Positions 1 to 59,181 of a DNA stretch of 59,181 nt are shown here, piece after piece. Numbering within the stretch: position 1 is the first letter of the stretch; every line of letters starts with the position of its first letter. The notes under the pieces are model-generated. The model did not search any database, was not told the origin of the DNA, and worked only from the letters and a program-made list of their open reading frames with translations. A program made the position numbers and the translations under genes. This stretch comes from a virus. Its lineage: Duplodnaviria; Caudoviricetes. The stretch is taken from positions 1 through 59,181 of the IMG/VR virus record IMGVR_UViG_3300027906_000015; one strand, given 5' to 3'.

Positions 1-1
1 T

Positions 2-1012
2 CCAGACACACTAAGTTCCGGGTATTCCGGACTTCAAATTAACGGATACGCATATCTTATTGGCCATAGTGGCGGCGACCATTACATAACGAATAATGCT
101 TATTTCAATAGTGGTTGGAAATACGGGAAAACATCTACAGCACAAAAAGTAGAGTTAGCAAGTGGTAGAATTACGTTAATGACAGCAGCTTCAGGTTCAG
201 CAGACGCTGCTATCACTTGGAACACAGGGTTAGTACAAGCTAGTGATGGCAGGATTGGTATAAATGAAGTATCACCAGATACTTTACTTCATATAGATGG
301 TAATTCAGCTAGTTCTAATACAGATGTACTTTCAGTATCTAACAAAGGAGTCACAACTATTGGTCATACTGCAGGAATGAGATTCCAATATAATACTGCG
401 GTTCCAGCAGCTATTAGAGCTAATTTAACTAATACTTCAAGTGGAGCAGGGGAATTAGGTTTTTATACATCACCTGATGGTACTGCTGGTAATTTAGATA
501 AACGTTTAACTATTTTAACAACAGAAACTTCTAGAGCTGTTACCCAGAGTCTAGGTGGACATTCTGTAGGTGATGGTAATACAGGTGATGTTCATAAACC
601 TGGAGTTAGAGTTTTAGGATGGTATAATGCCAACGCAAGTAACTCTTCAAATAGTTATTTACATCTTGTTACAAGTCTTTGGGGAGGAGGATCACCTCAC
701 GGTAATAGCCAATATATAATGGGTGGATGGGAAATTACTGGACATTCATACTCAACAAATGCAAGTTTTGGTAAATGTGGGGTTTTCTTCCATAACTGGT
801 CTGGTAGTGTTGCACCTGGATATAGTATAAATTATACTGGTTCATTTACTAACTTTGCTCATGTATATGTAAATTCAAGTGGTTATGTAACAGTAAGATT
901 GGCCGCAGCTGCATATAGAGGTTATTGGCTTGACCTTTACCAGGCAGGACATTATACAACAAGAGATATAAACGTAACAGCAGCAACATTTAGTAGCTCA
1001 TCAACATTATAG
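2..1012 (+). CDS. Tail fibre / virion structural protein, C-terminal part (5'-truncated by window edge)
   Basis: Frame of ORF 179..1012 is open back to position 2; G/S/T/N-rich with the GRIGINEVSPDTLLHI fibre repeat. Confidence 0.7.
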   Translation, partial: PDTLSSGYSGLQINGYAYLIGHSGGDHYITNNAYFNSGWKYGKTSTAQKVELASGRITLMTAASGSADAAITWNTGLVQASDGRIGINEVSPDTLLHIDGNSASSNTDVLSVSNKGVTTIGHTAGMRFQYNTAVPAAIRANLTNTSSGAGELGFYTSPDGTAGNLDKRLTILTTETSRAVTQSLGGHSVGDGNTGDVHKPGVRVLGWYNANASNSSNSYLHLVTSLWGGGSPHGNSQYIMGGWEITGHSYSTNASFGKCGVFFHNWSGSVAPGYSINYTGSFTNFAHVYVNSSGYVTVRLAAAAYRGYWLDLYQAGHYTTRDINVTAATFSSSSTL

Positions 1013-1020
1013 GAAATAAA

Positions 1021-1164
1021 ATGACAATAGAAGAAGCAAAAGAAGAATTAAAAAAACTGCCTTTTCCTGAATTATCAGAAGGCGATATAGTTTGGTACCC
1101 TGATGAAAATGGTCACAGATTTAAAAGAGAAAGTGATGAATGGGTATCATTTCCAGTAGAATAG
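1021..1164 (+). CDS. Small hypothetical protein (47 aa, MTIEEAKEELKKLPFPELSEG...)
   Basis: ATG preceded by AGGA; fills the gap between fibre genes; read manually. Confidence 0.6.
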   Translation: MTIEEAKEELKKLPFPELSEGDIVWYPDENGHRFKRESDEWVSFPVE

Positions 1165-1179
1165 GACATAAATAGTAAT

Positions 1180-3786
1180 ATGGCATTAACAAAGATACCA
1201 GCACATTTAAGCTCAACACCGAGTATTTCGGATAGTGGAACATCAACCGCAATCACAATTGATTCAAGCGGTAATGTATCACTTGCTGGGAATTTAGCGG
1301 TAAGTGGTTCTACAACTACAGCAGATAACCTTAATTCAGTTGATAAAAATATAACCTTAAACTATCATGCATCAAATGATACTTCGGGTTCAGCTGATGG
1401 AGCTGGTATAACTATACAAGATGCAGTAGATGCTTCAACAAATGCATCTTTATATTGGAGAGCTTCAGACGATAAATTTATTTTCTCTCACCCATTAAGA
1501 ATGTTTGGTCAATTTGAATTACCAGATAATGTTAAATTAGTTGCAGGTGATGGTAATGATTTACAAATTTACCATGATGGTTCTCATAGTTATGTTAAAG
1601 ATAATGCACAAGGTAATTTAATACTTCAAGGTTCTAATTTAAGACTTGCTGAAACTGATGATACTTTATACGCATTTTTTACTAGTGGTGCTGGTGGAGA
1701 GTTTTACTATGATGGAAGTAAAAAGCTTGAAACAACAAGTACAGGAATACAAGTAACAGGCAACATCTCAAATACTTCTGGTAGCATGACTATAGACGTA
1801 GCAAGCCAAATTGTACTTGATGCTGATGGTGGACTAATACAACTTAAAGACGGCGGTACAGAATTTGCACAGTTAAAAAATAGTTCAAACGATTTTCAAA
1901 TTATCAGTATCGTAGATGACAAAGATATTATATTTAGAGGAAGTGACAACGGAACTTACTTCAATGCCCTTACCCTTGATATGTCAGATGCAGGGGCAGC
2001 TATTTTTGGAGGCGAAATAGTCGCAAACAAAGCCTTACGTTTACGAACAACAGATGACCAAGCTCAACAATGGTATGTCTATACTCATACAGATGATACG
2101 TTCCGTATTAATTACAATGGCGCGGGTTCAGACGTTTTAGTTATTGATACTAATGAAGACTCTACTTTCAATGGTGAGGTGACTATTAATGGTGGTTCTG
2201 ATGCTAACTTAAATTTAAAATCAGCTTCTTCAAGGTCCGGTGCATTCATAATGAAACCTGGCACAAGCACTGTAATGGGTTCGGCTTTAGTTTTAGCAGA
2301 TGAAAGTTATAGACTAGGTACAGCATCTAATTACCACCTACAGATGAATCAATCTGGTACAACTGTTATTAATGCAGATGGAGCTAATGTAGGTATAGGA
2401 ACTGCAAGTCCTGCTGCGAAATTAGACATAAGTGGTGACACTACTACTTGGGCAGGCATGTCCAAAATTTATTTTACTGATGTAAATTCAAATACAAGTA
2501 GTAGAAATTGGTCTATTGGGAATGGTGGTACTGCTTTTGGAGCATTATCTTTTATTGTCTCAAATGCAGCAGATGGAGTACCGGAAAACACAACTGGAAG
2601 TGCAGTTATGTCTATGGACGGGGTCAATAAGCGTGTTGGTATAAATGTAGCTCAACCATCAAAGGATTTAAGTGTAAGAGCTGCTAATGCTATAATCGCT
2701 GCAGAATCTACTGCAGATAGTCAAAGAATTGGATTTCAAGCTAAATATATAGAACACGGAAGCTTATACGGTAGTTTTGAATATACTACTGGGGATGCTC
2801 AATTATGGATTGATAATAATTTTACAGGAAATAATGGTGTTTACAGTAATATAAGATTTAGAAACAAAGAAAATGGGGGATCAACTCTAGTTGACCGTAT
2901 GATTATTGCGGGTTCAACTGGAAATGTAGGTATTGGAAATATTGAAGCTTCGCATAAACTTCATGTTGAAGCAAACGGGACTGGTGCTATTTCAGCGCTT
3001 CGTCTTGCAAATGAAAATACATCAGTAGGTGATGGGGCAAAACTTCTTTTTACTTCTGGAACTTCCACAAGTGGGGCAGGTATAGCAGGATATGGAACAG
3101 CTTTAAATGCAGCTGATTTAGTATTTTACGCTGGCGGGGATAACGAAAGAATGCGTATCCACGACAATGGTAGGGATTTTGATTTTAAATCAGACACAGT
3201 AGCTGGTTATACTCCGAATATAAATTTATACAGTATGACTACAGGCGCGTACTCTCCTCAAATTCATTTCTACACTAGGCATGTTACAGGAGGAGGCGAT
3301 TACCAGTGGCCAGCAGCTTCTATATTTACATCAGGTGCTTCTGGTTATTCAAGTGGAGCTTTATCAGGATATTTTAGAGTATATATTAGAGGTAAATTTG
3401 GAGAAAGCGCGGCTATAAATGCTTTAGATATAAATTCAAGTGGTTTAGTTTCAGGAGATTTAAATGATACATCTGATGTAGCGTTGAAAAAAGACATAAC
3501 TACTTTAAATGCCTCAGATAGTTTGACAGCTATTAAAGCTTTAAATCCTGTAACATTTAAATGGAAAGCAGATGACCGAGAAACTTCTGGGTTTATAGCA
3601 CAAGAGGTAGAAAAACATTTACCCAATGATGTAATAGGAGAAGATTGGAGGGCAGAAGATCCAGATTTAGAGAAAAATGATATAGGCTCAAAAGGTAAAG
3701 CAGTAAATACAGTAGGAATATTAGCCCATGCTGTTAAAGTAATACAAGAATTAGAAGCTAGAATAAAAGTTTTAGAGGATAAATAA
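1180..3786 (+). CDS. Long tail fibre / adhesin with C-terminal peptidase S74 intramolecular chaperone
   Basis: NVGIGTASP-type repeats; SDVALKKDI...LNPVTFKWK...GFIAQEV S74 signature and terminal coiled coil. Confidence 0.8.
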
Positions 3787-6485
3787 TGGCATATTCAAAA
3801 AATAGAAGAATAGCAGATTTAGTCGCATCAGACGGAACTATGGATGCGTCCAAATTAAAATCTGGTACAGTTACTCAAGCTCATTTACATTCATCACACG
3901 GTATTACTACAGCTCATATAGCTGAAGGTAGTAATAAATATTATACTGATGAAAGAGTAGATGATAGATCTAATTCTCTATTACAGGATGGTGCTAATAT
4001 ATCTCTTACATATGATGATTCAGCTGGCACACTTACCGTAGCAGCTACAGATACTAATACAACATATAGCGCTGGAACAGGATTAGCACTAAGTTCAACA
4101 ACATTCAGCTTATCACATTTAGGACTTCAATCGTTAAGTGATCCGAATGCTGATAGAATTGCATTTTGGGATGATTCAGCCGGTGCCTTTGCATGGTTAA
4201 CCATAGGATCTAATTTAACTTTATCTGGTACTACACTCTCCGGTGTAGCCGCTTATGGTGATTCAGATGTTGAATCTTATTTAGATTCAAATGGAACAAC
4301 ATTCCCAGATAATATAATGGCTCGATTTGGGTCTAGTAATGACTTTACTATAAAACATGATGGTAGTCATGCAAGATTAAATGTTGCTACAGGTAATTTT
4401 AACGTACAGACAAACGATTTTCATATTACAGATTCAAGTAATAGTTCTATAAGATTTAATGTTGACCATGATGGAGCCACTACACTATATCATAATGCTT
4501 CAGCAAAACTAGCTACTGCTTCAGATGGTATAGATGTTACTGGAAATACTAGTATGACAACTGGTCATTCAACTGGTAAATTTGCTGTTATGGCATCTGC
4601 AGTTCATGGTTCTTATGATTTTTACAATAATGGAACATCTTATTTTAATGGTGGTGTTGTTGTTGATGACCATTTACAAGTTACTGGAGGTAGTGCTCAA
4701 TTAACAGTTAATGGTAATGCTAGTATCACTGGTAATTTAACCGTAAGTGGTACAACTACAACTTTAAACACAGCCACATTAGAAGTTGCAGATTTAAATA
4801 TTGTAGTTGGTAAAAATGCTACAACAAGTTCAGCCACAAATGGAGCTGGATTAACATTCGGTGCTTGGTCATCGGGTACTATTCCTGCATTAATATGGCA
4901 TCATGGTAATAGTGCATTTAATTTTAATAAAGCTTTATCCGTAACTGGTAATATTGTAGTTACTGGAACAGTTGATGGAAGAGATATAGCTACTGATGGT
5001 ACTAAACTAGATGCAATAGAGGCAAGTGCTGATGTTACAGATGCTACAAACGTAGGAACAGCTTTAACAGCATTCAGCACAGGAACAGATACTGCTTCAA
5101 CAGATTTAATTCCATACTATGATGTAAGTGCATCAGCTTGGGAAAAAGGAACAGTAGCTAATGTAGCTTTACAAGGACCTACCGGATCAACAGGACCTAC
5201 TGGACCAACAGGACCGGCAGGACCTACGGGATCTACAGGATCAGCAGGTCCAACAGGACCAACAGGACCTTCAGGACCTTCAGGACCAGCAGGTAGTGAT
5301 GGAAATGATGGTGGAACTGGACCAACAGGTCCAACAGGACCCACTGGACCTTCAGGACCTACGGGACCAGCTGGTAGTGATGGAAGTGATGGAAGTGACG
5401 GAAGTGATGGTGGAACTGGACCGACCGGACCGACTGGGCCTACAGGACCAGCGGGAGGCACAGGACCCACCGGGCCTACAGGACCTACTGGACCATCAGG
5501 AACTAACGGAAGTAATGGTGGAACAGGACCTACAGGACCTACTGGGCCTACGGGACCGACCGGACCAAATGGAACAACAAGTGGTGTAGCAGTAGGACCA
5601 GCAACATTTTATGATTTCTATGGTACTGGAGGAAACTCTGGTGTACCAAATCATGCTTATGAGTTATATCAACAATCTGGTGGTTGGTCAAGTCCATTCC
5701 CTGACTTATTCATAGCATATCATACAGGTATTAGTCTTGGTGCTAATTCTAGTTATGATGGTATTAGATTCTATACTGATTATCCAATGTCAACTAGAGT
5801 ACTTCAAGTAAATGGTTCATCACACTATATCTATAAAGATGTTTGGATGCACACAGATGCTGGTGAAGGTATTTATTCATCTAGTCATAGTTTCCACTGG
5901 TACCCTAGAACTGTCGGTAGTTATGGATCAGCACAGTTAGGTGGTGCATCTGGTGGGTATTCTGGTATTGTGATGGACTCTGGTGGTGATGTCTGTATTG
6001 GTATGTTTGATACTGCAGGTAACGGTGGAACCTATAGACAAACTAATGGTAGATGGTATGACTATCATCATGTAAGTAATAATTGTACAGGTATTACTGC
6101 TTCAACTACTTCAAGTTCATATTCATTATATGTAACTGGCGCAATATATGCAACAGGTGATGTTGTTGGTTCTTCAGATAGAAGGTTAAAAAAGAATATA
6201 AATACTATTGAGAATGGTTTAGCTAAGGTCGAAAAACTAAGAGGTGTTACATACGAATGGAAAGACTCTGAAGAAACTGATTCAAAAAGTACAAACGTTA
6301 CGGAAGAAAGAATGGGACTTATCGCTCAGGAAGTTATAGATGTAATTCCTGAGGTAGTTACACATGATAAGGAAAATGATAGGTATGGTGTTTCATACGG
6401 TCATTTAACAGGATTACTTATTGAAGCAGTAAAAGATCTAAGCAATAAAGTTAAAGATTTAGAAAAAAAATTAGAGGAAAAATAA
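3786..6485 (+). CDS. Tail fibre with collagen-like (Gly-Pro-Thr) region and C-terminal S74 chaperone
   Basis: Long Gly-X-Y run; SDRRLKKNI...LRGVTYEW...GLIAQEV S74 signature. Confidence 0.8.
5175..5580 (+). repeat. Collagen-like (GPT/GSD)n coding repeat
   Basis: Degenerate 9-nt ggaccNacN repeats encoding Gly-X-Y triplets. Confidence 0.95.
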
Positions 6486-6487
6486 TT

Positions 6488-6922
6488 ATGGCATTGAAAA
6501 TGAATTATACAGATAAAAGAGGAGATACCCATACAGATTCGTATTGGGCTATTTCTGATATGGATATATTTAAAAAATTACATACTAGTGAAGACTTAAT
6601 GAGAAAATCGCTTAATTTAGCAGATGGGGTAGATACCCATATAAAAGCAGCCGATAAAGATATAACCCCTGGATATTATGTTCATTTCACAGTTTGTGGC
6701 TTTAAAAGTAAAGCAGAAAGAGATGCTGGTAAACCACCAATTGCAATCGCTTTTGCTGTACCAACTAAACACCCAACGTGGTTCTGTTATATGGACGAAC
6801 ACAAAATAAACGAATTAGATGATATGAAATGGGATATTAGTTCACAAGCTAATATGTTAATTTCAGGATATGCACATTTAAAAACAATAGATTTTTTTAA
6901 AGACGCAACAGACGCGAGTTAA
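6488..6922 (+). CDS. Hypothetical protein, possibly fibre-associated
   Basis: 144 aa ORF directly after the fibre gene. Confidence 0.55.
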   Translation: MALKMNYTDKRGDTHTDSYWAISDMDIFKKLHTSEDLMRKSLNLADGVDTHIKAADKDITPGYYVHFTVCGFKSKAERDAGKPPIAIAFAVPTKHPTWFCYMDEHKINELDDMKWDISSQANMLISGYAHLKTIDFFKDATDAS

Positions 6923-6927
6923 TTATT

Positions 6928-7473
6928 ATGAGAGATATTTGGCAATTGTGGTCGGGAATTGTATCGGCCGAAGAGTGTGATTATATAATAAAAGCTGGGG
7001 AAGAAGCCCCAGAAGAAAAAGGAACAGTATATTCAAACCCTGAAGAAGGGGATGATGGTATAAGAAAAAGTAATATATCTTGGATTAGGAATAATCCAGA
7101 AATAGATAGAATCCAAAACTTCTTTTTTTCTGAAGCAAATAGAAATGCATTTGGATTTGATGTTAATTATATGCCAAGTGCCCAATTTGGAACTTATGGT
7201 AAAGGTGATTTTTATAATTGGCATCACGATGTAAATTGGGAATTAGATAGTGTATATGATAGAAAACTTTCTATTGTTATTCAATTAAGTGATCCAGATG
7301 ATTATGAAGGTGGGGATTTTGAATTTGGTAATATGTATGAACAACCAAAGGAGTTTAAAGAAAGAGGATCAGTTTTAGTTTTCCCTAGTTATATTCCACA
7401 TAGAGTGACAGAAATAACAAAGGGAACAAGAAAATCCTTAGTCAATTGGTTAGAAGGACCAAGGTGGAGATAA
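6928..7473 (+). CDS. 2OG-Fe(II) oxygenase (prolyl-hydroxylase-like)
   Basis: HxD (WHHD), RKLSIVIQL, YEGG, distal His (PHRV) and RxS (RKSL) motifs. Confidence 0.9.
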   Translation: MRDIWQLWSGIVSAEECDYIIKAGEEAPEEKGTVYSNPEEGDDGIRKSNISWIRNNPEIDRIQNFFFSEANRNAFGFDVNYMPSAQFGTYGKGDFYNWHHDVNWELDSVYDRKLSIVIQLSDPDDYEGGDFEFGNMYEQPKEFKERGSVLVFPSYIPHRVTEITKGTRKSLVNWLEGPRWR

Positions 7474-8202
7474 ATGACATTACAAAGTTCAGGCGCAATA
7501 TCGATAAGCCAGATAAAATCAGAATTAGGAAGTTCTAGTAATTCCCTAAGAACTTTATCGGCTGCAGCGGGTAAATCTGCCCCAGATGGAGTGAATGAAT
7601 TCTATGGTTATTCCCATGCTAATCCAATTCCTTATAGCTTATATACAAGAAATCACGGAAGTGGATTATGTATTCAAGCTTATAGATCAGTGACAGCTTC
7701 TATTGCAATGGTTTTCATCTATGTACCTTTTAGACTTTATAATGATGGAAGTAGTTTACATTGGCAAGTAAAAGAATCTAGTTCTTATTCAGCTCAAACT
7801 ACAAATAAATGGGATGCTAGTGGTAATGTTTCTACTGTAAGTACCTCTTGGGTAACATTAGCTTCTTGGACTGGTGCAACTGCAGGAATGGTTGATTGGT
7901 CTGGTTCAGCTTCCGGGGGCGGGGGTGGAACTTTTGGAACTGGATCTATAGGAGGAGATACGATACAAACTGGTGCAACATATGCAGCAGCTGATGCTAC
8001 TTGGAGAACATTAAGTAGTGGTCAATCAATGGGTTTTACTCTTCATGTTAGGAATACTGCAGAATGTTATGCTTCATCTACTAGATATTATACAGCAACA
8101 TTTCACAATATATACGGAAGAAGATCAGGGTATGATGATACCTCTATCGGATCTTTCCAGGCAAGGGGTGATGCAACTGCCACATCAAATAATTGTTTCT
8201 AA
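7474..8202 (+). CDS. Virion structural protein (paralogue A)
   Basis: MTLQSSGAISISQIKSELG N-terminus typical of phage tail-tip proteins; paralogous to 8588..9478. Confidence 0.65.
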   Translation: MTLQSSGAISISQIKSELGSSSNSLRTLSAAAGKSAPDGVNEFYGYSHANPIPYSLYTRNHGSGLCIQAYRSVTASIAMVFIYVPFRLYNDGSSLHWQVKESSSYSAQTTNKWDASGNVSTVSTSWVTLASWTGATAGMVDWSGSASGGGGGTFGTGSIGGDTIQTGATYAAADATWRTLSSGQSMGFTLHVRNTAECYASSTRYYTATFHNIYGRRSGYDDTSIGSFQARGDATATSNNCF

Positions 8203-8579
8203 TGGATAAGTATAGATTAATACACGAAGAAGTTAAAGAGAATAGAATAGATGATTTAGTTCAATCTTTAACTATTGATATTATACTACAAAATGCAGAA
8301 AATGTAAACCAAAAAAATATAAAATATATTGATGAAAATGGAGATGAACAAACAGCACAACATTGGGATTATGAAAGTGCACCGGTAATATCAAATAGAA
8401 TAATTAATTATAATATCCCTTTTGAACATCAAACAAACCTAAGGAAAGGAACAGAACATCCCCATAATCATGAAGAAGAGATGAAATATCAAGAAAGATT
8501 TAGAAGCTGGGTAGAAGGTTATCAAGCAACAGAAGAATATATCACAGCAATGCGTGATTTAAACAATAAGGTGTTATAA
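8202..8579 (+). CDS. Hypothetical protein (partner B)
   Basis: TAATG-coupled to the upstream gene; ATG at 8202 is the likely start. Confidence 0.6.
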   Translation: MDKYRLIHEEVKENRIDDLVQSLTIDIILQNAENVNQKNIKYIDENGDEQTAQHWDYESAPVISNRIINYNIPFEHQTNLRKGTEHPHNHEEEMKYQERFRSWVEGYQATEEYITAMRDLNNKVL

Positions 8580-8582
8580 ATA
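8575..8582 (+). promoter_or_regulatory. T4-type late promoter
   Basis: TATAAATA just upstream of ATG 8588. Confidence 0.75.
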
Positions 8583-8587
8583 GAAGT

Positions 8588-9478
8588 ATGGCTATACCAA
8601 CAACAGGAAATATATCAATTAAAACAGCAGCTGGGTCAGACAGATCCATAGACACTGCCGTAACTTCTACTAGTAGTGGAAGCTTAGTAACATTAAGTCA
8701 AAACTCTATAGAACATACTGGTGGAAGATCAACAATTACAAATGATACAAATAGTGCACCTTATAGTATGTTAGAATTTTCTGGTTATCAACACGAAATT
8801 GCTTTCCCAACAACAGGAAGATATCAATGTCAAAGAACAGACCAATCTGGTTATACTATTTATGGAGAGTCTAGTATAACATCTGGTGAACCACATGCCC
8901 GAGCATTAATATTATTTGCATTATATAATCATCCAAACCAAAATTCTGTTTATTTAGTATGTAAGAGAGGATACTGGGATACAGGGGATGATAATGCATA
9001 TGGATTGATGAGCAGTAGTTATTATTTAAACGGTAATACATCTGGTGTTGCAACATCCGGTAGTACAAGTTTTAGTGGATTTAATAATCAGACAAATCCA
9101 GGGGGAACAGGTTGGGAAGTACTTTGGTATATAAGTGATCAAGTTGATAGTGGTATTGAACCAAGCGCATTTAAAGTTAATTGGTCGGCCTCATCTTCTG
9201 GATCTGGTGGAAGTACTGGAATTATTGGAACTAGTAGTGCTTATGGATCAAGTTTTACATATGCTGCAGCTGATAATACTTGGCAAACATTAGGTAATGG
9301 TCAAACTATGGGATGGTACATATACGCACAATCTTTTGCAGCATGTTATAATTCAAACACAAGACATTCTTATGGAACTTTTGAAATTGATGCTAGAAAA
9401 TCAGGCTATGTCGATACAAGAGTAGTTAATTTTGATGCTCATATGAAAGCTACAGCCATTTCAAATAATTGTTTATAA
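8588..9478 (+). CDS. Virion structural protein (paralogue A')
   Basis: MAIPTTGNISI N-terminus; C-terminal half similar to 7474..8202 (YAAADxTW...SNNC). Confidence 0.65.
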   Translation: MAIPTTGNISIKTAAGSDRSIDTAVTSTSSGSLVTLSQNSIEHTGGRSTITNDTNSAPYSMLEFSGYQHEIAFPTTGRYQCQRTDQSGYTIYGESSITSGEPHARALILFALYNHPNQNSVYLVCKRGYWDTGDDNAYGLMSSSYYLNGNTSGVATSGSTSFSGFNNQTNPGGTGWEVLWYISDQVDSGIEPSAFKVNWSASSSGSGGSTGIIGTSSAYGSSFTYAAADNTWQTLGNGQTMGWYIYAQSFAACYNSNTRHSYGTFEIDARKSGYVDTRVVNFDAHMKATAISNNCL

Positions 9479-9843
9479 TGAATTATCATTTTGATATAGA
9501 ATTAACACCCCAAAGAGATGGGAGTGATGTAGTTAAAACTGTAAAGGTTAAAGTTAATCGTTGGACTAATGAAGGGGAAATGACTCAAAGAGATAGTACA
9601 TACGTATCAAACTCTGGACTGAAAGCTTCATGGAAAATAATTAATAGAGAACCGCTTATAGGTTCAGAAGAATTTACATATACTGTACCAACCGATGATC
9701 AGACAGATATAATACCTACTGGTTATCCAAGGGCAGAAACAGATAATCATAAAAATTGGGCTGAGTTTTATAATAAATGGGAACTTGGTATAATAGAAGA
9801 TAGTGGATATTTAGCCGCGGTAGAAGAATTAAAGAAATTATGA
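9478..9843 (+). CDS. Hypothetical protein (partner B')
   Basis: TAATG-coupled; similar size and C-terminus to 8202..8579. Confidence 0.6.
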   Translation: MNYHFDIELTPQRDGSDVVKTVKVKVNRWTNEGEMTQRDSTYVSNSGLKASWKIINREPLIGSEEFTYTVPTDDQTDIIPTGYPRAETDNHKNWAEFYNKWELGIIEDSGYLAAVEELKKL

Positions 9844-9844
9844 T

Positions 9845-9852
9845 TATAAATA
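9845..9852 (+). promoter_or_regulatory. T4-type late promoter
   Basis: TATAAATA upstream of gp13. Confidence 0.8.
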
Positions 9853-9871
9853 GTAATAGAGGATAATATAA

Positions 9872-10957
9872 ATGGCTAAACCAAATTCAAGAGCAACATT
9901 AATATCATATGCTAAGAGAGCGTTAGGCCATCCTGTAATCGAAATTAATGTAGATGATGATCAGGTAGATGATAGAATTGATGAAGGATTACAATTTTAT
10001 CAAGAGTATCATGCTGATGCAGTTGAAAAAGTTTATTTAAAACACTTAGTATCTCCAACGGATCAAACTAATGGTTATATTTCAATACCAGAATTAGTTA
10101 CAAATGTTGTTAGAGTATTTCCACTAAGAGATGTTAATAATTCATCTGTAAGTATGTTTGATGCTAAATATCAAATGCACTTAAATGATATGTTCTCATT
10201 AGGATATATGGGATCACTATTAGAATATGAATTAAGTCAACAATGGTTATCAATGTTAGATATGATTATAGATTCAAATGATAAACATATAGATTTTAAT
10301 AGACATAGAAATACATTAAGAATTGATATGGATTGGTCTGAAGAAACAGATGCAGTTGCAGCAGAAACCGTTGTGGTAAAAGTTGTATCTAATAAATTTA
10401 CATGGAATGGCGAATCCAATCCAGAGAAAGCTTTAAGTAAAGGTGTGGTATATACCTTTGACCAATCTGACGCATCAAATAACGGACACGCATTAAAATT
10501 TTCTGAAACAGCTGATGGAACACATGGATCAGGAACAGAGTATACAAGTGGAGTGGTTGTTACTGGAACAGCTGGTCAAGCTGGAGCTAAAGTAACATTT
10601 ACAATACCAGAAGATGCACCTGATACACTATATTACTATTGTGGAAGTCATTCTAATATGGGTAATAAGCTTACATTAGCTATTAATTCAACATATCTAG
10701 TATTAGAATGTTATAGAATATTAGATCCAAATACATATACAGATGTATATAATGATTATTATTTAAAGAAATATGTTACTGCTCTTATTAAACAACAATG
10801 GGGACAAAACTTAATTAAATTTGAAGGGATGCAAATGCCTGGCGGAGTTACCTTCAACGGAAGACAAATATATGATGATGCAACTGCTGATTTAGAAAAA
10901 TTAGTAGAAGAAGCTAGGCTCAATTGGGAAGAACCGATTGACTTTATGACGGGATAA
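9872..10957 (+). CDS. gp13: Neck protein gp13 with an inserted cupredoxin-like domain
   Basis: RALGHPVIEINV...QQWGQNLIKFEGMQMPGGVTFNG; synteny with gp14. Confidence 0.9.
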   Translation: MAKPNSRATLISYAKRALGHPVIEINVDDDQVDDRIDEGLQFYQEYHADAVEKVYLKHLVSPTDQTNGYISIPELVTNVVRVFPLRDVNNSSVSMFDAKYQMHLNDMFSLGYMGSLLEYELSQQWLSMLDMIIDSNDKHIDFNRHRNTLRIDMDWSEETDAVAAETVVVKVVSNKFTWNGESNPEKALSKGVVYTFDQSDASNNGHALKFSETADGTHGSGTEYTSGVVVTGTAGQAGAKVTFTIPEDAPDTLYYYCGSHSNMGNKLTLAINSTYLVLECYRILDPNTYTDVYNDYYLKKYVTALIKQQWGQNLIKFEGMQMPGGVTFNGRQIYDDATADLEKLVEEARLNWEEPIDFMTG

Positions 10958-10960
10958 ACA

Positions 10961-11890
10961 ATGGCTAGGAACGTATACTTCAGCCAAGCCGTTAAGTCCG
11001 AACAAAATCTTTACGAAGACTTAATCATAGAATCTTTAAAGATTTATGGACAAGACGCTTATTATCTACCTAGGACTATAATTACTAGAGATGATGTACT
11101 TGGGGAAGCTACTGGATCTAAATTTGATGATGCGTATATTATTGAAACCTATATTGAAGATATAGAAGGATTCGCAGGTTCAGGAGATTTATATTCTAAG
11201 TTTGGTCTAGAAATTAGAGACGAAGCAACATTCGTAATTTCTAAAAGACAATGGAACAAACTTATTGGTGTTTGGAATAACAGTGTTGATTATCCTATTC
11301 CTAATGAAGGAGATATTATATTCCTTCCAATGTCAAATAAATTCTTTGAGATTATGTTCGTTGAACATGAACAACCATTTTATCAATTATCTAACTTACC
11401 AGTATATAAATTACAATGTAGCTTATATGAATATAATGAAGAAGATTTCGAAACTGGTGTTGATGCAATTGATCTTACACAACAAAAATTATCTTATCAA
11501 CAAACAATAGATTATAGTACATCAAGCAATGCACATTATAGTATTGGAGAAATAGTTTCACAGGTAGTTTCAAGTGGTATTACAGTAACTGCTGAGGTTC
11601 AAACTGTTGATAAAACTTCAACTACTGCAGGATCAATTACAGTATCTAACATCGGGGTTACGGGAACAACCACAGCAACAGACTTTATTGTTTCAAGTAC
11701 TATACCATTAACAGGGAATACATCATCAACATCATGTAATATTATCAAGATATATGATATAGGTGATAATTCAGAAAATGTAATGCCATCGGATGGTGGA
11801 GCTGAGAACGTAGCATTTGAAGTAAGTGCAGATGGATTCTTAGATTTCAGCGAAGCAAATCCGTTTGGCGACCCATCGGATAACTACTAA
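10961..11890 (+). CDS. gp14: Neck protein gp14
   Basis: EQNLYEDLIIESLKIYG, SKFGLEIRD, FYQL and NPFG motifs. Confidence 0.9.
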   Translation: MARNVYFSQAVKSEQNLYEDLIIESLKIYGQDAYYLPRTIITRDDVLGEATGSKFDDAYIIETYIEDIEGFAGSGDLYSKFGLEIRDEATFVISKRQWNKLIGVWNNSVDYPIPNEGDIIFLPMSNKFFEIMFVEHEQPFYQLSNLPVYKLQCSLYEYNEEDFETGVDAIDLTQQKLSYQQTIDYSTSSNAHYSIGEIVSQVVSSGITVTAEVQTVDKTSTTAGSITVSNIGVTGTTTATDFIVSSTIPLTGNTSSTSCNIIKIYDIGDNSENVMPSDGGAENVAFEVSADGFLDFSEANPFGDPSDNY

Positions 11891-12858
11891 TGTTTGGATC
11901 ACACTTTTATCACGCAACAATGAGAAAATCCGTAGCGGTTTTCGGTACTATGTTTAACAATATATCAGTTGTTAGATTAAATGGTTCTGGTGGTATATTA
12001 AATCAAATTAAAGTTCCATTAGCTTATGGACCAAAAGAAAAATTCTTATCTAGGATAGACCAAGATACCCAAAGCGATGCAAGTATGGCAATTAAATTGC
12101 CTCGTATGTCCTTTGAAATAACATCACTATCTGTTGATACTAATAAAAAAGAAAATAAAAAGAATAAAATACATTATCAACATTCAACAGATGATAGTAA
12201 AAGACAGGTTATTCAAGCTCAAGTACCGTACAATATAGGTATGTCATTAAGTATAATGACCAAAAACCAAGATGATGGATTACAAATATTAGAACAAATA
12301 GTTCCATTCTTTCAACCCGATTATACAGTAACAATAAAACCTATTGATGGTTGGACTAATTTTAAACAAGATGTTCCTATCATTTTAAATGATGTAAATA
12401 TTGAAGATAGTTATGATGGTGATTATGTTACTAGAAGAGTATTAACTTATAATCTAAACTTTACTATGAAAATGACATTCTATTCTGGAACAACAGAAAT
12501 GAAAACTATTAAGAATATTGATATTGATTGGTTAAATAAAGCAGATAATATGTTCTTAGAAGGACAAAATTTTGAAGTTAATCCTTCAACAGCTGATAAA
12601 GAAGATAATTGGACAGTAACTTCTACAATGGATTATTTAAATGTACCTAGTACAATGACCTTAACATTATCAAGTGTTAGTGGTACATTCCAAGTTGCTG
12701 AAACAGTAACAGGTGGAACATCTGGTACTACAGCAAAAATTACTAATATATCTGGAACTACAGTTACTGTTTCAGATCCTACTGGATATTTCCAACAAAG
12801 TGAAACTATAACTGGAGGAACAAGTACAGCTACTGCCACATTAAATCAAGCTGTATAA
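11890..12858 (+). CDS. gp15: Tail sheath stabiliser / tail terminator gp15
   Basis: FYHATMRK...VPLAYGPKEKF...LPRMSFE...QILEQIVPFFQP. Confidence 0.9.
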   Translation: MFGSHFYHATMRKSVAVFGTMFNNISVVRLNGSGGILNQIKVPLAYGPKEKFLSRIDQDTQSDASMAIKLPRMSFEITSLSVDTNKKENKKNKIHYQHSTDDSKRQVIQAQVPYNIGMSLSIMTKNQDDGLQILEQIVPFFQPDYTVTIKPIDGWTNFKQDVPIILNDVNIEDSYDGDYVTRRVLTYNLNFTMKMTFYSGTTEMKTIKNIDIDWLNKADNMFLEGQNFEVNPSTADKEDNWTVTSTMDYLNVPSTMTLTLSSVSGTFQVAETVTGGTSGTTAKITNISGTTVTVSDPTGYFQQSETITGGTSTATATLNQAV

Positions 12859-12861
12859 ATA
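12854..12861 (+). promoter_or_regulatory. T4-type late promoter
   Basis: TATAAATA upstream of gp16. Confidence 0.8.
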
Positions 12862-12868
12862 GTATATA

Positions 12869-13276
12869 ATGATTAATAAGAAAGATGCAATTGCTGAAAG
12901 ATTAGAAAAGAATCTTCCAGGAACAAAAAGATCTGATTATATTGATAAGAAAGATATAAAAGATGATTATGAATTTTCCCGTGATACTTACAAAGAATTA
13001 ATCGCAGTAGGTACACAATCCATGGATTCATTAGCCGAGCTCGCACGCGAGAGCGAGCACCCACGCGCATTCGAAGTATTATCTAATCACTTAAAATCCA
13101 TAGGTGATATCACAGATAAACTTATGAAACTACAAAAGAACAAAAAAGAATTAACACAGGATGATGTGAGAAAAGAAATAACTAATAACAATGTATTTGT
13201 TGGTAGTACAACAGAACTACAAAGAATGTTATTAGATACTAAAGATGATGTAATAGATGTCAAACCAGAGGATTAA
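12869..13276 (+). CDS. gp16: Terminase small subunit gp16
   Basis: DDYEFSR...SEHPRAFEV...NNNVFVGSTTELQ. Confidence 0.9.
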   Translation: MINKKDAIAERLEKNLPGTKRSDYIDKKDIKDDYEFSRDTYKELIAVGTQSMDSLAELARESEHPRAFEVLSNHLKSIGDITDKLMKLQKNKKELTQDDVRKEITNNNVFVGSTTELQRMLLDTKDDVIDVKPED

Positions 13277-14873
13277 GAATACTGAATTTGGTTACTTAGG
13301 CAATCCATCAGTTAAAAGAGATGGTGTTGTTAGTGATTTTACCAAAGAAGAAGTTATAGAATATCAAAAATGTATGAAGGATCCTTCGTACTTTGCTCGT
13401 ACCTATGTAAAAATTATATCTCTAGACGAGGGATTAGTTCCATTTAATTTATATGATTACCAAGAAAAAATGTTTAATCATTTTGGTGATAATAGATTTA
13501 GTATTGTATTAGCATGTAGACAAAGTGGTAAATCTATATCATCAGTGGTATATCTATTGTGGTATGCTTGTTTCCACCCAGAAAAAACTATAGCTATACT
13601 CGCGAACAAGGGCGCGGTCGCACGTGAGATGCTCGCGCGTATCACGCTCGCGCTTGAGAACTTACCATTCTTTTTACAACCTGGATGTAAAGCTTTAAAT
13701 AAAGGATCTTTAGAATTCAGTAATAATAGTAAGATAATAGCAGCTGCAACATCTGGTTCATCTATTCGTGGTTTATCAATTAATTTATTATTCCTAGATG
13801 AGTTTGCATTTGTAGAAAATGATGCTCAATTCTATACATCAACATATCCAGTAGTATCAGCAGGTAAAGATACACAAATAATAGTTACATCTACTGCAAA
13901 CGGTGTTGGTAATGTTTATCATAAACTGTGGGAAGGTGCTACAAATGGAACTAATGAATTTAAACCATTTAGAGTAGATTGGTGGGATGTACCAGGAAGA
14001 GATGATAAGTGGAAACAAGAAACAATTGCTAATACATCTGAATTACAATTCGAACAAGAATTTGGTAATACATTTCATGGTAAAGGTAATACATTAATAT
14101 CAGCTAATCATTTATTAGCACAAAAAGCTGTAGATCCTATTCAATATCAAGAAAATATATGGTTATATAAAGAACCTATAGAAGGACATGATTATATAAT
14201 AACAGTTGATGTAGCCAAGGGTAGAGGACAAGATTATAGTACATTTACTGTAATAGATGTAAGTACTAATCCATTCGATCAAGTAGTAGTATTCAGAGAT
14301 AATAATATATCACCTATGCTATTACCTGATATAATATACAAATACGCTAAAACATATAATGAAGCTTATATCATTGTAGAGTCGAATGATGCTGGTATTG
14401 TTGTATGTAATGGGTTATATTATGATTTAGAATATGAAAATATGTTTGTAGAATCCGCTATTAAAGCTAATGCTATTGGTGTTATGATGACCAGAAGGGT
14501 AAAAAGAATAGGATGTTCTACAATAAAAGATCTAATAGAACAAAAAAAATTAATGATATATGATGCAAATACCATAATAGAAATGGCTACATTTGTTGCA
14601 GTGGGTAAATCATATATGGCTAAAGCACCAAATCACGATGATTTAATGATGAATTTAGTCTTATTTGCATGGTTTACTACAACAGATATATTCCAATCTA
14701 TATCAGATATTGATATGAAAAATATGTTATATAATGAACAATTAAAAGCAATACAGGATGATATGTTACCATTTGGTCTTGTAAATGATGGACAAAGTAC
14801 AGATAAAGGCGAAGGAGATGGGGAAGGTAATGTGTGGTTTGAAGAAGATACCAAAACCACAGGATTATTTTAA
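13257..14873 (+). CDS. gp17: Terminase large subunit gp17
   Basis: Walker A RQSGKS, LLFLDEFAF, TSTANG, nuclease DVAKGRGQDYS and HDD motifs. Confidence 0.97.
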   Translation: MSNQRIKNTEFGYLGNPSVKRDGVVSDFTKEEVIEYQKCMKDPSYFARTYVKIISLDEGLVPFNLYDYQEKMFNHFGDNRFSIVLACRQSGKSISSVVYLLWYACFHPEKTIAILANKGAVAREMLARITLALENLPFFLQPGCKALNKGSLEFSNNSKIIAAATSGSSIRGLSINLLFLDEFAFVENDAQFYTSTYPVVSAGKDTQIIVTSTANGVGNVYHKLWEGATNGTNEFKPFRVDWWDVPGRDDKWKQETIANTSELQFEQEFGNTFHGKGNTLISANHLLAQKAVDPIQYQENIWLYKEPIEGHDYIITVDVAKGRGQDYSTFTVIDVSTNPFDQVVVFRDNNISPMLLPDIIYKYAKTYNEAYIIVESNDAGIVVCNGLYYDLEYENMFVESAIKANAIGVMMTRRVKRIGCSTIKDLIEQKKLMIYDANTIIEMATFVAVGKSYMAKAPNHDDLMMNLVLFAWFTTTDIFQSISDIDMKNMLYNEQLKAIQDDMLPFGLVNDGQSTDKGEGDGEGNVWFEEDTKTTGLF

Positions 14874-14874
14874 T

Positions 14875-14882
14875 TATAAATA
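14875..14882 (+). promoter_or_regulatory. T4-type late promoter
   Basis: TATAAATA upstream of gp18. Confidence 0.8.
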
Positions 14883-14946
14883 AGTATGAGTGAAAATAAC
14901 CATATTATGTTAACTTATAAACAAACCTTATTGAGAGGATAAAGCG

Positions 14947-16659
14947 ATGGCATTTCAAGTATCACCCGGAGTACAAGTCAAGGAAATTGACGCTACTTCC
15001 GTAGTACCTGCCGTTTCCACTAGCATTGGTGGAACCGCTGGGTCATTCAATTGGGGTCCAGTTCTAGAAGCAAAATTAATTAGTTCCGAACAAGAATTAA
15101 TTGATACGTTTGGAGAACCAGATGATAACACGTTTAAATATGTCTTAACAGCAGCATCATTTTTGAAATATGGTAACGCTCTAAGAGTTGTACGTGCAGA
15201 TTCTGGTCACTTAAACGCTACTGCAGATGGTAACGGACTCAAAATTAAAAATGATGCCCATTACGTTGATTCAAGCTATAATACTGGTGCAGGTTCTGTT
15301 GGACACTGGGCGGCTAAACACCCAGGAGCCAAAGGAAATAGTCTAAAAGTTTGTATCGTTACTGAAGGTGTTAATAGTTGGTCAAGTATTACATACGCGA
15401 CTGGCAAAAAATACTCTGAAGTTTTTGATGCAGCTCCTGGTACTAGTGAGTATGCTTCTAATTTAGGTAAAGGGTCTATAGGGGATGAGCTTCACGTTCT
15501 AGTTCTAGATGAAGATGGTTTATTCAGTGGAACAGCTAATACTGTTCTCGAAACTTTCTCTTTCTGTTCACAAGGATCTGATGCAAAAGCCTCAGACGGA
15601 ACTTCTAATTACTACGTAGATGTAGTTAATAATGGTTCTAAATACGTTAGATGGATGGATCATCCAAGTGCATTATCAAATGCAGGTTCTGCAATATCTG
15701 CAGCATCAAGTATAGCTGGTTCAACAACCGCTATAACTGATAGCTTAGCAGGTGGAACTGATGATAATGCTCCAACAGCAGCTGAAGTTGCAGCAGGATT
15801 CGATTTACTCGAAGATGCTGACACAGTAGATGTTGGATTACTATTTGCATATCCAGACGCTAATGGCGCAGAAACAATCGCAGAAGACTTAATCTCAATC
15901 GCAGCAGCAAGAAAAGACTGCATGGCATTTGTATCACCTCCGATAGCAGATTCGCAAGGATCCGCTGCACCGGACACAGATGTTATGGCATTTGCTAATG
16001 GACTTACATCTAGTTCTTATGCTTCTTGTGATTCAGGTGCAATCTATGTTTATGATAAGTACAATGATACTTATCGTTGGATAGGCGCAGCTGGTCATAT
16101 AGCTGGACTTTGTGCAGGAACAGACAGAGTTGCTGATGCATGGTTCTCACCAGCTGGTGTGAACAGAGGGCAATTATTAGGTGTTACTAAGCTAGCTTGG
16201 AACCCTACACAAGCCCAAAGAGATACGTTATACAAAGGTAGAGTTAATCCTATAGTTTCAATGCCTGGTCAAGGCACAATTCTATATGGAGATAAAACTC
16301 TATTAAGTAGACCTTCTGCATTCGATCGTATTAACGTTCGAAGATTATTCATAACTTTAGAAAAAGCTATATCAACAGCAGCTAAAGCTCAACTATTTGA
16401 ATTCAACGATGAATTCACTAGAGCTCAGTTCAAAAACTTGGTAGAGCCTTTCTTAAGAGATGTGAAAGGTCGTAGAGGACTAACTGATTTCAGAGTAGTC
16501 TGCGATGAAACAAATAATACAAGTCAAGTAATTGATGGTAATAACTTTGTAGCTGACATTTTTGTCAAGCCAAATAGATCTATCAACTATATTACATTGA
16601 ACTTTGTAGCAACAAGAACCGGCGTAGACTTCTCAGAAGTTGCTGGTACATCGAGTTAA
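14947..16659 (+). CDS. gp18: Tail sheath protein gp18
   Basis: SPGVQVKEID, WFSPAG, FDRINVRRLF, FEFNDEFTR. Confidence 0.97.
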   Translation: MAFQVSPGVQVKEIDATSVVPAVSTSIGGTAGSFNWGPVLEAKLISSEQELIDTFGEPDDNTFKYVLTAASFLKYGNALRVVRADSGHLNATADGNGLKIKNDAHYVDSSYNTGAGSVGHWAAKHPGAKGNSLKVCIVTEGVNSWSSITYATGKKYSEVFDAAPGTSEYASNLGKGSIGDELHVLVLDEDGLFSGTANTVLETFSFCSQGSDAKASDGTSNYYVDVVNNGSKYVRWMDHPSALSNAGSAISAASSIAGSTTAITDSLAGGTDDNAPTAAEVAAGFDLLEDADTVDVGLLFAYPDANGAETIAEDLISIAAARKDCMAFVSPPIADSQGSAAPDTDVMAFANGLTSSSYASCDSGAIYVYDKYNDTYRWIGAAGHIAGLCAGTDRVADAWFSPAGVNRGQLLGVTKLAWNPTQAQRDTLYKGRVNPIVSMPGQGTILYGDKTLLSRPSAFDRINVRRLFITLEKAISTAAKAQLFEFNDEFTRAQFKNLVEPFLRDVKGRRGLTDFRVVCDETNNTSQVIDGNNFVADIFVKPNRSINYITLNFVATRTGVDFSEVAGTSS

Positions 16660-16672
16660 GGGGGAGTAAGAC

Positions 16673-17203
16673 ATGGCAATATTAGGCATAGACGATTTTA
16701 AATCAAAGCTTACTGGCGGTGGTGCAAGACCTTCCTTATTTAAAGCGACTGTAAACTTTCCATCTTTCGTAGCTTCAGCAAACGTTGAACTTACTTCATT
16801 CTTATGCAAACAAGCTTCTATCCCAGCTTCAACCGTTAATGGTTTTGAAATTGGTTTCAGAGGAAGAAAAATTAAAATAGCAGGAGATAGAGTTTTTGAA
16901 AACTTATCACTTACTATTATTAATGATGCAGAATTTGATGTAAGAAAAGCTTTTGAAGAATGGATGAACGGCATTAACGAACACGTTAACAACACTGGAT
17001 TAACAGATTTAGGTGACTATTCTGCTGATGTAGTTGTTGAACAACTTAGAAAAGACGGATCTACTTCAAAGAGATACGACTTTAGAGGATGTTGGCCATC
17101 TTCCGTAGCAGCTATTGATCTTAATTACGATACAGTAGACTCTATAGAAGAATTCACAGTAGAACTACAGGTTCAATATTGGGAATCAGACACTACTTCG
17201 TAA
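16673..17203 (+). CDS. gp19: Tail tube protein gp19
   Basis: GGGARPSLF, FRGRKIKIAGDR, IEEFTVEL. Confidence 0.95.
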   Translation: MAILGIDDFKSKLTGGGARPSLFKATVNFPSFVASANVELTSFLCKQASIPASTVNGFEIGFRGRKIKIAGDRVFENLSLTIINDAEFDVRKAFEEWMNGINEHVNNTGLTDLGDYSADVVVEQLRKDGSTSKRYDFRGCWPSSVAAIDLNYDTVDSIEEFTVELQVQYWESDTTS

Positions 17204-17207
17204 GTAG

Positions 17208-17215
17208 TATAAATA
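17208..17215 (+). promoter_or_regulatory. T4-type late promoter
   Basis: TATAAATA upstream of gp20. Confidence 0.75.
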
Positions 17216-17222
17216 TGTTAGA

Positions 17223-17244
17223 AGAGGGGATTAATTTCCCCTCT
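17223..17244 (+). terminator. Stem-loop after gp19 (terminator or RNA-stabilising hairpin)
   Basis: AGAGGGGA-ttaatt-TCCCCTCT; no clear U-tail. Confidence 0.5.
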
Positions 17245-17265
17245 GATAATATGAGGAATTAAAGT

Positions 17266-18750
17266 ATGGCAGAATTTTTTGGATTTGAAATAAACAGGAA
17301 GAGTTCTAATAAAACTCCTAGACCTTCCTTTGTACCTGATACCGAGGCGGATGGCGCTGGTGTCATACAATCTGGTGGGCATTTCGGTGTTTATCTCGAT
17401 CAAGATGGAGACAAGGTAAAAGGTGAAGTAGACCTTATAATGAAATATAGGGATATATCAGCTCAACCTGAATGTGATGCAGCAATTGAAGATATAGTTA
17501 ATGAAACAATTGTAGGAGATCACGATTCATCTCCTGTTGATTTAAGATTAGATGCTTTAGATGTATCTGATCAAATGAAAGAATCGATTAAACATGAATT
17601 TGATCAAATTTTAAAAATGATTAACTTCAATCAATACGCACATGATATATTCAGAAAGTGGTATGTTGATGGAAGATTACCTTATCATGTTATTATAGAC
17701 GAAGGATCACCTAGTAAAGGTATTAAAGAATTAAGATATATTGACCCAGCTAAATTAAGAAAGGTCAAAGAGATTGAAGAAAAAGAAGATCCTAAGACTG
17801 GTGCAAAGATAATCACCAAACAAGAAGAATACTTTATTTTCCAAGATAATAAATTGGAAAAACATAATCAGGGAGTTAAGATTCACCCTGATGCTATTAT
17901 ATACTGTACTTCAGGTCAATTAGATCCTGGAAGAACAAGAATCTTATCATATCTACATAAGGCTATTAAGCCAGTAAACCAATTAAGAATGATGGAAGAT
18001 TCTTTGGTTATCTACAGAATAAGTAGAGCACCAGAAAGAAGAATATTCTATATTGATGTTGGTAACTTACCAAAAGGTAAAGCAGAAGAATACCTTAAAA
18101 ACATTATGAACCAATATAGAAATAAATTGGTATATGATGCTAGTACAGGTGAGATTAAAGATGATAAAAAGCATATGAGTATGCTTGAGGATTTCTTCCT
18201 ACCAAGAAGAGAAGGTGGAAGAGGTACTGAAATATCTACATTACCAGGTGGTGAAAGCTTAGGTCAAATAGATGATATAATATATTTCCAAAAGAAATTA
18301 TATAAAGCTTTAAATGTTCCATTAAATAGATTAGAACAAGAAGCTCAATTTACTTTAGGAAGAAGCACAGAGATATCTAGAGATGAGGTTAAATTTAAGA
18401 AATTCATCGATAGATTAAGAAAAAGATTCTCAGACTTGTTTATGCAAGCATTAAGAACTCAGTTATTACTGAAGAAGATTATAACTAAACAAGATTGGGA
18501 AAGCTGGAAAGAAGAAATAACTTTCGATTTCATTGAAGATAACTACTTCAGTGAATTAAAAGAATCAGAAATGATTAGGGAAAGGTTCGAGATGTTAGCT
18601 ACATTAGATGAATATGTAGGTAAATATGTATCAAATGAGTGGATACGTAAACAAATATTACGTCAAACTGATGATGATATTCAAGAAATTGATAAACAAA
18701 TCGAAGCAGAACAAGAAGAAGATGGTGAAGATCTCGATCTTGACATCTAA
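17266..18750 (+). CDS. gp20: Portal protein gp20
   Basis: WYVDGRL, YRISRAPERRIFYIDVGNLPK, LPRREGGRGTEI. Confidence 0.97.
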   Translation: MAEFFGFEINRKSSNKTPRPSFVPDTEADGAGVIQSGGHFGVYLDQDGDKVKGEVDLIMKYRDISAQPECDAAIEDIVNETIVGDHDSSPVDLRLDALDVSDQMKESIKHEFDQILKMINFNQYAHDIFRKWYVDGRLPYHVIIDEGSPSKGIKELRYIDPAKLRKVKEIEEKEDPKTGAKIITKQEEYFIFQDNKLEKHNQGVKIHPDAIIYCTSGQLDPGRTRILSYLHKAIKPVNQLRMMEDSLVIYRISRAPERRIFYIDVGNLPKGKAEEYLKNIMNQYRNKLVYDASTGEIKDDKKHMSMLEDFFLPRREGGRGTEISTLPGGESLGQIDDIIYFQKKLYKALNVPLNRLEQEAQFTLGRSTEISRDEVKFKKFIDRLRKRFSDLFMQALRTQLLLKKIITKQDWESWKEEITFDFIEDNYFSELKESEMIRERFEMLATLDEYVGKYVSNEWIRKQILRQTDDDIQEIDKQIEAEQEEDGEDLDLDI

Positions 18751-18755
18751 ATTTT

Positions 18756-18763
18756 TATAAATA
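18756..18763 (+). promoter_or_regulatory. T4-type late promoter
   Basis: TATAAATA upstream of the prohead core genes. Confidence 0.75.
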
Positions 18764-18782
18764 AGAGTACGAGGAAAACTTT

Positions 18783-18968
18783 ATGAGTACAAATGAATTG
18801 ATTGATAATATCGCAAATAATGATAACGTAAAAGCAAATAAGAGTTTTGATTCCTTAATGAAATCAAAATTGAATGATGCTTTAGATGCAAAGAAGGTGG
18901 AAATAGCCTCTTCTGTGGGTAAATCAAACGATGAACCTGAAGCAATAGAAGAACCGGTAGAAGCCTAA
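18783..18968 (+). CDS. Prohead core protein (gp67-like)
   Basis: Small protein with acidic tail between gp20 and gp21; synteny. Confidence 0.6.
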   Translation: MSTNELIDNIANNDNVKANKSFDSLMKSKLNDALDAKKVEIASSVGKSNDEPEAIEEPVEA

Positions 18969-19168
18969 TGTTATTCAGAGAGTTTCGAGAAAAGATAAAG
19001 ACTCAGCCAGTAGTAATTAAAAAGCTTGGAGACAATGTAGTCATTTTTAAAGAAAATGATATATACAAAGTTCAAATTGCTAATCAATTATTAGATGAGG
19101 ACTTTACTGATATTCTTGAAGCAGAAGAAGCTGGTATGGATTTTCTTAAATTATTAGAGGATAACTAA
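18968..19168 (+). CDS. Small prohead core protein (gp68 position)
   Basis: Synteny; MLFREFRE N-terminus. Confidence 0.5.
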   Translation: MLFREFREKIKTQPVVIKKLGDNVVIFKENDIYKVQIANQLLDEDFTDILEAEEAGMDFLKLLEDN

Positions 19169-19169
19169 T

Positions 19170-19814
19170 ATGAAGTTAATATCAGAATACGTTGAATCTC
19201 CATTAGAGGTTATCGTAGAAAAGACAAATGGTAAAAAGAACCTTTATATAGAAGGTGTCTTTATGCAGGCCGAAAAGAAAAATAGAAACGGCCGAATATA
19301 TGAAAAAAAGATTTTAGAGAAAGCTGTTAGCAAATATGTTAAAGAACAGGTTTCTCAGGGAAGAGCAGTTGGAGAGTTAAATCATCCAGAAGGACCAACT
19401 GTAAACCTGGATAAAGTTTCACATAAAATTACGAACCTGGAATTCCAGGGAAATAATGTTTATGGAAAAGCATCAATACTTAAAACCCCAATGGGTCAAA
19501 TCGTAGAAGGTTTGCTCGAAGGTGGAGTTAAGCTTGGTGTATCAAGTCGTGGTATGGGAACTCTTGAGAACAGGAGAGATGGCGCGTATGTACGGGATGA
19601 CTTTATGTTAGCCTCCGTAGATATAGTCCAAGATCCCTCTGCACCTTCCGCTTTCGTTAACGGAATTATGGAAGGAGTAGACTGGATATGGGACAACGGC
19701 ATTTTGAAACCTCAAGACATTGAAGAAATTGAGACTGAAATTAAACGTGCTCCAATGAAGGCTTTGCCTGAATTGGAAATAAGGGCGTTTAAAAATTTCC
19801 TCTCTAAATTATAA
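19170..19814 (+). CDS. gp21: Prohead protease gp21
   Basis: NRNGRIY, GELNHP, GVSSRGMG, DIVQDPSAP. Confidence 0.95.
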   Translation: MKLISEYVESPLEVIVEKTNGKKNLYIEGVFMQAEKKNRNGRIYEKKILEKAVSKYVKEQVSQGRAVGELNHPEGPTVNLDKVSHKITNLEFQGNNVYGKASILKTPMGQIVEGLLEGGVKLGVSSRGMGTLENRRDGAYVRDDFMLASVDIVQDPSAPSAFVNGIMEGVDWIWDNGILKPQDIEEIETEIKRAPMKALPELEIRAFKNFLSKL

Positions 19815-19835
19815 ATTACTTTGGGAGACAAAGAT

Positions 19836-21053
19836 ATGTCTAATTTGACTAACACATATAAAAAAATAGTCGAAGGCGTCGAGCCCGAATCAGTAGAAGA
19901 AATTGCTGAGACTTTGGAAGTTGAAGTTCCTGTAGAGGAAGATCAAGTAGAAGAAGTTGTTGAAGCAACTGAAGAAGCTGAGGAAGAGCAAGTACAAGTT
20001 TCCGAAGAGGAAATTCAAGTTGATGAAGCTAAAGTAAAGGAAGATGATGACGAAGATGAAGATGAAGACGACGATGAAGAAGTCGAAGAATCTGCACCTA
20101 AGTTTGAAATGCCTAAAACTAAAGCTGGTATCATAAACGCCGCAGTCGACATGCTTAAAAAAGCACGCAAGCACGAAGCGCAAGAGCTATTCGCCAGGAT
20201 GGTCAAAGAAGTTGAAGAGTCAATCGACGACGGATCAGTAGATAAAGCTATTGGAAAAGTAAAAGCAGAAAAGGATAAGTCTATTAAGGCTAAACCTTCT
20301 GATGCTTCTGCTAAACAAGAAGCTGCTGATTGGTCTGAGGACTTGGATCTTATAGTTGCTAATGAAGCAACATTATCCGATGGATTCCGTGATAAAGCCT
20401 CTGCTATCTTCGAAGCTGCTTACCAAACAAAGGTAGGTGCTGAAATAGATAGACTTGAGTCTGAATATGCGCAAAATCTTGAATCTGAAGTAAAGGAAGT
20501 CCAAGAAGGCATCGTAGAGAAAGTAGATTCATACTTGAACTATGTTGTTGAAAATTGGATGAAAGAAAATGAAGTCGCAGTACAACAAGGTCTTAGGACT
20601 GAAATTGCTGAAGAATTCATGACTTCTTTACAATCAGTGTTCAAAGAACATTATATTGAAGTTCCAGAAGGTAAAGCTGACCTGATCGACGATTTAGCTG
20701 ATCAAGTTTCTGAACTGGAAGAACAGCTCAATAAAACCACTGAAGACAATATACAATTACACGAAAAAGCTCAATCTTTTGAAAGAGCGGAAATCGTGCG
20801 TAAGGCGTCTTCCGGCTTAGCAGATACAGAAGCTGAGAAACTAGCTGAACTAGTTGAAAGTGTAGAATTTGAAGATAGCGAAACTTTTGAAAATAAAGTT
20901 AATGTTATTAAAGATTCTTACTTTAAACAAGAAGTTAGCGAATCAACTGATGAATCTGATGCACTAGTAGGCGAAGATGGGGAAACACCTGTTGAATTAT
21001 CTTCAAATATGAATGCGTACTCTCAAGCCTTAACTAAATTTAATAACAAATAA
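19836..21053 (+). CDS. gp22: Prohead scaffolding protein gp22
   Basis: Acidic coiled coil; KVDSYLNYVVENWMKEN; ATG 19836 follows GGAG. Confidence 0.9.
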   Translation: MSNLTNTYKKIVEGVEPESVEEIAETLEVEVPVEEDQVEEVVEATEEAEEEQVQVSEEEIQVDEAKVKEDDDEDEDEDDDEEVEESAPKFEMPKTKAGIINAAVDMLKKARKHEAQELFARMVKEVEESIDDGSVDKAIGKVKAEKDKSIKAKPSDASAKQEAADWSEDLDLIVANEATLSDGFRDKASAIFEAAYQTKVGAEIDRLESEYAQNLESEVKEVQEGIVEKVDSYLNYVVENWMKENEVAVQQGLRTEIAEEFMTSLQSVFKEHYIEVPEGKADLIDDLADQVSELEEQLNKTTEDNIQLHEKAQSFERAEIVRKASSGLADTEAEKLAELVESVEFEDSETFENKVNVIKDSYFKQEVSESTDESDALVGEDGETPVELSSNMNAYSQALTKFNNK

Positions 21054-21079
21054 TTGCAAACCTTATAGGGGAAAACAAA

Positions 21080-22393
21080 ATGTTTAATGCAGACAAAAAC
21101 TTAATTGAAAAATGGTCTCCAGTACTAGAGCACGAAAGCGCTCCAAGTATTGATGATCATTACAAAAAAAGTGTTACTGCACGTCTTCTTGAAAACCAAG
21201 AAGTAGCCCTACAAGAAGAAAGACAACAAAGATCTTTCAACATCTCAGAAGCAGCTGCTAACGTAACTGGATCTGGCGTTGATAATTTCGACCCTGTCTT
21301 AATCTCTCTTGTTAGACGTGCAATGCCTAATCTTATTGCTTATGATATCGCTGGCGTTCAGCCAATGAGTGGACCTACTGGTCTTATCTTCGCAATGAAA
21401 TCAAGGTATTCAACTCAAGGTGGTACTGAAGCACTATTTGATGAAGCTGACACAGACTTCTCAGGTACTGGCACACATCAAGCAGATCCAACTGGATTAG
21501 CTGGTGTAACTGATGCTGATACTGACGGAACAATCGGTGATCACGATACTTTATCAACTTTTGGTTCTGGTCTACCTACAGCTACTGCGGAAGCCCGTGG
21601 TACAACTGGTGGCGCTGGTGCGGCATTTGCAGAAATGGCTTTCTCAATCGAGAAATCAACTGTAACTGCTAAATCAAGAGCTCTAAAAGCAGAATACACA
21701 ATGGAATTAGCACAAGACCTTAAAGCTATTCATGGTCTTGACGCCGAAGGCGAACTAGCTAACATCCTAAGTGCAGAAATTCTAGCTGAAATCAACCGTG
21801 AAGTTGTAAGAACAATCTTATCGAAAGCTAAGCTTGGTGCTTTACAATCTTCAACTGCAACTTCTGGTATCTTTGATGTCGGAACTGACAGTGACGGTAG
21901 ATGGATGGCAGAGAAATTCAAAGGCCTAATTATGCAACTCGAAAGAGAAGCTAATGTTATCGCTAAAGAAACAAGACGTGGAAAAGGTAACTATGTTATC
22001 GTTTCTTCTGACGTTGCTTCAGCTTTAGCTGCATCAGGTATGATGGATTACGCTCCTGCACTATCAACTGGTCTTAACGTTGATGATACTGGCAACACAT
22101 TCGCTGGTGTTCTTAATGGAAGACTTAAAGTGTACATCGATCCATATGCAACTACAGACTTCGCGTGTGTAGGTTATAGAGGTGCAAACCCTTATGACGC
22201 TGGTATGTTCTATTGCCCATACGTTCCTTTAACTATGGTTAAAGCCGTTGGCGAAAGTGACTTCCAACCAAGGATCGGATTCAAAACTAGGTATGGCATG
22301 GTTGCTAACCCATTCGTCGGAACAGACGGAGTAGGTACTGACAGAGCTAACCCTTACTTTAGAATCTTCAGAGTTGATGACATAATGGTGTAA
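21080..22393 (+). CDS. gp23: Major capsid protein gp23
   Basis: LVRRAMPNLIAYDIAGVQPM, KSRALKAEY, FYCPYVPL, FQPRIGFKTRYG. Confidence 0.98.
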   Translation: MFNADKNLIEKWSPVLEHESAPSIDDHYKKSVTARLLENQEVALQEERQQRSFNISEAAANVTGSGVDNFDPVLISLVRRAMPNLIAYDIAGVQPMSGPTGLIFAMKSRYSTQGGTEALFDEADTDFSGTGTHQADPTGLAGVTDADTDGTIGDHDTLSTFGSGLPTATAEARGTTGGAGAAFAEMAFSIEKSTVTAKSRALKAEYTMELAQDLKAIHGLDAEGELANILSAEILAEINREVVRTILSKAKLGALQSSTATSGIFDVGTDSDGRWMAEKFKGLIMQLEREANVIAKETRRGKGNYVIVSSDVASALAASGMMDYAPALSTGLNVDDTGNTFAGVLNGRLKVYIDPYATTDFACVGYRGANPYDAGMFYCPYVPLTMVKAVGESDFQPRIGFKTRYGMVANPFVGTDGVGTDRANPYFRIFRVDDIMV

Positions 22394-22416
22394 ACCGTTT
22401 TTCGAAACAACTTATT

Positions 22417-22444
22417 AAAGAGGGACTTCGGTCCCTCTTTTCTT
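22417..22444 (+). terminator. Rho-independent terminator after gp23
   Basis: AAAGAGGGAC-TTCG-GTCCCTCTTT followed by TCTT. Confidence 0.9.
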
Positions 22445-22467
22445 GTGTAAACTAAGATTATAAAGTA

Positions 22468-22475
22468 TATAAATA
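22468..22475 (+). promoter_or_regulatory. T4-type late promoter
   Basis: TATAAATA upstream of ATG 22481. Confidence 0.75.
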
Positions 22476-22480
22476 GTACT

Positions 22481-22660
22481 ATGAATGAAATAAAAAGAGA
22501 ATATTATGATAGCTTTGTTACTAGAATGTGGTTAGATTATTGTGATGAGAATAATGATCCTATATCCGCTCCTACTAGATTAACTCATGAAGAGTACGCA
22601 TCTAAATGGGGAGATTGGTTACTAGAGAAATACGACGAGAAATATGGCATTAACGGATAA
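22481..22660 (+). CDS. Small hypothetical protein (59 aa, MNEIKREYYDSFVTRMWLDYCDEN...)
   Basis: Read manually; follows a late promoter and overlaps the gp3 start. Confidence 0.6.
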   Translation: MNEIKREYYDSFVTRMWLDYCDENNDPISAPTRLTHEEYASKWGDWLLEKYDEKYGING

Positions 22661-23111
22661 TAAAAACTTTCTTAGCCCAGTTGGCTATACCTTAAAAATA
22701 GATTCTGCATTTGCGAATACAGAGTATTTTTGTACTGCAGCTACATTACCTGGTATAGGTATATCATCTGTAGATACTCCTTATAAAGGGGTTAATCTAG
22801 GTATGACTGGGGATCGAATGACCTTCGAAGATTTCAGTATAACATTTAATGTTACAGAAAACATGGAAAACTATATTGAGATATGGGATTGGATTAAAAA
22901 CTTAGCTACATTAAAAGAAGCCGAAAAAGATTGGAAGTATGATGCTAGGTTAATGATATTAACTTCACATAATAATCCACAAAAGGAAATAGTATTCCAC
23001 GATCTTTTTCCAACCTCTTTATCAGCTATAGAGTTTAATGCTCAATCTACTGATATAGAATATGTACAGGCTTCAGTAACTTTTAAGTACTCATACTTTG
23101 AAATAATATAA
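22644..23111 (+). CDS. gp3: Tail completion / tube terminator gp3-like
   Basis: NFLSPVGY, LPGI, GDRMTF, FPTSLS; tube-protein family; synteny after gp23. Confidence 0.85.
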   Translation: MALTDNKNFLSPVGYTLKIDSAFANTEYFCTAATLPGIGISSVDTPYKGVNLGMTGDRMTFEDFSITFNVTENMENYIEIWDWIKNLATLKEAEKDWKYDARLMILTSHNNPQKEIVFHDLFPTSLSAIEFNAQSTDIEYVQASVTFKYSYFEII

Positions 23112-23116
23112 TTTAA

Positions 23117-23148
23117 GGGTTTACTTTTTAAGTAAACTGTGGTATAAT
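23117..23148 (+). promoter_or_regulatory. sigma70-like early/middle promoter (uvsY)
   Basis: GGG-TTTACT-17 nt-TATAAT with TGTGG extended -10. Confidence 0.85.
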
Positions 23149-23155
23149 AGACATT

Positions 23156-23599
23156 ATGAATATAGAATCTTTACTCGAAATGTGGAAGAAAGATGCGCAG
23201 ATAGATGAAATGGCATTAGATGAAGCATCACGCGAATCCGCAAAATTACACTCCAAATATCTTGATTTATACTCTAAATCAAAACTCAGATTAAAAAAAC
23301 TAGAATTAGACTTTAAACCTTTATTGAGAGATAAGTTTCTCCATTATGGTGGTAAGTTATCCCAAGACGAATTAGATACTAAAGGATGGGAATATGATCC
23401 TTTAAATGGATTAACTGTTCTTAAAGGTGATATGGATAAATGGTATGATGCTGATCCTATTATACAGGAACATCAATTAAAGATAGCTATGCAAGAAGAA
23501 ATAGTTAATGTATTAAAAGAGATAATGGATAATATAAAATGGCGTCATCAGAATATTAAGAATATGATTGAATGGCGTAAATTTACTAGTGGCATATAA
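23156..23599 (+). CDS. uvsY: Recombination mediator UvsY
   Basis: WKKDAQID...LHSKYL...IKNMIEWRKF; synteny. Confidence 0.9.
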   Translation: MNIESLLEMWKKDAQIDEMALDEASRESAKLHSKYLDLYSKSKLRLKKLELDFKPLLRDKFLHYGGKLSQDELDTKGWEYDPLNGLTVLKGDMDKWYDADPIIQEHQLKIAMQEEIVNVLKEIMDNIKWRHQNIKNMIEWRKFTSGI

Positions 23600-24482
23600 A
23601 ATACATGATTTTAAATATGAATGGAAGGGCAACTTCGGTCACGCTCGCGCGTGCATAGAAACAGCTTTAGATTTAATAGATCATAGTGAATATCATCTCA
23701 ATATCTGGAATCATACAGATTTAACTAAAATCCCCCACCAAGAAGCTTTAATTGTTAAGCCTACTGCACCTACTTCAAAACATTTTGTGATTGATGATTT
23801 AGGTTATGCTAATAGTTCTTGTTTAGCATTTAATGAACCATTTGAAGTAGAAATGAGAGAATGGGTTGATACAGATCATAATGCAATAAAAGCTTTAATT
23901 GAAACTAAAGCTAATAAGTGGGATGATTCTGCTATACTTAAATGGCGAAAACCTAAAAACGTACCAAGAAATCATACATTAGTTATTGGCCAAATGCCTA
24001 AGGATGAAACAGTAGAAGGATTTGGATTTGGTGGACATATTAGAAAATTAGATCTAATAGTAGAAAGATTAGTTAAAGAAACAGATTATCCTATTGTAGT
24101 TAAAATGCATCCTAAGTTACAAAAGAGAGATAGATTAATAGAGAAATGGAGAACGTGGGGTGTTGATGTAAGAGAAGGATTTGAATCTATACATGATATA
24201 CTACCGCGCACACGCGTAGCCATTATAGATAATAGTACTGCTGGAATAGAATGTTTGATGCACAGTGTACCTATTATAAGTTATGGTTGGCCAGAATATC
24301 ATTGGGTTACAAAGAAATTACAAGTACTACCCCAACTCCCTAGGTTAGTTAAAGATTTATCATGGTATCAAAAAGAATATGCAGATAATTTTATATCATG
24401 GTATATACATGAATACCTATGTTATGATGTTAATAGTACTGAAAGAAGATTAAAAGAAATATTGGAATCATGGAAACTGTAA
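23589..24482 (+). CDS. Capsule polysaccharide biosynthesis (KpsS/KpsC-like) glycosyltransferase
   Basis: GQMPKDET, VVKMHP and NSTAGIECLMHSVPIISYG motifs; probable GTG start at 23589. Confidence 0.65.
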   Translation: MAYKIHDFKYEWKGNFGHARACIETALDLIDHSEYHLNIWNHTDLTKIPHQEALIVKPTAPTSKHFVIDDLGYANSSCLAFNEPFEVEMREWVDTDHNAIKALIETKANKWDDSAILKWRKPKNVPRNHTLVIGQMPKDETVEGFGFGGHIRKLDLIVERLVKETDYPIVVKMHPKLQKRDRLIEKWRTWGVDVREGFESIHDILPRTRVAIIDNSTAGIECLMHSVPIISYGWPEYHWVTKKLQVLPQLPRLVKDLSWYQKEYADNFISWYIHEYLCYDVNSTERRLKEILESWKL

Positions 24483-25945
24483 TAGTAAATAAGGTTAATG
24501 AAACATTCTTACAAATAGAATGTGAACCTAGTACTGAAAGAGAATTATCAGAGCATTTCTGTTTTTATGTACCTGGATATAAGTTCATGCCCGCGTACCG
24601 CAACCGCGTGTGGGATGGTAAAATACGTTTATTTGATATGCGTAAAAAGACTTTATATGTTGGGTTATATCATTATTTAAAAGAATTTTGTGAAGAAAGG
24701 GATTATAGTTTAGTCTCAGATATAAATCTATTACCTGAGTATAATGATGATTTAGTAGAGGCTACGTTAGAAGAAACAACGTTACCCAGTCATATATCAC
24801 CAAGGGATTACCAGTTAAACGCGCTTAGGCACGCGCTACGGAGCTCTAAATCGCTGTTATTATCACCTACAGCATCAGGTAAGTCATTAATCATCTATTT
24901 ATTGGTAAAACACTACCTAAAATATAATGATAATAAAGTCTTAATTATTGTACCTACAACATCATTAGTTGAACAAATGTATAGTGATTTCTCAGAATAT
25001 TCTAAAGAAGATAATACATTTGATATAGAAAAATTAGGACATAAGATATATGGTGGAGCAGATAGAACAACAGATAAAAGAATAATTATATCCACCTGGC
25101 AATCCCAACATAAGTTACAAGCTAATATGTTTAAAAATTATGGTATGGTAATAGGAGATGAAGCACATCAATTTAAAGCTAAATCCCTTACCTCTATTAT
25201 GGAGAAATGTGTTAATGCACAATATAAGATTGGTACTACTGGAACATTAGATGGAACACAAACACATCAATTAGTATTAGAAGGATTATTTGGTCCAGTA
25301 TTTAAAGTTACAACTACTAAAGCTTTAATGGATAGAGATGAATTAGCTAAGTTAGATATTCAAATATTATTATTAAAGTATAAAGAAGATTTCTGTAAAC
25401 ATATATCAAAAGCTAAGTATCAGGAAGAATTAGATTTTATTGTAGGATATACCCCCCGCAATAATTTTATCAGTAACTTAGCATTAGATCAAAAAGGAAA
25501 TACTTTAATATTATTTAATTATGTAGAGAAACATGGTAAACCTCTTCATGATATGTTAAAAGATAAGATTGAAAAAGATAGAAAACTATTTTATGTTTCA
25601 GGCGAAACACCTGTAGATGATAGAGAACAAATAAGAGCTATCACTGAGAAAGAAAATAATGCAGTTATTGTTGCTTCACTTGGAACGTTTTCTACTGGGG
25701 TTAATATAAAAAGATTACATAATTTAATATTTGCTTCACCTTCTAAATCCCAAATAAGAGTATTACAAAGTATAGGTAGAGGACTTCGTGTGAGTGGAGA
25801 TAGTATAAATACTACTGTATATGATATAGCTGATGATCTTCACTATAAATCGAAGAAGAATTATACCTTAGATCATGCAGCAGAAAGAATTAAAATATAT
25901 TCAAAAGAAAAATTTAAATACAAAATTTACGAGATAAATATATAA
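24470..25945 (+). CDS. uvsW: DNA helicase UvsW
   Basis: SPTASGKS, DEAH, GTTGT, LQSIGRGLR SF2 motifs. Confidence 0.95.
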   Translation: METVIVNKVNETFLQIECEPSTERELSEHFCFYVPGYKFMPAYRNRVWDGKIRLFDMRKKTLYVGLYHYLKEFCEERDYSLVSDINLLPEYNDDLVEATLEETTLPSHISPRDYQLNALRHALRSSKSLLLSPTASGKSLIIYLLVKHYLKYNDNKVLIIVPTTSLVEQMYSDFSEYSKEDNTFDIEKLGHKIYGGADRTTDKRIIISTWQSQHKLQANMFKNYGMVIGDEAHQFKAKSLTSIMEKCVNAQYKIGTTGTLDGTQTHQLVLEGLFGPVFKVTTTKALMDRDELAKLDIQILLLKYKEDFCKHISKAKYQEELDFIVGYTPRNNFISNLALDQKGNTLILFNYVEKHGKPLHDMLKDKIEKDRKLFYVSGETPVDDREQIRAITEKENNAVIVASLGTFSTGVNIKRLHNLIFASPSKSQIRVLQSIGRGLRVSGDSINTTVYDIADDLHYKSKKNYTLDHAAERIKIYSKEKFKYKIYEINI

Positions 25946-25946
25946 T

Positions 25947-26345
25947 ATGGATAACCAATTACCTATACGTCATTTCAAATTAGTTAATGGTGAAGAACTA
26001 GTAGCTTTAATTAAAGAGAAAGATGATGGAACATTCACAATAGAAAGACCATATGTAGTAAAGAATAATCTGATTGGAGGATTTGCATTTCTACCTTGGT
26101 TCCCTTTCTCATCCCAAAAACTATTTAAAATTGCTCGAACTAGTATACTCCATCACGTTGAGATTGATGAAGATATTAAACAAGAGTATATTAAGTTAGC
26201 AACCGGAGCTTTAAAGCCTCGTGCTAAAACTCCTTTGATTAATGATGATCAGTTTATGGCTGATCTAGATGAATATATAAATGAAACTTATGATGAACTT
26301 GAACCCGTCCTTCTTGAGGAACCAAAGAAAGAAACTATTCATTAG
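25947..26345 (+). CDS. Conserved T4-like Sm-like protein
   Basis: FKLVNGEELVA N-terminus; conserved position before gp55. Confidence 0.6.
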   Translation: MDNQLPIRHFKLVNGEELVALIKEKDDGTFTIERPYVVKNNLIGGFAFLPWFPFSSQKLFKIARTSILHHVEIDEDIKQEYIKLATGALKPRAKTPLINDDQFMADLDEYINETYDELEPVLLEEPKKETIH

Positions 26346-26373
26346 TGTCTCTCTGTCCTTGGGACGACAATAT

Positions 26374-26407
26374 ATTATACCACACTTTTTGTCATTTGTA
26401 AACCCCC
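26374..26407 (-). promoter_or_regulatory. sigma70-like promoter on the minus strand (antisense)
   Basis: Reverse complement reads GGGGG-TTTACA-17 nt (ending GTGTGG)-TATAAT, matching the + strand family. Confidence 0.8.
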
Positions 26408-26423
26408 TAAATGAAATAAAAAA

Positions 26424-26457
26424 GGGGATTTACTTTTCAACAAAACTATGGTATAAT
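26424..26457 (+). promoter_or_regulatory. sigma70-like promoter (gp55)
   Basis: GGGGA-TTTACT-17 nt-TATAAT. Confidence 0.85.
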
Positions 26458-26479
26458 AGAGCCTTTATGGAGAATAATT

Positions 26480-27061
26480 ATGGCCAAACGTGCTGATGCA
26501 AAGAAAAAGCCCCACTATATCAATAACAAAGATTTCTCTCTAGCTGTTGTTGAATATGTTAAAAGTGTAAATAAAGCTAGAGAAAAAGATAAACCTGATC
26601 CTAAAGTAACTGATTATATTGCTACATCTTTTTTAAAGATCTCAGAAGGATTAAGTCATAGACCTAATTTTGTTAGGTATACATACAGGGAAGAAATGGT
26701 AATGGATGCTGTTGAAAACTGTTTAAGAGCTATCGGCAATTATAATATTGAAACCGCTACTCGTACAGGTAAACCCAATGCATTCTCTTACTTTACCCAA
26801 ATATGTTATTTTGCCTTTATCAGAAGAATTGCTAAAGAAAAGAAACAGCAAGATATTAAAATGAAGTTTATTGAAAAGATGGGTATTGAGGACTTTACTC
26901 AAATGGGTATGGATGAAGCTGGTGCAGCTGAAACTATGGCATATGTTGATACTCTTCGACAAAGAATTAGTACCGTTAGAGCTAAAGATGTTGCAGTGAA
27001 AGATTTTGCTGTTAAAGAAAAGAAAAAAGAAAAAGAAAAGCTAGAACTTTTCATGGGATAA
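26480..27061 (+). CDS. gp55: Late transcription sigma factor gp55
   Basis: HYINNKDF, PNFVRYTYREEMVMDAVENC, NAFSYFTQICYFAFIRRI. Confidence 0.95.
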   Translation: MAKRADAKKKPHYINNKDFSLAVVEYVKSVNKAREKDKPDPKVTDYIATSFLKISEGLSHRPNFVRYTYREEMVMDAVENCLRAIGNYNIETATRTGKPNAFSYFTQICYFAFIRRIAKEKKQQDIKMKFIEKMGIEDFTQMGMDEAGAAETMAYVDTLRQRISTVRAKDVAVKDFAVKEKKKEKEKLELFMG

Positions 27062-27062
27062 T

Positions 27063-28124
27063 ATGAAGATAGCAATATTAAATGACACGCATTGCGGTGT
27101 CCGGAACTCAAGCGATATATTCTTACAATATCAAGAACGATTCTACGAGGAGATATTCTTTCCTTATTTAAAAGAACATAATATAAAACACATACTTCAC
27201 CTAGGAGATTACTATGAACACAGAAAGTTCGTTAACTTTAAAGCGCTTAATGCTAATAGGAAGCATTTTCTTGAGCCTATGCGCGATGCAGGTATTACCA
27301 TGGATATTATTCCCGGAAATCATGACGTCTACTTTAAAAATACAAATGAACTGTGTAGCCTCAAAGAGCTGCTTGGCTATTTCACCTCCAATATAAACAT
27401 TGTAATGAAACCAACCGTATTAGATTACGATGGTTTAGGTGTAGCAGTTATACCATGGATTAATAATGGTAACTATCAAGAGTATACAGATTTTGCTTTA
27501 AACTGTGAAGCAGATATACTAGGCGCACATTTAGAATTAAAAGGATTCGATATGATGGCAGGTATATCTAATCCACATGGTATGAATGCAGATATATTTA
27601 ATAGATTCGAAATGGTCCTTACTGGTCATTTTCATACTAAATCTAGTAGAGAGAATATACATTATCTTGGTTCACAAATGGAATTTACTTGGGCAGATGT
27701 AGATGATCCTAAGTACTTTCACGTGCTGGACACCGATAAGAGGGAAATAGAGCCCGTTAGAAACCCGATAACGATATTTAAAAAGTTCGTTTATGATGAC
27801 GAAACAGTGGATTATAACAATATAGATATAAGTGAATTCGAAAAAAAGTTTATAAAGGTTATTGTATTAAACAAAAATGATCTTTATATGTTTGATAAAT
27901 TTGTAGATAAGCTACAGAGTATAGAAACCTATGAACTAAAGATAGCAGAGAACTTCGAAGAGTTTTTAGGCGAAAGTGTACAGGATGAAAAAGTATCCTT
28001 AGAAGATACTACAGAAATGCTCGACTCATATGTTGATGCAGTAGAAACAGACCTAGATAAGGATCACATAAAAGTGAAATTAAGGAAGCTTTATACAGAA
28101 GCTCAAAATCTCGAGGTATTATGA
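27063..28124 (+). CDS. gp47: Recombination endonuclease gp47 (Mre11-like)
   Basis: DTHCG, LGD, GNHD, GHFH metallophosphoesterase motifs. Confidence 0.95.
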   Translation: MKIAILNDTHCGVRNSSDIFLQYQERFYEEIFFPYLKEHNIKHILHLGDYYEHRKFVNFKALNANRKHFLEPMRDAGITMDIIPGNHDVYFKNTNELCSLKELLGYFTSNINIVMKPTVLDYDGLGVAVIPWINNGNYQEYTDFALNCEADILGAHLELKGFDMMAGISNPHGMNADIFNRFEMVLTGHFHTKSSRENIHYLGSQMEFTWADVDDPKYFHVLDTDKREIEPVRNPITIFKKFVYDDETVDYNNIDISEFEKKFIKVIVLNKNDLYMFDKFVDKLQSIETYELKIAENFEEFLGESVQDEKVSLEDTTEMLDSYVDAVETDLDKDHIKVKLRKLYTEAQNLEVL

Positions 28125-29836
28125 TACAGTTTAAATCATGTAGGTGGAAGAACTTCTTATCCACCGGTAACGAATATATAGATATAAATTTAGAAAAATC
28201 CCCCACAACATTAATAGTAGGCCAAAACGGTTCAGGTAAATCTACTTTACTTGACGCTCTTTCATTCGGCTTATTTGGTAAACCACATAGAGATATAAAT
28301 AAAAATCAGTTGATTAACTCAGTCAATGGTAAGAAAACTGTTGTTGAGGTAGAATTTGAAATTGGAAACAAATTATTTAAAATAGTAAGAGGAATCAAAC
28401 CTAATAAGTTTGAAATATACAAAGATGGAAAAATTATCAATCAAGCATCGAATGCAAGAGATTATCAAAAGTTTCTTGAACAAAATATACTTAAACTTAA
28501 CCATAAATCCTTTCATCAAATTGTGGTACTCGGAAGCTCTTCTTTTATTCCTTTTATGCAGTTACCTGCTTGGTCAAGGCGTGAAGTTATAGAAGATCTT
28601 TTAGATATTGGTATCTTCTCTAAGATGAACCAACTACTAAGAGAAAGGAATGCAAACATTAAAGATCAATTAGTTGATCTAGGGCACAGACTAGAATTAA
28701 CTAAAACTAAAATGGCTTCACAAGAGAAGTACATTAAAGATCTACAAGGTATAAACAAAGATCAAATTAATCAAAAGAGAGATTCAATCCGTACGCATAA
28801 ACAAGAGATTAACACTTTATTTGATGAATCTAAAAAGCTAGGAAAGAATCTCTCTGCCAGTATGGTAACTGAAGAAGGTAATTACCAGAAACAAATGGAT
28901 CAGATAGCAAATATCAAATCCCATAACTTACAATTAAATAGTGAGATAAAGAAATTAGTTAAAGAAGCTAAGTTCTATGAAGATAATGATAATTGTCCAA
29001 CATGCGATCAAAGTATTGAACCCGAACTTAAGAATGAAAAGATCGAATCAGTAAAAACAACAGCAGCCGAGGTACAATCTGAAAAAGAAGATTTACAAAG
29101 AAAGTTATCAGTGTTATCAACCACAACTACAGAGATCAATAAGAACCTTGATAATCTTAGAGCTAAGCAGAATAAGATTAATTCGAACAACGATTCTATA
29201 TCTCTATTACAGAAAGAGATTGATAAGATACAAAAGGAAATTAATAAACTATCTGGCCAAACCGGTGATGTTAAAACAGCAAAAGATAGCTTATCTCAAC
29301 TAAGAGATAATAAAGATGATCTAACAGAAGATAAGTTAAAGTATACAGAAGAAAGAACCTATAATGAAGTGATAGGGGAAATGCTTAAAGATACTGGTAT
29401 TAAAACCAAAGTAGTTAAGCAATATCTCCCAGTTATGAATAGATTGATTAATGAATACCTACAGGTTCTAGACTTCTTTGTAGCATTTCATTTAGATGAA
29501 AACTTTAATGAAACCATTAGATCTAGACACAGGGACACGTTTAATTATGCATCCTTTTCCGAAGGTGAGAAACAAAGGATTGATCTGTCCCTGTTGTTTA
29601 CTTGGCGTCAAATAGCCAAAATGAAAAACTCTGCAGCTACTAACCTATTGGTATTAGATGAAACATTTGATAGTTCATTAGATATAGATGGTATAGAAAG
29701 CTTAACCAAGATATTAAGTACCTTAGATTCAGATTCTAATGTGTTTATCATATCCCACAAGGGTGATGTGCTAGAGAACAAATTCCGCTCTAAAATAGAG
29801 TTCTGGAAGGATAGAAACTTCTCGAAAATCAGATAA
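28121..29836 (+). CDS. gp46: Recombination ATPase gp46 (Rad50-like)
   Basis: GQNGSGKS, CPTC hook, FSEGEK, LDE, ISH. Confidence 0.95.
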   Translation: MIQFKSCRWKNFLSTGNEYIDINLEKSPTTLIVGQNGSGKSTLLDALSFGLFGKPHRDINKNQLINSVNGKKTVVEVEFEIGNKLFKIVRGIKPNKFEIYKDGKIINQASNARDYQKFLEQNILKLNHKSFHQIVVLGSSSFIPFMQLPAWSRREVIEDLLDIGIFSKMNQLLRERNANIKDQLVDLGHRLELTKTKMASQEKYIKDLQGINKDQINQKRDSIRTHKQEINTLFDESKKLGKNLSASMVTEEGNYQKQMDQIANIKSHNLQLNSEIKKLVKEAKFYEDNDNCPTCDQSIEPELKNEKIESVKTTAAEVQSEKEDLQRKLSVLSTTTTEINKNLDNLRAKQNKINSNNDSISLLQKEIDKIQKEINKLSGQTGDVKTAKDSLSQLRDNKDDLTEDKLKYTEERTYNEVIGEMLKDTGIKTKVVKQYLPVMNRLINEYLQVLDFFVAFHLDENFNETIRSRHRDTFNYASFSEGEKQRIDLSLLFTWRQIAKMKNSAATNLLVLDETFDSSLDIDGIESLTKILSTLDSDSNVFIISHKGDVLENKFRSKIEFWKDRNFSKIR

Positions 29837-29888
29837 TCTGACAAATACTGACGATTTGTTACGATTTTTTTCAACTTTTTTGCATTTA

Positions 29889-29922
29889 GGGGGTTTACAA
29901 GGGGCCAAAAATGTGGTATAAT
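29889..29922 (+). promoter_or_regulatory. sigma70-like promoter
   Basis: GGGGG-TTTACA-17 nt-TATAAT. Confidence 0.9.
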
Positions 29923-29956
29923 GGTACCCATATTCAATTAAAAAGTAAGGAGTTTA

Positions 29957-32161
29957 ATGAATCATAATAAAACAATCGCAAGGCTACTCGCAAAAGAGAA
30001 CCTAACTATCCAGCACGGTAACTATAAAACCGCTTGGTTTGATATTAAAAATAGAACCCTAGGTCTTCCTCTTTGGAAAGATATGGGAAAAGATACTTAT
30101 GACCTTTTTATAGGTCACGAGGTCGGTCACGCGCTATATACTCCATATGAAGGTTGGCATGATTCACCTGAGAAAATCGAAGGTGTACCAAGATCTTATA
30201 TGAATGTTATAGAAGATGCACGTATAGAAAAATTCGTACAAAGAGATTATCCAGGATTAGTTGGTTCTTTTAGAAGAGGATATGCTGATCTATTAGATAG
30301 AGAATTCTTTGGTGATATAGATGATTTAGATTATGAAAGAGTTAAGCTTATAGATAAGATAAACCTAAAAGCTAAGTTAGGTAATATGGTCGATGTACCA
30401 TTCAAACCTGAAGAGAAAGCTTTCTTTGATAGAGCATTTACTACTACTACATTCGAAGAGGTAGTTCAGCTTTGCAGAGATATCTTAGCTTATACCCAAG
30501 AAAATCAATCTGAGTTATTAGAGAAACCTGAGGACAACGGACCAGATCTTGAATTACCTGAAGATGGTGAACAAGAAATGGAAAATGATCCTACTAGCTC
30601 TGGTCATGATGATTATATGCCAGGAGAAGAAAATGAAGAAGAAAAAACTAACACATCTTCAAGTGAAACTTCTGATGAGGGAGAAAAAGAAGAATCAGGA
30701 TCTACCTCCAATTCTTCCGATGAAGAACCTACTGAAGAAGGCCAAGCAAAAGATAGTGAAGCTAGTACAGAGCCTGAAAAAGATGAAGATACTTCAATCA
30801 CTGATGAGATATTTAGAAGAGCAGAAAGAAACCTAATAGATGGTGATGAAATTCGAGGCCAAAGTCTTTATATGAGAGAACCTAATAAAGAGGCTAGAAA
30901 AGAGATACTAATATCCTATAAAGAACTAAAAGAATCCCGCGATAAAGCATGGAAGTGTTATGCTGGTGATGAAGATATGTATCAAACAGCTCTTGCAAAA
31001 CATAAATCTGAATATAAATCTTATTATAAAGAAGTTAAGAAAGCTTCAAATTATGCAGTGAAAGAATTCGAAATGAGAAAAGCTGCTTACCAATGGTCAA
31101 GAGCTCAAACTGCTAAATCAGGTTCTTTGGACGTGAATAAAGTTTGGTCTTATAAAACAAACGAAGATATATTTGCTAGAGTTACACATTTAGCTGATGC
31201 TAAGAATCATGGTATGATATTATTCATCGATTATTCTGGTTCTATGTGTTCTACTTTACATGATGTTATAGATCAACTTATTCATTTGGTTGTTTTCTGC
31301 AAAACAGTTAACATACCATTTGACGTATATGCTTTTACTACTGCTAGACAAGATAGAGATCTAAGCAAATTCAGAGATGGTGAAGTTGATATGACTGGGG
31401 TTAACTTACCTCTTTTAACTAGTTCTTCTTTAAATAAAAAAGACTTTGAGGAATCATTATTCGGTCTTTATATGAGAAAGGTAACTAATGAACAAAGATG
31501 GAATTGGGATGATCCATCTCAAATAAACGAATATGCAGTAACTGGTAAAGTAGAAGAACTTGGTTCTACTCCATTAAATGATGCTTTAATAATTGGTCAT
31601 AGATTGATCAAAGAATTTAAAGCTAAGCACGCAGTTCAAAAAATGAATTTGGTCGTATTATCTGATGGAGATTCAAATGGTCTTTATTCCTATACTGATC
31701 ACTCATTGAATGCTGAAAAAGTAAGAACATCATATAGTGGTTCAGTCTTAGAAATCGATGGGAAACAATTAAAACATGATGGCGGAAAAGGAAGAGATCT
31801 AACATCAGTACTTCTAAAAAATATCCAAAAAAGATATAATTGCAGAACCTTAGGTTTCTTTATTTCAGATAGTCACCATGATTGGAGATCAAAGATTTGG
31901 CAAGCTTATGATGGATTTAAAGATTTTAAAGAGGTCAATAAAGAATACAGAAAGTTCAAATGTGTTTCTATTGATAATACTTTAGGATATAGCAATTTCT
32001 ATATGGTAAAAGGACATGGTAATCTTTCAACAGATGCTGATGAGTTCAGTGCTACTAGTGAAGATTCTATAGCTAAGATTAGAACTTCGTTTAAAAAGTT
32101 CTCTTCTTCTAAGAAGAATAACAAGACGATTTTAACGAACTTTGGTAAGGCAGTAGCTTAA
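29957..32161 (+). CDS. CobT-like metallopeptidase / VWA protein
   Basis: HEVGH zinc motif, acidic linker, DYSGS MIDAS and LSDG; paired with an AAA ATPase. Confidence 0.8.
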   Translation: MNHNKTIARLLAKENLTIQHGNYKTAWFDIKNRTLGLPLWKDMGKDTYDLFIGHEVGHALYTPYEGWHDSPEKIEGVPRSYMNVIEDARIEKFVQRDYPGLVGSFRRGYADLLDREFFGDIDDLDYERVKLIDKINLKAKLGNMVDVPFKPEEKAFFDRAFTTTTFEEVVQLCRDILAYTQENQSELLEKPEDNGPDLELPEDGEQEMENDPTSSGHDDYMPGEENEEEKTNTSSSETSDEGEKEESGSTSNSSDEEPTEEGQAKDSEASTEPEKDEDTSITDEIFRRAERNLIDGDEIRGQSLYMREPNKEARKEILISYKELKESRDKAWKCYAGDEDMYQTALAKHKSEYKSYYKEVKKASNYAVKEFEMRKAAYQWSRAQTAKSGSLDVNKVWSYKTNEDIFARVTHLADAKNHGMILFIDYSGSMCSTLHDVIDQLIHLVVFCKTVNIPFDVYAFTTARQDRDLSKFRDGEVDMTGVNLPLLTSSSLNKKDFEESLFGLYMRKVTNEQRWNWDDPSQINEYAVTGKVEELGSTPLNDALIIGHRLIKEFKAKHAVQKMNLVVLSDGDSNGLYSYTDHSLNAEKVRTSYSGSVLEIDGKQLKHDGGKGRDLTSVLLKNIQKRYNCRTLGFFISDSHHDWRSKIWQAYDGFKDFKEVNKEYRKFKCVSIDNTLGYSNFYMVKGHGNLSTDADEFSATSEDSIAKIRTSFKKFSSSKKNNKTILTNFGKAVA

Positions 32162-32206
32162 TGGGTTATATCCTTATGAGAAAAAAGTATAAAAAAAGTT
32201 CAAAAA

Positions 32207-32240
32207 GGGGGTTTACAAAGGCCCAAAAGTGTGGTATAAT
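32207..32240 (+). promoter_or_regulatory. sigma70-like promoter
   Basis: GGGGG-TTTACA-17 nt-TATAAT with upstream A-tracts. Confidence 0.9.
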
Positions 32241-32279
32241 GGTACCCATATTCAATAAAACTGAGGAGTTAATTTAATT

Positions 32280-33458
32280 ATGAATGATATGAAAAAATCC
32301 ACCGAGATAATACTGGAAGAACTCGTAAAAAGAAATCCAGATTCAACTGAGTTTAAAACTCAACAAATCACTTCAACTGCTGCTGATCTAGGCTATAAAA
32401 AGTCTGATTACTTACCTTTGATAAACGGTGAGTTTAGATCTAGAGTTGGTTGGTATAACCTAGCACATTTGGTTGAACCTCTAAGACAGGAACAATCTAA
32501 TGTTCTTCCTTTACCAACACAAGCGGTAGCGATGGCACCACAATCAGTGGTTAATAAAGAAAGAACCTTCGCAGAAGTTGATTCAACTTTCGTAGCTTGG
32601 GGAGCTTACGCTGATATAATAAAAGTTATCAAATCAGAAATGTTTTATCCAGTTTATATATCTGGTCTTTCTGGTAATGGTAAAACCTTTATGGTCGAGC
32701 AAGCAGCTGCTAAGCTTAATAGAGAATTCATTAGAGTTCAAATCAATCCAGAAACGGATGAAGATGATTTACTTGGTGGATTTAGATTAGTTAATGGTGA
32801 AACAGTATTCGCCAAAGGTCCAGTACTAAAAGCAATGGAGAATGGAGCTATCCTTCTTCTTGATGAGATTGATAGAGCCACTAACAAGATCATGTGCTTA
32901 CAAGGTATCTTGGAAGGTAAACCAGTACTAGTTAAAAAGACTGGTGAGGTTGTTAAGCCAGCTAAAGGTTTCAATGTTATAGCTACTGCGAACACTAAAG
33001 GTAAAGGTTCCGATGATGGAAGATTTACAGCAGCTTCTATAATCGATGAAGCTTTCCTAGAAAGATTTACTATATCAGTAGATCAAAAGTTTGCTTCTCC
33101 ATCAGTTGAGAAGAAAATTCTTAATAAGCATTTTGATAAGTTCGGTGCTTCTGATCCTGAGTTTACAGATAAGCTTATTGATTGGGCTGATATTATTCGT
33201 AAAACATTCTACGATGATGGTGTTGATGAAGTTATTTCAACTAGAAGGCTTTGCCATATAGTTCAAACTTACTCTATCTTTAAAGATAGAATGAAAGCTA
33301 TCAACCTATGTATTAATAGATTCGATGATGATACAATCGAAGCTTTCTTAGATCTTTATACTAAGGTCGATTCTGGAGTTAATATGGATCTCGAAAATGA
33401 GCATCCAGATTATGATCCTGAAGAAAGAGCTAACGAGGAATATAATGACAAAATCTAA
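32280..33458 (+). CDS. CobS/MoxR-like AAA+ ATPase
   Basis: GLSGNGKT, LLLDEID, ATANTKG, ISTRRL. Confidence 0.85.
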   Translation: MNDMKKSTEIILEELVKRNPDSTEFKTQQITSTAADLGYKKSDYLPLINGEFRSRVGWYNLAHLVEPLRQEQSNVLPLPTQAVAMAPQSVVNKERTFAEVDSTFVAWGAYADIIKVIKSEMFYPVYISGLSGNGKTFMVEQAAAKLNREFIRVQINPETDEDDLLGGFRLVNGETVFAKGPVLKAMENGAILLLDEIDRATNKIMCLQGILEGKPVLVKKTGEVVKPAKGFNVIATANTKGKGSDDGRFTAASIIDEAFLERFTISVDQKFASPSVEKKILNKHFDKFGASDPEFTDKLIDWADIIRKTFYDDGVDEVISTRRLCHIVQTYSIFKDRMKAINLCINRFDDDTIEAFLDLYTKVDSGVNMDLENEHPDYDPEERANEEYNDKI

Positions 33459-33756
33459 AGAGGTCTATAGAATAGACTATAAGTTTAACGAAGGGGAGCT
33501 GGTAAGACAGCTCCGCGATTACATTGATAATACCTATGATTCACATTATAGCAAAAACAAATTCCAATCTACGGAATTTATTGTTGATTGTGGACATGGG
33601 ATAGGGTTTGCTATAGGTAATATTCTTAAATACGCACAGCGTTATGGAAGAAAAGGATTACCCGAAGATCATAGGTCTGATCTTATGAAAGTATTACACT
33701 ATGCGATTATTGCGTTATCAATTCATGATGAGGAAAATGATAATGCAAATAAGTAA
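33445..33756 (+). CDS. DUF3310/SaV-like small protein
   Basis: HY...GFAIGNILKYAQRYGRK...DLMKVLHY pattern; ATG 33445 follows GAGG. Confidence 0.7.
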   Translation: MTKSKEVYRIDYKFNEGELVRQLRDYIDNTYDSHYSKNKFQSTEFIVDCGHGIGFAIGNILKYAQRYGRKGLPEDHRSDLMKVLHYAIIALSIHDEENDNANK

Positions 33757-34414
33757 AGAAACGTTAGAAGTACTAAGCAACTTCGCCTCGATTAATCCTA
33801 ATATATTGATTAGTCCAGGTCAACAGCTTAAAACAATTGCTGAAGCCAAAAACATTATGGCATCAGCCGAGATTACTGAGGACTTTCCGCAGGAGTTTGG
33901 GATTTATGATTTACATGAATTCTTGTCTGTGCTTGGGTTAGTGGATGATCCCAACCTAGACTTTAGCGATGATAGCGTGAAGGTCCTTGGTTCAGGTGCC
34001 AATGTTAAATATTTCTATTCACAAAAAGAAATGTTAACTACACCTGAGAAAGAAATCAATATGCCAGATCCTGAACTATCGTTCAATATAACAATTGATC
34101 AAATGGATAGTTTACGCAGAGCATCATCAGTGTTAGCTCATGATGAGTTATTAATCACTGGTGTTGATGGAGTTATTAAAGCTGAGGTATATGATCCTCA
34201 GGATAAAACTTCAAATGTATTTAGTTTAACCTTAGATGAAACTAATGCTTGTACTAAGGCATTTAAATTCATCTTTAGTATACCAAATCTAAAGCTCTTT
34301 AAAGGAGATTACTATGTGAATATAAGTTCTAAGTTAATCTCATATTGGACAAATTCAGATTATCCAATAAATTATTTTATAGCTTTAGAGAACGGATCAC
34401 AGTTTGACGTATAA
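33743..34414 (+). CDS. gp45: Sliding clamp gp45
   Basis: TLEVLSNFASIN, FGIYDLHEFL, YFIALE. Confidence 0.92.
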   Translation: MQISKETLEVLSNFASINPNILISPGQQLKTIAEAKNIMASAEITEDFPQEFGIYDLHEFLSVLGLVDDPNLDFSDDSVKVLGSGANVKYFYSQKEMLTTPEKEINMPDPELSFNITIDQMDSLRRASSVLAHDELLITGVDGVIKAEVYDPQDKTSNVFSLTLDETNACTKAFKFIFSIPNLKLFKGDYYVNISSKLISYWTNSDYPINYFIALENGSQFDV

Positions 34415-34417
34415 ATA
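34410..34417 (+). promoter_or_regulatory. T4-type late promoter
   Basis: TATAAATA followed by a structured leader. Confidence 0.7.
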
Positions 34418-34510
34418 CATGTATAAGAATTTCTCATTTAATTATGAGGATAAGGTGGAAGGTGCGAATGATCGGCCTTCCGGAATTAGTCTACTTGCAA
34501 GGAGAAAAAA

Positions 34511-34762
34511 ATGACTGAAGAAGTAGTAAACCAAGAGCAAGGCCAAGCTCCAGGGTTATCCCTCCAAGACATCGCAACAGCCGTGCAGATTATTGATATC
34601 TGTTCGAGGCGTGGTGGATTCGAAGGTAACGAATTGGCTGCAGTTGGTGGCTTAAGAGAAAGATTTGTTTCTTTCGTTCAAGCTAACACAGCTAAAGATG
34701 GTGAAGCACCACAGGGCGAAGTCCCAGTTGCTGAAGCCGAAGAAGATTCAGTAGAATCTTAA
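34511..34762 (+). CDS. Hypothetical protein
   Basis: Strong SD (AAGGAG); LQDIATAVQIIDICSRRGGF. Confidence 0.7.
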   Translation: MTEEVVNQEQGQAPGLSLQDIATAVQIIDICSRRGGFEGNELAAVGGLRERFVSFVQANTAKDGEAPQGEVPVAEAEEDSVES

Positions 34763-34768
34763 TTGATC

Positions 34769-34795
34769 GGGGGAGTATATCTCCCCCACATTATT
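34769..34795 (+). terminator. Probable terminator hairpin
   Basis: GGGGGAG-tatat-CTCCCCC then AT-rich. Confidence 0.6.
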
Positions 34796-34809
34796 ATATA
34801 GGAAACATT

Positions 34810-35076
34810 ATGGAAACAAGTGAAAAGCACAGATTATTAACAGCCTTAAAGAAAGGCACGGTTACGGTCACCTTTCAAAAGATCGACACAGGCGAACTCA
34901 GAGTTATGCCTTGTACCCTCAACCCCGTAGTTCTAGAAGCTAATGAAGCTCCAATAAACTTCGATAAGATATCCGCAGATGATATGGAACATTTTCCAGT
35001 ATGGTCTTTGGATAAGAATCAATGGAGAAGTTTTAGATTAGATACTGTGAAAGGTTGGGAGGTTCTAGGTGAATGA
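34810..35076 (+). CDS. WYL-like / DUF2693 SH3-fold protein
   Basis: VTFQKIDTGELRVMPCTL...WRSFR. Confidence 0.7.
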   Translation: METSEKHRLLTALKKGTVTVTFQKIDTGELRVMPCTLNPVVLEANEAPINFDKISADDMEHFPVWSLDKNQWRSFRLDTVKGWEVLGE

Positions 35077-36010
35077 ATTTCTCTGGGTAGAAAAGTATAG
35101 ACCTCAGCTCATACAAGATTGTATATTACCTAATTCAATAAAGAAAACTTTCGAAGATATTGTTAACGGAGGTGAACTGCACAATATGCTTCTCACCGGC
35201 ACAGCCGGCACAGGTAAAACTACAATTGCAAAAGCACTTTGCTATGAGCTCGGTTTAGATTACTTAATGATTAACGGATCAGAAGAATCCGGAATTGATA
35301 CACTAAGAACAAAGATAAAACAATTCGCATCAAGCGTATCTCTTTCGGGTGGATACAAGGTGGTTATACTAGATGAAGCTGATTATCTAAACCCCCAGTC
35401 CACCCAACCTGCTCTCAGAGCATTCATGGAAGAATTCTCTTCGAATTGTAGATTCATTCTTACGTGTAATTTTAAGAATAGAATTATTGAACCACTACAT
35501 TCAAGATGTGCAGTGGTAGAATTTAATATCCCTAAAAAGGATATGCCAGAATTATGTATGGAATTCCTTGATAGGTGTTGTTACATTTTAAATTGTGAAG
35601 GACCAATTACATATGATAAAGAAGTTATAGCTGAATTAATATTGAAACACCAACCAGATTGGCGTAGGGTTATTAATGAATTACAAAGGCATTCAGCTTC
35701 AGGTAAAATTGAATCAAGTATATTAATACATCAGATAGCGGATTCAGCTATCGTAGATTTAATTACTTACCTTAAGACGAAGAACTTTAAAGCTATGAGA
35801 CAATGGGTAGCAGACAATATGGATGCTGAACCAGCTTCAATCTTTAGGAAGTTATATGATGCTATGAATGATAGGGTTGAACCTAAATCGATTCCACAAT
35901 TAGTATTAATATTAGCTGATTATCAATATAAGAATGCTTTTGTTGCAGATCATGAATTGAATATGGTTGCATGTTTAACAGAAGCTATGACACAGGTACA
36001 ATTTAAATGA
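35069..36010 (+). CDS. gp44: Clamp loader large subunit gp44
   Basis: LWVEKYRP, GTAGTGKT, ILDEAD, PLHSRC. Confidence 0.95.
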   Translation: MNEFLWVEKYRPQLIQDCILPNSIKKTFEDIVNGGELHNMLLTGTAGTGKTTIAKALCYELGLDYLMINGSEESGIDTLRTKIKQFASSVSLSGGYKVVILDEADYLNPQSTQPALRAFMEEFSSNCRFILTCNFKNRIIEPLHSRCAVVEFNIPKKDMPELCMEFLDRCCYILNCEGPITYDKEVIAELILKHQPDWRRVINELQRHSASGKIESSILIHQIADSAIVDLITYLKTKNFKAMRQWVADNMDAEPASIFRKLYDAMNDRVEPKSIPQLVLILADYQYKNAFVADHELNMVACLTEAMTQVQFK

Positions 36011-36180
36011 AACAAGACGATACAGTAAAGATATTAGAAAAGAATGTAAGAGATCTACAAAGCCAATTAGTAGAATGCCATAAGAGGGTTGCAGAACTAA
36101 ATGATATGGTTAATAAATTACATAAACTTAATACTGAACAACAAGCACAATTGAGTTATTATAAGAATGAATCCATTTGA
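36007..36180 (+). CDS. Small coiled-coil hypothetical protein (57 aa)
   Basis: Read manually; ATGA overlap with gp44 and overlap with gp62. Confidence 0.6.
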   Translation: MKQDDTVKILEKNVRDLQSQLVECHKRVAELNDMVNKLHKLNTEQQAQLSYYKNESI

Positions 36181-36556
36181 GTATGTAAAAGCAATCAATA
36201 CCACCAAGAAAGATATAATGGTGGATGATATAGCTGAGAAAGATTACAATGCTTTTATGGTGAACAGATCTTTATCTAATTTCCAAGATACTATATTATA
36301 TGCAAATCTAATGAACCAATATCATCATCTAGATGCGCGTCTTCAATTTGATTTTTTCATAAATACTATAAAGAAGAAAAATAGATTCTCTAAATGGTTA
36401 AAACCGCTCAATTATGAGAACTTAGAGATAATAAAGGAATATTATGGGTATAGCAATGAGAAAGCTAAATCCGTTTTATCATTACTAAATAATAATCAAA
36501 TTGAAGATTTGAAGAGAAGGATTTATAAAGGTGGAAGAACAAAACAAACCAGTTAA
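36167..36556 (+). CDS. gp62: Clamp loader small subunit gp62
   Basis: YNAFMVNRSLS, RFSKW, EYYGYSNEKA. Confidence 0.9.
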   Translation: MNPFEYVKAINTTKKDIMVDDIAEKDYNAFMVNRSLSNFQDTILYANLMNQYHHLDARLQFDFFINTIKKKNRFSKWLKPLNYENLEIIKEYYGYSNEKAKSVLSLLNNNQIEDLKRRIYKGGRTKQTS

Positions 36557-36959
36557 CGATTGGGTTCCTGCGGACATGCTGGAAATCACATTAAACGAAC
36601 CCGATGACTTTCTTAAGGTAAGAGAGACATTGACAAGAATAGGAGTAGCTTCTAGAAAAGATAATAAGCTATTTCAATCATGTCATATCTTACATAAACA
36701 AGGACGTTATTTCATAGTACATTTCAAAGAATTATTCTTATTAGATGGGAAACCTTCCAATCTAGTGGAGAATGATGTGCAGCGTAGGAATACTATCGCT
36801 ACACTATTAGCTGATTGGGGATTAGTTACAATTATTAATCCTGAGTTAGCAAAGGATATAGCACCACTTCGTCAGGTTAAGGTAATATCTTACAAAGACA
36901 AACATATGTGGGAACTATGTCCAAAATATAATATAGGTAATTCTCAAAGTAAAGAGTAA
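36531..36959 (+). CDS. regA: Translational repressor RegA
   Basis: DDFLKVRETLTRIG, CHILHKQGRYFIVHFKELF. Confidence 0.95.
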   Translation: MEEQNKPVNDWVPADMLEITLNEPDDFLKVRETLTRIGVASRKDNKLFQSCHILHKQGRYFIVHFKELFLLDGKPSNLVENDVQRRNTIATLLADWGLVTIINPELAKDIAPLRQVKVISYKDKHMWELCPKYNIGNSQSKE

Positions 36960-36964
36960 TTACG

Positions 36965-36972
36965 TATAAATA
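36965..36972 (+). promoter_or_regulatory. T4-type late promoter (hsp20)
   Basis: TATAAATA. Confidence 0.7.
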
Positions 36973-36980
36973 TATACTGA

Positions 36981-37033
36981 GGAACGCCGAGGGTCGGGTT
37001 CCCAATAACCTTGCTATTTAATAGGAGGAAATG
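36981..37033 (+). promoter_or_regulatory. ROSE-like RNA thermometer leader
   Basis: CCUUGCUAU pairs with AUAGGAGG (SD) leaving a bulged G; preceded by a second hairpin. Confidence 0.65.
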
Positions 37034-37489
37034 AAAATGGTAAGAAACACAATGAACGTACCACGTTCACTATTCGTAGGCTTTGATAGTCTATTCGATG
37101 AGTTGGAGAGAATTCATTCTTCAGCTAGATCAAACGATAACTATCCACCACATAATGTGGTTAAGATCGATGAGGAGAAGTTCCTAATTGAGTTAGCTTT
37201 AGCTGGCTTCAAGAAAGAAGACATTCACGTTGAAGTTAAAGATGGTATTCTTAAGATCAAAGGCGAAATGAGTAATGACGATCGTGAGTTCGTATACAAA
37301 GGTATTTCATCCCGCAAATTTGAGAAGAGCTTCCGCCTCTCAGAGTTCTGCGTAATAGATGGTGCCGATTTCGAGGATGGTATACTCGTAGTTTACGCTA
37401 GAGTAGAACTTCCAAAAGAAAGGCGTCCAAGGAAGATCGATATAGGATCTACTGGGGCATCAACAAAGAAATCATTTAATATAAAATGA
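37031..37489 (+). CDS. hsp20: Small heat shock protein (Hsp20/IbpA-like)
   Basis: NYPPHN, IELALAGF, KGISSRKF, DGIL. Confidence 0.93.
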   Translation: MKMVRNTMNVPRSLFVGFDSLFDELERIHSSARSNDNYPPHNVVKIDEEKFLIELALAGFKKEDIHVEVKDGILKIKGEMSNDDREFVYKGISSRKFEKSFRLSEFCVIDGADFEDGILVVYARVELPKERRPRKIDIGSTGASTKKSFNIK

Positions 37490-37541
37490 TGAATTAGAGA
37501 AACCTAGTAGAAAAGTTTAACTTATTTACTAGGAGATTGAA

Positions 37542-37658
37542 ATGGGCTACATTAGAAAGCACAAGCAATCAATTAGATCCGGTTTCGAATTCATCTTAAT
37601 CCTTACCCTAACTATAGGGGTAGGACCAGGATTATTATTCTTAGCTGGACTTAATTAA
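37542..37658 (+). CDS. Small single-TM peptide (38 aa, MGYIRKHKQSIRSGFEFILILTLTIGVGPGLLFLAGLN)
   Basis: AGGAG SD; basic N-terminus then a hydrophobic helix; read manually. Confidence 0.55.
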   Translation: MGYIRKHKQSIRSGFEFILILTLTIGVGPGLLFLAGLN

Positions 37659-37682
37659 TATCAGTGAACCCCTAAGAAATTA

Positions 37683-37715
37683 GGGGTTTACATTTGACTT
37701 GAACTATGGTATAAT
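37683..37715 (+). promoter_or_regulatory. sigma70-like promoter (gp43), overlapping a hairpin
   Basis: GGGG-TTTACA-17 nt-TATAAT; AACCCCTAA-gaaa-TTAGGGGTT hairpin overlaps the -35. Confidence 0.85.
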
Positions 37716-37724
37716 AGACACATT

Positions 37725-40289
37725 ATGAATTTTTATACGAACGTATCTCGTTATGGCAATATGTTACTCTATCGTGGAGTAGAAAATGGCAAACGAGTCC
37801 AAAAGAAAATCAAATACAAACCTACACTCTACGTAGGAACAAACAAAGCAACCAAATGGAAATCCTTTACTGGGGTTCCTGTTGCTCCTGTCCAATTCGA
37901 ATCTATGAGAGATGCTAAGAATTGGATTAAAGAAAACGAACATGTAGCAGGTAGGCATATCTTCGGTAATACCAGATATCAATCCTGCTTAATTAATGAT
38001 CTATTCCCAGGTGAAATAGAATTCGATAGAAACCTAATCAATGTTACTTCAATTGATATTGAGGTTCAATCTGATGATGGATTTCCTGAGCCTGGTCCAG
38101 CATTAAAAACTGTAACAGCTATTTGTCTTAAAAATAATATTGATAACACTTATTATGTTTGGGGCTTAGGTGATTATAATGTAGATGCTTCTTATATGAA
38201 AACCAATCGTGTGGTCTATAAGAAATGTGTAGATGAAAAAGAATTACTAATTGAATTTATTAATCACTGGGCTACACCTTCACATACACCTGATATTGTT
38301 ACTGGTTGGAACTCTAAGTTCTTTGATATACCTTATCTGGTTAATAGAATTAGAAGAGTATTTGGTCCAGATCTTGGCGAAGAGAATATTAAAAAGCTTT
38401 CCCCTTGGGGCATGGTCGAACGAAGAGAAGCTAGAATAGCATACAAATCGATGAATCGAGATGAAACATATGAATTCCAGGGAATATCCCAAATGGATTA
38501 TATGGAAGTTTTTAAGAAGTTTGGCTATGCCTATGGGCAACAAGAATCATATTCTCTTAATAATATTGCTCACGTAGTACTTGGTGAAACTAAACTATCC
38601 TATGAAGAACATGGTACATTGTATAACTTATACCAAGCTGATCACCAAAAGTTTATTGATTATAATATTAAAGATGTAGAATTAGTAGATCGATTCGAAG
38701 ATAAAATGGGATTGATTACTCTTGCTCTTACTATAGCATATCGTGGTGGTGTTAACTATAATGATGTGTTTGGTACTACTGCAATTTGGGATACAATCAT
38801 ACATCGTGATTTATATGCTGATAATATTATCATGCCATTCCCGAAAGATCCCCAAGAGAAAACAACTTATGCTGGTGGATATGTTAAAGATCCTCAGATA
38901 GGTTTACATAATCATGTAGTTAGCTTTGACCTTAATTCACTGTATCCTTCCCTAATTATGCAATACAATATGTCACCTGAAACTATAGCTAACGGAGAAA
39001 TGGTTAATGTTGATGTAAATTCTATGCTTGAAGGTAAGCAAAAAGTATACAAAGATGGTTATGGATTATGTGCTAATGGCCAATACTTCCATACTGAAAA
39101 ACAAGGTGTACTTCCTAAGATCGTAGAAGAAATGTACAGTGAACGGGTAGAAGTTAAAAAGCAAATGTTGGATTCACAAAAAGAATTACAAAAAGCTGAT
39201 CCGGAAGATAAGCAAGAAATCTATAGAATACAAAGAGATATATCTCATGCAGAAAATAGACAAATGGCAATTAAGATTCTTCTTAATAGTTTATATGGTG
39301 CTCTAGGTAATCGTTATTTTAGATTCTTTGATCAAAGAATTGCTGAAGGTATTACTTTATCTGGCCAATTGATTATCCGTTGGGGTGAACAATCTATTAA
39401 TAGATACCTAAATAAGCTGCTTCAGACCAACAGAGATTACGTCTTAGCAATCGATACCGATTCCCTATATATTGGGTTAGGTCCATTGGTAGAACAGTTT
39501 AAACCAAGTAATCCAATTGACTTCTTAGATAATGTATGTAAAGAATTAGAAAAAGTATTCATTGATTGCTATGAAAACATCTATCAAAGATATGGTGGTA
39601 TTGAAAATACAATGGTTATGGGTAGAGAAGTTATTGCTGATAGAGGAATATACTTAGCTAAGAAAAGATATATTCTAAATGTAGTTGATAACGAAGGTGT
39701 TAGATTTAAAGTTCCAAAGATTAAAACAATTGGTGTTGAAGCTAACAAATCATCTACACCCGAAGCTTGCCGTAAAGCTTTAATAGAAATGTTTAAAGTT
39801 ATTATCAGTAAAGAAGAAATAGATGTACAAGAAGCTATAGCTCAATTCAAATCTCACTTCTTTACTTTACCCCCGCACGAGATAGCTTTTCCAAGAGGGG
39901 TAAATAATATAACAGGATTCGAAGATACGATCACTTATAAGAATCAAGCTGGTGAAACTATAACCAACAAAACTTATAAGAAAGGAACACCAATACATGT
40001 TCGTGGATCCTTACTTTATAATTGGCAAAGAGAGAAATTGAATTTGATGAAATATCCTAACCTTAGAAATGGCGATAAGATCAAATTTACATATCTTACA
40101 ACCCCAAATCCAATCAAAGAAAATGTTATTGCATTTCCAGACTATTTGCCGGAGGAATTCGGATTACATGATTATGTTGATTATGAGATGCAATTCCAAA
40201 AAACTTTCATCGATGCTATATCCCCTATCCTTAATGCAGTAGGTTGGCATCCTGAGAAGGTTTCTACGTTAGAGGATTTCTTTGGATAA
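37725..40289 (+). CDS. gp43: DNA polymerase family B gp43
   Basis: DIEV exonuclease I, SFDLNSLYPS, KILLNSLYG, IDTDS, KKRY. Confidence 0.98.
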   Translation: MNFYTNVSRYGNMLLYRGVENGKRVQKKIKYKPTLYVGTNKATKWKSFTGVPVAPVQFESMRDAKNWIKENEHVAGRHIFGNTRYQSCLINDLFPGEIEFDRNLINVTSIDIEVQSDDGFPEPGPALKTVTAICLKNNIDNTYYVWGLGDYNVDASYMKTNRVVYKKCVDEKELLIEFINHWATPSHTPDIVTGWNSKFFDIPYLVNRIRRVFGPDLGEENIKKLSPWGMVERREARIAYKSMNRDETYEFQGISQMDYMEVFKKFGYAYGQQESYSLNNIAHVVLGETKLSYEEHGTLYNLYQADHQKFIDYNIKDVELVDRFEDKMGLITLALTIAYRGGVNYNDVFGTTAIWDTIIHRDLYADNIIMPFPKDPQEKTTYAGGYVKDPQIGLHNHVVSFDLNSLYPSLIMQYNMSPETIANGEMVNVDVNSMLEGKQKVYKDGYGLCANGQYFHTEKQGVLPKIVEEMYSERVEVKKQMLDSQKELQKADPEDKQEIYRIQRDISHAENRQMAIKILLNSLYGALGNRYFRFFDQRIAEGITLSGQLIIRWGEQSINRYLNKLLQTNRDYVLAIDTDSLYIGLGPLVEQFKPSNPIDFLDNVCKELEKVFIDCYENIYQRYGGIENTMVMGREVIADRGIYLAKKRYILNVVDNEGVRFKVPKIKTIGVEANKSSTPEACRKALIEMFKVIISKEEIDVQEAIAQFKSHFFTLPPHEIAFPRGVNNITGFEDTITYKNQAGETITNKTYKKGTPIHVRGSLLYNWQREKLNLMKYPNLRNGDKIKFTYLTTPNPIKENVIAFPDYLPEEFGLHDYVDYEMQFQKTFIDAISPILNAVGWHPEKVSTLEDFFG

Positions 40290-40290
40290 A

Positions 40291-40324
40291 GGGGGTTTAC
40301 ATTTAATTAAAACTGTGGTATAAT
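40291..40324 (+). promoter_or_regulatory. sigma70-like promoter
   Basis: GGGGG-TTTACA-17 nt-TATAAT. Confidence 0.9.
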
Positions 40325-40344
40325 ATACCCATTGAGGAAAAAAT

Positions 40345-40632
40345 ATGAAAATAAAATTATTAAGATTAACATCAGGTGAAGAAATTATAGCTGAAATAGC
40401 TAATACATCTGAAGATAGTTATCTAATCAAAGATGCTATTGTTATGATACCAGCTGGTGAAGGTAGAATAGGTTTTATGCCTTTCTTACCTTATACTGAA
40501 GCTAAAGATGGAATATCAATTAGAAAACAAGATGTTATGTTTATTGTTGATCCAATAGAAGATTTAATAGATCAGTTTAGACAAGCTAGATCTGGAATAC
40601 AAACACCACCAAAAGGAATTATTACAGGATGA
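40345..40632 (+). CDS. Sm-like small protein
   Basis: LLRLTSGEEIIA; resembles 25947..26345. Confidence 0.6.
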   Translation: MKIKLLRLTSGEEIIAEIANTSEDSYLIKDAIVMIPAGEGRIGFMPFLPYTEAKDGISIRKQDVMFIVDPIEDLIDQFRQARSGIQTPPKGIITG

Positions 40633-41036
40633 GTTGGGTAAAAGATATAGAAGATATGCAGGATAAATTCGGCGTTCGTAAATGGGTAGAAGATCCTAAA
40701 AATAAAGAACACCTTAAAACCTTCCTAGATTTTAGAATTGATTTTATAAGAGAAGAACTAGAAGAAACAGAAGCAGCCTTAGTTAATATGGATGGAGAAG
40801 AAATAGTTGATGGACTAATTGATTTATGCGTAGTAGCTATTGGAACACTTTTGGCATTCGGTGTTGATGCCGATAAAGCTTGGGACGAAGTTCATAAAGC
40901 TAATATGTCAAAAGAAATAGGAATTAAGAAAGAAAGACCTAATCCTTTAGGACTTCCAGACTTAGCCAAACCAGAGGGTTGGCAACCTCCTTCACATAAA
41001 GGTAACCATGGGGATCTCACTAACAATATTCGATAG
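40629..41036 (+). CDS. MazG-like (PRA-PH/all-alpha) nucleotide pyrophosphohydrolase
   Basis: EELEE...EIVDGLID...VHKANMSK...KPEGWQPP. Confidence 0.8.
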   Translation: MSWVKDIEDMQDKFGVRKWVEDPKNKEHLKTFLDFRIDFIREELEETEAALVNMDGEEIVDGLIDLCVVAIGTLLAFGVDADKAWDEVHKANMSKEIGIKKERPNPLGLPDLAKPEGWQPPSHKGNHGDLTNNIR

Positions 41037-41925
41037 TATATACGATAACAAAACTGTAAAACGTATGGACTATGAATCATTCGAGCAATTCGAATCGGTT
41101 CTCTATAGATTAGCTGAAGGAAATAAATATGAAAAGAAAGCTGATGCACCGCTTATTAGTCCGGCTATATATAAACCTGACACGACTCGGGCGAACGAGA
41201 ATGTTCTTGCTTGGGGTGGTTTTGGTATTGTGGACGTTGATGATTTCAGTGGTGATATAAAGGAGATAGAAAAGAAATATGAAACTTATAAGTATGTTTG
41301 TTATAGCACTGCAAGCAGTAGCGTTAACAGCCCTAAGTTTAGGCTTGTCTTTCCTCTTAATAAATTTATTGATAAAACTGATATCAAGCATTTTTGGTAC
41401 GCATTAAATAAAGAGATAGGAGATATAGCAGATGCCCAAACAAAAGACCTCTCACGTATGTATTACGTTCCCTCAAAATACAAAAACTCATTCAACTTCA
41501 TATTCTCCCACGATGGAGAAATTATGGACCCAGATGAAATTATGGCAAAGCACAAATACATCGTACCATCTGAAAACTTTTACGATAGACTTCCAGATGC
41601 CATTAAAAAAGGATTAATGGAACATCGTAAAGGTCAATTAACAAATACAGATATATCATGGACAGGATATAAAGATTGTCCGTTCGTTAATCAAAAGAAA
41701 ATCCAACAATATAAAGGTTTAAATGAAGGTTGGTATTATGCAATGTATCAATTGATGGTATCAATAGCTGGTAATGCTATAACTAAAGGTTATCCAATTA
41801 CAGCAAAAGAAATAGAATTTATAATTAGAGATTTAGATTCAGAAACAGGGAATTGGTATGTTAAAAGACCAATTAGCAAAGAAGCAGAACGAGCTATTGA
41901 GTTCGTATTTAGGAAAAACATTTAA
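41008..41925 (+). CDS. AEP/PrimPol-type DNA primase
   Basis: ISPA, IVDVD (motif I), YST and KFRLVFPL; helical C-terminal domain. Confidence 0.65.
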   Translation: MGISLTIFDSIYDNKTVKRMDYESFEQFESVLYRLAEGNKYEKKADAPLISPAIYKPDTTRANENVLAWGGFGIVDVDDFSGDIKEIEKKYETYKYVCYSTASSSVNSPKFRLVFPLNKFIDKTDIKHFWYALNKEIGDIADAQTKDLSRMYYVPSKYKNSFNFIFSHDGEIMDPDEIMAKHKYIVPSENFYDRLPDAIKKGLMEHRKGQLTNTDISWTGYKDCPFVNQKKIQQYKGLNEGWYYAMYQLMVSIAGNAITKGYPITAKEIEFIIRDLDSETGNWYVKRPISKEAERAIEFVFRKNI

Positions 41926-42026
41926 TGGAATTATTATTTTATATGGGTATGTTATTTTGGGGATTTTATCTCTTAGTAACTGAAGATATTGAAGATGTTA
42001 AAAGAGATTTTGGGATTAAAGATTAA
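41925..42026 (+). CDS. Small membrane peptide (33 aa)
   Basis: TAATG-coupled; hydrophobic N-terminus; read manually. Confidence 0.45.
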   Translation: MELLFYMGMLFWGFYLLVTEDIEDVKRDFGIKD

Positions 42027-42157
42027 TGGATTTTAATACAATATTTGCTATCATTCTAACTATTTTAGCAGGGTTTGTGGTATATATGCAGCTTCATGTT
42101 ATGCGAGAACAACGTGAGAAAAGACATATACCATTATTTTGGGAAAAAAAGAAATGA
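42026..42157 (+). CDS. Small membrane peptide (43 aa)
   Basis: TAATG-coupled; TM helix and basic tail; read manually. Confidence 0.5.
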   Translation: MDFNTIFAIILTILAGFVVYMQLHVMREQREKRHIPLFWEKKK

Positions 42158-42233
42158 GGGGCTGTAGCTCAGTAGGGAGAGCGACTGGTTTGCATCCAGT
42201 AGGTCGTAGGTTCGATTCCTATCAGCTCCACCA
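42158..42233 (+). tRNA. tRNA-Ala(UGC)
   Basis: Cloverleaf with GGGGCTG/CAGCTCC acceptor stem carrying G3.U70, anticodon TGC, TTCGA T-loop, encoded CCA; 76 nt. Confidence 0.97.
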
Positions 42234-42239
42234 AAACTT

Positions 42240-42491
42240 ATGAATATTGAATTAGCATTATTACAAAACAGACAATGTGTATATGGAACATACGCAGAAG
42301 TAGAAGCATATGCAGAAGAAATAGATTCATGCGTAGAAAGATATTTGGATCACGTAAATCCTTCAACAGTTCAAAAGAATTTTGAATATGTAGGAAAAGG
42401 ATCTGATCCTTATGCAGTAGCAAAACAATTCTATGAATTAGATGAAGAAGGGTTTGCTATAGGTGTTAAAAAGTACAAGGAGAAATTTTGA
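42240..42491 (+). CDS. Hypothetical protein
   Basis: 83 aa ORF in the operon. Confidence 0.6.
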   Translation: MNIELALLQNRQCVYGTYAEVEAYAEEIDSCVERYLDHVNPSTVQKNFEYVGKGSDPYAVAKQFYELDEEGFAIGVKKYKEKF

Positions 42492-43000
42492 ATAAGAATA
42501 GAAAATGGTTTGATATAATATGTGGAACATTAGTTTTTATTGCACTAATATTAGTAGCAAATAAAGCATGGGGATATGATGAGGACGGAGGAAGATATTG
42601 CTTAGCACAAAATATTTATTTTGAAGCTGGTAATCAACCATTCTCAGGTAAAGTAGCAGTAGCAAATGTTACAATGAATCGTGTAGATGATTTACAATTC
42701 CCAAATGAAATATGTGATGTAGTATATCAAACAAAAGAATGGAAAGAATCTTGGAGAGGTACAAAGATACCAGTAAGAGGACAATGCCAATTTAGTTGGT
42801 TCTGTGATGGTAAATCAGATGAACCTAAAGATTCAATTACATGGCTAGAATCAATTAGAATAGCCGATTTAATATTACAAGAAAATGTTATTGATATAAC
42901 AGATGGTGCATTATATTACCACGCAGATTATATCTATCCATATTGGGCTGATCATCTAGAAAGATTAGTTCAAATTGAAGCACATATCTTTTATAAATAG
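42488..43000 (+). CDS. Cell wall hydrolase (SleB/Hydrolase_2)
   Basis: CLAQNIYFEA, VANVTMNRV, CQFSW, GALYYHA, HIFY; N-terminal TM segment. Confidence 0.9.
   Translation: MNKNRKWFDIICGTLVFIALILVANKAWGYDEDGGRYCLAQNIYFEAGNQPFSGKVAVANVTMNRVDDLQFPNEICDVVYQTKEWKESWRGTKIPVRGQCQFSWFCDGKSDEPKDSITWLESIRIADLILQENVIDITDGALYYHADYIYPYWADHLERLVQIEAHIFYK
42992..42999 (+). promoter_or_regulatory. Possible late promoter
   Basis: TATAAATA upstream of 43018. Confidence 0.55.
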
Positions 43001-43017
43001 AATTAGAGGAATAAATT

Positions 43018-43536
43018 ATGCCAAGAAAGAGTAAAAATAAAACAATTAGAAAGGTAGCTAAAGAAACTAAAGTTTCTGAATCAGCTGTACCACAATCTGA
43101 AGTTACTAAAACAATTAAAATTAGAAAAGAAACTACCCCATATGAGGAACTTCAATTCCTAGGTGAGTGGTTAGCTCAAGAATATTTAAGTGTAGAGCTT
43201 AATTATAATCCTCTAGAAGAACATCATCCAACTAGGAATAATAAATTACAAGCATGTGATGGAAAAGATCCTAATGGAAGATCTGTAGAAATTAGAACTA
43301 TGAAAAGATCTGGAACTAATTTCGTATTATCTAAAGATGATCTTAAAGCATTTAAGGAAGCTGAAAGAAGTGTTATATGTGAATATACCAATGCTAATAC
43401 TATTGGAATGTGGGAAATTACAAATATATCTATTCAAGAAAAGAATAAAGAGCTAAGGCTTCCTGTTAAACAATTACAATTATTACTCTCTTTCGACAAT
43501 CAAGAGTTTGCCGAAAAGATGAGAGCTAAGGGGTAA
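43018..43536 (+). CDS. Hypothetical protein, possibly a degenerate PD-(D/E)xK fold
   Basis: LGE...CDG...VEIRT; strong SD. Confidence 0.5.
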   Translation: MPRKSKNKTIRKVAKETKVSESAVPQSEVTKTIKIRKETTPYEELQFLGEWLAQEYLSVELNYNPLEEHHPTRNNKLQACDGKDPNGRSVEIRTMKRSGTNFVLSKDDLKAFKEAERSVICEYTNANTIGMWEITNISIQEKNKELRLPVKQLQLLLSFDNQEFAEKMRAKG

Positions 43537-43539
43537 AAC

Positions 43540-43965
43540 ATGTACGAGTATATGGCAACAATAACAAAAGTAGTAGATGGGGATACAGCTAAGGTAGATG
43601 TAGATCTAGGATTTGGTATGTCTTATAAGAATCAAACAGTAAGGTTCTTTGGGATTGATACTGAAGAATCTAGAACAAGAGATCTTACAGAAAAATGGTA
43701 TGGTAAACTAGCTGCTCAATTTGTAAAAGATAGATTGATTGTTGGAGAAAAATATAAAATGACAACAGCAATCGATAAAGGAAAGTTCGGAAGAATATTA
43801 GGAACTTTTTATTGTGAAGATGAAAATGGTGAATATAACCTTAATGAAAGAATGGTTGAATTGAATCATGCGGTAGCATACTTCGGTCAATCAAAAGAAG
43901 ATATTCAGGAAGGTCATATGGCTAATAGACAAAGATTAGCACAAAGGGGTTTACAACCAGAGTAA
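43540..43965 (+). CDS. SNase/thermonuclease-like endonuclease
   Basis: VVDGDT, RFFGIDTEE, KFGRILG. Confidence 0.85.
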   Translation: MYEYMATITKVVDGDTAKVDVDLGFGMSYKNQTVRFFGIDTEESRTRDLTEKWYGKLAAQFVKDRLIVGEKYKMTTAIDKGKFGRILGTFYCEDENGEYNLNERMVELNHAVAYFGQSKEDIQEGHMANRQRLAQRGLQPE

Positions 43966-43978
43966 ACTGTGGTATAAT
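43946..43978 (+). promoter_or_regulatory. sigma70-like promoter
   Basis: GGGG-TTTACA-17 nt-TATAAT. Confidence 0.85.
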
Positions 43979-43988
43979 ACACTATATT

Positions 43989-44471
43989 ATGATTGAAAAA
44001 TTTGGAATAACTACAAAAGAAACCTTCGACGACAAAATATTAACCCAAGAAAGTTTACAGTGGATTGAAGAAGAATCCTCTCGAATAGCTTCAGGAGTTA
44101 TAGAAGGTAATGTAAGCCGGAATTCTTTAACTGGCAAATATAGAACGTATGAAGATATTAAATCAGATGCCAAAAATGGATTAGTAGCTGAAGCTTATCT
44201 TATACAAGAATATAACTATACAGATAATCCAAAAAGATTTCATGATATAATTACACCAGAAGGTATAGAAGTTGAAATCAAAACTTATAATGGGCATTCA
44301 ATTGCAACCCGATATAACCAAATTTTAAGACTGGAATCACGTAAAACAAAATACCAACATGTTCTTATGTTTAAAAGAACTGATGGGGTTTATACGTTTG
44401 ATTCTTATTGGAAACATAATAATGATACTAGATTGTATGAGGAAGTGAAATGGGGAAATTCAACACATTAA
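43989..44471 (+). CDS. Putative PD-(D/E)xK nuclease
   Basis: GLVAE...HDII...VEIKT. Confidence 0.5.
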   Translation: MIEKFGITTKETFDDKILTQESLQWIEEESSRIASGVIEGNVSRNSLTGKYRTYEDIKSDAKNGLVAEAYLIQEYNYTDNPKRFHDIITPEGIEVEIKTYNGHSIATRYNQILRLESRKTKYQHVLMFKRTDGVYTFDSYWKHNNDTRLYEEVKWGNSTH

Positions 44472-45391
44472 AAAAGTTTAGCACATCAGATGTGCGAACT
44501 GCAATGATTTATTCAAGAGATGAGATACCTGAAGATTATCATGGTAAAGATGTTATTATAGGTGAATGGTTAGGAGAATTATTCCATACACTTACAGATC
44601 AATACTATACCCAAAGTATGAGATCTCAATACTATTATCCAGATGTAAAACCAGAAGGTGGATTCGATAAACACATTTGTCCAGGTCACTGGCAAGGTTA
44701 TAGATGGGCAGTTCAAAACTTTACTGATTACGGAGATTGGGTTTTAGATCCAACAGTTGGTACAGGAACAGCGGTTGTAGAATCTATTAACCACAACAGA
44801 AATGCTATAGGAATAGAATTAGAATTCTCAGAGATTACAAGAAGAACAATACAAACACAATATGATCGTGCTAATGAAGTTGGAAGTGTAGTTCCTTTAG
44901 GTAAGGGAACAATAATAGAAGGTGATGCTAGGGATCTAGATGATCATGTTGGTGATCAAATGTTTGATATGATTATCAATGGAACACCTTATCCAGTTCT
45001 TGGAGGAGGTCAATCAGATGCACCAGAAAGAGGATATACCTCTGCAGGAAGAGGAGCAACAATTCAATATCAAAAGGATAAAAACGTTGGAGTATTAAAA
45101 GGTCAAGTATACTGGGATACGATCTTAGCAATCTATTCAGCTGCTATAAATAAACTAAAGCCCGGTGGAAAATTTATTACTCTTATCAAAGATCCAACTC
45201 AAAACAAAGAACCATATCTTTTACATAAAATGGTAGCTGATATGCTCATGGAAAATCTTCCAGTAAAACCTTATGGAACATTTGTTCATAGACATTTACC
45301 ACAAACATTGTTTATGAATACATATCCAAAAAGATACCCCGAAGTGAACTTACCCCTATACCAAACTGGAACTGTACTAGAAAAAATATAG
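44450..45391 (+). CDS. SAM-dependent amino-methyltransferase-like protein (N4C/N6A type)
   Basis: VLDPTVGTGT SAM motif, GIEL, GDAR; atypical catalytic motif NGTPY. Confidence 0.75.
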   Translation: MGKFNTLKKFSTSDVRTAMIYSRDEIPEDYHGKDVIIGEWLGELFHTLTDQYYTQSMRSQYYYPDVKPEGGFDKHICPGHWQGYRWAVQNFTDYGDWVLDPTVGTGTAVVESINHNRNAIGIELEFSEITRRTIQTQYDRANEVGSVVPLGKGTIIEGDARDLDDHVGDQMFDMIINGTPYPVLGGGQSDAPERGYTSAGRGATIQYQKDKNVGVLKGQVYWDTILAIYSAAINKLKPGGKFITLIKDPTQNKEPYLLHKMVADMLMENLPVKPYGTFVHRHLPQTLFMNTYPKRYPEVNLPLYQTGTVLEKI

Positions 45392-45422
45392 GGTTTACAA
45401 ATGGTCAATTATGTGGTATAAT
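45391..45422 (+). promoter_or_regulatory. sigma70-like promoter
   Basis: GGG-TTTACA-17 nt-TATAAT. Confidence 0.85.
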
Positions 45423-45441
45423 AGACCTAAAGGAAAATATT

Positions 45442-45789
45442 ATGAAACCATTAAATATATTAAAAAATGCTGCTGACTTAATTGTCAGTAAAGGCAATGA
45501 TTACCAAAATCCTAAATCTAGGATTCGCCAAGCAGATTATTATCCAAACGGTGCTCAAACCATTTTAGATATAATGACCGGTAAAGTTAATCGTATGCAT
45601 TCTGTTTTAGATGCTATGCGAGATGATGAAAACTATGTAGAGAACTTTGAATCACTTCACGATTCAGCAGTAGATCTAATTAACTATGCAGCTTTCTTTG
45701 CTGCTTATCTTGATTATGATATTGATGGACAAGATCCTAGTCGAGATATATTCAACAGGATTAAAGATATTGAAAGCGAAAGATCTTAA
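45442..45789 (+). CDS. Nucleotide-modification-associated (Nmad1/DUF1599/DUF6378-like) protein
   Basis: KGNDY...KVNR...DSAVDLINYAAF pattern. Confidence 0.65.
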   Translation: MKPLNILKNAADLIVSKGNDYQNPKSRIRQADYYPNGAQTILDIMTGKVNRMHSVLDAMRDDENYVENFESLHDSAVDLINYAAFFAAYLDYDIDGQDPSRDIFNRIKDIESERS

Positions 45790-46498
45790 AGAAGGGTTAT
45801 ATCGACTTCGTGAGAAATTACTTAACGAAGGATATATTATTGAAACAGAAAGATGGCAAGGTGGTACTGATCATCCTGCTTTCTTAGAAATACTACATGC
45901 TGATATGGTTTGTCCAATGTCAGATACAGCTGAAGAAGCAAATGATTTATTAGGAGCTGTTCAACCATGGGCAGATGAACACTTCGAAGAAAGAGTTGGT
46001 GGTATACCTTGTAACCCACCGCCAAGTCATGTACACTGGTTAAAAGATACAGATAAATATTTAATGGATGAAGCATTTTCTCATTCTTATCCAGAAAGAA
46101 TGTGGCAAGATACAGAACAAATGGGTGTTAGATTTAATATTGCTAATCTAAATACTGCAGTAGAATTACTTAAAAAAGAACCTACAACAAGACAATGTTA
46201 TATACCAATATGGTTTCCAGAAGATGGTACGGCCGCTCTCGCGGGCGAACGCGTCCCGTGCACGTTCGGGTGGCACTTTATGTTACGAGATAATAAATTA
46301 CATTGCGCGTACCACATGCGCTCGTGCGATGTTATGCGTCATTTACATAATGATTTATATTTTGCTAATAGATTATGTTTATGGTTAATAGAACAAACAG
46401 GATTAGATGCAGTACCTGGTACTATACACTTTAGTGCTAGTTCTTTACATTGCTTCGAAGTAGACAAATATTCTTTAAATCAAATAGTAAACGGATAA
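45770..46498 (+). CDS. Thymidylate-synthase-superfamily enzyme, dCMP-modifying type
   Basis: TRQ, catalytic PCT, RSCDVMRHLHND with Asp at the pyrimidine-specificity position, SLH; probable TTG start at 45770. Confidence 0.8.
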   Translation: MKAKDLKEGLYRLREKLLNEGYIIETERWQGGTDHPAFLEILHADMVCPMSDTAEEANDLLGAVQPWADEHFEERVGGIPCNPPPSHVHWLKDTDKYLMDEAFSHSYPERMWQDTEQMGVRFNIANLNTAVELLKKEPTTRQCYIPIWFPEDGTAALAGERVPCTFGWHFMLRDNKLHCAYHMRSCDVMRHLHNDLYFANRLCLWLIEQTGLDAVPGTIHFSASSLHCFEVDKYSLNQIVNG

Positions 46499-47850
46499 TG
46501 TGCGGATTTATAATACACGAAAAAACAACTAAAGAAAACTCTTTACAAAAAATAGGACAAATGTCCTACAGAGGATTACCTGAATATGTAGGGTATCAAC
46601 ATTGGAAAGGTTATGATATGGCTCATACATCTTTACCAATGGTTGATCCAGATCCTAAGATTTCTATTCAACCTATACAAGATCATCCGTGGGAATCTCC
46701 TTCAATGTTCGTTGGAGAAATATTTAATTGGAGAGAGTTCGGTGATTTTGAAAATGATGCTTATATGTTACATCGGGTATTTAAAGAAAACCTAGCTGAA
46801 AATGGTAGTTTAAATATACCACACGTACATGATATCTGGCATTATTTTGATGGTTTCTGGTCTTTTATTACCTTTATTGAAGATCAACCTATTATATTTA
46901 CAGATTTCTTAGGAATTAAACCTGTTTATTATAGAGCAGATCAATTTGCAGCAGCATCAGAACCAAGGGTATTACTTTCATATGGAGAAGTTACACCAAA
47001 CTATTTACATCTTTCAAATGTAATGAAATGGGGTTATGATCCAACAGGTGGAACACCTTGGAATGAAATCAGGCAATTAAAAGCAGGACATTTTCTTTAT
47101 AAAGGTAAAGAAGTATGTTATTGGGATTGGAATAAAGTTCCTTTAATGAATCTCAGAGATGATTTAAGTCAGGCAGTTAATCTAAGATTAGGTGGATTTA
47201 GAGATGCTAGTATCTTATTAAGTGGTGGATTAGATTCATCTATCATATATGGATTAATAAAAGAACAAGGATTACATATAACCCCAATACATGTAAACAA
47301 TCATGAACATAATTATGCAGCTTTAGTTGCAGGTGATGATAAGTTAGTTGAAGTTAATTTAAATAATGTTGGTGATTATGAAGCAGTAGAAATACATCAA
47401 AGTCCTGTAGATTTAGGATCAGTTAAACCCCAAATAGCTATGGCTAGAGAATTAGATAATTTAAATTTTAGAAATGTTTTAACTGGTGATGGTGCTGATG
47501 AATTATTTGGTGGGTATAGTAGAGCAAAAGATTATGATAGCCAATTAAGTGATGTATTCTTAGAATTACCTTATTATCATTTACCTAAATTAGATAGAAC
47601 TATGATGGAACAAACAGTAGAATTACGTGCACCATTCTTAGCTCCATCAGTTATTTGCCACGCATTAAATACACCATATGCAGAAAGGAATGGTGAAAAG
47701 AAAGTATTAAAGAAAATATTTGCTGATCTAGTACCAGACGAAATTCTTGATAGAGAAAAGCATGCACTCAAAACAGACCAAATAAGGAAGGATCCTATGA
47801 AACAAAGACAAATCAATATGACAATTTGGAGAGATTTAAATGGGTTCTAA
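46498..47850 (+). CDS. Asparagine synthetase B-like glutamine amidotransferase
   Basis: Ntn N-terminus MCG (ATG 46498, TAATG-coupled), SGGLDSS, TGDGADELFGGY, LDR...ELRAPFL. Confidence 0.9.
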   Translation: MCGFIIHEKTTKENSLQKIGQMSYRGLPEYVGYQHWKGYDMAHTSLPMVDPDPKISIQPIQDHPWESPSMFVGEIFNWREFGDFENDAYMLHRVFKENLAENGSLNIPHVHDIWHYFDGFWSFITFIEDQPIIFTDFLGIKPVYYRADQFAAASEPRVLLSYGEVTPNYLHLSNVMKWGYDPTGGTPWNEIRQLKAGHFLYKGKEVCYWDWNKVPLMNLRDDLSQAVNLRLGGFRDASILLSGGLDSSIIYGLIKEQGLHITPIHVNNHEHNYAALVAGDDKLVEVNLNNVGDYEAVEIHQSPVDLGSVKPQIAMARELDNLNFRNVLTGDGADELFGGYSRAKDYDSQLSDVFLELPYYHLPKLDRTMMEQTVELRAPFLAPSVICHALNTPYAERNGEKKVLKKIFADLVPDEILDREKHALKTDQIRKDPMKQRQINMTIWRDLNGF

Positions 47851-48292
47851 TACGAAATACGATCACAGATATTTAGATTTAGCCAAGTTCTTTTCTACAT
47901 GGTCGAAAGACCCGAGCGCGCAGATAGGCGCGGTCGCGATAGGAGATAAAGGTCAAGTATTAGCCCAAGGGTATAATGGATTTCCTAGAAAGGTAGAAGA
48001 AACAGAATTAAGATTAAATGTAAGAGAAACAAAATACAAATATGTAGTTCATGCTGAAATGAATTGCATATACAATGCTTCATATAATGGAGCTAATTTA
48101 GATGGTAGCACGATGTACGTATACGGACTTCCCGTATGTCATGAGTGTGCAAAAGCCATTATTCAAGTTGGTATAAAAAGAGTAGTTATACCATTTGATC
48201 ATTTCACTAAGGTACCTGAGAGATGGATGGAATCTATCAAACTATCTCAAGGTATGTTTAATGAAGCTGGAGTCGAATATGATTCCATTTAG
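47840..48292 (+). CDS. cd: dCMP deaminase
   Basis: SKDP, GYNG, HAE, PVCHEC. Confidence 0.92.
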   Translation: MGSNTKYDHRYLDLAKFFSTWSKDPSAQIGAVAIGDKGQVLAQGYNGFPRKVEETELRLNVRETKYKYVVHAEMNCIYNASYNGANLDGSTMYVYGLPVCHECAKAIIQVGIKRVVIPFDHFTKVPERWMESIKLSQGMFNEAGVEYDSI

Positions 48293-48325
48293 GGGGTTTA
48301 CTTTTGTCCAAAAGTGTGGTATAAT
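48292..48325 (+). promoter_or_regulatory. sigma70-like promoter
   Basis: GGGGG-TTTACT-17 nt-TATAAT. Confidence 0.9.
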
Positions 48326-48361
48326 AGACCCTATTATTAACCAATCTAACGGAGGATATAT

Positions 48362-48877
48362 ATGTTAGGTGTAAATGAACAGTTTCCAGAGTTTGCTATG
48401 AATGTAGTTAAACCCTATGGAAACGAAATGACAAGTATAACTGAAGAAGATCTTGAAGGATCTTGGACAGTAATATACTTTTACCCAAAAGATTTTACAT
48501 TCATTTGTCCTACTGAGATAGCTGAATTCGATGGAATTCCAGCTGAAGAAGCCAGAGTTATTGGTATCTCAGGAGATAATGAATTCTGTAAAGTTGCTTG
48601 GAAAGAAACCAATTCAATGATTAGTGATATTAATCATGAGTTAGGTGCAGATTGTGGTTTAAATTTAACAAACGATTGTGGAATTGTAGAGCACGATGAA
48701 GGTGTAGCATTAAGAGCAACATTTATCTTAGATGAAGATAATGTAGTAAAATATGCTCAAGCTAATGCCTTAGATACAGGTAGAAATGCTAATGAAGTTT
48801 TAAGAACTTTAAGAGCACTCAAAGCTGGTGGGCTAACCGGATGTAGTTGGAACCCAGGGGAGGAGTTCGTTGCCTAG
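48362..48877 (+). CDS. ahpC: Peroxiredoxin (AhpC/Prx1 family)
   Basis: [21 protein letters not shown]-terminal Cys in GCSW. Confidence 0.92.
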
Positions 48878-49121
48878 TGTTGATCTAAGACCTCGAAAGA
48901 GGCATCCCCGGGATAAACGTCCAGCTAGACCTATGCCCTTTGATGTTGCATTACGTAAGTTTAAAAAGCAATGTGAAAAAGCTGGAATTGTACAAGAAGT
49001 TCGAAGAAGAGAATACTTTGAAAAACCTTGTCAAAAAAGGATTAGGAAAAAAGCAGAAGGAAGAGCTCGCTGGAAAAAGAAAGAAGCTTCAATGGCATTA
49101 AGACCTGAAAGGAGGTACTGA
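48870..49121 (+). CDS. rpsU: Ribosomal protein bS21
   Basis: [31 protein letters not shown]; TTG start after GGAGGAG. Confidence 0.9.
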
Positions 49122-49122
49122 T

Positions 49123-50172
49123 ATGGGTGTAATGGATAAACTTAAAAAGAATTCAAAGATTAAAACAACAGATGTTTTAGCTGATTCTTTATTCTTTAAA
49201 GATGTGGATCAAATAACAACCTCAGTGCCTATGATAAACGTTGCTTTATCTGGTGATAAAGATGGCGGATTATCTGCAGGGTTAACTGTGTTAGCTGGTC
49301 CTTCAAAACATTTTAAAACATCATTTGCGTTATTAATCGCAGCTGATTATTTAAAAAAGTATGATGATGCTGTATTATTATTCTACGATTCAGAATTTGG
49401 TTCACCCCAAAGTTATTTTGAATCATTTGGAATTGATACTAATAGAGTATTACATACTCCTATCACTGATGTTGAACAACTTAAGTTTGATCTAGTTAAT
49501 CAACTAGAAGCATTAGAAAGGAAAGAAAAGGTAATTGTTATAATAGATTCTATCGGTAATTTAGCATCCAAAAAAGAATTGGAAGATGCTTTAAATGAAA
49601 AATCGGTAGCTGATATGTCAAGAGCCAAGGCGCTAAAAGGATTATTTAGAATGGTCACACCATATTTAACTATGAAAGATATTCCTCTTTTAGCTGTTAA
49701 TCATACCTATCAAGAGATGGGACTGTTTCCAAAAGCTATTGTGAGTGGAGGTACTGGTATCTACTACTCAGCTGATAATATATGGATTATTGGAAGACAA
49801 CAACAGAAGAAGGGAACAGAAGTTACAGGATATAATTTTGTTATCAATGTTGAAAAATCGAGATTTGTTCGAGAAAAGTCTAAGGTTCCTATTGGAGTTT
49901 CTTGGAATGGTGGTATTGAGCGTTACTCTGGTCTTCTGGACGTTGCTCTTGCTGGCGGCTATGTCGCTAAGCCTAACGTTGGTTGGTATTGCCGTGTTAA
50001 TAGAGAAACTGGAGAACTCATCGATCCTAAGTGCCGTGAAAAGGACACTCTCAACGAGGAGTTTTGGTCACCAATTTTTGAAGAGACAGACTTCAGTGAA
50101 TTCATTAAAGGTCACTACCAAATTGGACAAGTCCCCCTTCTAGATGTCGAACTAGATATAGAGGAAGAATAA
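49123..50172 (+). CDS. uvsX: Recombinase UvsX
   Basis: AGPSKHFKT, FYDSEFG, IDSIGNLAS, SGGTG. Confidence 0.95.
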   Translation: MGVMDKLKKNSKIKTTDVLADSLFFKDVDQITTSVPMINVALSGDKDGGLSAGLTVLAGPSKHFKTSFALLIAADYLKKYDDAVLLFYDSEFGSPQSYFESFGIDTNRVLHTPITDVEQLKFDLVNQLEALERKEKVIVIIDSIGNLASKKELEDALNEKSVADMSRAKALKGLFRMVTPYLTMKDIPLLAVNHTYQEMGLFPKAIVSGGTGIYYSADNIWIIGRQQQKKGTEVTGYNFVINVEKSRFVREKSKVPIGVSWNGGIERYSGLLDVALAGGYVAKPNVGWYCRVNRETGELIDPKCREKDTLNEEFWSPIFEETDFSEFIKGHYQIGQVPLLDVELDIEEE

Positions 50173-50528
50173 TGGAAATTACAATCGAAGACTATCAATT
50201 GGTAGAATCAAACGATGTAGAATTCTATGGTGTTAAACTAACTACAGGTAAGTGGAAAGATGTCATATACATATATGGTGAGGTAAAAATAAAAGAATCA
50301 CCAGAACTGGATATAGCAACACTAGCATTTACCTATAACATCACAGATTCGGCAAGTTTCGAAGAAGAAGATCTTATTAATGATATAGACTTTCGAAACT
50401 ATATAGGCGGAGTACTTCAGCACATAATGGAAGACTCTTTAGATTATGCAGAAGAAAATAATGTAGGAATAATTGGAATTGGACATAACGAATCAAATAC
50501 AGACACACATACTGAATCATCTGATTAA
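50172..50528 (+). CDS. Hypothetical protein (gp40 position)
   Basis: Acidic 118 aa protein between uvsX and gp41. Confidence 0.55.
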   Translation: MEITIEDYQLVESNDVEFYGVKLTTGKWKDVIYIYGEVKIKESPELDIATLAFTYNITDSASFEEEDLINDIDFRNYIGGVLQHIMEDSLDYAEENNVGIIGIGHNESNTDTHTESSD

Positions 50529-51870
50529 TGATGAGGATTACTGCAGAAGAGTAATACCTTTTCTTAAGAAAGATTATTTCGAAGGAACACATAAAGTTGT
50601 GTTTGACCTTATTGTTAGTTTTGTAGCTAAACATAATAAGATTCCTTCAGGTAAAATATTAGAATTAGAACTTAAGAAAGTTAGTGCTAGTGATGATGTA
50701 TTAACTCAATCTAATAATCTTATAGATGAAATAAAAGTTAAATCTGATATAGAGATAGATTACTTAGTTGATGAATCGGAAAAGTGGTGTAGAGATAGAG
50801 CAATCTATAATGCCATAATGGAATCGATTCAGATCATTGATGGAAAAGGAAAAGATAAAGGTGAAGGAGCAATTCCAGAAATACTATCGAATGCTTTGGG
50901 TGTTAATTTTGATCCAAATATTGGTCACGATTATATCGATAACTCTTCGGACAGATTCGATTTCTATAACACAACCGAAACAAGAATCCCGTGGGATTTA
51001 GATTACTTTAATAAAATAACGAAAGGTGGTTTACCGAATAAAACCTTGAACATCGCCATGGCAGGTACCGGTGTAGGTAAATCACTTTTCATGTGCCATT
51101 GTGCAGCAGCTAATTTAGAGATAGGTAAAAACGTTCTTTATATTACTATGGAAATGGCAGAAGAAAGGATTGCAGAAAGAATCGATGCAAACCTTATGGA
51201 TTACCCAATCCAACAATTAAATACATTACCTAAAAATGTATTCGATTCTAAGATACAAAACATTGCGAAAGCTTCTATAGGTAAACTTATAGTGAAAGAA
51301 TATCCAACAGGAGCAGCGCATACAGGTCATTTTAGAGCTTTATTAAATGAGCTCAAATTGAAAAAGAATTTCATGCCAGATATCATTTATATTGATTATC
51401 TGAATATTTGTGCTTCTAGTCGCGTCCGTGGGCTCGGTGGAAGTATAAATACTTACTCATATGTTAAATCTATTGCGGAAGAGTTAAGAGGTTTAGCAGT
51501 TGAGTTTAATGTCCCAATCGTGAGTGCAACGCAAACGACTAGATCTGGTTATAGTAATACTGATGTAGGATTAGAGGACACTTCGGAATCATTTGGTTTG
51601 CCAGCGACGGCCGACCTCATGTTCGCTTTGATTAGTACAGAGGAACTTGAGGATTTAGGTCAGATACTAGTAAAACAATTGAAAAATCGTTATAACGATC
51701 CAACTAAATACAAGCGTTTTGTAGTTGGTATAGATCGTTCCCGCATGAAGTTATACGATGTAGAGGAGTCAGCCCAAACTGATATTATATCAGATCTTGG
51801 TCCTGATAAACCAATAAATAAATTCGGGGAAGGCGAAGTAAAAGATCCTTACTCTGAATTTAAAATATAA
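50473..51870 (+). CDS. gp41: Replicative helicase gp41
   Basis: AGTGVGKS, IDYLN, SATQ, ESFGLPATAD, QLKNRY. Confidence 0.96.
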   Translation: MELDITNQIQTHILNHLINDEDYCRRVIPFLKKDYFEGTHKVVFDLIVSFVAKHNKIPSGKILELELKKVSASDDVLTQSNNLIDEIKVKSDIEIDYLVDESEKWCRDRAIYNAIMESIQIIDGKGKDKGEGAIPEILSNALGVNFDPNIGHDYIDNSSDRFDFYNTTETRIPWDLDYFNKITKGGLPNKTLNIAMAGTGVGKSLFMCHCAAANLEIGKNVLYITMEMAEERIAERIDANLMDYPIQQLNTLPKNVFDSKIQNIAKASIGKLIVKEYPTGAAHTGHFRALLNELKLKKNFMPDIIYIDYLNICASSRVRGLGGSINTYSYVKSIAEELRGLAVEFNVPIVSATQTTRSGYSNTDVGLEDTSESFGLPATADLMFALISTEELEDLGQILVKQLKNRYNDPTKYKRFVVGIDRSRMKLYDVEESAQTDIISDLGPDKPINKFGEGEVKDPYSEFKI

Positions 51871-51882
51871 CGAGGAAAATAT

Positions 51883-52059
51883 ATGTTAGTAAAAGCAAAA
51901 GATTGGATAATGGAAAGAGTCAGTGAAAGAACTAGTCTCGACGGCGCTATGTTAATAGCAGTTGGCGGATCAGTTATTTTATTTGGTGGACTAGCTAAAT
52001 TGTTAGCTTGGGTCGCTGTACTCTGGGGTATCTTTACCCTAGTTAAGGCGGAGGCGTAA
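51883..52059 (+). CDS. Small two-TM membrane protein (58 aa)
   Basis: GAGG SD; ERTSLDG then two hydrophobic segments; read manually. Confidence 0.65.
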   Translation: MLVKAKDWIMERVSERTSLDGAMLIAVGGSVILFGGLAKLLAWVAVLWGIFTLVKAEA

Positions 52060-52061
52060 GC

Positions 52062-52679
52062 ATGAAACAGTTTCTAGCAACCATCTTATTGATGGCAGGA
52101 TTATCTACTTCAGTTAATGCTGCAGACTTTTCAGGTTCGCTTGGATGGTCTTCAGATTATATCTGGAGAGGTGTATCCCAAAATGCTAATAATCCAGCAC
52201 TTCATATCGACTTAGCGGTTGAACATGAAGGTTGGTATTTAGGTACTTGGGCAAGTCATACTGATTTAGGAATGGACAATTCTTACGAATACGATTTTTA
52301 TGGAGGCTACGATATGAAGCTTACAGATAAATTGTTAGTAGGAGGAGGATTCTTACAATATAATTATAACGGCGGTATTGAAAAAGTTACTGAACTATTC
52401 GTAGGTGGTAGCTATGCAGATATGGTTGAATTATGGTATTATGTTGATCATGAGAATTCTGATCTTTCGTATTTAGATACGAAGGTTAAAGTACCATTTA
52501 TATCCGTTGTTGATTTACACTTAAACTACGGCAAATGGAAAGATGGTGATGATGTTATCGGATTCACACTTTCAAAACAGCTGAATGATAACTTTGGAAT
52601 AAACCTTATGGTTTTGGAAGAAGCTAGACATGGTAAATTCATGGATTCAGCTGCTTTAGGATTTACTTATAATTTCTAA
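52062..52679 (+). CDS. Outer-membrane beta-barrel, TorF/Gcw_chp (TIGR02001)-like porin
   Basis: Signal peptide, SDYIWRGVSQ motif, EYDFYGGY, C-terminal YNF. Confidence 0.8.
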   Translation: MKQFLATILLMAGLSTSVNAADFSGSLGWSSDYIWRGVSQNANNPALHIDLAVEHEGWYLGTWASHTDLGMDNSYEYDFYGGYDMKLTDKLLVGGGFLQYNYNGGIEKVTELFVGGSYADMVELWYYVDHENSDLSYLDTKVKVPFISVVDLHLNYGKWKDGDDVIGFTLSKQLNDNFGINLMVLEEARHGKFMDSAALGFTYNF

Positions 52680-52701
52680 AGTTCACGAAAAAGTGACGAA
52701 A

Positions 52702-52736
52702 GGGGGGTTTACAAACCCCCTTTTTTGTGGTATAAT
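52702..52736 (+). promoter_or_regulatory. sigma70-like promoter overlapping a terminator-like hairpin
   Basis: GGGGGG-TTTACA-17 nt-TATAAT; GGGGGTTT-AC-AAACCCCC-TTTTTT. Confidence 0.85.
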
Positions 52737-52769
52737 AGACCTATATAAAATAAAAAAGTAAGGAGAATT

Positions 52770-53144
52770 ATGCAACAACTAGAAAAACTAAACGAAAAAA
52801 TTGATCTTCTATGTGAAAATATTGTAAAAGCACATGATGAAGATTTCCCAAGCTTAGCGGGTAAACTTTCAGTTAACGCTAAAAAAGGACAAAAATTTAT
52901 CAAAATCATTAGACAAGATAATGATGGTTCTGGTAGATCAGTATGGGGTTTTATTAACTTAAAACATTCTGATTTCGAAGTTGGTGATATACTTTTAGCA
53001 AAGAGTTGGGCAGCTCCAGCTCTTAATAAAGCAAGAGGTAATTTATTATCTGCACCTTATATCGTTAAAGGTATGAGACAGTATGGTCCAGGATACTTAT
53101 CTGGATATTGTGCAGGTGGAAAAAGAGATGGAGGTTTAGTATAA
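52770..53144 (+). CDS. Hypothetical early protein
   Basis: Strong SD; SVWGFI...GDILLAKSWAAPA. Confidence 0.7.
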   Translation: MQQLEKLNEKIDLLCENIVKAHDEDFPSLAGKLSVNAKKGQKFIKIIRQDNDGSGRSVWGFINLKHSDFEVGDILLAKSWAAPALNKARGNLLSAPYIVKGMRQYGPGYLSGYCAGGKRDGGLV

Positions 53145-53344
53145 TGAGTCACCCAGTAAATGATATGATAGCAGATGAAGCTATTCAAATATTTGATTCT
53201 ATGAGCTTTGATGAGCAAATGGAAAAAATGAAAGGTTGGTCTTATGATCCTTTTAACTCAATGAGTGGTAAAGATCAAAGAGAATGCTTCGCTGTTAATA
53301 AAATATTTGAAGAAATGATGGAAAGACCAGGTCCTCACGGATAA
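53144..53344 (+). CDS. Hypothetical protein
   Basis: TAATG-coupled start at 53144. Confidence 0.55.
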   Translation: MSHPVNDMIADEAIQIFDSMSFDEQMEKMKGWSYDPFNSMSGKDQRECFAVNKIFEEMMERPGPHG

Positions 53345-53354
53345 GGAAATTAAT

Positions 53355-53642
53355 ATGGAATTTGATAAAAAAGAATTAGAAAATTCAAAAAGGATATTTA
53401 AATCCGCAACACCAAAATATACCGTTGATTGGTATATTAAATGGATAGCAAGCTCGTTTGTTTTAGGAGCAATGTCTATTAGAGGTATTGAAGGATTACA
53501 ACAAACGGATTTAATATTATCCTTAATCGGGGTAACAGGATGGTTAACCGTTTCTATCTTATGGAAAGATAGAGCACTTATAATGCTAAATGGTGCAGGT
53601 TTACTATTCTTAATTAAAAATTTAGCAGAAAGGATATTTTAG
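53355..53642 (+). CDS. Small membrane protein
   Basis: Three hydrophobic segments; WKDRALIMLN. Confidence 0.65.
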   Translation: MEFDKKELENSKRIFKSATPKYTVDWYIKWIASSFVLGAMSIRGIEGLQQTDLILSLIGVTGWLTVSILWKDRALIMLNGAGLLFLIKNLAERIF

Positions 53643-53644
53643 TA

Positions 53645-54076
53645 ATGGATAGAAAAGCAATAATTGTAGATATTGATGGTACTGTTGCAACTCATTATGA
53701 TGCTGATGGAAATCAAACTAGAGAACATCACGATTATTCTCAGGTTGGAACAGATCTTCCTATACAGCCTATAATTGATCTTGTAAAAATGTATGAAGAT
53801 AAAGGTTATCATATAATCTTTGTTTCAGGTAGAATGGATCATTGCAGACAAGATACTATTCAATGGTTAATAGATCATGATGTTCCTTTTGATGAATTAT
53901 TCATGAGAAGGTTCAAAGATTTTAGAGCTGATGATATTGTTAAAGAAGAGATATATAGAGCATATATTGAAGAACAATATAATGTTGAAATTGTTCTTGA
54001 CGATAGAAACAGAGTTGTTGATATGTGGAGAAGAATTGGATTAAGAGTTCTTCAAGTAGCTGAAGGTGATTTTTAA
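53645..54076 (+). CDS. HAD phosphatase, T4 PseT/PNK 3'-phosphatase-like domain
   Basis: DIDGT, SGR, R.D..VKEE, LDDR...MWR. Confidence 0.85.
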   Translation: MDRKAIIVDIDGTVATHYDADGNQTREHHDYSQVGTDLPIQPIIDLVKMYEDKGYHIIFVSGRMDHCRQDTIQWLIDHDVPFDELFMRRFKDFRADDIVKEEIYRAYIEEQYNVEIVLDDRNRVVDMWRRIGLRVLQVAEGDF

Positions 54077-54279
54077 TGGGTCGACCACTAATGATAAGAT
54101 ACCATTCAGTTGAAACCTTTGATGATGATAAGATACTCCCTCACAGAATGAGGGAGATATCTGATCAATTGAAAAAAGAAGAGCCTGGTTCTGAAATAGA
54201 TTTTTATACTAGACAATGGGCTACAGGGAAATGGGAGTTGAAATATACCATATGGAAACCTGGCATACAATCATCTTAA
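54076..54279 (+). CDS. Hypothetical protein
   Basis: TAATG-coupled 67 aa ORF. Confidence 0.55.
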   Translation: MGRPLMIRYHSVETFDDDKILPHRMREISDQLKKEEPGSEIDFYTRQWATGKWELKYTIWKPGIQSS

Positions 54280-54446
54280 TAATATTTGGTGGTGCATTTG
54301 GCTGGCATATGTATCGAGTAGGTATGCGTGCTGGAGCTGAAGGTATGATTAATAAATTACGAGAACTAAAAGTTATATCCTACGACAATAGGGGACATGT
54401 TCGACCTAATCCCTTTTGGGAAGAACATCAGAAACCAAAGAATTAA
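54252..54446 (+). CDS. Small membrane protein
   Basis: Probable ATG at 54252; N-terminal TM segment. Confidence 0.55.
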   Translation: METWHTIILIIFGGAFGWHMYRVGMRAGAEGMINKLRELKVISYDNRGHVRPNPFWEEHQKPKN

Positions 54447-54450
54447 TTTG

Positions 54451-54458
54451 TATAAATA
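54451..54458 (+). promoter_or_regulatory. T4-type late promoter
   Basis: TATAAATA upstream of 54497. Confidence 0.8.
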
Positions 54459-54496
54459 GACGTATAACTTTTTATTTTTAATGGGAAATATGTTTA

Positions 54497-55903
54497 ATGC
54501 GTTTTAGTTCATATATAAAACAACCGCTAGTAGAAGCAGTAAAACTAACTCCGTCTGAGTTAGAAAAGCAAAACTCTAGAACAAAAGAAGATCGAATTGA
54601 CATCCTTACAAGATTAATAAAGGATAAAACTCCTTTAGAACTTGCAAAAGGTGGATCTTTCACGGTTGGAGAAATAGAATCAGCATTAGTTAATTGCGCA
54701 TTATTTAAAAAGAATCCTGACCATTTCGGAAAGGTTGGTTTCCCTCTTATAGCAACAGATGGAACCGAATATAAATCAAATGATCTAGCTAAATCCAAAG
54801 TATTTGGAGGAGGCGTTGGTGGTGCTGGTTCTGGTACCAAAGATACAGAAAGAAATGAATCACATAACGCGTGTATGATGCGCGCGGTAGTTGATGATGG
54901 ATATAATAATGATTTAGATCATTTTAATGATGAGCGTATAGCTCAAGCTTATAAAGATAATGGATCAGCTAATATATCTGCAAATACAGATAAGATATTA
55001 GAAACCCCAGAGAATTGGTGGTTATCATCTTATATTATATCTAAATTCTTAGCAGAAAAAGGATATATTAATAAAGATCAAATTTTTGATCGTGGTGGTC
55101 CTGGTATGACCTTAGTATATGCTCTTAAAAATGAAGCATATAGAAACAATGGATTTAAACCATTAAAAGATGATAAGTGGAATCCAGGAGATGTATGGGC
55201 AATAGAAGATGGATTAGATCTTAAATCAGAATTAGATACTTCCTCAGTAGGTGCATTTAATAGATCAATAATGAATTTATTTGTTGATAGAAAATTAGTT
55301 GCTATATCATTGAAAGGTCCTGAATCAAAATCCCCACCTCCTAATTCAACATATAATCTTAAACAACCACCTGAATCCCCAGTACATAAACTTAAAGAAA
55401 TTAAATTAGAATCCGGACGTGGTGACTTCTGGTCAGCAAAAGGAATGGAAATAGTTTATGATACAGGTTCAATGACCTTTAAAGATAACTCTCCAGGTGG
55501 AACAAACAAAGCTGAAATAAAAGGTAAGAAAGCCCGTGGTGGTGGATTATCTTGGGGTATTATGATAGAATTTATAAAGAGAGAAGCTAGAAGAGCTCCA
55601 CCAGAACACGCAAAAGGAATTAAACCAACCGCTAAAAAAATAGCAAAAGGTAATGCTAGAGCTACTAAATTAATGTTTGGTTTATTTAATCATTTCTACC
55701 CAAGTGTACCTGAAAAGGAATTCAAAGAAGAATTAGCTAAGAAAGATTGGACGTGGATCTCAGCTAAACTTGGTGCTTTATACGTTGCTTATTACTTATC
55801 TAAGAATACTGGAACTAAAGCTAATGCAATGATAACTAATTTCGTTAACTACGCTGGATCTGATTTATTAGATTCTAGTACATATATTAAAGTAGGAAAA
55901 TAA
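54497..55903 (+). CDS. Putative internal head protein with restriction-endonuclease-like motifs
   Basis: CTS-like N-terminus; E...WNPGDVW...ISLK. Confidence 0.5.
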   Translation: MRFSSYIKQPLVEAVKLTPSELEKQNSRTKEDRIDILTRLIKDKTPLELAKGGSFTVGEIESALVNCALFKKNPDHFGKVGFPLIATDGTEYKSNDLAKSKVFGGGVGGAGSGTKDTERNESHNACMMRAVVDDGYNNDLDHFNDERIAQAYKDNGSANISANTDKILETPENWWLSSYIISKFLAEKGYINKDQIFDRGGPGMTLVYALKNEAYRNNGFKPLKDDKWNPGDVWAIEDGLDLKSELDTSSVGAFNRSIMNLFVDRKLVAISLKGPESKSPPPNSTYNLKQPPESPVHKLKEIKLESGRGDFWSAKGMEIVYDTGSMTFKDNSPGGTNKAEIKGKKARGGGLSWGIMIEFIKREARRAPPEHAKGIKPTAKKIAKGNARATKLMFGLFNHFYPSVPEKEFKEELAKKDWTWISAKLGALYVAYYLSKNTGTKANAMITNFVNYAGSDLLDSSTYIKVGK

Positions 55904-57144
55904 TGGAATCATTTAAAACATTTAAACAACCCCTACAAGAAGCAAAGAATACTCATATGACCCATATAGAGGATTTAGTTCTTGATGGAGGAGTCAAGGG
56001 AGCCAGACAAGCGATTTTAGCGCTCAGATCACTAAGAGACATGCTTGCTGGGAACACACCCACTGCTGCTGATATCACAGTTAAATGGGACGGTGCTCCC
56101 GCCGTATTCGCAGGTATAGATCCTAGTGATGGAGAATTCTTCGTTGCTAAGAAAGGTATATTTGCAAAAAATTCCAAGGTATATAAATCGCATGATGATA
56201 TAGATGCTGATACCTCTGGGGATTTAGCTAAAAAACTTAAATTGGCTTATGACCATTTAAAAGACTTGGGCATCGATGGTGTTATCCAAGGCGATTTTAT
56301 GTTCGATAAAAAAGATTTAGGTTCTGAAAAAATAAATGGAGTTAAATATACTACATTTCATCCTAATACTATAATGTATGCAATACCTGTAGGAACGCCT
56401 TTAGAAAAGAAAATAAAGAAAGCAAAGATAGGTATTGTTTGGCATACCAAATATAAAGGATCATCATTTGAAACAATGAATGCGGAATTTGGTGTAGAGA
56501 TTTCTTCTAAGTTAAAAAGTTCTTCTAAAGTTTGGCAAGTAGATGCAACATTACCACAACAAGAAGGTGCGGTATTAGATGCAGATGATACGAAAGCAGT
56601 TACAACAGCATTATCTAATGCAGGTAAAACATTCAAAAAGATTGCTTCATCTACCCTAAAAGAAATAGAAGAAGATTCAGAATTAAACTTATTAATCAAT
56701 ACTTTTAATAATACAAAGGTAAGAGCAGCAGAAAGAATTACTAATCCAAAAAAACATGTTAAAGAATTAATCGATTGGGTTAACCTCAGATACTATAAAC
56801 AAAAAGAAAAATTAAGTTCTGATAAAGGTAAAGCTGGTGTTGATGCAAAAAAAGAAAGAATTATGACATTTTTCTCAACGAAAAACAAAAAAAATCTTGA
56901 AAATGTCTTTAATTTACAGAATTACATCGTGGATGCGAAATTAATTATTATAAATAAACTAAACGGTCTAAGTAATATTGGAACGTTTTTAAAAACTAAG
57001 TCCGGATTTAAAGTAACCAACCCAGAAGGTTTTGTTGCTATAGATCGTATGGAAGGTGGAGCGGTTAAGTTAGTTGATAGATTAGAATTTTCTACAAATA
57101 ACTTTTCTGCCGATATAATAAAAGGCTGGGATAATCCAGGCTAG
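55903..57144 (+). CDS. Ligase-like nucleotidyltransferase (DUF6267-like)
   Basis: KWDG, QGD, EGFV and VKL motifs of the ligase/capping superfamily. Confidence 0.6.
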   Translation: MESFKTFKQPLQEAKNTHMTHIEDLVLDGGVKGARQAILALRSLRDMLAGNTPTAADITVKWDGAPAVFAGIDPSDGEFFVAKKGIFAKNSKVYKSHDDIDADTSGDLAKKLKLAYDHLKDLGIDGVIQGDFMFDKKDLGSEKINGVKYTTFHPNTIMYAIPVGTPLEKKIKKAKIGIVWHTKYKGSSFETMNAEFGVEISSKLKSSSKVWQVDATLPQQEGAVLDADDTKAVTTALSNAGKTFKKIASSTLKEIEEDSELNLLINTFNNTKVRAAERITNPKKHVKELIDWVNLRYYKQKEKLSSDKGKAGVDAKKERIMTFFSTKNKKNLENVFNLQNYIVDAKLIIINKLNGLSNIGTFLKTKSGFKVTNPEGFVAIDRMEGGAVKLVDRLEFSTNNFSADIIKGWDNPG

Positions 57145-57160
57145 ATGGGACCAAGGATAA

Positions 57161-57529
57161 ATGCAATCATTTAAAGAGTACATAGAATTCGACGAAGCCA
57201 TGACAATGGCTACCCGAATGAAAATGAAAGCAGCATTCCGAAAAAATAAAGCTAAGATAGCTTTAGGAAGAAAAAAAGCTGCGAAGAAACTCGCCTCCCC
57301 AGAAAAGCTTAAAGCAAGAGCTACAAAGCAAGCCCGAAACGTCCTAATTAAAAAACTTCTTAAGAATAAAGATAAGAAGCAATTATCATATGCTGAAAGA
57401 CAAGCTTTAGAAATTAAGATGGCTAAAAAACAGGGTGCTATAATGAAGATAGCTAAAAAGCTTTTACCCGCAGTAAAAAAAGCAGATAGAGAAAAAATGA
57501 AAGCGAGGCGAAATGACACATCAAGTTAA
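57161..57529 (+). CDS. Highly basic Lys/Ala-rich putative internal (DNA-binding) protein
   Basis: Composition; MQSFKEY...DEA N-terminus. Confidence 0.6.
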   Translation: MQSFKEYIEFDEAMTMATRMKMKAAFRKNKAKIALGRKKAAKKLASPEKLKARATKQARNVLIKKLLKNKDKKQLSYAERQALEIKMAKKQGAIMKIAKKLLPAVKKADREKMKARRNDTSS

Positions 57530-58502
57530 ATCATTCTCAGATTATTTAAAAGAAGATACAAATGAAATAACATTTGCATTCGGTAGATTTAATCCACCAA
57601 CAAGTGGACATGAAAAATTAATGAATGCGGTAAAGAAGTTATCAAGAGGTGGGACATATAGAATATATCCAAGCCAATCTCAAGATGCTAAAAAGAATCC
57701 GCTAGATTTTAAACTTAAAGTTAAGTTTATGAGAAAGATGTTTCCTAAACATGCTAGGAACATTATGAAAGATACAGGAATGAGAACAGCATTTGATGTT
57801 ATTGTTGCTTTATATGATCAAGGATATACTCAAGTTACATTTGTAGCTGGTGAAGATAGAGTTATAGAATTTGATAAACTCTTTAACAAATATAATGGTA
57901 CAAAAGGAAGACATGGTTTTTATCAATTTAAAAATGGTGTTAAAGTTGTAAGCGCGGGAGCGCGTGACCCAGACGCAGAAGGTGTTGAGGGTATGTCAGC
58001 TTCTAAACTAAGAGCAGCAGCTAGTGATAATGATTTAAAACTTTTTGCTAAAGGTATGCCAAAAGGATTTAAAGAAGTTGAAAATCTATTCAATGCAGTT
58101 AGAGCAGGAATGGGTTTAAAAGAATCGAAAGATTATAGAAAGCATGTACAATTAGAAAAGGTTTCCGATAGAAGAGAAGATTATATAAAAGGAAAACTAT
58201 TTAAAACTGGTGATGATGTTATAGTTAAAGAAAGCCAAGAGGTTGGAAAGATTACAGTTCTTGGAGCTAACTATGTTATGGTTGATTTTGGAAATGAAAC
58301 CAAAAAAAGATGTTGGCTCGAAGATATAGAATTATTCGAGACATTGGAAACAATGGCTGGAGAATGGGGTACTGATAAATCAGTTAAAACTTATCAAAAG
58401 GATACTCCAGGACAAAAAGAGATTTTAGATTTCAATAAGTTTATTCTTAATAATAAGAAAAAATTTAAAGAAGAAAATAAACAAAGATGGAAAAAAAGCT
58501 AA
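57513..58502 (+). CDS. HxGH-family nucleotidyltransferase (cytidyltransferase/NMNAT-like)
   Basis: FGRFNPPTSGH, KNPL, AGEDR, SASKLR. Confidence 0.8.
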   Translation: MTHQVKSFSDYLKEDTNEITFAFGRFNPPTSGHEKLMNAVKKLSRGGTYRIYPSQSQDAKKNPLDFKLKVKFMRKMFPKHARNIMKDTGMRTAFDVIVALYDQGYTQVTFVAGEDRVIEFDKLFNKYNGTKGRHGFYQFKNGVKVVSAGARDPDAEGVEGMSASKLRAAASDNDLKLFAKGMPKGFKEVENLFNAVRAGMGLKESKDYRKHVQLEKVSDRREDYIKGKLFKTGDDVIVKESQEVGKITVLGANYVMVDFGNETKKRCWLEDIELFETLETMAGEWGTDKSVKTYQKDTPGQKEILDFNKFILNNKKKFKEENKQRWKKS

Positions 58503-59181
58503 TAAGCGAGGGCAATATGAAAAACGAAAAGGGGAATATGTCCGGATCAAAGCTCACAGGGCAAGAGATCAGTACATATTTTAGAAAAAATCCTAAAGCA
58601 AAAGCAGTTAAAAAAGCTGTTGAGATTGCTTTAGATCACGGCGGAGCTATGAACTACGCAATTAAGGAAATAGAAAAACTTAAAAGAGGTTTATCGAAAC
58701 ATCCTGAAGTAAAGAAAGCATTAGACTATGCTAACTTCGAAAGTGTACAAAAAGAATCTGTTCAACTTTATGGTAAAATAATTAGTGAAAATTATACACG
58801 TAATTTCGAAACACTATGTCAATCACTTAAGTTAAATGGTATTCAGCAAAAGATACTAGATGATTTTATTCATAAAGGAAGAATAAGAGATCAATACGTA
58901 GGAAGAGTAGCTGGATCTAAAAAAGAAACTAGAATATTTGCAGGTAAAAAGAAATTCTCAGGATCAATAGATAATAGAAGCGAAGCATTAATGAACGCCC
59001 TCAAAGTTAATGCTAAACAAAAATCTATTCTTGATGCTTACCTCAAAACTGGAAAGGTTATTGGAAAATATACTGGTTCGATTGCTGGTTCAACTAAAGA
59101 TACTAAATCATATACTGGATTTAGAGGATTCAAAGAACATTTTGAAATAGAAGAAAAGGTTGGTAAAATGAGATCTTGGAG
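58487..59181 (+). CDS. Basic hypothetical protein, 3'-truncated by window edge
   Basis: Open frame from ATG 58487 (alternative 58517) to the window end; internal ~45 aa repeat. Confidence 0.65.
   Translation, partial: MEKKLISEGNMKNEKGNMSGSKLTGQEISTYFRKNPKAKAVKKAVEIALDHGGAMNYAIKEIEKLKRGLSKHPEVKKALDYANFESVQKESVQLYGKIISENYTRNFETLCQSLKLNGIQQKILDDFIHKGRIRDQYVGRVAGSKKETRIFAGKKKFSGSIDNRSEALMNALKVNAKQKSILDAYLKTGKVIGKYTGSIAGSTKDTKSYTGFRGFKEHFEIEEKVGKMRSW

Follow-up and report, generated by a model that had tools for sequence, protein, structure and literature searches.

A phage genome in which short stretches of AT-rich genes switch to GC-rich, CpG-dense codons raises the question of what these stretches are and how they got there. 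We examined this question in a 59-kb contig (59,181 nucleotides, 34% GC) from a marine T4-like phage; the whole contig is referred to here as the window. A sequence-only reading had described CGCG-rich islands written into the genes through synonymous codons. Every coordinate that it cited held the sequence described, with the uvsY island at 23229 being a weak one.

The check that this reading had named for CGCG clustering was a codon shuffle, and we shuffled synonymous codons within genes (n = 300). The window contained 41 CGCG sites, compared to a shuffle mean of 17.9 and a maximum of 29. CGCG neighbors no more than 40 bp apart numbered 15 versus 0.53, CGCG pairs spaced 8 to 13 bp apart numbered nine versus 0.07, and 40-bp windows with at least five CpG numbered 349 versus 53.6. 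None of the 300 shuffles reached the observed value for any of these four counts. The CpG total was not raised (1061 versus 1106.5 in shuffles); thus, the signal was clustering and not enrichment. At the codon level, 13 segments scored at least 12 (2.7 expected) and five scored at least 18 (0.06 expected), with 0.86 segments expected per shuffle at a score of at least 14. A count made alongside the relatives' contigs gave 12 codon-level islands in the window versus 0.8 expected. The proposed 8- to 13-bp pairing of CGCG was therefore upheld as an excess, but there was no sharp period: neighbor distances ranged from 2 to 28 bp in three island-rich genomes.

The islands are listed in Table 1. All of those found were in genes and none were in intergenic DNA, and the sheath, portal, and capsid genes (14947 to 22393), which are the window's most conserved late genes, contained no island. 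The Hsp20 patch, which was CpG-poor (2 CpG), had been absent from the earlier list. A separate GC-rich stretch at 5409 to 5567 coded for collagen-like Gly-X-Y repeats and was distinct from the CpG islands.

Table 1. Islands found in the window, with coordinates in window positions
Patch	Position	Strand	Gene or ORF	Peptide	Score	Remark
gp16 patch	13034..13073	+	terminase small subunit gene 12869-13276	AELARESEHPRAF	18.8	
gp17 patch	13599..13661	+	terminase large subunit gene 13257-14873	LANKGAVAREMLARITLALEN	34.9	largest
Small patch	23636..23654	+	PF05159-like ORF 23568-24482 (between uvsY and uvsW)	GHARAC		in frame
Alternating CCGCGCACACGCG patch	24204..24216	+	PF05159-like ORF 23568-24482	LPRTRVA		
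uvsW first patch	24581..24610	+	uvsW helicase gene 24470-25945	KFMPAYRNRV	22.0	
uvsW second patch	24818..24856	+	uvsW helicase gene	NALRHALRSSKSL	14.5	
Hsp20 patch	37310..37351	+	Hsp20 gene 37031-37489	SRKFEKSFRLSEFC	17.9	GC3-rich
Small patch	41179..41199	+	ORF 41008-41925		15.1	borderline
TS-like modules A1 + A2	46229..46276	+	TS-like gene 45686-46498, catalytic Cys region	TAALAGERVPCTFGWH	28.2	
TS-like module B	46304..46327	+	TS-like gene	CAYHMRSC	16.2	
cd patch	47903..47938	+	dCMP deaminase gene cd 47840-48292	SKDPSAQIGAVA	22.2	
Small patch	51604..51624	+	gp41-like helicase gene 50473-51870		15.3	borderline
Small patch	54867..54887	+	ORF 54497-55903 (phrog_1462, unknown function)	NACMMRA		in frame
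Small patch	57951..57978	+	cytidylyltransferase-like gene 57513-58502	SAGARDPDA		

The islands were supported by independent assemblies from three studies, in which contigs reproduced those that they covered (gp16, gp17, the uvsY-uvsW ORF, and uvsW). Specifically, Logan contigs from runs X1 and X2 covered 12800 to 13685 and 23563 to 25000 with 0 to 1 differences, and contigs from run X3, which belonged to a separate study, covered 23476 to 23915 and 24555 to 24850 with 0 differences. The run with the best coverage may be the source sample. In X1, 879 of the 1341 contigs placed on the window were 90 to 95% alike, which indicated that related variants occurred together in one run.

The patches were about 20 to 65 bp long, with modules of 21 to 30 bp often serving as the building units, and had a GC content of about 70%. 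Alanine was encoded by GCG 33 times and by GCC 7 times, and similar preferences were seen for threonine (16 ACG versus 3 ACC), serine (11 TCG versus 2 TCC), and leucine (11 CTC versus 1 CTG). Each island codon made up just 3 to 8% of the usage within its own amino acid (CGC, 3%; TCG, 4%; ACG, 5%; CTC, 5%; GCG, 7%). Island CpG numbered 140 compared to 106.7 under a G+C-preserving null, in a test that partly used islands of contig G001 that were themselves chosen by CpG count; the excess from the window islands alone was 58 versus about 42. Codon choice maximized CpG (NCG, or NNC before G) beyond mere G+C. The C/G skew was -0.01 in the islands versus +0.155 across the window.

The claim that the recoding was silent needed to be qualified. 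Relatives encoded the same peptides with AT-rich codons, which placed the feature at the DNA level over the genes, and the protein did not require the islands. However, replacements occurred within patches, both conservative (K>R and M/I>V) and others (T>A and I>T). All five islands tested lay at the 84th to 97th percentile of amino acid conservation within their own genes, with the gp16 patch at the 97th.

No motif of at least 6 bp was common to the 21 nonhomologous islands. The top 6-mer, CGCGAG/CTCGCG, was found in eight of the 21 compared to 3.7 in the null, and GCGCTCG was mildly enriched (six islands versus 1.4). We considered whether the islands serve as mRNA hairpins or as Z-DNA torsional sinks. 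In favor of this idea, CGCG is self-complementary, and paired copies can make small stems. The cd patch was the sole island with a clearly low RNA folding score (z = -2.98; 1 of 200 shuffles was equal), and GC-rich alternating purine/pyrimidine runs of at least 12 bp numbered three versus 0.06 expected. The other side of the evidence was that nine of ten islands had z scores between +0.94 and -1.89, no better than their dinucleotide-shuffled controls, these three runs were the only ones in 59 kb, and most islands were not strictly alternating. A role as RNA structure or Z-DNA seemed very unlikely.

The main result came from the comparison with relatives and went beyond what the sequence-only reading had foreseen: the patches were dimorphic and moved between lineages. 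The islands were alternative CpG-maximized nucleotide versions of short coding segments. Judging from the homologues, each segment appears to come in two versions across the related marine T4-like phages, one AT-rich and common and the other dense in CpG, whose peptides are identical or almost so. Conservation among relatives, a further check on the islands, gave a divided answer, as near-identical CpG forms occurred in separate clades but close relatives carried AT forms with the same peptides (gp16, gp17, the TS-like gene, and cd).

In the case of gp16, the patch spanned codons 56 to 68 of terS. The CpG haplotype was found in 23 of 78 relatives, and the AT form was found in the other 55, whose TerS identity was 58 to 91%. 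The CpG form was marked by an AGY serine codon (AGC), whereas the AT form used TCN, a difference that single synonymous steps cannot bridge. The eroded carriers L002 and L078 retained AGT.

The gp17 patch consisted of two modules, at about 13599 to 13625 and 13626 to 13661. The full form was present in 7 of 81 sequences, which fell in three separate clades of a tree computed without the island, and half forms were present in others. The window and relative L047 differed at 2 of 63 nucleotides in the island but at 383 of 1539 (25%) elsewhere in the gene (p = 7e-6). Conversely, L047 and its sister L040 differed at 19 of 63 nucleotides in the island versus 215 of 1542 elsewhere (p = 0.001). Distant carriers had the same string, with 2 to 7 of 63 nucleotides different. 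Parsimony placed bursts of 16, 14, and 12 AT>GC changes on three branches, all with one resulting sequence, and a single opposite burst of 10 changes on L002, in a reconstruction whose AT-preferring root also inflated AT>GC counts in the remaining gene (5115 versus 2048). Because the bursts gave identical strings, they pointed to transfer and not to independent fixation. Synonymous-codon differences per comparable codon were 0.25 in the island versus 0.40 in the remaining gene for carrier pairs, and 0.55 versus 0.43 for noncarrier pairs. Although only 560 bp apart, the gp16 and gp17 patches were unlinked: L069 and L072 carried only the gp17 patch, and L020, L026, L027, L033, and others carried only the gp16 patch.

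Other patches had similarly mixed distributions. Among 78 homologues of the TS-like gene, some had all three modules (A1+A2+B), others had A1+A2, A1 alone, or B alone, and the rest had no module; the window, L103, and L105 carried module B, as did a separate set without A1/A2 (L130, L132, and L133). The cd patch, GCG GTC GCG ATA after GGC, GGT, or GGA, was present in 9 of 55 sequences (the window, L103, and seven of another clade). The first uvsW patch was limited to the window and L306, and partly L323, with CGC (R) and GTG (V) in the window versus AAA/AAG (K) and ATG/ATA (M/I) in relatives. The second was common to the close clade L306 to L313 and was gone at identities of 67% or less. The 23636 patch was shared with L306, L310, L312, and L370 but differed in L307 and L308, and the 24204 patch was conserved and bigger in L307/L308 (G003) and in L310 to L312. 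G001 was patched at the same place as the 57951 patch, and the Hsp20 patch was also found in G001 and G003. G002, a relative syntenic across the window, had no island excess (2 versus 1.85).

Module edges were sharp in gp17, gp16, the TS-like gene (three modules), cd, and uvsW, and patch history conflicted with flank history in gp17, the TS-like gene, cd, and gp16. The presence of CpG forms on backbones that were about 25% diverged, off the gene tree, indicated that they were transferred between lineages by short-patch homologous recombination.

These distributions bear on the idea that the islands are conserved rare-codon clusters that slow ribosomes for cotranslational folding or assembly, and are GC-rich merely because rare codons are GC-rich. 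The patches were indeed built of the genome's rarest codons, with segment scores far above those of shuffles; they sat in conserved protein segments; and uvsW patch 2 and the Hsp20 patch were kept across a clade. However, close relatives encoded the same peptide with common codons, and G002 had the same proteins without a cluster excess. What was kept was the exact string and not rarity, which was not conserved across homologues (7 of 81 for gp17 and 23 of 78 for gp16). In addition, NCG was favored over equally rare NCC, residues were shifted toward those with GC-rich codons, and the sole tRNA gene in the window was that for tRNA-Ala(UGC). We consider this explanation unlikely.

An import of GC-rich homologues from other phages or hosts was also considered. 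The patchy %G+C that intragenic recombination gives cyanophage psbA and psbD is a documented marine precedent, and the serine codon-box switch and the amino acid shifts fit a foreign origin. Against this, all of the listed gp17 carriers had AT-rich flanks (31 to 39% GC in 22 of 22 IMG/VR and 25 of 25 metagenome carriers, two sets that overlap in part). A GC3-coded version of the gp17 patch plus flank had 0 matches in metagenome_contigs, and the gp16 core had a single match among 185,579 species genomes, a chance one from a high-GC actinobacterial MAG, where it lay in an unrelated gene. Thus, no GC-rich donor was found in the collections searched. Moreover, the terminase genes have no host homologue, and about 95% of the residues encoded by the gp17 patch were also the majority choice among the relatives. 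Import from a GC-rich donor was largely refuted.

Free-standing seg and mob endonucleases of T4 cause marker exclusion, which is a precedent for the idea, also raised by the sequence-only reading for homing endonucleases, that the CpG alleles are escape forms. They would resist a homing endonuclease, a restriction enzyme, or a CRISPR-type nuclease aimed at the AT form and would spread by repair. Nuclease genes at the boundaries of phage-phage exchange have been reported (PMC10448857). The patch and module sizes of 21 to 65 bp fit nuclease or guide targets, the patches lay in conserved segments, and dimorphism and horizontal spread were seen. In searches for GIY-YIG, HNH, and HNH_3 domains, however, none passed the cutoff in G000 to G004, which are partial genomes (12 to 72% complete) and include the 130-kb island-rich G001. 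The sole hit was a subthreshold GIY-YIG match in G004. Pfam identified no domain of these three types among the 67 window proteins and 10 accessory ORFs beside islands in relatives (77 proteins). Furthermore, one or two changes would be enough for escape, which accounts neither for the 15 or more changes seen nor for the CpG preference. Escape recoding was thus judged improbable.

The islands could instead be cis-acting CpG-cluster sites: loading or binding sites for a protein that recognizes CpG or GCGC, clusters of modified or hypermodified cytosine on both strands that would guard conserved segments against nucleases or guide-directed effectors, or, in gp16 and gp17, pac-like terminase sites. 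The maximization of CpG over G+C, the equal C content of the two strands, and the mild enrichment of CGCGAG/CTCGCG and GCGCTCG agree with this idea. The pac sites of several phages lie within the terS gene, as the gp16 patch does. Three island-rich contigs (the window, G001, and G003) have TS-like, AsnB-like, and MazG-like genes, with an Asp aligned to the TS Asn in the TS-like enzyme; island-free G002 lacks these genes and avoids CCGG, GCGC, and CGCG, which the island-rich genomes do not. On the other hand, no motif was common to most islands, spacing was not fixed, and no island was found in intergenic DNA. The patches were also dispensable, as the gp16 form was missing in 55 of 78 relatives, the full gp17 form was missing in 74 of 81, and G002 had no excess. 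A location in or near terS fit just 2 of the approximately 14 patches (gp16 and gp17), and the gp16 patch was not kept by all phages sharing the terminase, with 55 of 78 carrying the AT form. The assembled contigs, a kind of data that would hide such ends, gave no pile-up where molecules start or end. In 32 UvsX-anchored loci, the islands showed no association with the putative genes for cytosine modification: island density was 0.86 per 10 kb with the TS-like/AsnB-like module (n = 4) and 0.83 per 10 kb without it (n = 28). We regard cis-acting sites as a doubtful explanation overall. None of the four functions first proposed (a dimeric-protein binding site, a Z-DNA torsional sink, a cytosine-modification target, or endonuclease escape) gained direct support.

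The reading that we favor, at a probability of roughly 45%, is that the islands are recoded, CpG-maximized haplotypes that pass between phages as short patches through gene conversion, with an inferred transmission advantage of CpG. Exchange between lineages would presumably take place inside co-infected cells, and some copies were later worn toward AT by point mutation. The patch was gained repeatedly while the reverse was seen once, and CpG was preferred over equal-GC codons; together, these observations suggested that CpG density aids transmission at the DNA level. The preferred mechanism would be a conversion drive that operates where diverged genomes are still able to pair and in which heteroduplex repair or resolution is biased to the CpG strand. 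Close behind such a repair bias ranks a role in cis for dense, possibly modified, cytosines. A drive acting on conserved segments predicts that conservation and GC3 are generally linked, and the link was weak (Spearman r of about 0.1) and equal in island-free G002, which counts against the drive, as does the lack of an island in the window's most conserved late genes. Likewise, a search for Vsr gave no match over the cutoff in the five contigs, all of them partial genomes, so no repair-biasing enzyme was found. Free recombination within a population would also make two old haplotypes look patchy, with no advantage needed. The proposed model leaves unexplained the origin of a 60-bp patch with a serine codon-box switch and the reason why CpG is favored.

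A bolder reading, which we hold to be possible but doubtful, is that marine T4-like phages harbor selfish or protective CpG patches that spread horizontally by conversion, through either a CpG-strand repair drive or a modified-cytosine shield against sequence-directed nucleases. In the latter case, dense arrays of modified cytosines on both strands would guard those parts of essential genes that are least able to mutate. To our knowledge, a CpG-directed conversion drive has not been described in viruses.

Several known systems resemble these patches in part. In psbA and psbD of marine T4-like cyanophages, patchy %G+C was attributed to intragenic recombination (Zeidner et al. 2005, cited in Sullivan et al. 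2006, PMC1484495), and the psbA study, as summarized there, used 30-nt sliding windows and described recombination between co-infecting phages (PMC1484495). The two cases share marine T4-like phages and short stretches of deviant G+C within a conserved gene. A GC-rich parent (Synechococcus-type genes) was known for psbA, whereas here the deviant patches and the conflicting phylogeny of an intragenic mosaic were present but an identifiable parent lineage was not found in the collections searched. Our patches also lie in core phage genes without host copies and are shorter (20 to 65 bp), about 70% GC, and CpG-maximized. Rare codons conserved at particular positions, as described by Chaney and colleagues (Chaney et al. 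2017, PMC5438181), are a similar case in that genome-rare codons are grouped at set positions in conserved proteins. Unlike those clusters, the present patches were present or absent among close relatives and identical across distant ones, with a CpG bias among equally rare codons and amino acid shifts.

SegF, SegG, and MobE are free-standing T-even endonucleases that mediate intronless homing and marker exclusion, which likewise involve short polymorphic stretches in conserved genes and conversion between co-infecting phages. Here, however, no endonuclease gene was found near the islands or in the five contigs (GIY-YIG, HNH, and HNH_3 searched), and the recoding went far beyond what immunity needs. 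GC-biased gene conversion acts at recombination hotspots of eukaryotes and has been proposed for bacteria; our literature search found no description of it in phages. The patches share with it local AT>GC clusters that include nonsynonymous changes and spread regardless of protein function. The bursts of 12 to 16 AT>GC changes per patch and the K>R, I>T, and M>V shifts would fit such conversion, but the counts came from root-biased parsimony and the identity of the resulting strings spoke for transfer. The patches differ from this process in that the bias would have to favor CpG specifically over stretches of tens of bases, and in showing no general conservation-GC3 link. Finally, the GC clusters of yeast mitochondria, palindromic mobile elements that have inserted mostly between genes and are associated with recombination, are also short GC-rich elements of variable presence in a very AT-rich genome. 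In contrast to those clusters, nothing has been inserted in the phage genes, and it is the existing codons that have been rewritten in frame.

The window was an entire viral contig (G000) with a G+C content of 34.3%, and every gene in its 59,181 bp was on the plus strand. It carried a T4-type structural and packaging set (neck, gp15, TerS, TerL, sheath, tube, portal, prohead protease, scaffold, and gp23 capsid protein) and a replication and recombination set (UvsY, UvsW, gp46/47-like, clamp, clamp loader, RegA, family-B DNA polymerase, UvsX, and gp41-like helicase). The closest named phage was Phage C48C1 (Kyanoviridae), with about 66% nucleotide identity across the terminase genes, and related marine contigs numbered in the hundreds.

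The sequence-only reading had pointed to CpG-rich patches inside these AT-rich genes, and each stretch that it quoted was found at its given position. The proposed clustering of CGCG was borne out by a shuffle control in which synonymous codons were permuted inside genes (300 replicates). The window contained 41 CGCG compared to a shuffle mean of 17.9, and 349 of its 40-bp windows held at least 5 CpG compared to a mean of 53.6; both values were reached by 0 of 300 shuffles. The CpG total was not elevated (1061 versus 1106.5 in shuffles), which indicated that CpG was concentrated rather than enriched, and 7.4% of it sat in 13 patches covering 0.68% of the window length. A codon-level log-odds scan found 13 segments scoring at least 12 (2.7 expected) and five scoring at least 18 (0.06 expected), the latter in gp17, the thymidylate synthase (TS)-like gene, cd (the dCMP deaminase gene), uvsW, and gp16. 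Patches at 23636, 24204, 54867, and 57951 were smaller and lay in frame inside ORFs, the patch proposed at 23229 was present but weak, and the scan placed no island in the sheath-to-capsid block. The reported purine/pyrimidine alternation was also seen, as three GC-rich alternating runs of at least 12 bp compared to 0.06 expected. CGCG pairs 8 to 13 bp apart were indeed in excess (9 versus a shuffle mean of 0.07; 0 of 300 shuffles), but this was a mere tendency, since distances across three genomes ranged from 2 to 28 bp and ruled out a fixed spacing.

Contigs independently assembled from public runs of three studies, one run being possibly the source sample, matched positions 12800-13685 and 23121-25000 with 0 or 1 differences. 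This agreement indicated that the covered patches (gp16, gp17, the ORF between uvsY and uvsW, and uvsW) were not assembly artefacts. Summed contig depth jumped 20- to 200-fold at two places in all four runs; the likely reason is that contigs of many phages were drawn to two regions, a portal segment of high conservation and a scaffold stretch of low complexity.

The patches were strings of the genome's rarest codons. Among equally GC-rich synonyms, CpG-creating codons were favored in the islands of the window and of the related contig G001: Ala GCG 33 versus GCC 7, Thr ACG 16 versus ACC 3, Ser TCG 11 versus TCC 2, Pro CCG 5 versus CCC 1, Leu CTC 11 versus CTG 1, Gly GGC 12 versus GGG 3, and Arg CGC 10 versus CGG 2. 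Under a null that held G+C constant, the islands contained 140 CpG compared to 106.7, a set that included eight G001 islands selected by CpG count; on their own, the window's nine islands contained 58 compared to about 42. C/G skew was balanced in the patches (-0.01 versus +0.155 for the window overall). The recoding was not, as had been supposed, purely synonymous: uvsW patch 1 encoded Arg and Val where relatives carried Lys and Met/Ile, Ala replaced Thr in the cd patch, and G001 patches showed K>R, I>T, and F>L shifts relative to G002, a syntenic relative.

Some deviant codon runs in the window are not of the CpG kind: two GC3-rich runs in the gp47-like gene (scores of 15.1 and 15.0) had 0 to 1 CpG. 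Likewise set aside was a GC-rich stretch coding for a collagen-like Gly-X-Y repeat; it belongs to a tail-fibre-like protein that also has a Peptidase_S74 chaperone domain, and its GC is driven by amino-acid composition and unrelated to the patches. Transfer RNA supply did not account for the patches, as the window had tRNA-Ala(UGC) as its sole tRNA gene. Ala GCG was the most frequent island codon, yet GCA was also common in bulk.

The gp17 patch was compared in 81 sequences with amino-acid identities of 76 to 89%. The full 63-bp patch occurred in seven of them, the window and six homologous loci of related phages (L001, L003, L005, L047, L069, and L072). The second module alone was present in L007, L019, L032, L035, and L045 and degraded in L002, and the first alone in L037, L039, L040, and L054. 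The remaining homologues encoded the same peptide with TTA-, GCA-, and AGA-type codons. When the patch was left out of the tree, the complete form was scattered over three separate clades. The window and L047 differed at 2 of 63 nucleotides within the patch compared to 25% outside it (p=7e-6), whereas L047 and its sister L040 differed by 30% within and 14% outside. By parsimony, AT>GC changes came in bursts of 16, 14, and 12 on three different branches, each yielding the identical string, and a single reverse burst of 10 fell on L002, although the absolute AT>GC excess was inflated by an AT-preferring root. Synonymous divergence between carrier pairs was 0.25 in the patch and 0.40 in the rest of the gene; the corresponding values for non-carriers were 0.55 and 0.43. 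The low carrier divergence would be compatible with recent spread or with constraint.

In the case of gp16, the CpG form was found in 23 of 78 sequences and was marked by Ser AGY, which is unreachable from the TCN of the other 55 through single synonymous steps; the eroded carriers L002 and L078 retained AGT. The patches in gp16 and gp17 lie 560 bp from each other, and each was present independently of the other. The 78 TS-like genes showed the module combinations A1+A2+B, A1+A2, A1 only, B only, and none. Among 55 cd sequences, the patch was found in the window, in L103, and in seven sequences from a different clade. In uvsW, patch 1 was confined to the window and L306, with a partial copy in L323. 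Patch 2 was clade-wide, as was the 24204 patch. On the strength of these alignments, the islands are CpG-maximized alternative haplotypes of short coding segments that coexist with AT forms, and the CpG haplotypes evidently pass among diverged lineages via short-patch recombination, with some copies eroding. In run X1, 879 of 1341 contigs were 90 to 95% alike, and such co-occurrence of related variants in single runs makes co-infection and exchange plausible.

Import from GC-rich genomes was rejected, since AT-rich flanks were found in 22 of 22 IMG/VR and 25 of 25 metagenome gp17-patch carriers listed (partly overlapping sets). Scans of viral_contigs, metagenome_contigs (two), and genome_contigs for a GC-rich donor gave only AT-rich carriers and one match judged to be chance, that of the gp16 core among species genomes. 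The gp17 patch joined to a GC3-coded flank had 0 matches among 241 million metagenome records. The suggestion of a shared binding site failed: at most 8 of the 21 islands had any one 6-mer in common, and at most 6 any one 7-mer, which argued against copies of one site. RNA structure was rejected as a general account (fold z-scores of +0.94 to -1.89 in nine of ten islands), with cd an exception at -2.98. Escape from homing endonucleases fared no better, as no GIY-YIG, HNH, or HNH_3 match over the cut-off was found among 77 proteins or in five contigs (12 to 72% complete); these contigs also gave no Vsr match over the cut-off. Moreover, escape from a nuclease takes 1 or 2 changes and the patches carry at least 15, so an additive process is needed. 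We infer that a patch gains a DNA-level advantage from its CpG density, and our preferred mechanism is a conversion bias that would favor the CpG strand.

Our second choice is that densely packed and possibly modified cytosines would act in cis. The TS-like protein (listed below with its neighbors) has an Asp (HND) that aligns with the base-specifying Asn of thymidylate synthase, and T4 dCMP hydroxymethylase has Asp at this position. It adjoins an AsnB-like amidotransferase and a dCMP deaminase, and a MazG-like pyrophosphatase, an N6/N4 methylase, and a PF05159-like transferase are also present. Together they appear to be candidates for a cytosine hypermodification set. The set was missing from G002, bar a distant dCMP deaminase match (28% identical), and the methylase was missing from island-rich G003 too. 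However, the contrast between island-rich contigs and G002 (four contigs) vanished in 32 UvsX-anchored loci, where islands per 10 kb were 0.86 with the module and 0.83 without it; the idea that patches are cytosine-modification targets was thus not supported. In the more distant relative L152, a C-5 cytosine DNA methylase (4669-5871) lay directly downstream of the TS-like gene. Palindromes were avoided in G002 (L194-L199; CCGG 37 versus 76.5 expected, GCGC 42 versus 61, CGCG 26 versus 35), with a surplus of GGCC (185 versus 110) and CGGC (142 versus 76); the window, G001, and G003 showed no avoidance of CCGG, GCGC, or CGCG. Avoidance in G002 may reflect restriction pressure against unmodified DNA.

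Positions of features in the window
Feature	Position	Strand
Tail-fibre-like gene	3786-6485	+
Collagen-like repeat	5409-5567	
Depth spikes	17684-18090; 19719-20125	
PF05159-like transferase	23568-24482	+
uvsW patch 1	24581-24610	
uvsW patch 2	24818-24856	
gp47-like codon runs	27351-27389; 27711-27734	
MazG-like pyrophosphatase	40629-41036	+
tRNA-Ala(UGC)	42158-42233	+
N6/N4 methylase	44450-45391	+
TS-like protein	45686-46498	+
AsnB-like amidotransferase	46450-47850	+
dCMP deaminase	47840-48292	+
DUF6267 protein	55903-57144	+

Island load is a lineage trait. Segments scoring at least 14 numbered 12 in the window (shuffle mean, 0.83), 15 in G001 (130 kb; 2.5), 7 in G003 (51 kb; 1.0), and 2 in G002 (120 kb; 1.85), which was syntenic with the entire window yet had no island excess. 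The strong islands of G001 and G003 were all in frame within ORFs, and several covered catalytic motifs (ligase-like KxDG, polymerase, and a putative ribonucleotide-reductase-like ORF assigned from its motif). The DUF6267 protein of the window has a VKWDG (KxDG, ligase-like) motif, where G001 (56510-56547) and G003 (1060-1115) have a GC patch. The five window islands tested ranked in the 84th to 97th conservation percentile of their own genes. A general GC3 gradient with amino-acid conservation was rejected, as the genome-wide correlation was weak (r about 0.1) and not stronger than in island-free G002.

Should a conversion bias or an advantage to the DNA itself drive their spread, the patches would add a new type of evolutionary unit to the abundant viruses of the ocean, one that is sub-gene in size, unseen at the protein level, and mobile through recombination. 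They would also directly gauge co-infection and recombination frequency among diverged marine phages and mark places where DNA-level selection trumps codon usage. In practice, they offer sharp-edged recombination markers for metagenomes and a caution for codon-usage and host-prediction methods that assume compositionally uniform phage genes.

A search of the open-access literature gave no earlier account of such CpG-rich recoding in T4-like phages. Classical conserved rare-codon clusters were rejected as an account because the patches are dispensable, kept as strings, and CpG-biased; rare codons are common to both (PMC5438181), but dimorphism is found only in the CpG patches. The nearest described phenomenon is the mosaicism of cyanophage psbA and psbD, whose patchy %G+C was ascribed to intragenic recombination (PMC1484495). 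We rate the CpG patches as a variant of such intragenic mosaicism, with the difference that the GC-rich parent of the psbA/psbD mosaics is known, whereas the collections searched held none for the CpG patches.

What the first reader, a model, noticed from the sequence alone, without database searches (positions are those of the whole stretch)
44450..48292. Candidate novel cytosine hypermodification pathway: dCMP-type TS homologue coupled to an AsnB-like amidotransferase
One promoter (45391) drives four overlapping genes: Nmad1-like, TS homologue, AsnB-like and dCMP deaminase, with an MTase just upstream. In the TS homologue, RSCDVMRHLHND aligns with T4 gp42 RSNDVVFGFRND and E. coli ThyA RSCDVFLGLPFN. 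It has Asp (cytosine-specific, gp42 D179) rather than Asn177, plus an unusual His for the conserved Gly. So it probably modifies dCMP at C5 instead of making dTMP. The TAATG-coupled AsnB homologue has an intact Ntn Cys and PP-loop and, in this context, likely performs ATP-dependent amination or amidation of the nucleotide rather than Asn synthesis. Inferred product: an N-containing C5-substituted cytosine (e.g. aminomethyl or carboxamide), possibly methylated further. This would differ from glucosyl-hmC and could protect against restriction and CRISPR. The exact chemistry cannot be read from sequence.
Basis: partly seen in the sequence, partly recalled or inferred. Interest (0 to 1): 0.9.

Follow-up and report, generated by a model that had tools for sequence, protein, structure and literature searches.

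The report
Phage cytosine-modifying enzyme pair, product unknown
An uncultured T4-like marine phage, and many unrelated phages, pair a thymidylate-synthase relative built for dCMP with a virus-only asparagine-synthetase-like enzyme, which suggests a modified DNA cytosine that has not yet been described.

Summary
Four coupled genes lie at 45442-48292: an Nmad1-like protein, a TS homologue, an AsnB-like amidotransferase and a dCMP deaminase. A methyltransferase sits just upstream.

The TS homologue belongs to a distinct phage clade. It has Asp at the E. coli ThyA Asn177 position (dCMP-type) and keeps Asp169, so it is not a 5-hydroxy-dCMP synthase. It has Arg three residues before the catalytic Cys and His in place of Gly173.

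The AsnB-like protein has the AsnB fold, the N-terminal Cys and the PP-loop. It fails NCBI's asparagine-synthase cut-off and lacks about 100 C-terminal residues. I found its clade only in viral sequence.

In 44 of 45 close loci with enough flank, TS and deaminase adjoin the AsnB gene. More distant AsnB-like genes in other phage lineages also sit near an Asp-type TS, in at least eight different gene orders. Two complete relatives carry a separate ThyX and no DHFR.

Best reading (0.5): a nucleotide-level cytosine C5 modification in which the AsnB-like enzyme tailors the TS product. The chemistry is not shown, and no AsnB-family enzyme is known to act on such a substrate. My paper searches found no description of this pairing. 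Interest is high.

The parts
40629..41036 (+). MazG-like (PRA-PH) nucleoside-triphosphate pyrophosphohydrolase. Probable accessory that supplies dCMP or removes dCTP. It lies outside the finding's coordinates.
   Evidence: PF01503 at 2.5e-12. It is homologous to the N-terminal half of Xp12 gp60 and AAT-1 gp47, the gene directly upstream of their dCMP-type TS (tblastn 4.4e-11 and 1.6e-13).
43950..43978 (+). Promoter-like site in front of the 160-aa ORF and the methyltransferase.
   Evidence: TTTACA-17-TATAAT with TG, 11 of 12 positions. Consensus match only.
43989..44471 (+). 160-aa protein of unknown function that overlaps the methyltransferase start.
   Evidence: ORF. No Pfam, PHROG or NCBIfam match. 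Found beside the methyltransferase or module in some relatives.
44450..45391 (+). Atypical amino-methyltransferase with motif I (DPTVGTGTA) before a variant motif IV (NGTPY).
   Evidence: PF01555 at 33.7 bits over residues 85-125 only. Homologues lie in the TS/AsnB module of other lineages (L134, L147, L153). In L125 the homologue carries NNPPY and is fused to a C5-methylase domain.
45394..45422 (+). Promoter-like site in front of the four coupled genes.
   Evidence: TTTACA-17-TATAAT with TG, 11 of 12 positions. Consensus match only.
45442..45789 (+). Nmad1/DUF1599-like helical protein.
   Evidence: DUF1599 at E 0.021 for this protein. 13 of 13 family members match at E <= 0.1. phrog_1485 at 1.6e-11. 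Homologous to the C-terminal half of Xp12 gp60 and AAT-1 gp47 (5.6e-9 and 4e-6). The model has mean pLDDT 75 and is helical.
45770..46498 (+). dCMP-type thymidylate-synthase homologue (242 aa, TTG start) of the Arg(-3)/Asp169/His173/Asp177 clade.
   Evidence: PF00303 and phrog_160 at 1e-32. Alignments to solved TS, MilA and 9iqu. Clade signature in 35 of 35 members. Start codon supported.
46498..47850 (+). AsnB-like Ntn-amidotransferase with a PP-loop synthetase domain (450 aa), from a clade found only in viral sequence.
   Evidence: PF00733 at 1.3e-30. TIGR01536 at 145.3 bits against a cut-off of 267.1. Cys2 and SGGLDS are invariant. AF2 model pLDDT 83, Foldseek TM 0.76 to 1ct9.
47840..48292 (+). 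dCMP deaminase (150 aa).
   Evidence: PF00383 at 1.5e-18 and phrog_174 at 7.2e-40. The HAE and PCxxC zinc motifs are visible in the translation.
48297..48325 (+). Promoter-like site that starts the next unit (peroxiredoxin, ribosomal protein S21, UvsX). It marks the 3' boundary of the cluster.
   Evidence: TTTACT-17-TATAAT with TG, 10 of 12 positions.

Best explanation
The cluster is a pre-replicative, nucleotide-level module that replaces or supplements cytosine with a C5-modified cytosine.

Proposed steps:
1. A MazG-like pyrophosphohydrolase (40629-41036) and the Nmad1-like protein act on the dCTP/dCMP pool. This step is inferred.
2. The TS homologue binds dCMP and adds a one-carbon unit from methylene-tetrahydrofolate at C5. 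The substrate type is read from diagnostic residues. The product, most likely 5-hydroxymethyl-dCMP or a close variant, is inferred.
3. The translationally coupled AsnB-like enzyme tailors that product, using ATP (PP-loop adenylation) and a nitrogen donor released at its N-terminal Cys. This would give a nitrogen-bearing C5 substituent. The step is inferred from genomic linkage only, and the chemistry is unknown.
4. The dCMP deaminase supplies dUMP for a separate dTMP synthase (ThyX in complete relatives) and lowers the dCMP pool. This step is inferred.
5. The neighbouring amino-methyltransferase may act on the DNA or on the new group. This is speculative.
For: TS substrate type.
- Asp lies at the Asn177 position.
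- The passages I read in PMC8670742, PMC13326640 and PMC5175136 state that Asn-to-Asp at this position switches TS from dUMP to dCMP.
- They also state that Ser167 and Arg126' mark deoxyribose-type enzymes. The window has R-S-C-D and T-T-R-Q at those places.
- Asp169 is kept, so the Asp169-to-Asn signature of flavin-type 5-hydroxy-dCMP synthases (PMC13326640 section 28) is absent.
- The closest solved relatives by profile are 9iqu/9iqc, which share the RSQN...D signature of a gp42-type enzyme, and MilA CMP hydroxymethylase.

Not the dTMP synthase.
- 2 of 2 complete relatives (146,556 and 157,283 bp, with terminal repeats) carry ThyX about 7 kb from the TS.
- Each has only this one PF00303 gene.
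- 0 of 5 relatives has a DHFR. The 5-methyl-C phage Xp12 and phage AAT-1, by contrast, have a DHFR beside their TS and deaminase.

Linkage of AsnB to TS.
- Among distinct loci with AsnB >= 50% identical and >= 1.5 kb of flank on both sides, 44 of 45 have the TS and 44 of 45 the deaminase.
- Among AsnB-like genes 28-50% identical, 18 of 43 have a TS within the locus. They occur in at least eight different gene orders and on contigs of very different sizes.
- All 31 of those TS proteins plus the window's carry Asp177, Asp169 and Arg at -3.
- The one 25-locus clade without a nearby TS includes one complete genome (348,582 bp). That genome encodes a clade-type TS about 95 kb away.

AsnB-like enzyme is not an ordinary AsnB.
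- It scores below the equivalog cut-off and is about 100 residues shorter at the C-terminus.
- The best 80 of 550 relatives in 185,579 prokaryote species are only 23-30% identical.
- The nearest Atlas clusters are 89-100% viral.
- Only 2 weak hits turned up in 50,697 phage records.
- The catalytic framework is kept: Cys2 and SGGLDS are invariant, and there are counterparts of AsnB Glu348 (as Asp) and Lys449.

Other module parts.
- In other lineages the module also holds MazG/dUTPase_2-type pyrophosphatases, DUF6378, dUTPase, and proteins with UDG-superfamily and weak kinase-type matches.
- Xp12 gp60 is a fusion of domains homologous to the window's MazG-like and Nmad1-like proteins.

Precedent. 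MetaGPA found TS, PRA-PH and dCMP-deaminase domains co-occurring on contigs selected for modified cytosine. It validated a TS plus ATP-using tailoring enzyme, the 5hmC carbamoyltransferase (passages).
Against: - There is no chemical evidence of any modified base.
- Every characterised AsnB-family enzyme that I recall adenylates a carboxylate. A hydroxymethyl or methyl pyrimidine has none, so the tailoring step would be new chemistry for the family.
- In the window's subfamily the counterparts of AsnB Arg49 and Asn74 are absent: Ser or Ala replaces Arg49 and Asn74 has no counterpart, in 0 of 18 sequences. My recollection is that these residues bind glutamine. The nitrogen donor may therefore not be free glutamine, or the domain may work differently.
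- 25 loci of one clade have no TS within 6 kb.
- Many phages of the same TS clade (Muddy, Serbin, KimJongPhill and others) have no AsnB-like gene. The TS alone is therefore a working unit.
- Among the close T4-like relatives, conserved gene order could be common descent.
- In the window's own sublineage no ThyX or second ThyA was found: the window is 33% complete, and relatives are 72% and 28% complete. A role of the TS in dTMP supply is not excluded there.
Confidence: 0.5

Rival explanations
1. The TS homologue alone makes the final modified base (5-hydroxymethyl- or 5-methyl-cytosine). The AsnB-like gene is an unrelated metabolic gene, for asparagine or some other amide, that happens to sit in a variable island.
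For: - Phages of the same TS clade work without any AsnB-like gene.
- The AsnB fold and catalytic framework are ordinary.
- One clade of 25 loci has the AsnB-like gene without a nearby TS.
- The island between the DNA polymerase and UvsX holds other cargo in the nearest GenBank phage, C48C1.
Against: - Linkage to an Asp-type TS recurs in distant lineages with different gene orders.
- The clade was found only in viral sequence.
- It scores below the asparagine-synthase equivalog cut-off and is C-terminally shortened.
- Its start is coupled to the TS stop by TAATG.
Confidence: 0.17
2. The end product is a modified thymine. dCMP is modified at C5, possibly tailored, and then deaminated by the adjacent deaminase to the corresponding dUMP derivative.
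For: - The deaminase gene overlaps the AsnB gene and follows it in 44 of 45 close loci.
- My recollection is that dCMP deaminases accept 5-substituted dCMP.
- Amidotransferases are noted as co-associated with thymidine hypermodification genes, though uncharacterised (passage in PMC8989533).
Against: - In the 28-50% identity band only 2 of 43 loci have a window-like deaminase by tblastn. TS plus AsnB is therefore the core, not the deaminase.
- TS-deaminase adjacency also occurs in Xp12, whose modified base (as I recall) is 5-methylcytosine.
- No 5-HMUDK-type kinase or amino-acid:DNA transferase was seen in the window among the ORFs scanned.
Confidence: 0.1
3. The AsnB-like enzyme is a pyrimidine aminase that adenylates a ring carbonyl, in the way GMP synthetase and other PP-loop enzymes do. 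It would interconvert uracil-type and cytosine-type nucleotides to balance pools.
For: - My recollection is that PP-loop enzymes commonly adenylate ring carbonyl oxygens.
- Weaker fold matches include the tRNA thiolase TtuA and argininosuccinate synthase.
- The gene sits between two pyrimidine-nucleotide enzymes.
Against: - The fold and sequence are closest to the carboxylate-activating AsnB, beta-lactam synthetase and TsnB9 group.
- With an Asp-type TS there is no need to aminate C4.
- The phage is AT-rich (GC 0.30-0.41), so extra cytosine supply is not an obvious need.
Confidence: 0.07
4. The TS plus the deaminase form a bypass route to dTMP (dCMP to 5-methyl-dCMP to dTMP) in sublineages that lack ThyX.
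For: - No ThyX or second ThyA was found in the window or in a 72%-complete close relative.
- Asn-to-Asp TS mutants methylate dCMP (passage in PMC8670742).
Against: - No DHFR in 0 of 5 relatives, although a methylating TS produces dihydrofolate.
- The residue three before the catalytic Cys is Arg rather than the hydrophobic residue linked to methylation (PMC13326640 section 24).
- Sister phages carry both ThyX and this TS.
- This reading leaves the AsnB-like gene unexplained.
Confidence: 0.06
5. The product is a free nucleotide or nucleoside metabolite, not a DNA base. It could be an antimetabolite or an anti-defence molecule, as with MilA and BcmA in nucleoside antibiotic pathways.
For: - MilA CMP hydroxymethylase is among the closest solved relatives.
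- Tyr209 is replaced by Phe in the window's family: S-L-H-C-F, where TS has His207 and Tyr209 (PMC5175136 passages).
Against: - Ser167 and Arg126' are the deoxyribose-type residues.
- The genes lie within the T4-like replication module, between the DNA polymerase and UvsX and the helicase.
- In other lineages the module includes dNTP pyrophosphatases and proteins with weak kinase-type matches.
Confidence: 0.05

Closest known systems
T4 gp42 dCMP hydroxymethylase with downstream tailoring (glucosyl-5hmC)
   Same: Both use a TS homologue with Asp at the Asn177 position that acts on dCMP before replication. Both are accompanied by a dCMP deaminase and a dNTP pyrophosphatase, within a T4-like replication module.
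   Different: Sequence relation is distant: the profile E-value to T4 gp42 chain 1b49 is 0.11. Three residues before the catalytic Cys there is Arg, not the Asp/Glu described for hydroxymethylases. Position 173 is His. The partner is an AsnB-like amidotransferase, not a glycosyltransferase.
Xanthomonas phage Xp12 module (5-methylcytosine phage): NTP pyrophosphatase - TS - dCMP deaminase - DHFR
   Same: The parts list matches. Xp12 gp60 is a fusion of domains homologous to the window's MazG-like and Nmad1-like proteins. It is followed by an Asp-type TS and a dCMP deaminase.
   Different: The window and its relatives have no DHFR. An AsnB-like gene is inserted between the TS and the deaminase. 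The TS belongs to a different clade (22% identity).
5hmC carbamoyltransferase pathway (5-carbamoyloxymethylcytosine; MetaGPA, PMC8670742)
   Same: A dCMP-type TS homologue is paired with an ATP-using tailoring enzyme. It co-occurs with PRA-PH and dCMP-deaminase domains on phage contigs (passages).
   Different: The tailoring enzyme there is a carbamoyltransferase. Here it is an Ntn-amidotransferase with a PP-loop synthetase domain. No product is known here.
5-hydroxy-dCMP synthases of RB69, DLP3 and RL38JI (PMC13326640)
   Same: They are phage TS homologues with Asp177 that start a cytosine hypermodification at the mononucleotide level.
   Different: Those enzymes carry Asp169-to-Asn and use a flavin. 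The window's enzyme keeps Asp169 in 35 of 35 clade members.
The genes annotated 'thymidylate synthase' in Mycobacterium phage Muddy (gp46), Serratia phage Serbin and Streptomyces phage KimJongPhill
   Same: They belong to the same TS clade: 37-44% identity, with the same Arg(-3), Asp169, His173 and Asp177 signature. A dCMP/cytidine deaminase lies next to the TS.
   Different: Their module is thymidylate kinase - dUTPase_2 - unknown protein - TS - deaminase - DNA polymerase I. It has no AsnB-like gene. As far as I know their products are also uncharacterised.
E. coli asparagine synthetase B (1ct9)
   Same: It shares the two-domain fold (TM 0.76), the N-terminal Cys, the SGGLDS PP-loop, and counterparts of Glu348 (as Asp) and Lys449.
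   Different: Identity is 21% and the score is below the equivalog cut-off. There is no counterpart of Arg49 or Asn74 in the window's subfamily. The segment Y-D-C-A-R-A-N-K of AsnB reads Y-H-L-P-K-L-D-R. About 100 C-terminal residues are missing.

Membership tests
Thymidylate synthase ThyA (dUMP methylase) | Matches the Pfam TS domain and has the catalytic Cys | tested here: met
   PF00303 at 34.1 bits against 24.3. The P-C motif aligns with the catalytic Cys of solved TS.
Thymidylate synthase ThyA (dUMP methylase) | Asn at position 177 (uracil specificity) | tested here: not met
   Asp in the window and in 35 of 35 clade members.
Thymidylate synthase ThyA (dUMP methylase) | Reaches the NCBIfam equivalog cut-offs | tested here: not met
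   Best score is TIGR03283 at 40.5 bits against 174.55. The others score 16-27 bits against cut-offs of 108-405.
dCMP hydroxymethylase (T4 gp42 type) | Asp at position 177, plus Ser167 and Arg126' (dCMP, deoxyribose) | tested here: met
   R-S-C-D...N-D and T-T-R-Q. Criteria taken from PMC5175136 and PMC13326640.
dCMP hydroxymethylase (T4 gp42 type) | Acidic residue at the Leu143 position | tested here: not met
   Arg three residues before the catalytic Cys in 35 of 35 members. This equivalence is by counting from the Cys. HMMER places a 3-residue insertion here, so the structural equivalence is not verified.
dCMP hydroxymethylase (T4 gp42 type) | Product is 5-hydroxymethyl-dCMP | not testable with these tools
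   Needs an enzyme assay or LC-MS.
5-hydroxy-dCMP synthase (RB69 gp48 type) | Asp169 replaced by Asn | tested here: not met
   Asp is kept in R-S-C-D. Criterion from PMC13326640 section 28.
dCMP methyltransferase (Xp12 type) | Companion DHFR to recycle dihydrofolate | tested here: not met
   PF00186 in 0 of 5 relatives, including 2 complete genomes. Xp12 and AAT-1 do have one beside the TS.
Asparagine synthetase B (glutamine-hydrolysing) | Ntn Cys after the initiator Met, plus the SGGxDS PP-loop | tested here: met
   Cys2 and S242-S247 are invariant in 18 of 18 and 29 of 29 sequences.
Asparagine synthetase B (glutamine-hydrolysing) | Reaches the equivalog cut-off (TIGR01536, NF006949) | tested here: not met
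   145.3 bits against 267.1, and 100.2 against 499.
Asparagine synthetase B (glutamine-hydrolysing) | Glutamine-site residues Arg49, Asn74, Glu76 and Asp98 (roles recalled) | tested here: inconclusive
   Glu76 and Asp98 have counterparts. Arg49 aligns with Ser, and Asn74 is an insertion in AsnB relative to the family profile. In the wider phage clade the consensus does have Arg at that place.
Asparagine synthetase B (glutamine-hydrolysing) | Full-length C-terminal region (about 553 aa) | tested here: not met
   The protein is 450 aa. The alignment to 1ct9 ends near residue 451 of 553.
Nmad1 / DUF1599 | Pfam PF07659 gathering score | tested here: inconclusive
   The window protein scores 15.6 bits against 25. 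13 of 13 family members match at E <= 0.1, the best at 2.6e-6.
dCMP deaminase | PF00383 domain with H-A-E and P-C-x-x-C zinc motifs | tested here: met
   67 bits against 25. Both motifs are visible in the translation.
N6/N4 amino DNA methyltransferase | PF01555 match and a (D/N/S)PP(Y/F/W) motif | tested here: inconclusive
   33.7 bits against 26.7, but over 41 residues only. Motif IV reads N-G-T-P-Y. The L125 homologue reads N-N-P-P-Y.

The most novel reading that the evidence does not exclude
A large group of uncultured phages, including abundant marine T4-like ones, carries a DNA cytosine with a nitrogen-bearing C5 substituent (for example aminomethyl or carboxamide) that has not been reported in DNA. 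It would be made by a new functional class of dCMP-specific TS homologue (Arg-3/His173/Asp177) together with a virus-only AsnB-like enzyme. That enzyme would be performing chemistry new to the AsnB family.
Probability: 0.35. Interest if true: 0.9.

Novelty: new variant of a known kind. Interest (0 to 1): 0.8.

Why it matters
Phage base hypermodifications defeat restriction enzymes and CRISPR, and they have supplied tools for biotechnology. All known pyrimidine pathways begin with a TS homologue and then tailor the product.

This cluster adds a tailoring enzyme class, an AsnB-type amidotransferase, that is not described in the papers I could search. It also defines a TS clade with its own active-site signature.

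The clade reaches into cultured phages, including Muddy, Gordonia, Streptomyces and Serratia phages. There the gene is annotated as plain thymidylate synthase.

The AsnB-like clade is large: 185 clusters at E <= 1e-30 in a library clustered at 50% identity, and hundreds of IMG/VR contigs. The chemistry could therefore be common in the ocean virome. It is directly testable by heterologous expression.

Tried and rejected
Complex prediction. Complex prediction with the AsnB-like alignment A1 and the TS alignment A2 gave no verdict (score 0.00, mark 0.32). I count it neither for nor against binding.

Fold of the Nmad1-like protein. The Foldseek search against the PDB gave no match with E <= 0.001 (best E 3.7). 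MazG-like dCTP pyrophosphatases (DCTPP1, RS21-C6, YpjD) appear only among the insignificant hits, so I do not use them.

Viral fold library. The top matches for the AsnB-like model were only 15-22% identical viral AsnB-like proteins, such as that of Achromobacter phage Motura. This added nothing on function.

Near-identical DNA. megablast of 44450-48292 against 50,697 phage records found no match.

Cultured-phage 'hypothetical' proteins. Those upstream of the TS in Muddy (gp47), Serbin (gp51) and KimJongPhill (gp77) have no detectable counterpart in the window (tblastn E > 0.2).

Pfam on the no-TS clade. Of 10 neighbours scanned, only a NUDIX domain and a sub-threshold P-loop match came up. 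What replaces the adjacent TS there is unexplained.

Tree. The tree is the quick version because the careful search did not finish. Its 'noTS' labels came from my own ORF caller and are wrong for L118, L123 and L126, where tblastn finds a TS. L112 and L120 have under 210 nt of upstream flank.

Literature. None returned a paper describing an AsnB-like enzyme together with a dCMP-type TS. Searches returned nothing at all. Iyer et al. 2013 (NAR), which as I recall defined the Nmad domains, is not held. I did not read it, and it may mention such linkages. Supplements were not opened. The MetaGPA supplementary list of 110 associated domains may or may not include Asn_synthase.

Considered and rejected. 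C2 amination of cytosine by the PP-loop domain: it would change base pairing. This is reasoning only.

Full report
WHAT THE WINDOW IS

The window is one IMG/VR virus record of 59,181 bp, estimated 33% complete and AT-rich (GC 0.30-0.41). It encodes a T4-like set of genes:
- Gp23 capsid protein, UvsW, a nuclease/ATPase pair of the kind T4 encodes as gp46/47 (assignment from memory; Pfam gives Metallophos and SMC/AAA domains), the gp45 clamp, the gp44/62 clamp loader and RegA
- a family-B DNA polymerase, UvsX and a DnaB-type helicase

The nearest GenBank phage by UvsX is Phage C48C1 (Kyanoviridae, 70.7% identity). At the same place, between the polymerase and UvsX, C48C1 carries different cargo and none of the genes discussed here. 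The finding therefore lies in a variable island of the replication module.

THE OBSERVATION

Family assignments come from Pfam, PHROGs and NCBIfam.
- Methyltransferase, 44450-45391: PF01555, but over 41 residues only.
- Small helical protein, 45442-45789.
- TS homologue: PF00303 at 34.1 bits, phrog_160 at 1e-32.
- AsnB-like protein, 46498-47850: PF00733 at 1.3e-30. Its PHROG (16728) has no assigned function.
- dCMP deaminase, 47840-48292.

The gene junctions are as described, with one correction.
- The TS stop and AsnB start share TAATG.
- AsnB and the deaminase overlap by 11 nt.
- The TS most likely starts at TTG 45770, giving 242 aa. In two relatives the first start codon after a stop gives 242 and 241 aa.

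The promoter is a consensus match only. Promoter-like sites are not enriched in the region (21 against 27.1 +/- 5.7 in shuffles). The three best matches each sit in a gap before a gene, at 43950, 45394 and 48297.

The 'Nmad1-like' label is weak for this protein alone (E 0.021). It holds for its family: 13 of 13 members match DUF1599 at E <= 0.1.

THE TS HOMOLOGUE

Alignments to solved structures place the window's R-S-C-D-V-M-R-H-L-H-N-D against R-S-A-D-V-F-L-G-V-P-F-N of a bacterial TS. This gives:
- Arg166, Ser167 and Asp169 kept
- Gly173 replaced by His
- Asn177 replaced by Asp

Three papers supplied diagnostic rules.
- Asn177-to-Asp switches dUMP to dCMP (PMC8670742 passage; PMC13326640 section 24; PMC5175136 passages).
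- Ser167 and Arg126' go with deoxyribose substrates, Ala and Lys with ribose.
- A hydrophobic Leu143 goes with methylation, and Asp or Glu there with hydroxymethylation.
- Asp169-to-Asn marks the flavin-dependent 5-hydroxy-dCMP synthases (section 28).

By these rules the window's enzyme is dCMP-type and deoxyribose-type, and it is not a 5-hydroxy-dCMP synthase. The residue three before the catalytic Cys is Arg, which fits neither the methylase nor the hydroxymethylase pattern. This equivalence to Leu143 is by counting. HMMER puts a three-residue insertion there, and I had no structural model of the TS.

The same signature (Arg at -3, Asp169, a His at 173, Asp177) is found in all 32 TS proteins next to AsnB-like genes. 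It is also found in the 'thymidylate synthases' of phages Muddy, Serbin and KimJongPhill, making 35 of 35. Xp12's enzyme and a T4-like gp42-type enzyme differ.

The best solved relatives of the family profile are 9iqu/9iqc and MilA CMP hydroxymethylase. 9iqu/9iqc share the RSQN...D signature of the gp42-type enzyme from Edwardsiella phage PEi26.

By alignment within the family, residues that I take, from my own recollection of E. coli ThyA, to correspond to Glu58, Trp80 and Tyr94 are invariant. Together with Asp169 this suggests a folate-dependent one-carbon transfer. That correspondence was not tested against a structure.

IS IT THE dTMP SYNTHASE?

Two relatives are complete genomes with terminal repeats (146,556 and 157,283 bp).
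- Each has a ThyX gene about 7 kb from the TS homologue.
- Each has no other PF00303 gene.
- None of five relatives has a DHFR. Xp12 and AAT-1 do have a DHFR next to their TS and deaminase.

This argues that the TS homologue has a job other than dTMP synthesis, and that it does not produce dihydrofolate.

There is a caveat. These two genomes belong to a sister sublineage (AsnB 56% identical). In the window (33% complete) and in closer relatives (72% and 28% complete) no ThyX or second ThyA was seen. That proves nothing either way.

THE AsnB-LIKE PROTEIN

The AlphaFold model (pLDDT 83) matches E. coli AsnB best (TM 0.76). Human ASNS, TsnB9, beta-lactam synthetase and carbapenam synthetase follow.

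Features kept:
- Cys2 and the SGGLDS PP-loop are invariant in the close family (18 of 18) and in the wide one (29 of 29).
- In the HMMER alignment to 1ct9, AsnB Gly75, Glu76, Asp98 and Lys449 have counterparts, and Glu348 is matched by an invariant Asp.

Features changed:
- Arg49 aligns with Ser, and Asn74 has no counterpart.
- The segment Y-D-C-A-R-A-N-K of AsnB reads Y-H-L-P-K-L-D-R.
- The protein ends about 100 residues earlier than AsnB.
- It falls well below NCBI's asparagine-synthase cut-offs (145.3 against 267.1 bits).

The roles I attach to the AsnB residues are from memory.

Distribution:
- In a word-indexed search, 4,402 proteins scored E <= 0.001. The best 120 were all 427-464 aa and 52-90% identical.
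- In a full HMMER scan of a library clustered at 50% identity, 12,825 proteins scored E <= 0.001 and 185 scored E <= 1e-30.
- The nearest ESM Atlas clusters are 89-100% viral.
- In 185,579 prokaryote species the best 80 of 550 relatives are only 23-30% identical.
- Among 50,697 GenBank phage records there are just two weak hits.

I found this clade only in uncultured viral sequence.

GENOMIC LINKAGE

This is the main new evidence.

Close relatives. A first scan of IMG/VR gave 80 loci (of 277 stretches that encode a relative of the query). All came from related T4-like phages. The TS lies directly upstream and the deaminase directly downstream wherever the contig reaches far enough. That could be common descent.

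Distant relatives. A second scan used an alignment of distant family members. It brought in 73 loci from very different contigs, from about 36 kb up to 348 kb. After removing duplicates there were 132 distinct loci.

| AsnB identity to window | Loci with >= 1.5 kb flank both sides | With TS | With deaminase | With methyltransferase | With Nmad1-like |
|---|---|---|---|---|---|
| >= 50% | 45 | 44 | 44 | 25 | 34 |
| 28-50% | 43 | 18 | 2 | 5 | 1 |

The single exception in the >= 50% row (L156) is a partial local match that belongs to the other group.

In the distant loci the gene order differs from lineage to lineage:
- TS-AsnB
- AsnB-TS
- TS-deaminase-AsnB
- AsnB-pyrophosphatase-methylase-TS-deaminase
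- TS, three further genes, then AsnB
- and others

Every one of these TS proteins has the clade signature.

Other recurring members of the module:
- MazG/dUTPase_2-type pyrophosphatases
- DUF6378
- a trimeric dUTPase
- proteins with a UDG-superfamily match and weak kinase-type matches (dNK, thymidylate-kinase or P-loop NTPase profiles, below Pfam cut-offs)
- methyltransferases. Some are the window's atypical amino-methyltransferase type. Others are C5-cytosine methylases, and one protein fuses both.

The clade without an adjacent TS. One clade of 25 loci has no TS within 6 kb. Its only complete genome (348,582 bp) encodes a clade-type TS about 95 kb from the AsnB-like gene, plus a canonical ThyA. 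On a quick tree this clade is nested among TS-linked lineages.

THE Xp12 PARALLEL

In the 5-methylcytosine phage Xp12 the order is gp60 - TS - dCMP deaminase - DHFR. gp60, and AAT-1 gp47, are two-domain proteins.
- Their N-terminal half is homologous to the window's MazG-like protein at 40629-41036.
- Their C-terminal half is homologous to the Nmad1-like protein at 45442-45789.

The fusion links both window proteins to the TS step, probably through control of the dCTP/dCMP pool. Against that template the window's module differs in two ways: it has no DHFR, and it has an AsnB-like gene between the TS and the deaminase.

MECHANISM

Shown by sequence: the substrate type of the TS, the intact catalytic framework of the AsnB-like enzyme, and the linkage of the two.

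Inferred:
- The TS puts a one-carbon group on C5 of dCMP.
- The AsnB-like enzyme then uses ATP and a nitrogen donor to convert that group.
- The result enters DNA after phosphorylation.

The nature of the product cannot be read from sequence. The Arg and His that the clade places near C5 would suit a polar or anionic substituent, but that is speculation.

The largest weakness is chemical. The AsnB family is known to me only for activating carboxylates, and no carboxylate is evident.

The deaminase is not a core member, since it is rare in the distant loci. It most simply feeds dUMP to ThyX.

COMPARISON AND NOVELTY

Starting a pyrimidine hypermodification with a TS homologue and tailoring the product later is a known pattern. 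Examples are T4, Xp12, 5hmC carbamoylation and arabinosyl-5-hydroxycytosine, described in the papers read.

Amidotransferases are mentioned only as uncharacterised companions of thymidine pathways (passages). None of my ten paper searches found the TS-AsnB pairing or the Arg(-3)/His173 TS clade described. The 2013 paper that defined the Nmad domains was not available to me, and supplements were closed.

I therefore class this as a new variant of a known kind. There is a fair chance (0.35) that it hides a DNA base not yet described.

- The search of earlier findings
- The listing of cluster members

Noticed in passing
window 48870-49121 (+): A phage-encoded ribosomal protein S21 (PF01165 at 1.5e-15) lies between the peroxiredoxin gene and uvsX. 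It is conserved in most close relatives (the 'p83' column).
   Followed up: partly
window 48362-48877 (+): An AhpC/TSA peroxiredoxin (PF00578 at 1.6e-22) lies directly after the deaminase, behind its own promoter-like site. It is present in only some relatives, so it is probably not part of the module.
   Followed up: partly
L086 (Mycobacterium phage Muddy gp46), L087 (Serratia phage Serbin gp50), L090 (Streptomyces phage KimJongPhill gp78): These genes are annotated 'thymidylate synthase' but carry Asp at the Asn177 position, with the same Arg(-3) and His173 signature. They sit in a module of thymidylate kinase - dUTPase_2 - unknown protein - TS - deaminase - DNA polymerase I. These cultured phages may make a modified cytosine, and the annotation is probably wrong.
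   Followed up: partly
L089 (Edwardsiella phage PEi26 gene 42): This gene is annotated 'dCMP hydroxymethylase' but reads R-S-Q-N at the Asp169 place. That is the signature PMC13326640 gives for 5-hydroxy-dCMP synthases, and Kanagawaviruses are listed there. PDB entries 9iqu and 9iqc, named 'Thymidylate synthase', share this signature.
   Followed up: partly
window 43018-43536, 43540-43965 and 43989-44471 (+): A staphylococcal-nuclease homologue (PF00565 at 5.6e-11) is flanked by two unassigned ORFs. By eye each contains an E-x-K-type stretch (VEIR, EVEIK) that could belong to PD-(D/E)xK nucleases. They might degrade host DNA to feed the nucleotide pool. This was not tested.
   Followed up: no
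L116, L125 and L146 (IMG/VR loci): In three distant lineages a C5-cytosine DNA methylase lies next to the AsnB-like gene (PF00145 in L125; GHPECG-type sequences in L116 and L146). In L125 it is fused to the window-type amino-methyltransferase. The AsnB-like enzyme may be tied to cytosine-C5 chemistry more generally.
   Followed up: partly
L130/L176 (348,582-bp complete virus record, handle G006): A jumbo phage encodes the AsnB-like gene, a clade-type Asp177 TS about 95 kb away, and a canonical ThyA (273 bits). Around its AsnB-like gene are six conserved proteins with no Pfam match.
   Followed up: partly
window 23568-24479 (+): A 304-aa protein between the capsid region and uvsW matches Capsule_synth (PF05159) at 7.1e-6. 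This is unusual cargo for this position.
   Followed up: no
window 52062-52679, 53645-54076 and 55903-57144 (+): Further cargo downstream of the helicase: a Gcw_chp-family protein (PF09694 at 7.9e-13), a PNKP-type HAD phosphatase (PF25109 at 1.2e-48) and a DUF6267 protein (1.7e-100).
   Followed up: no
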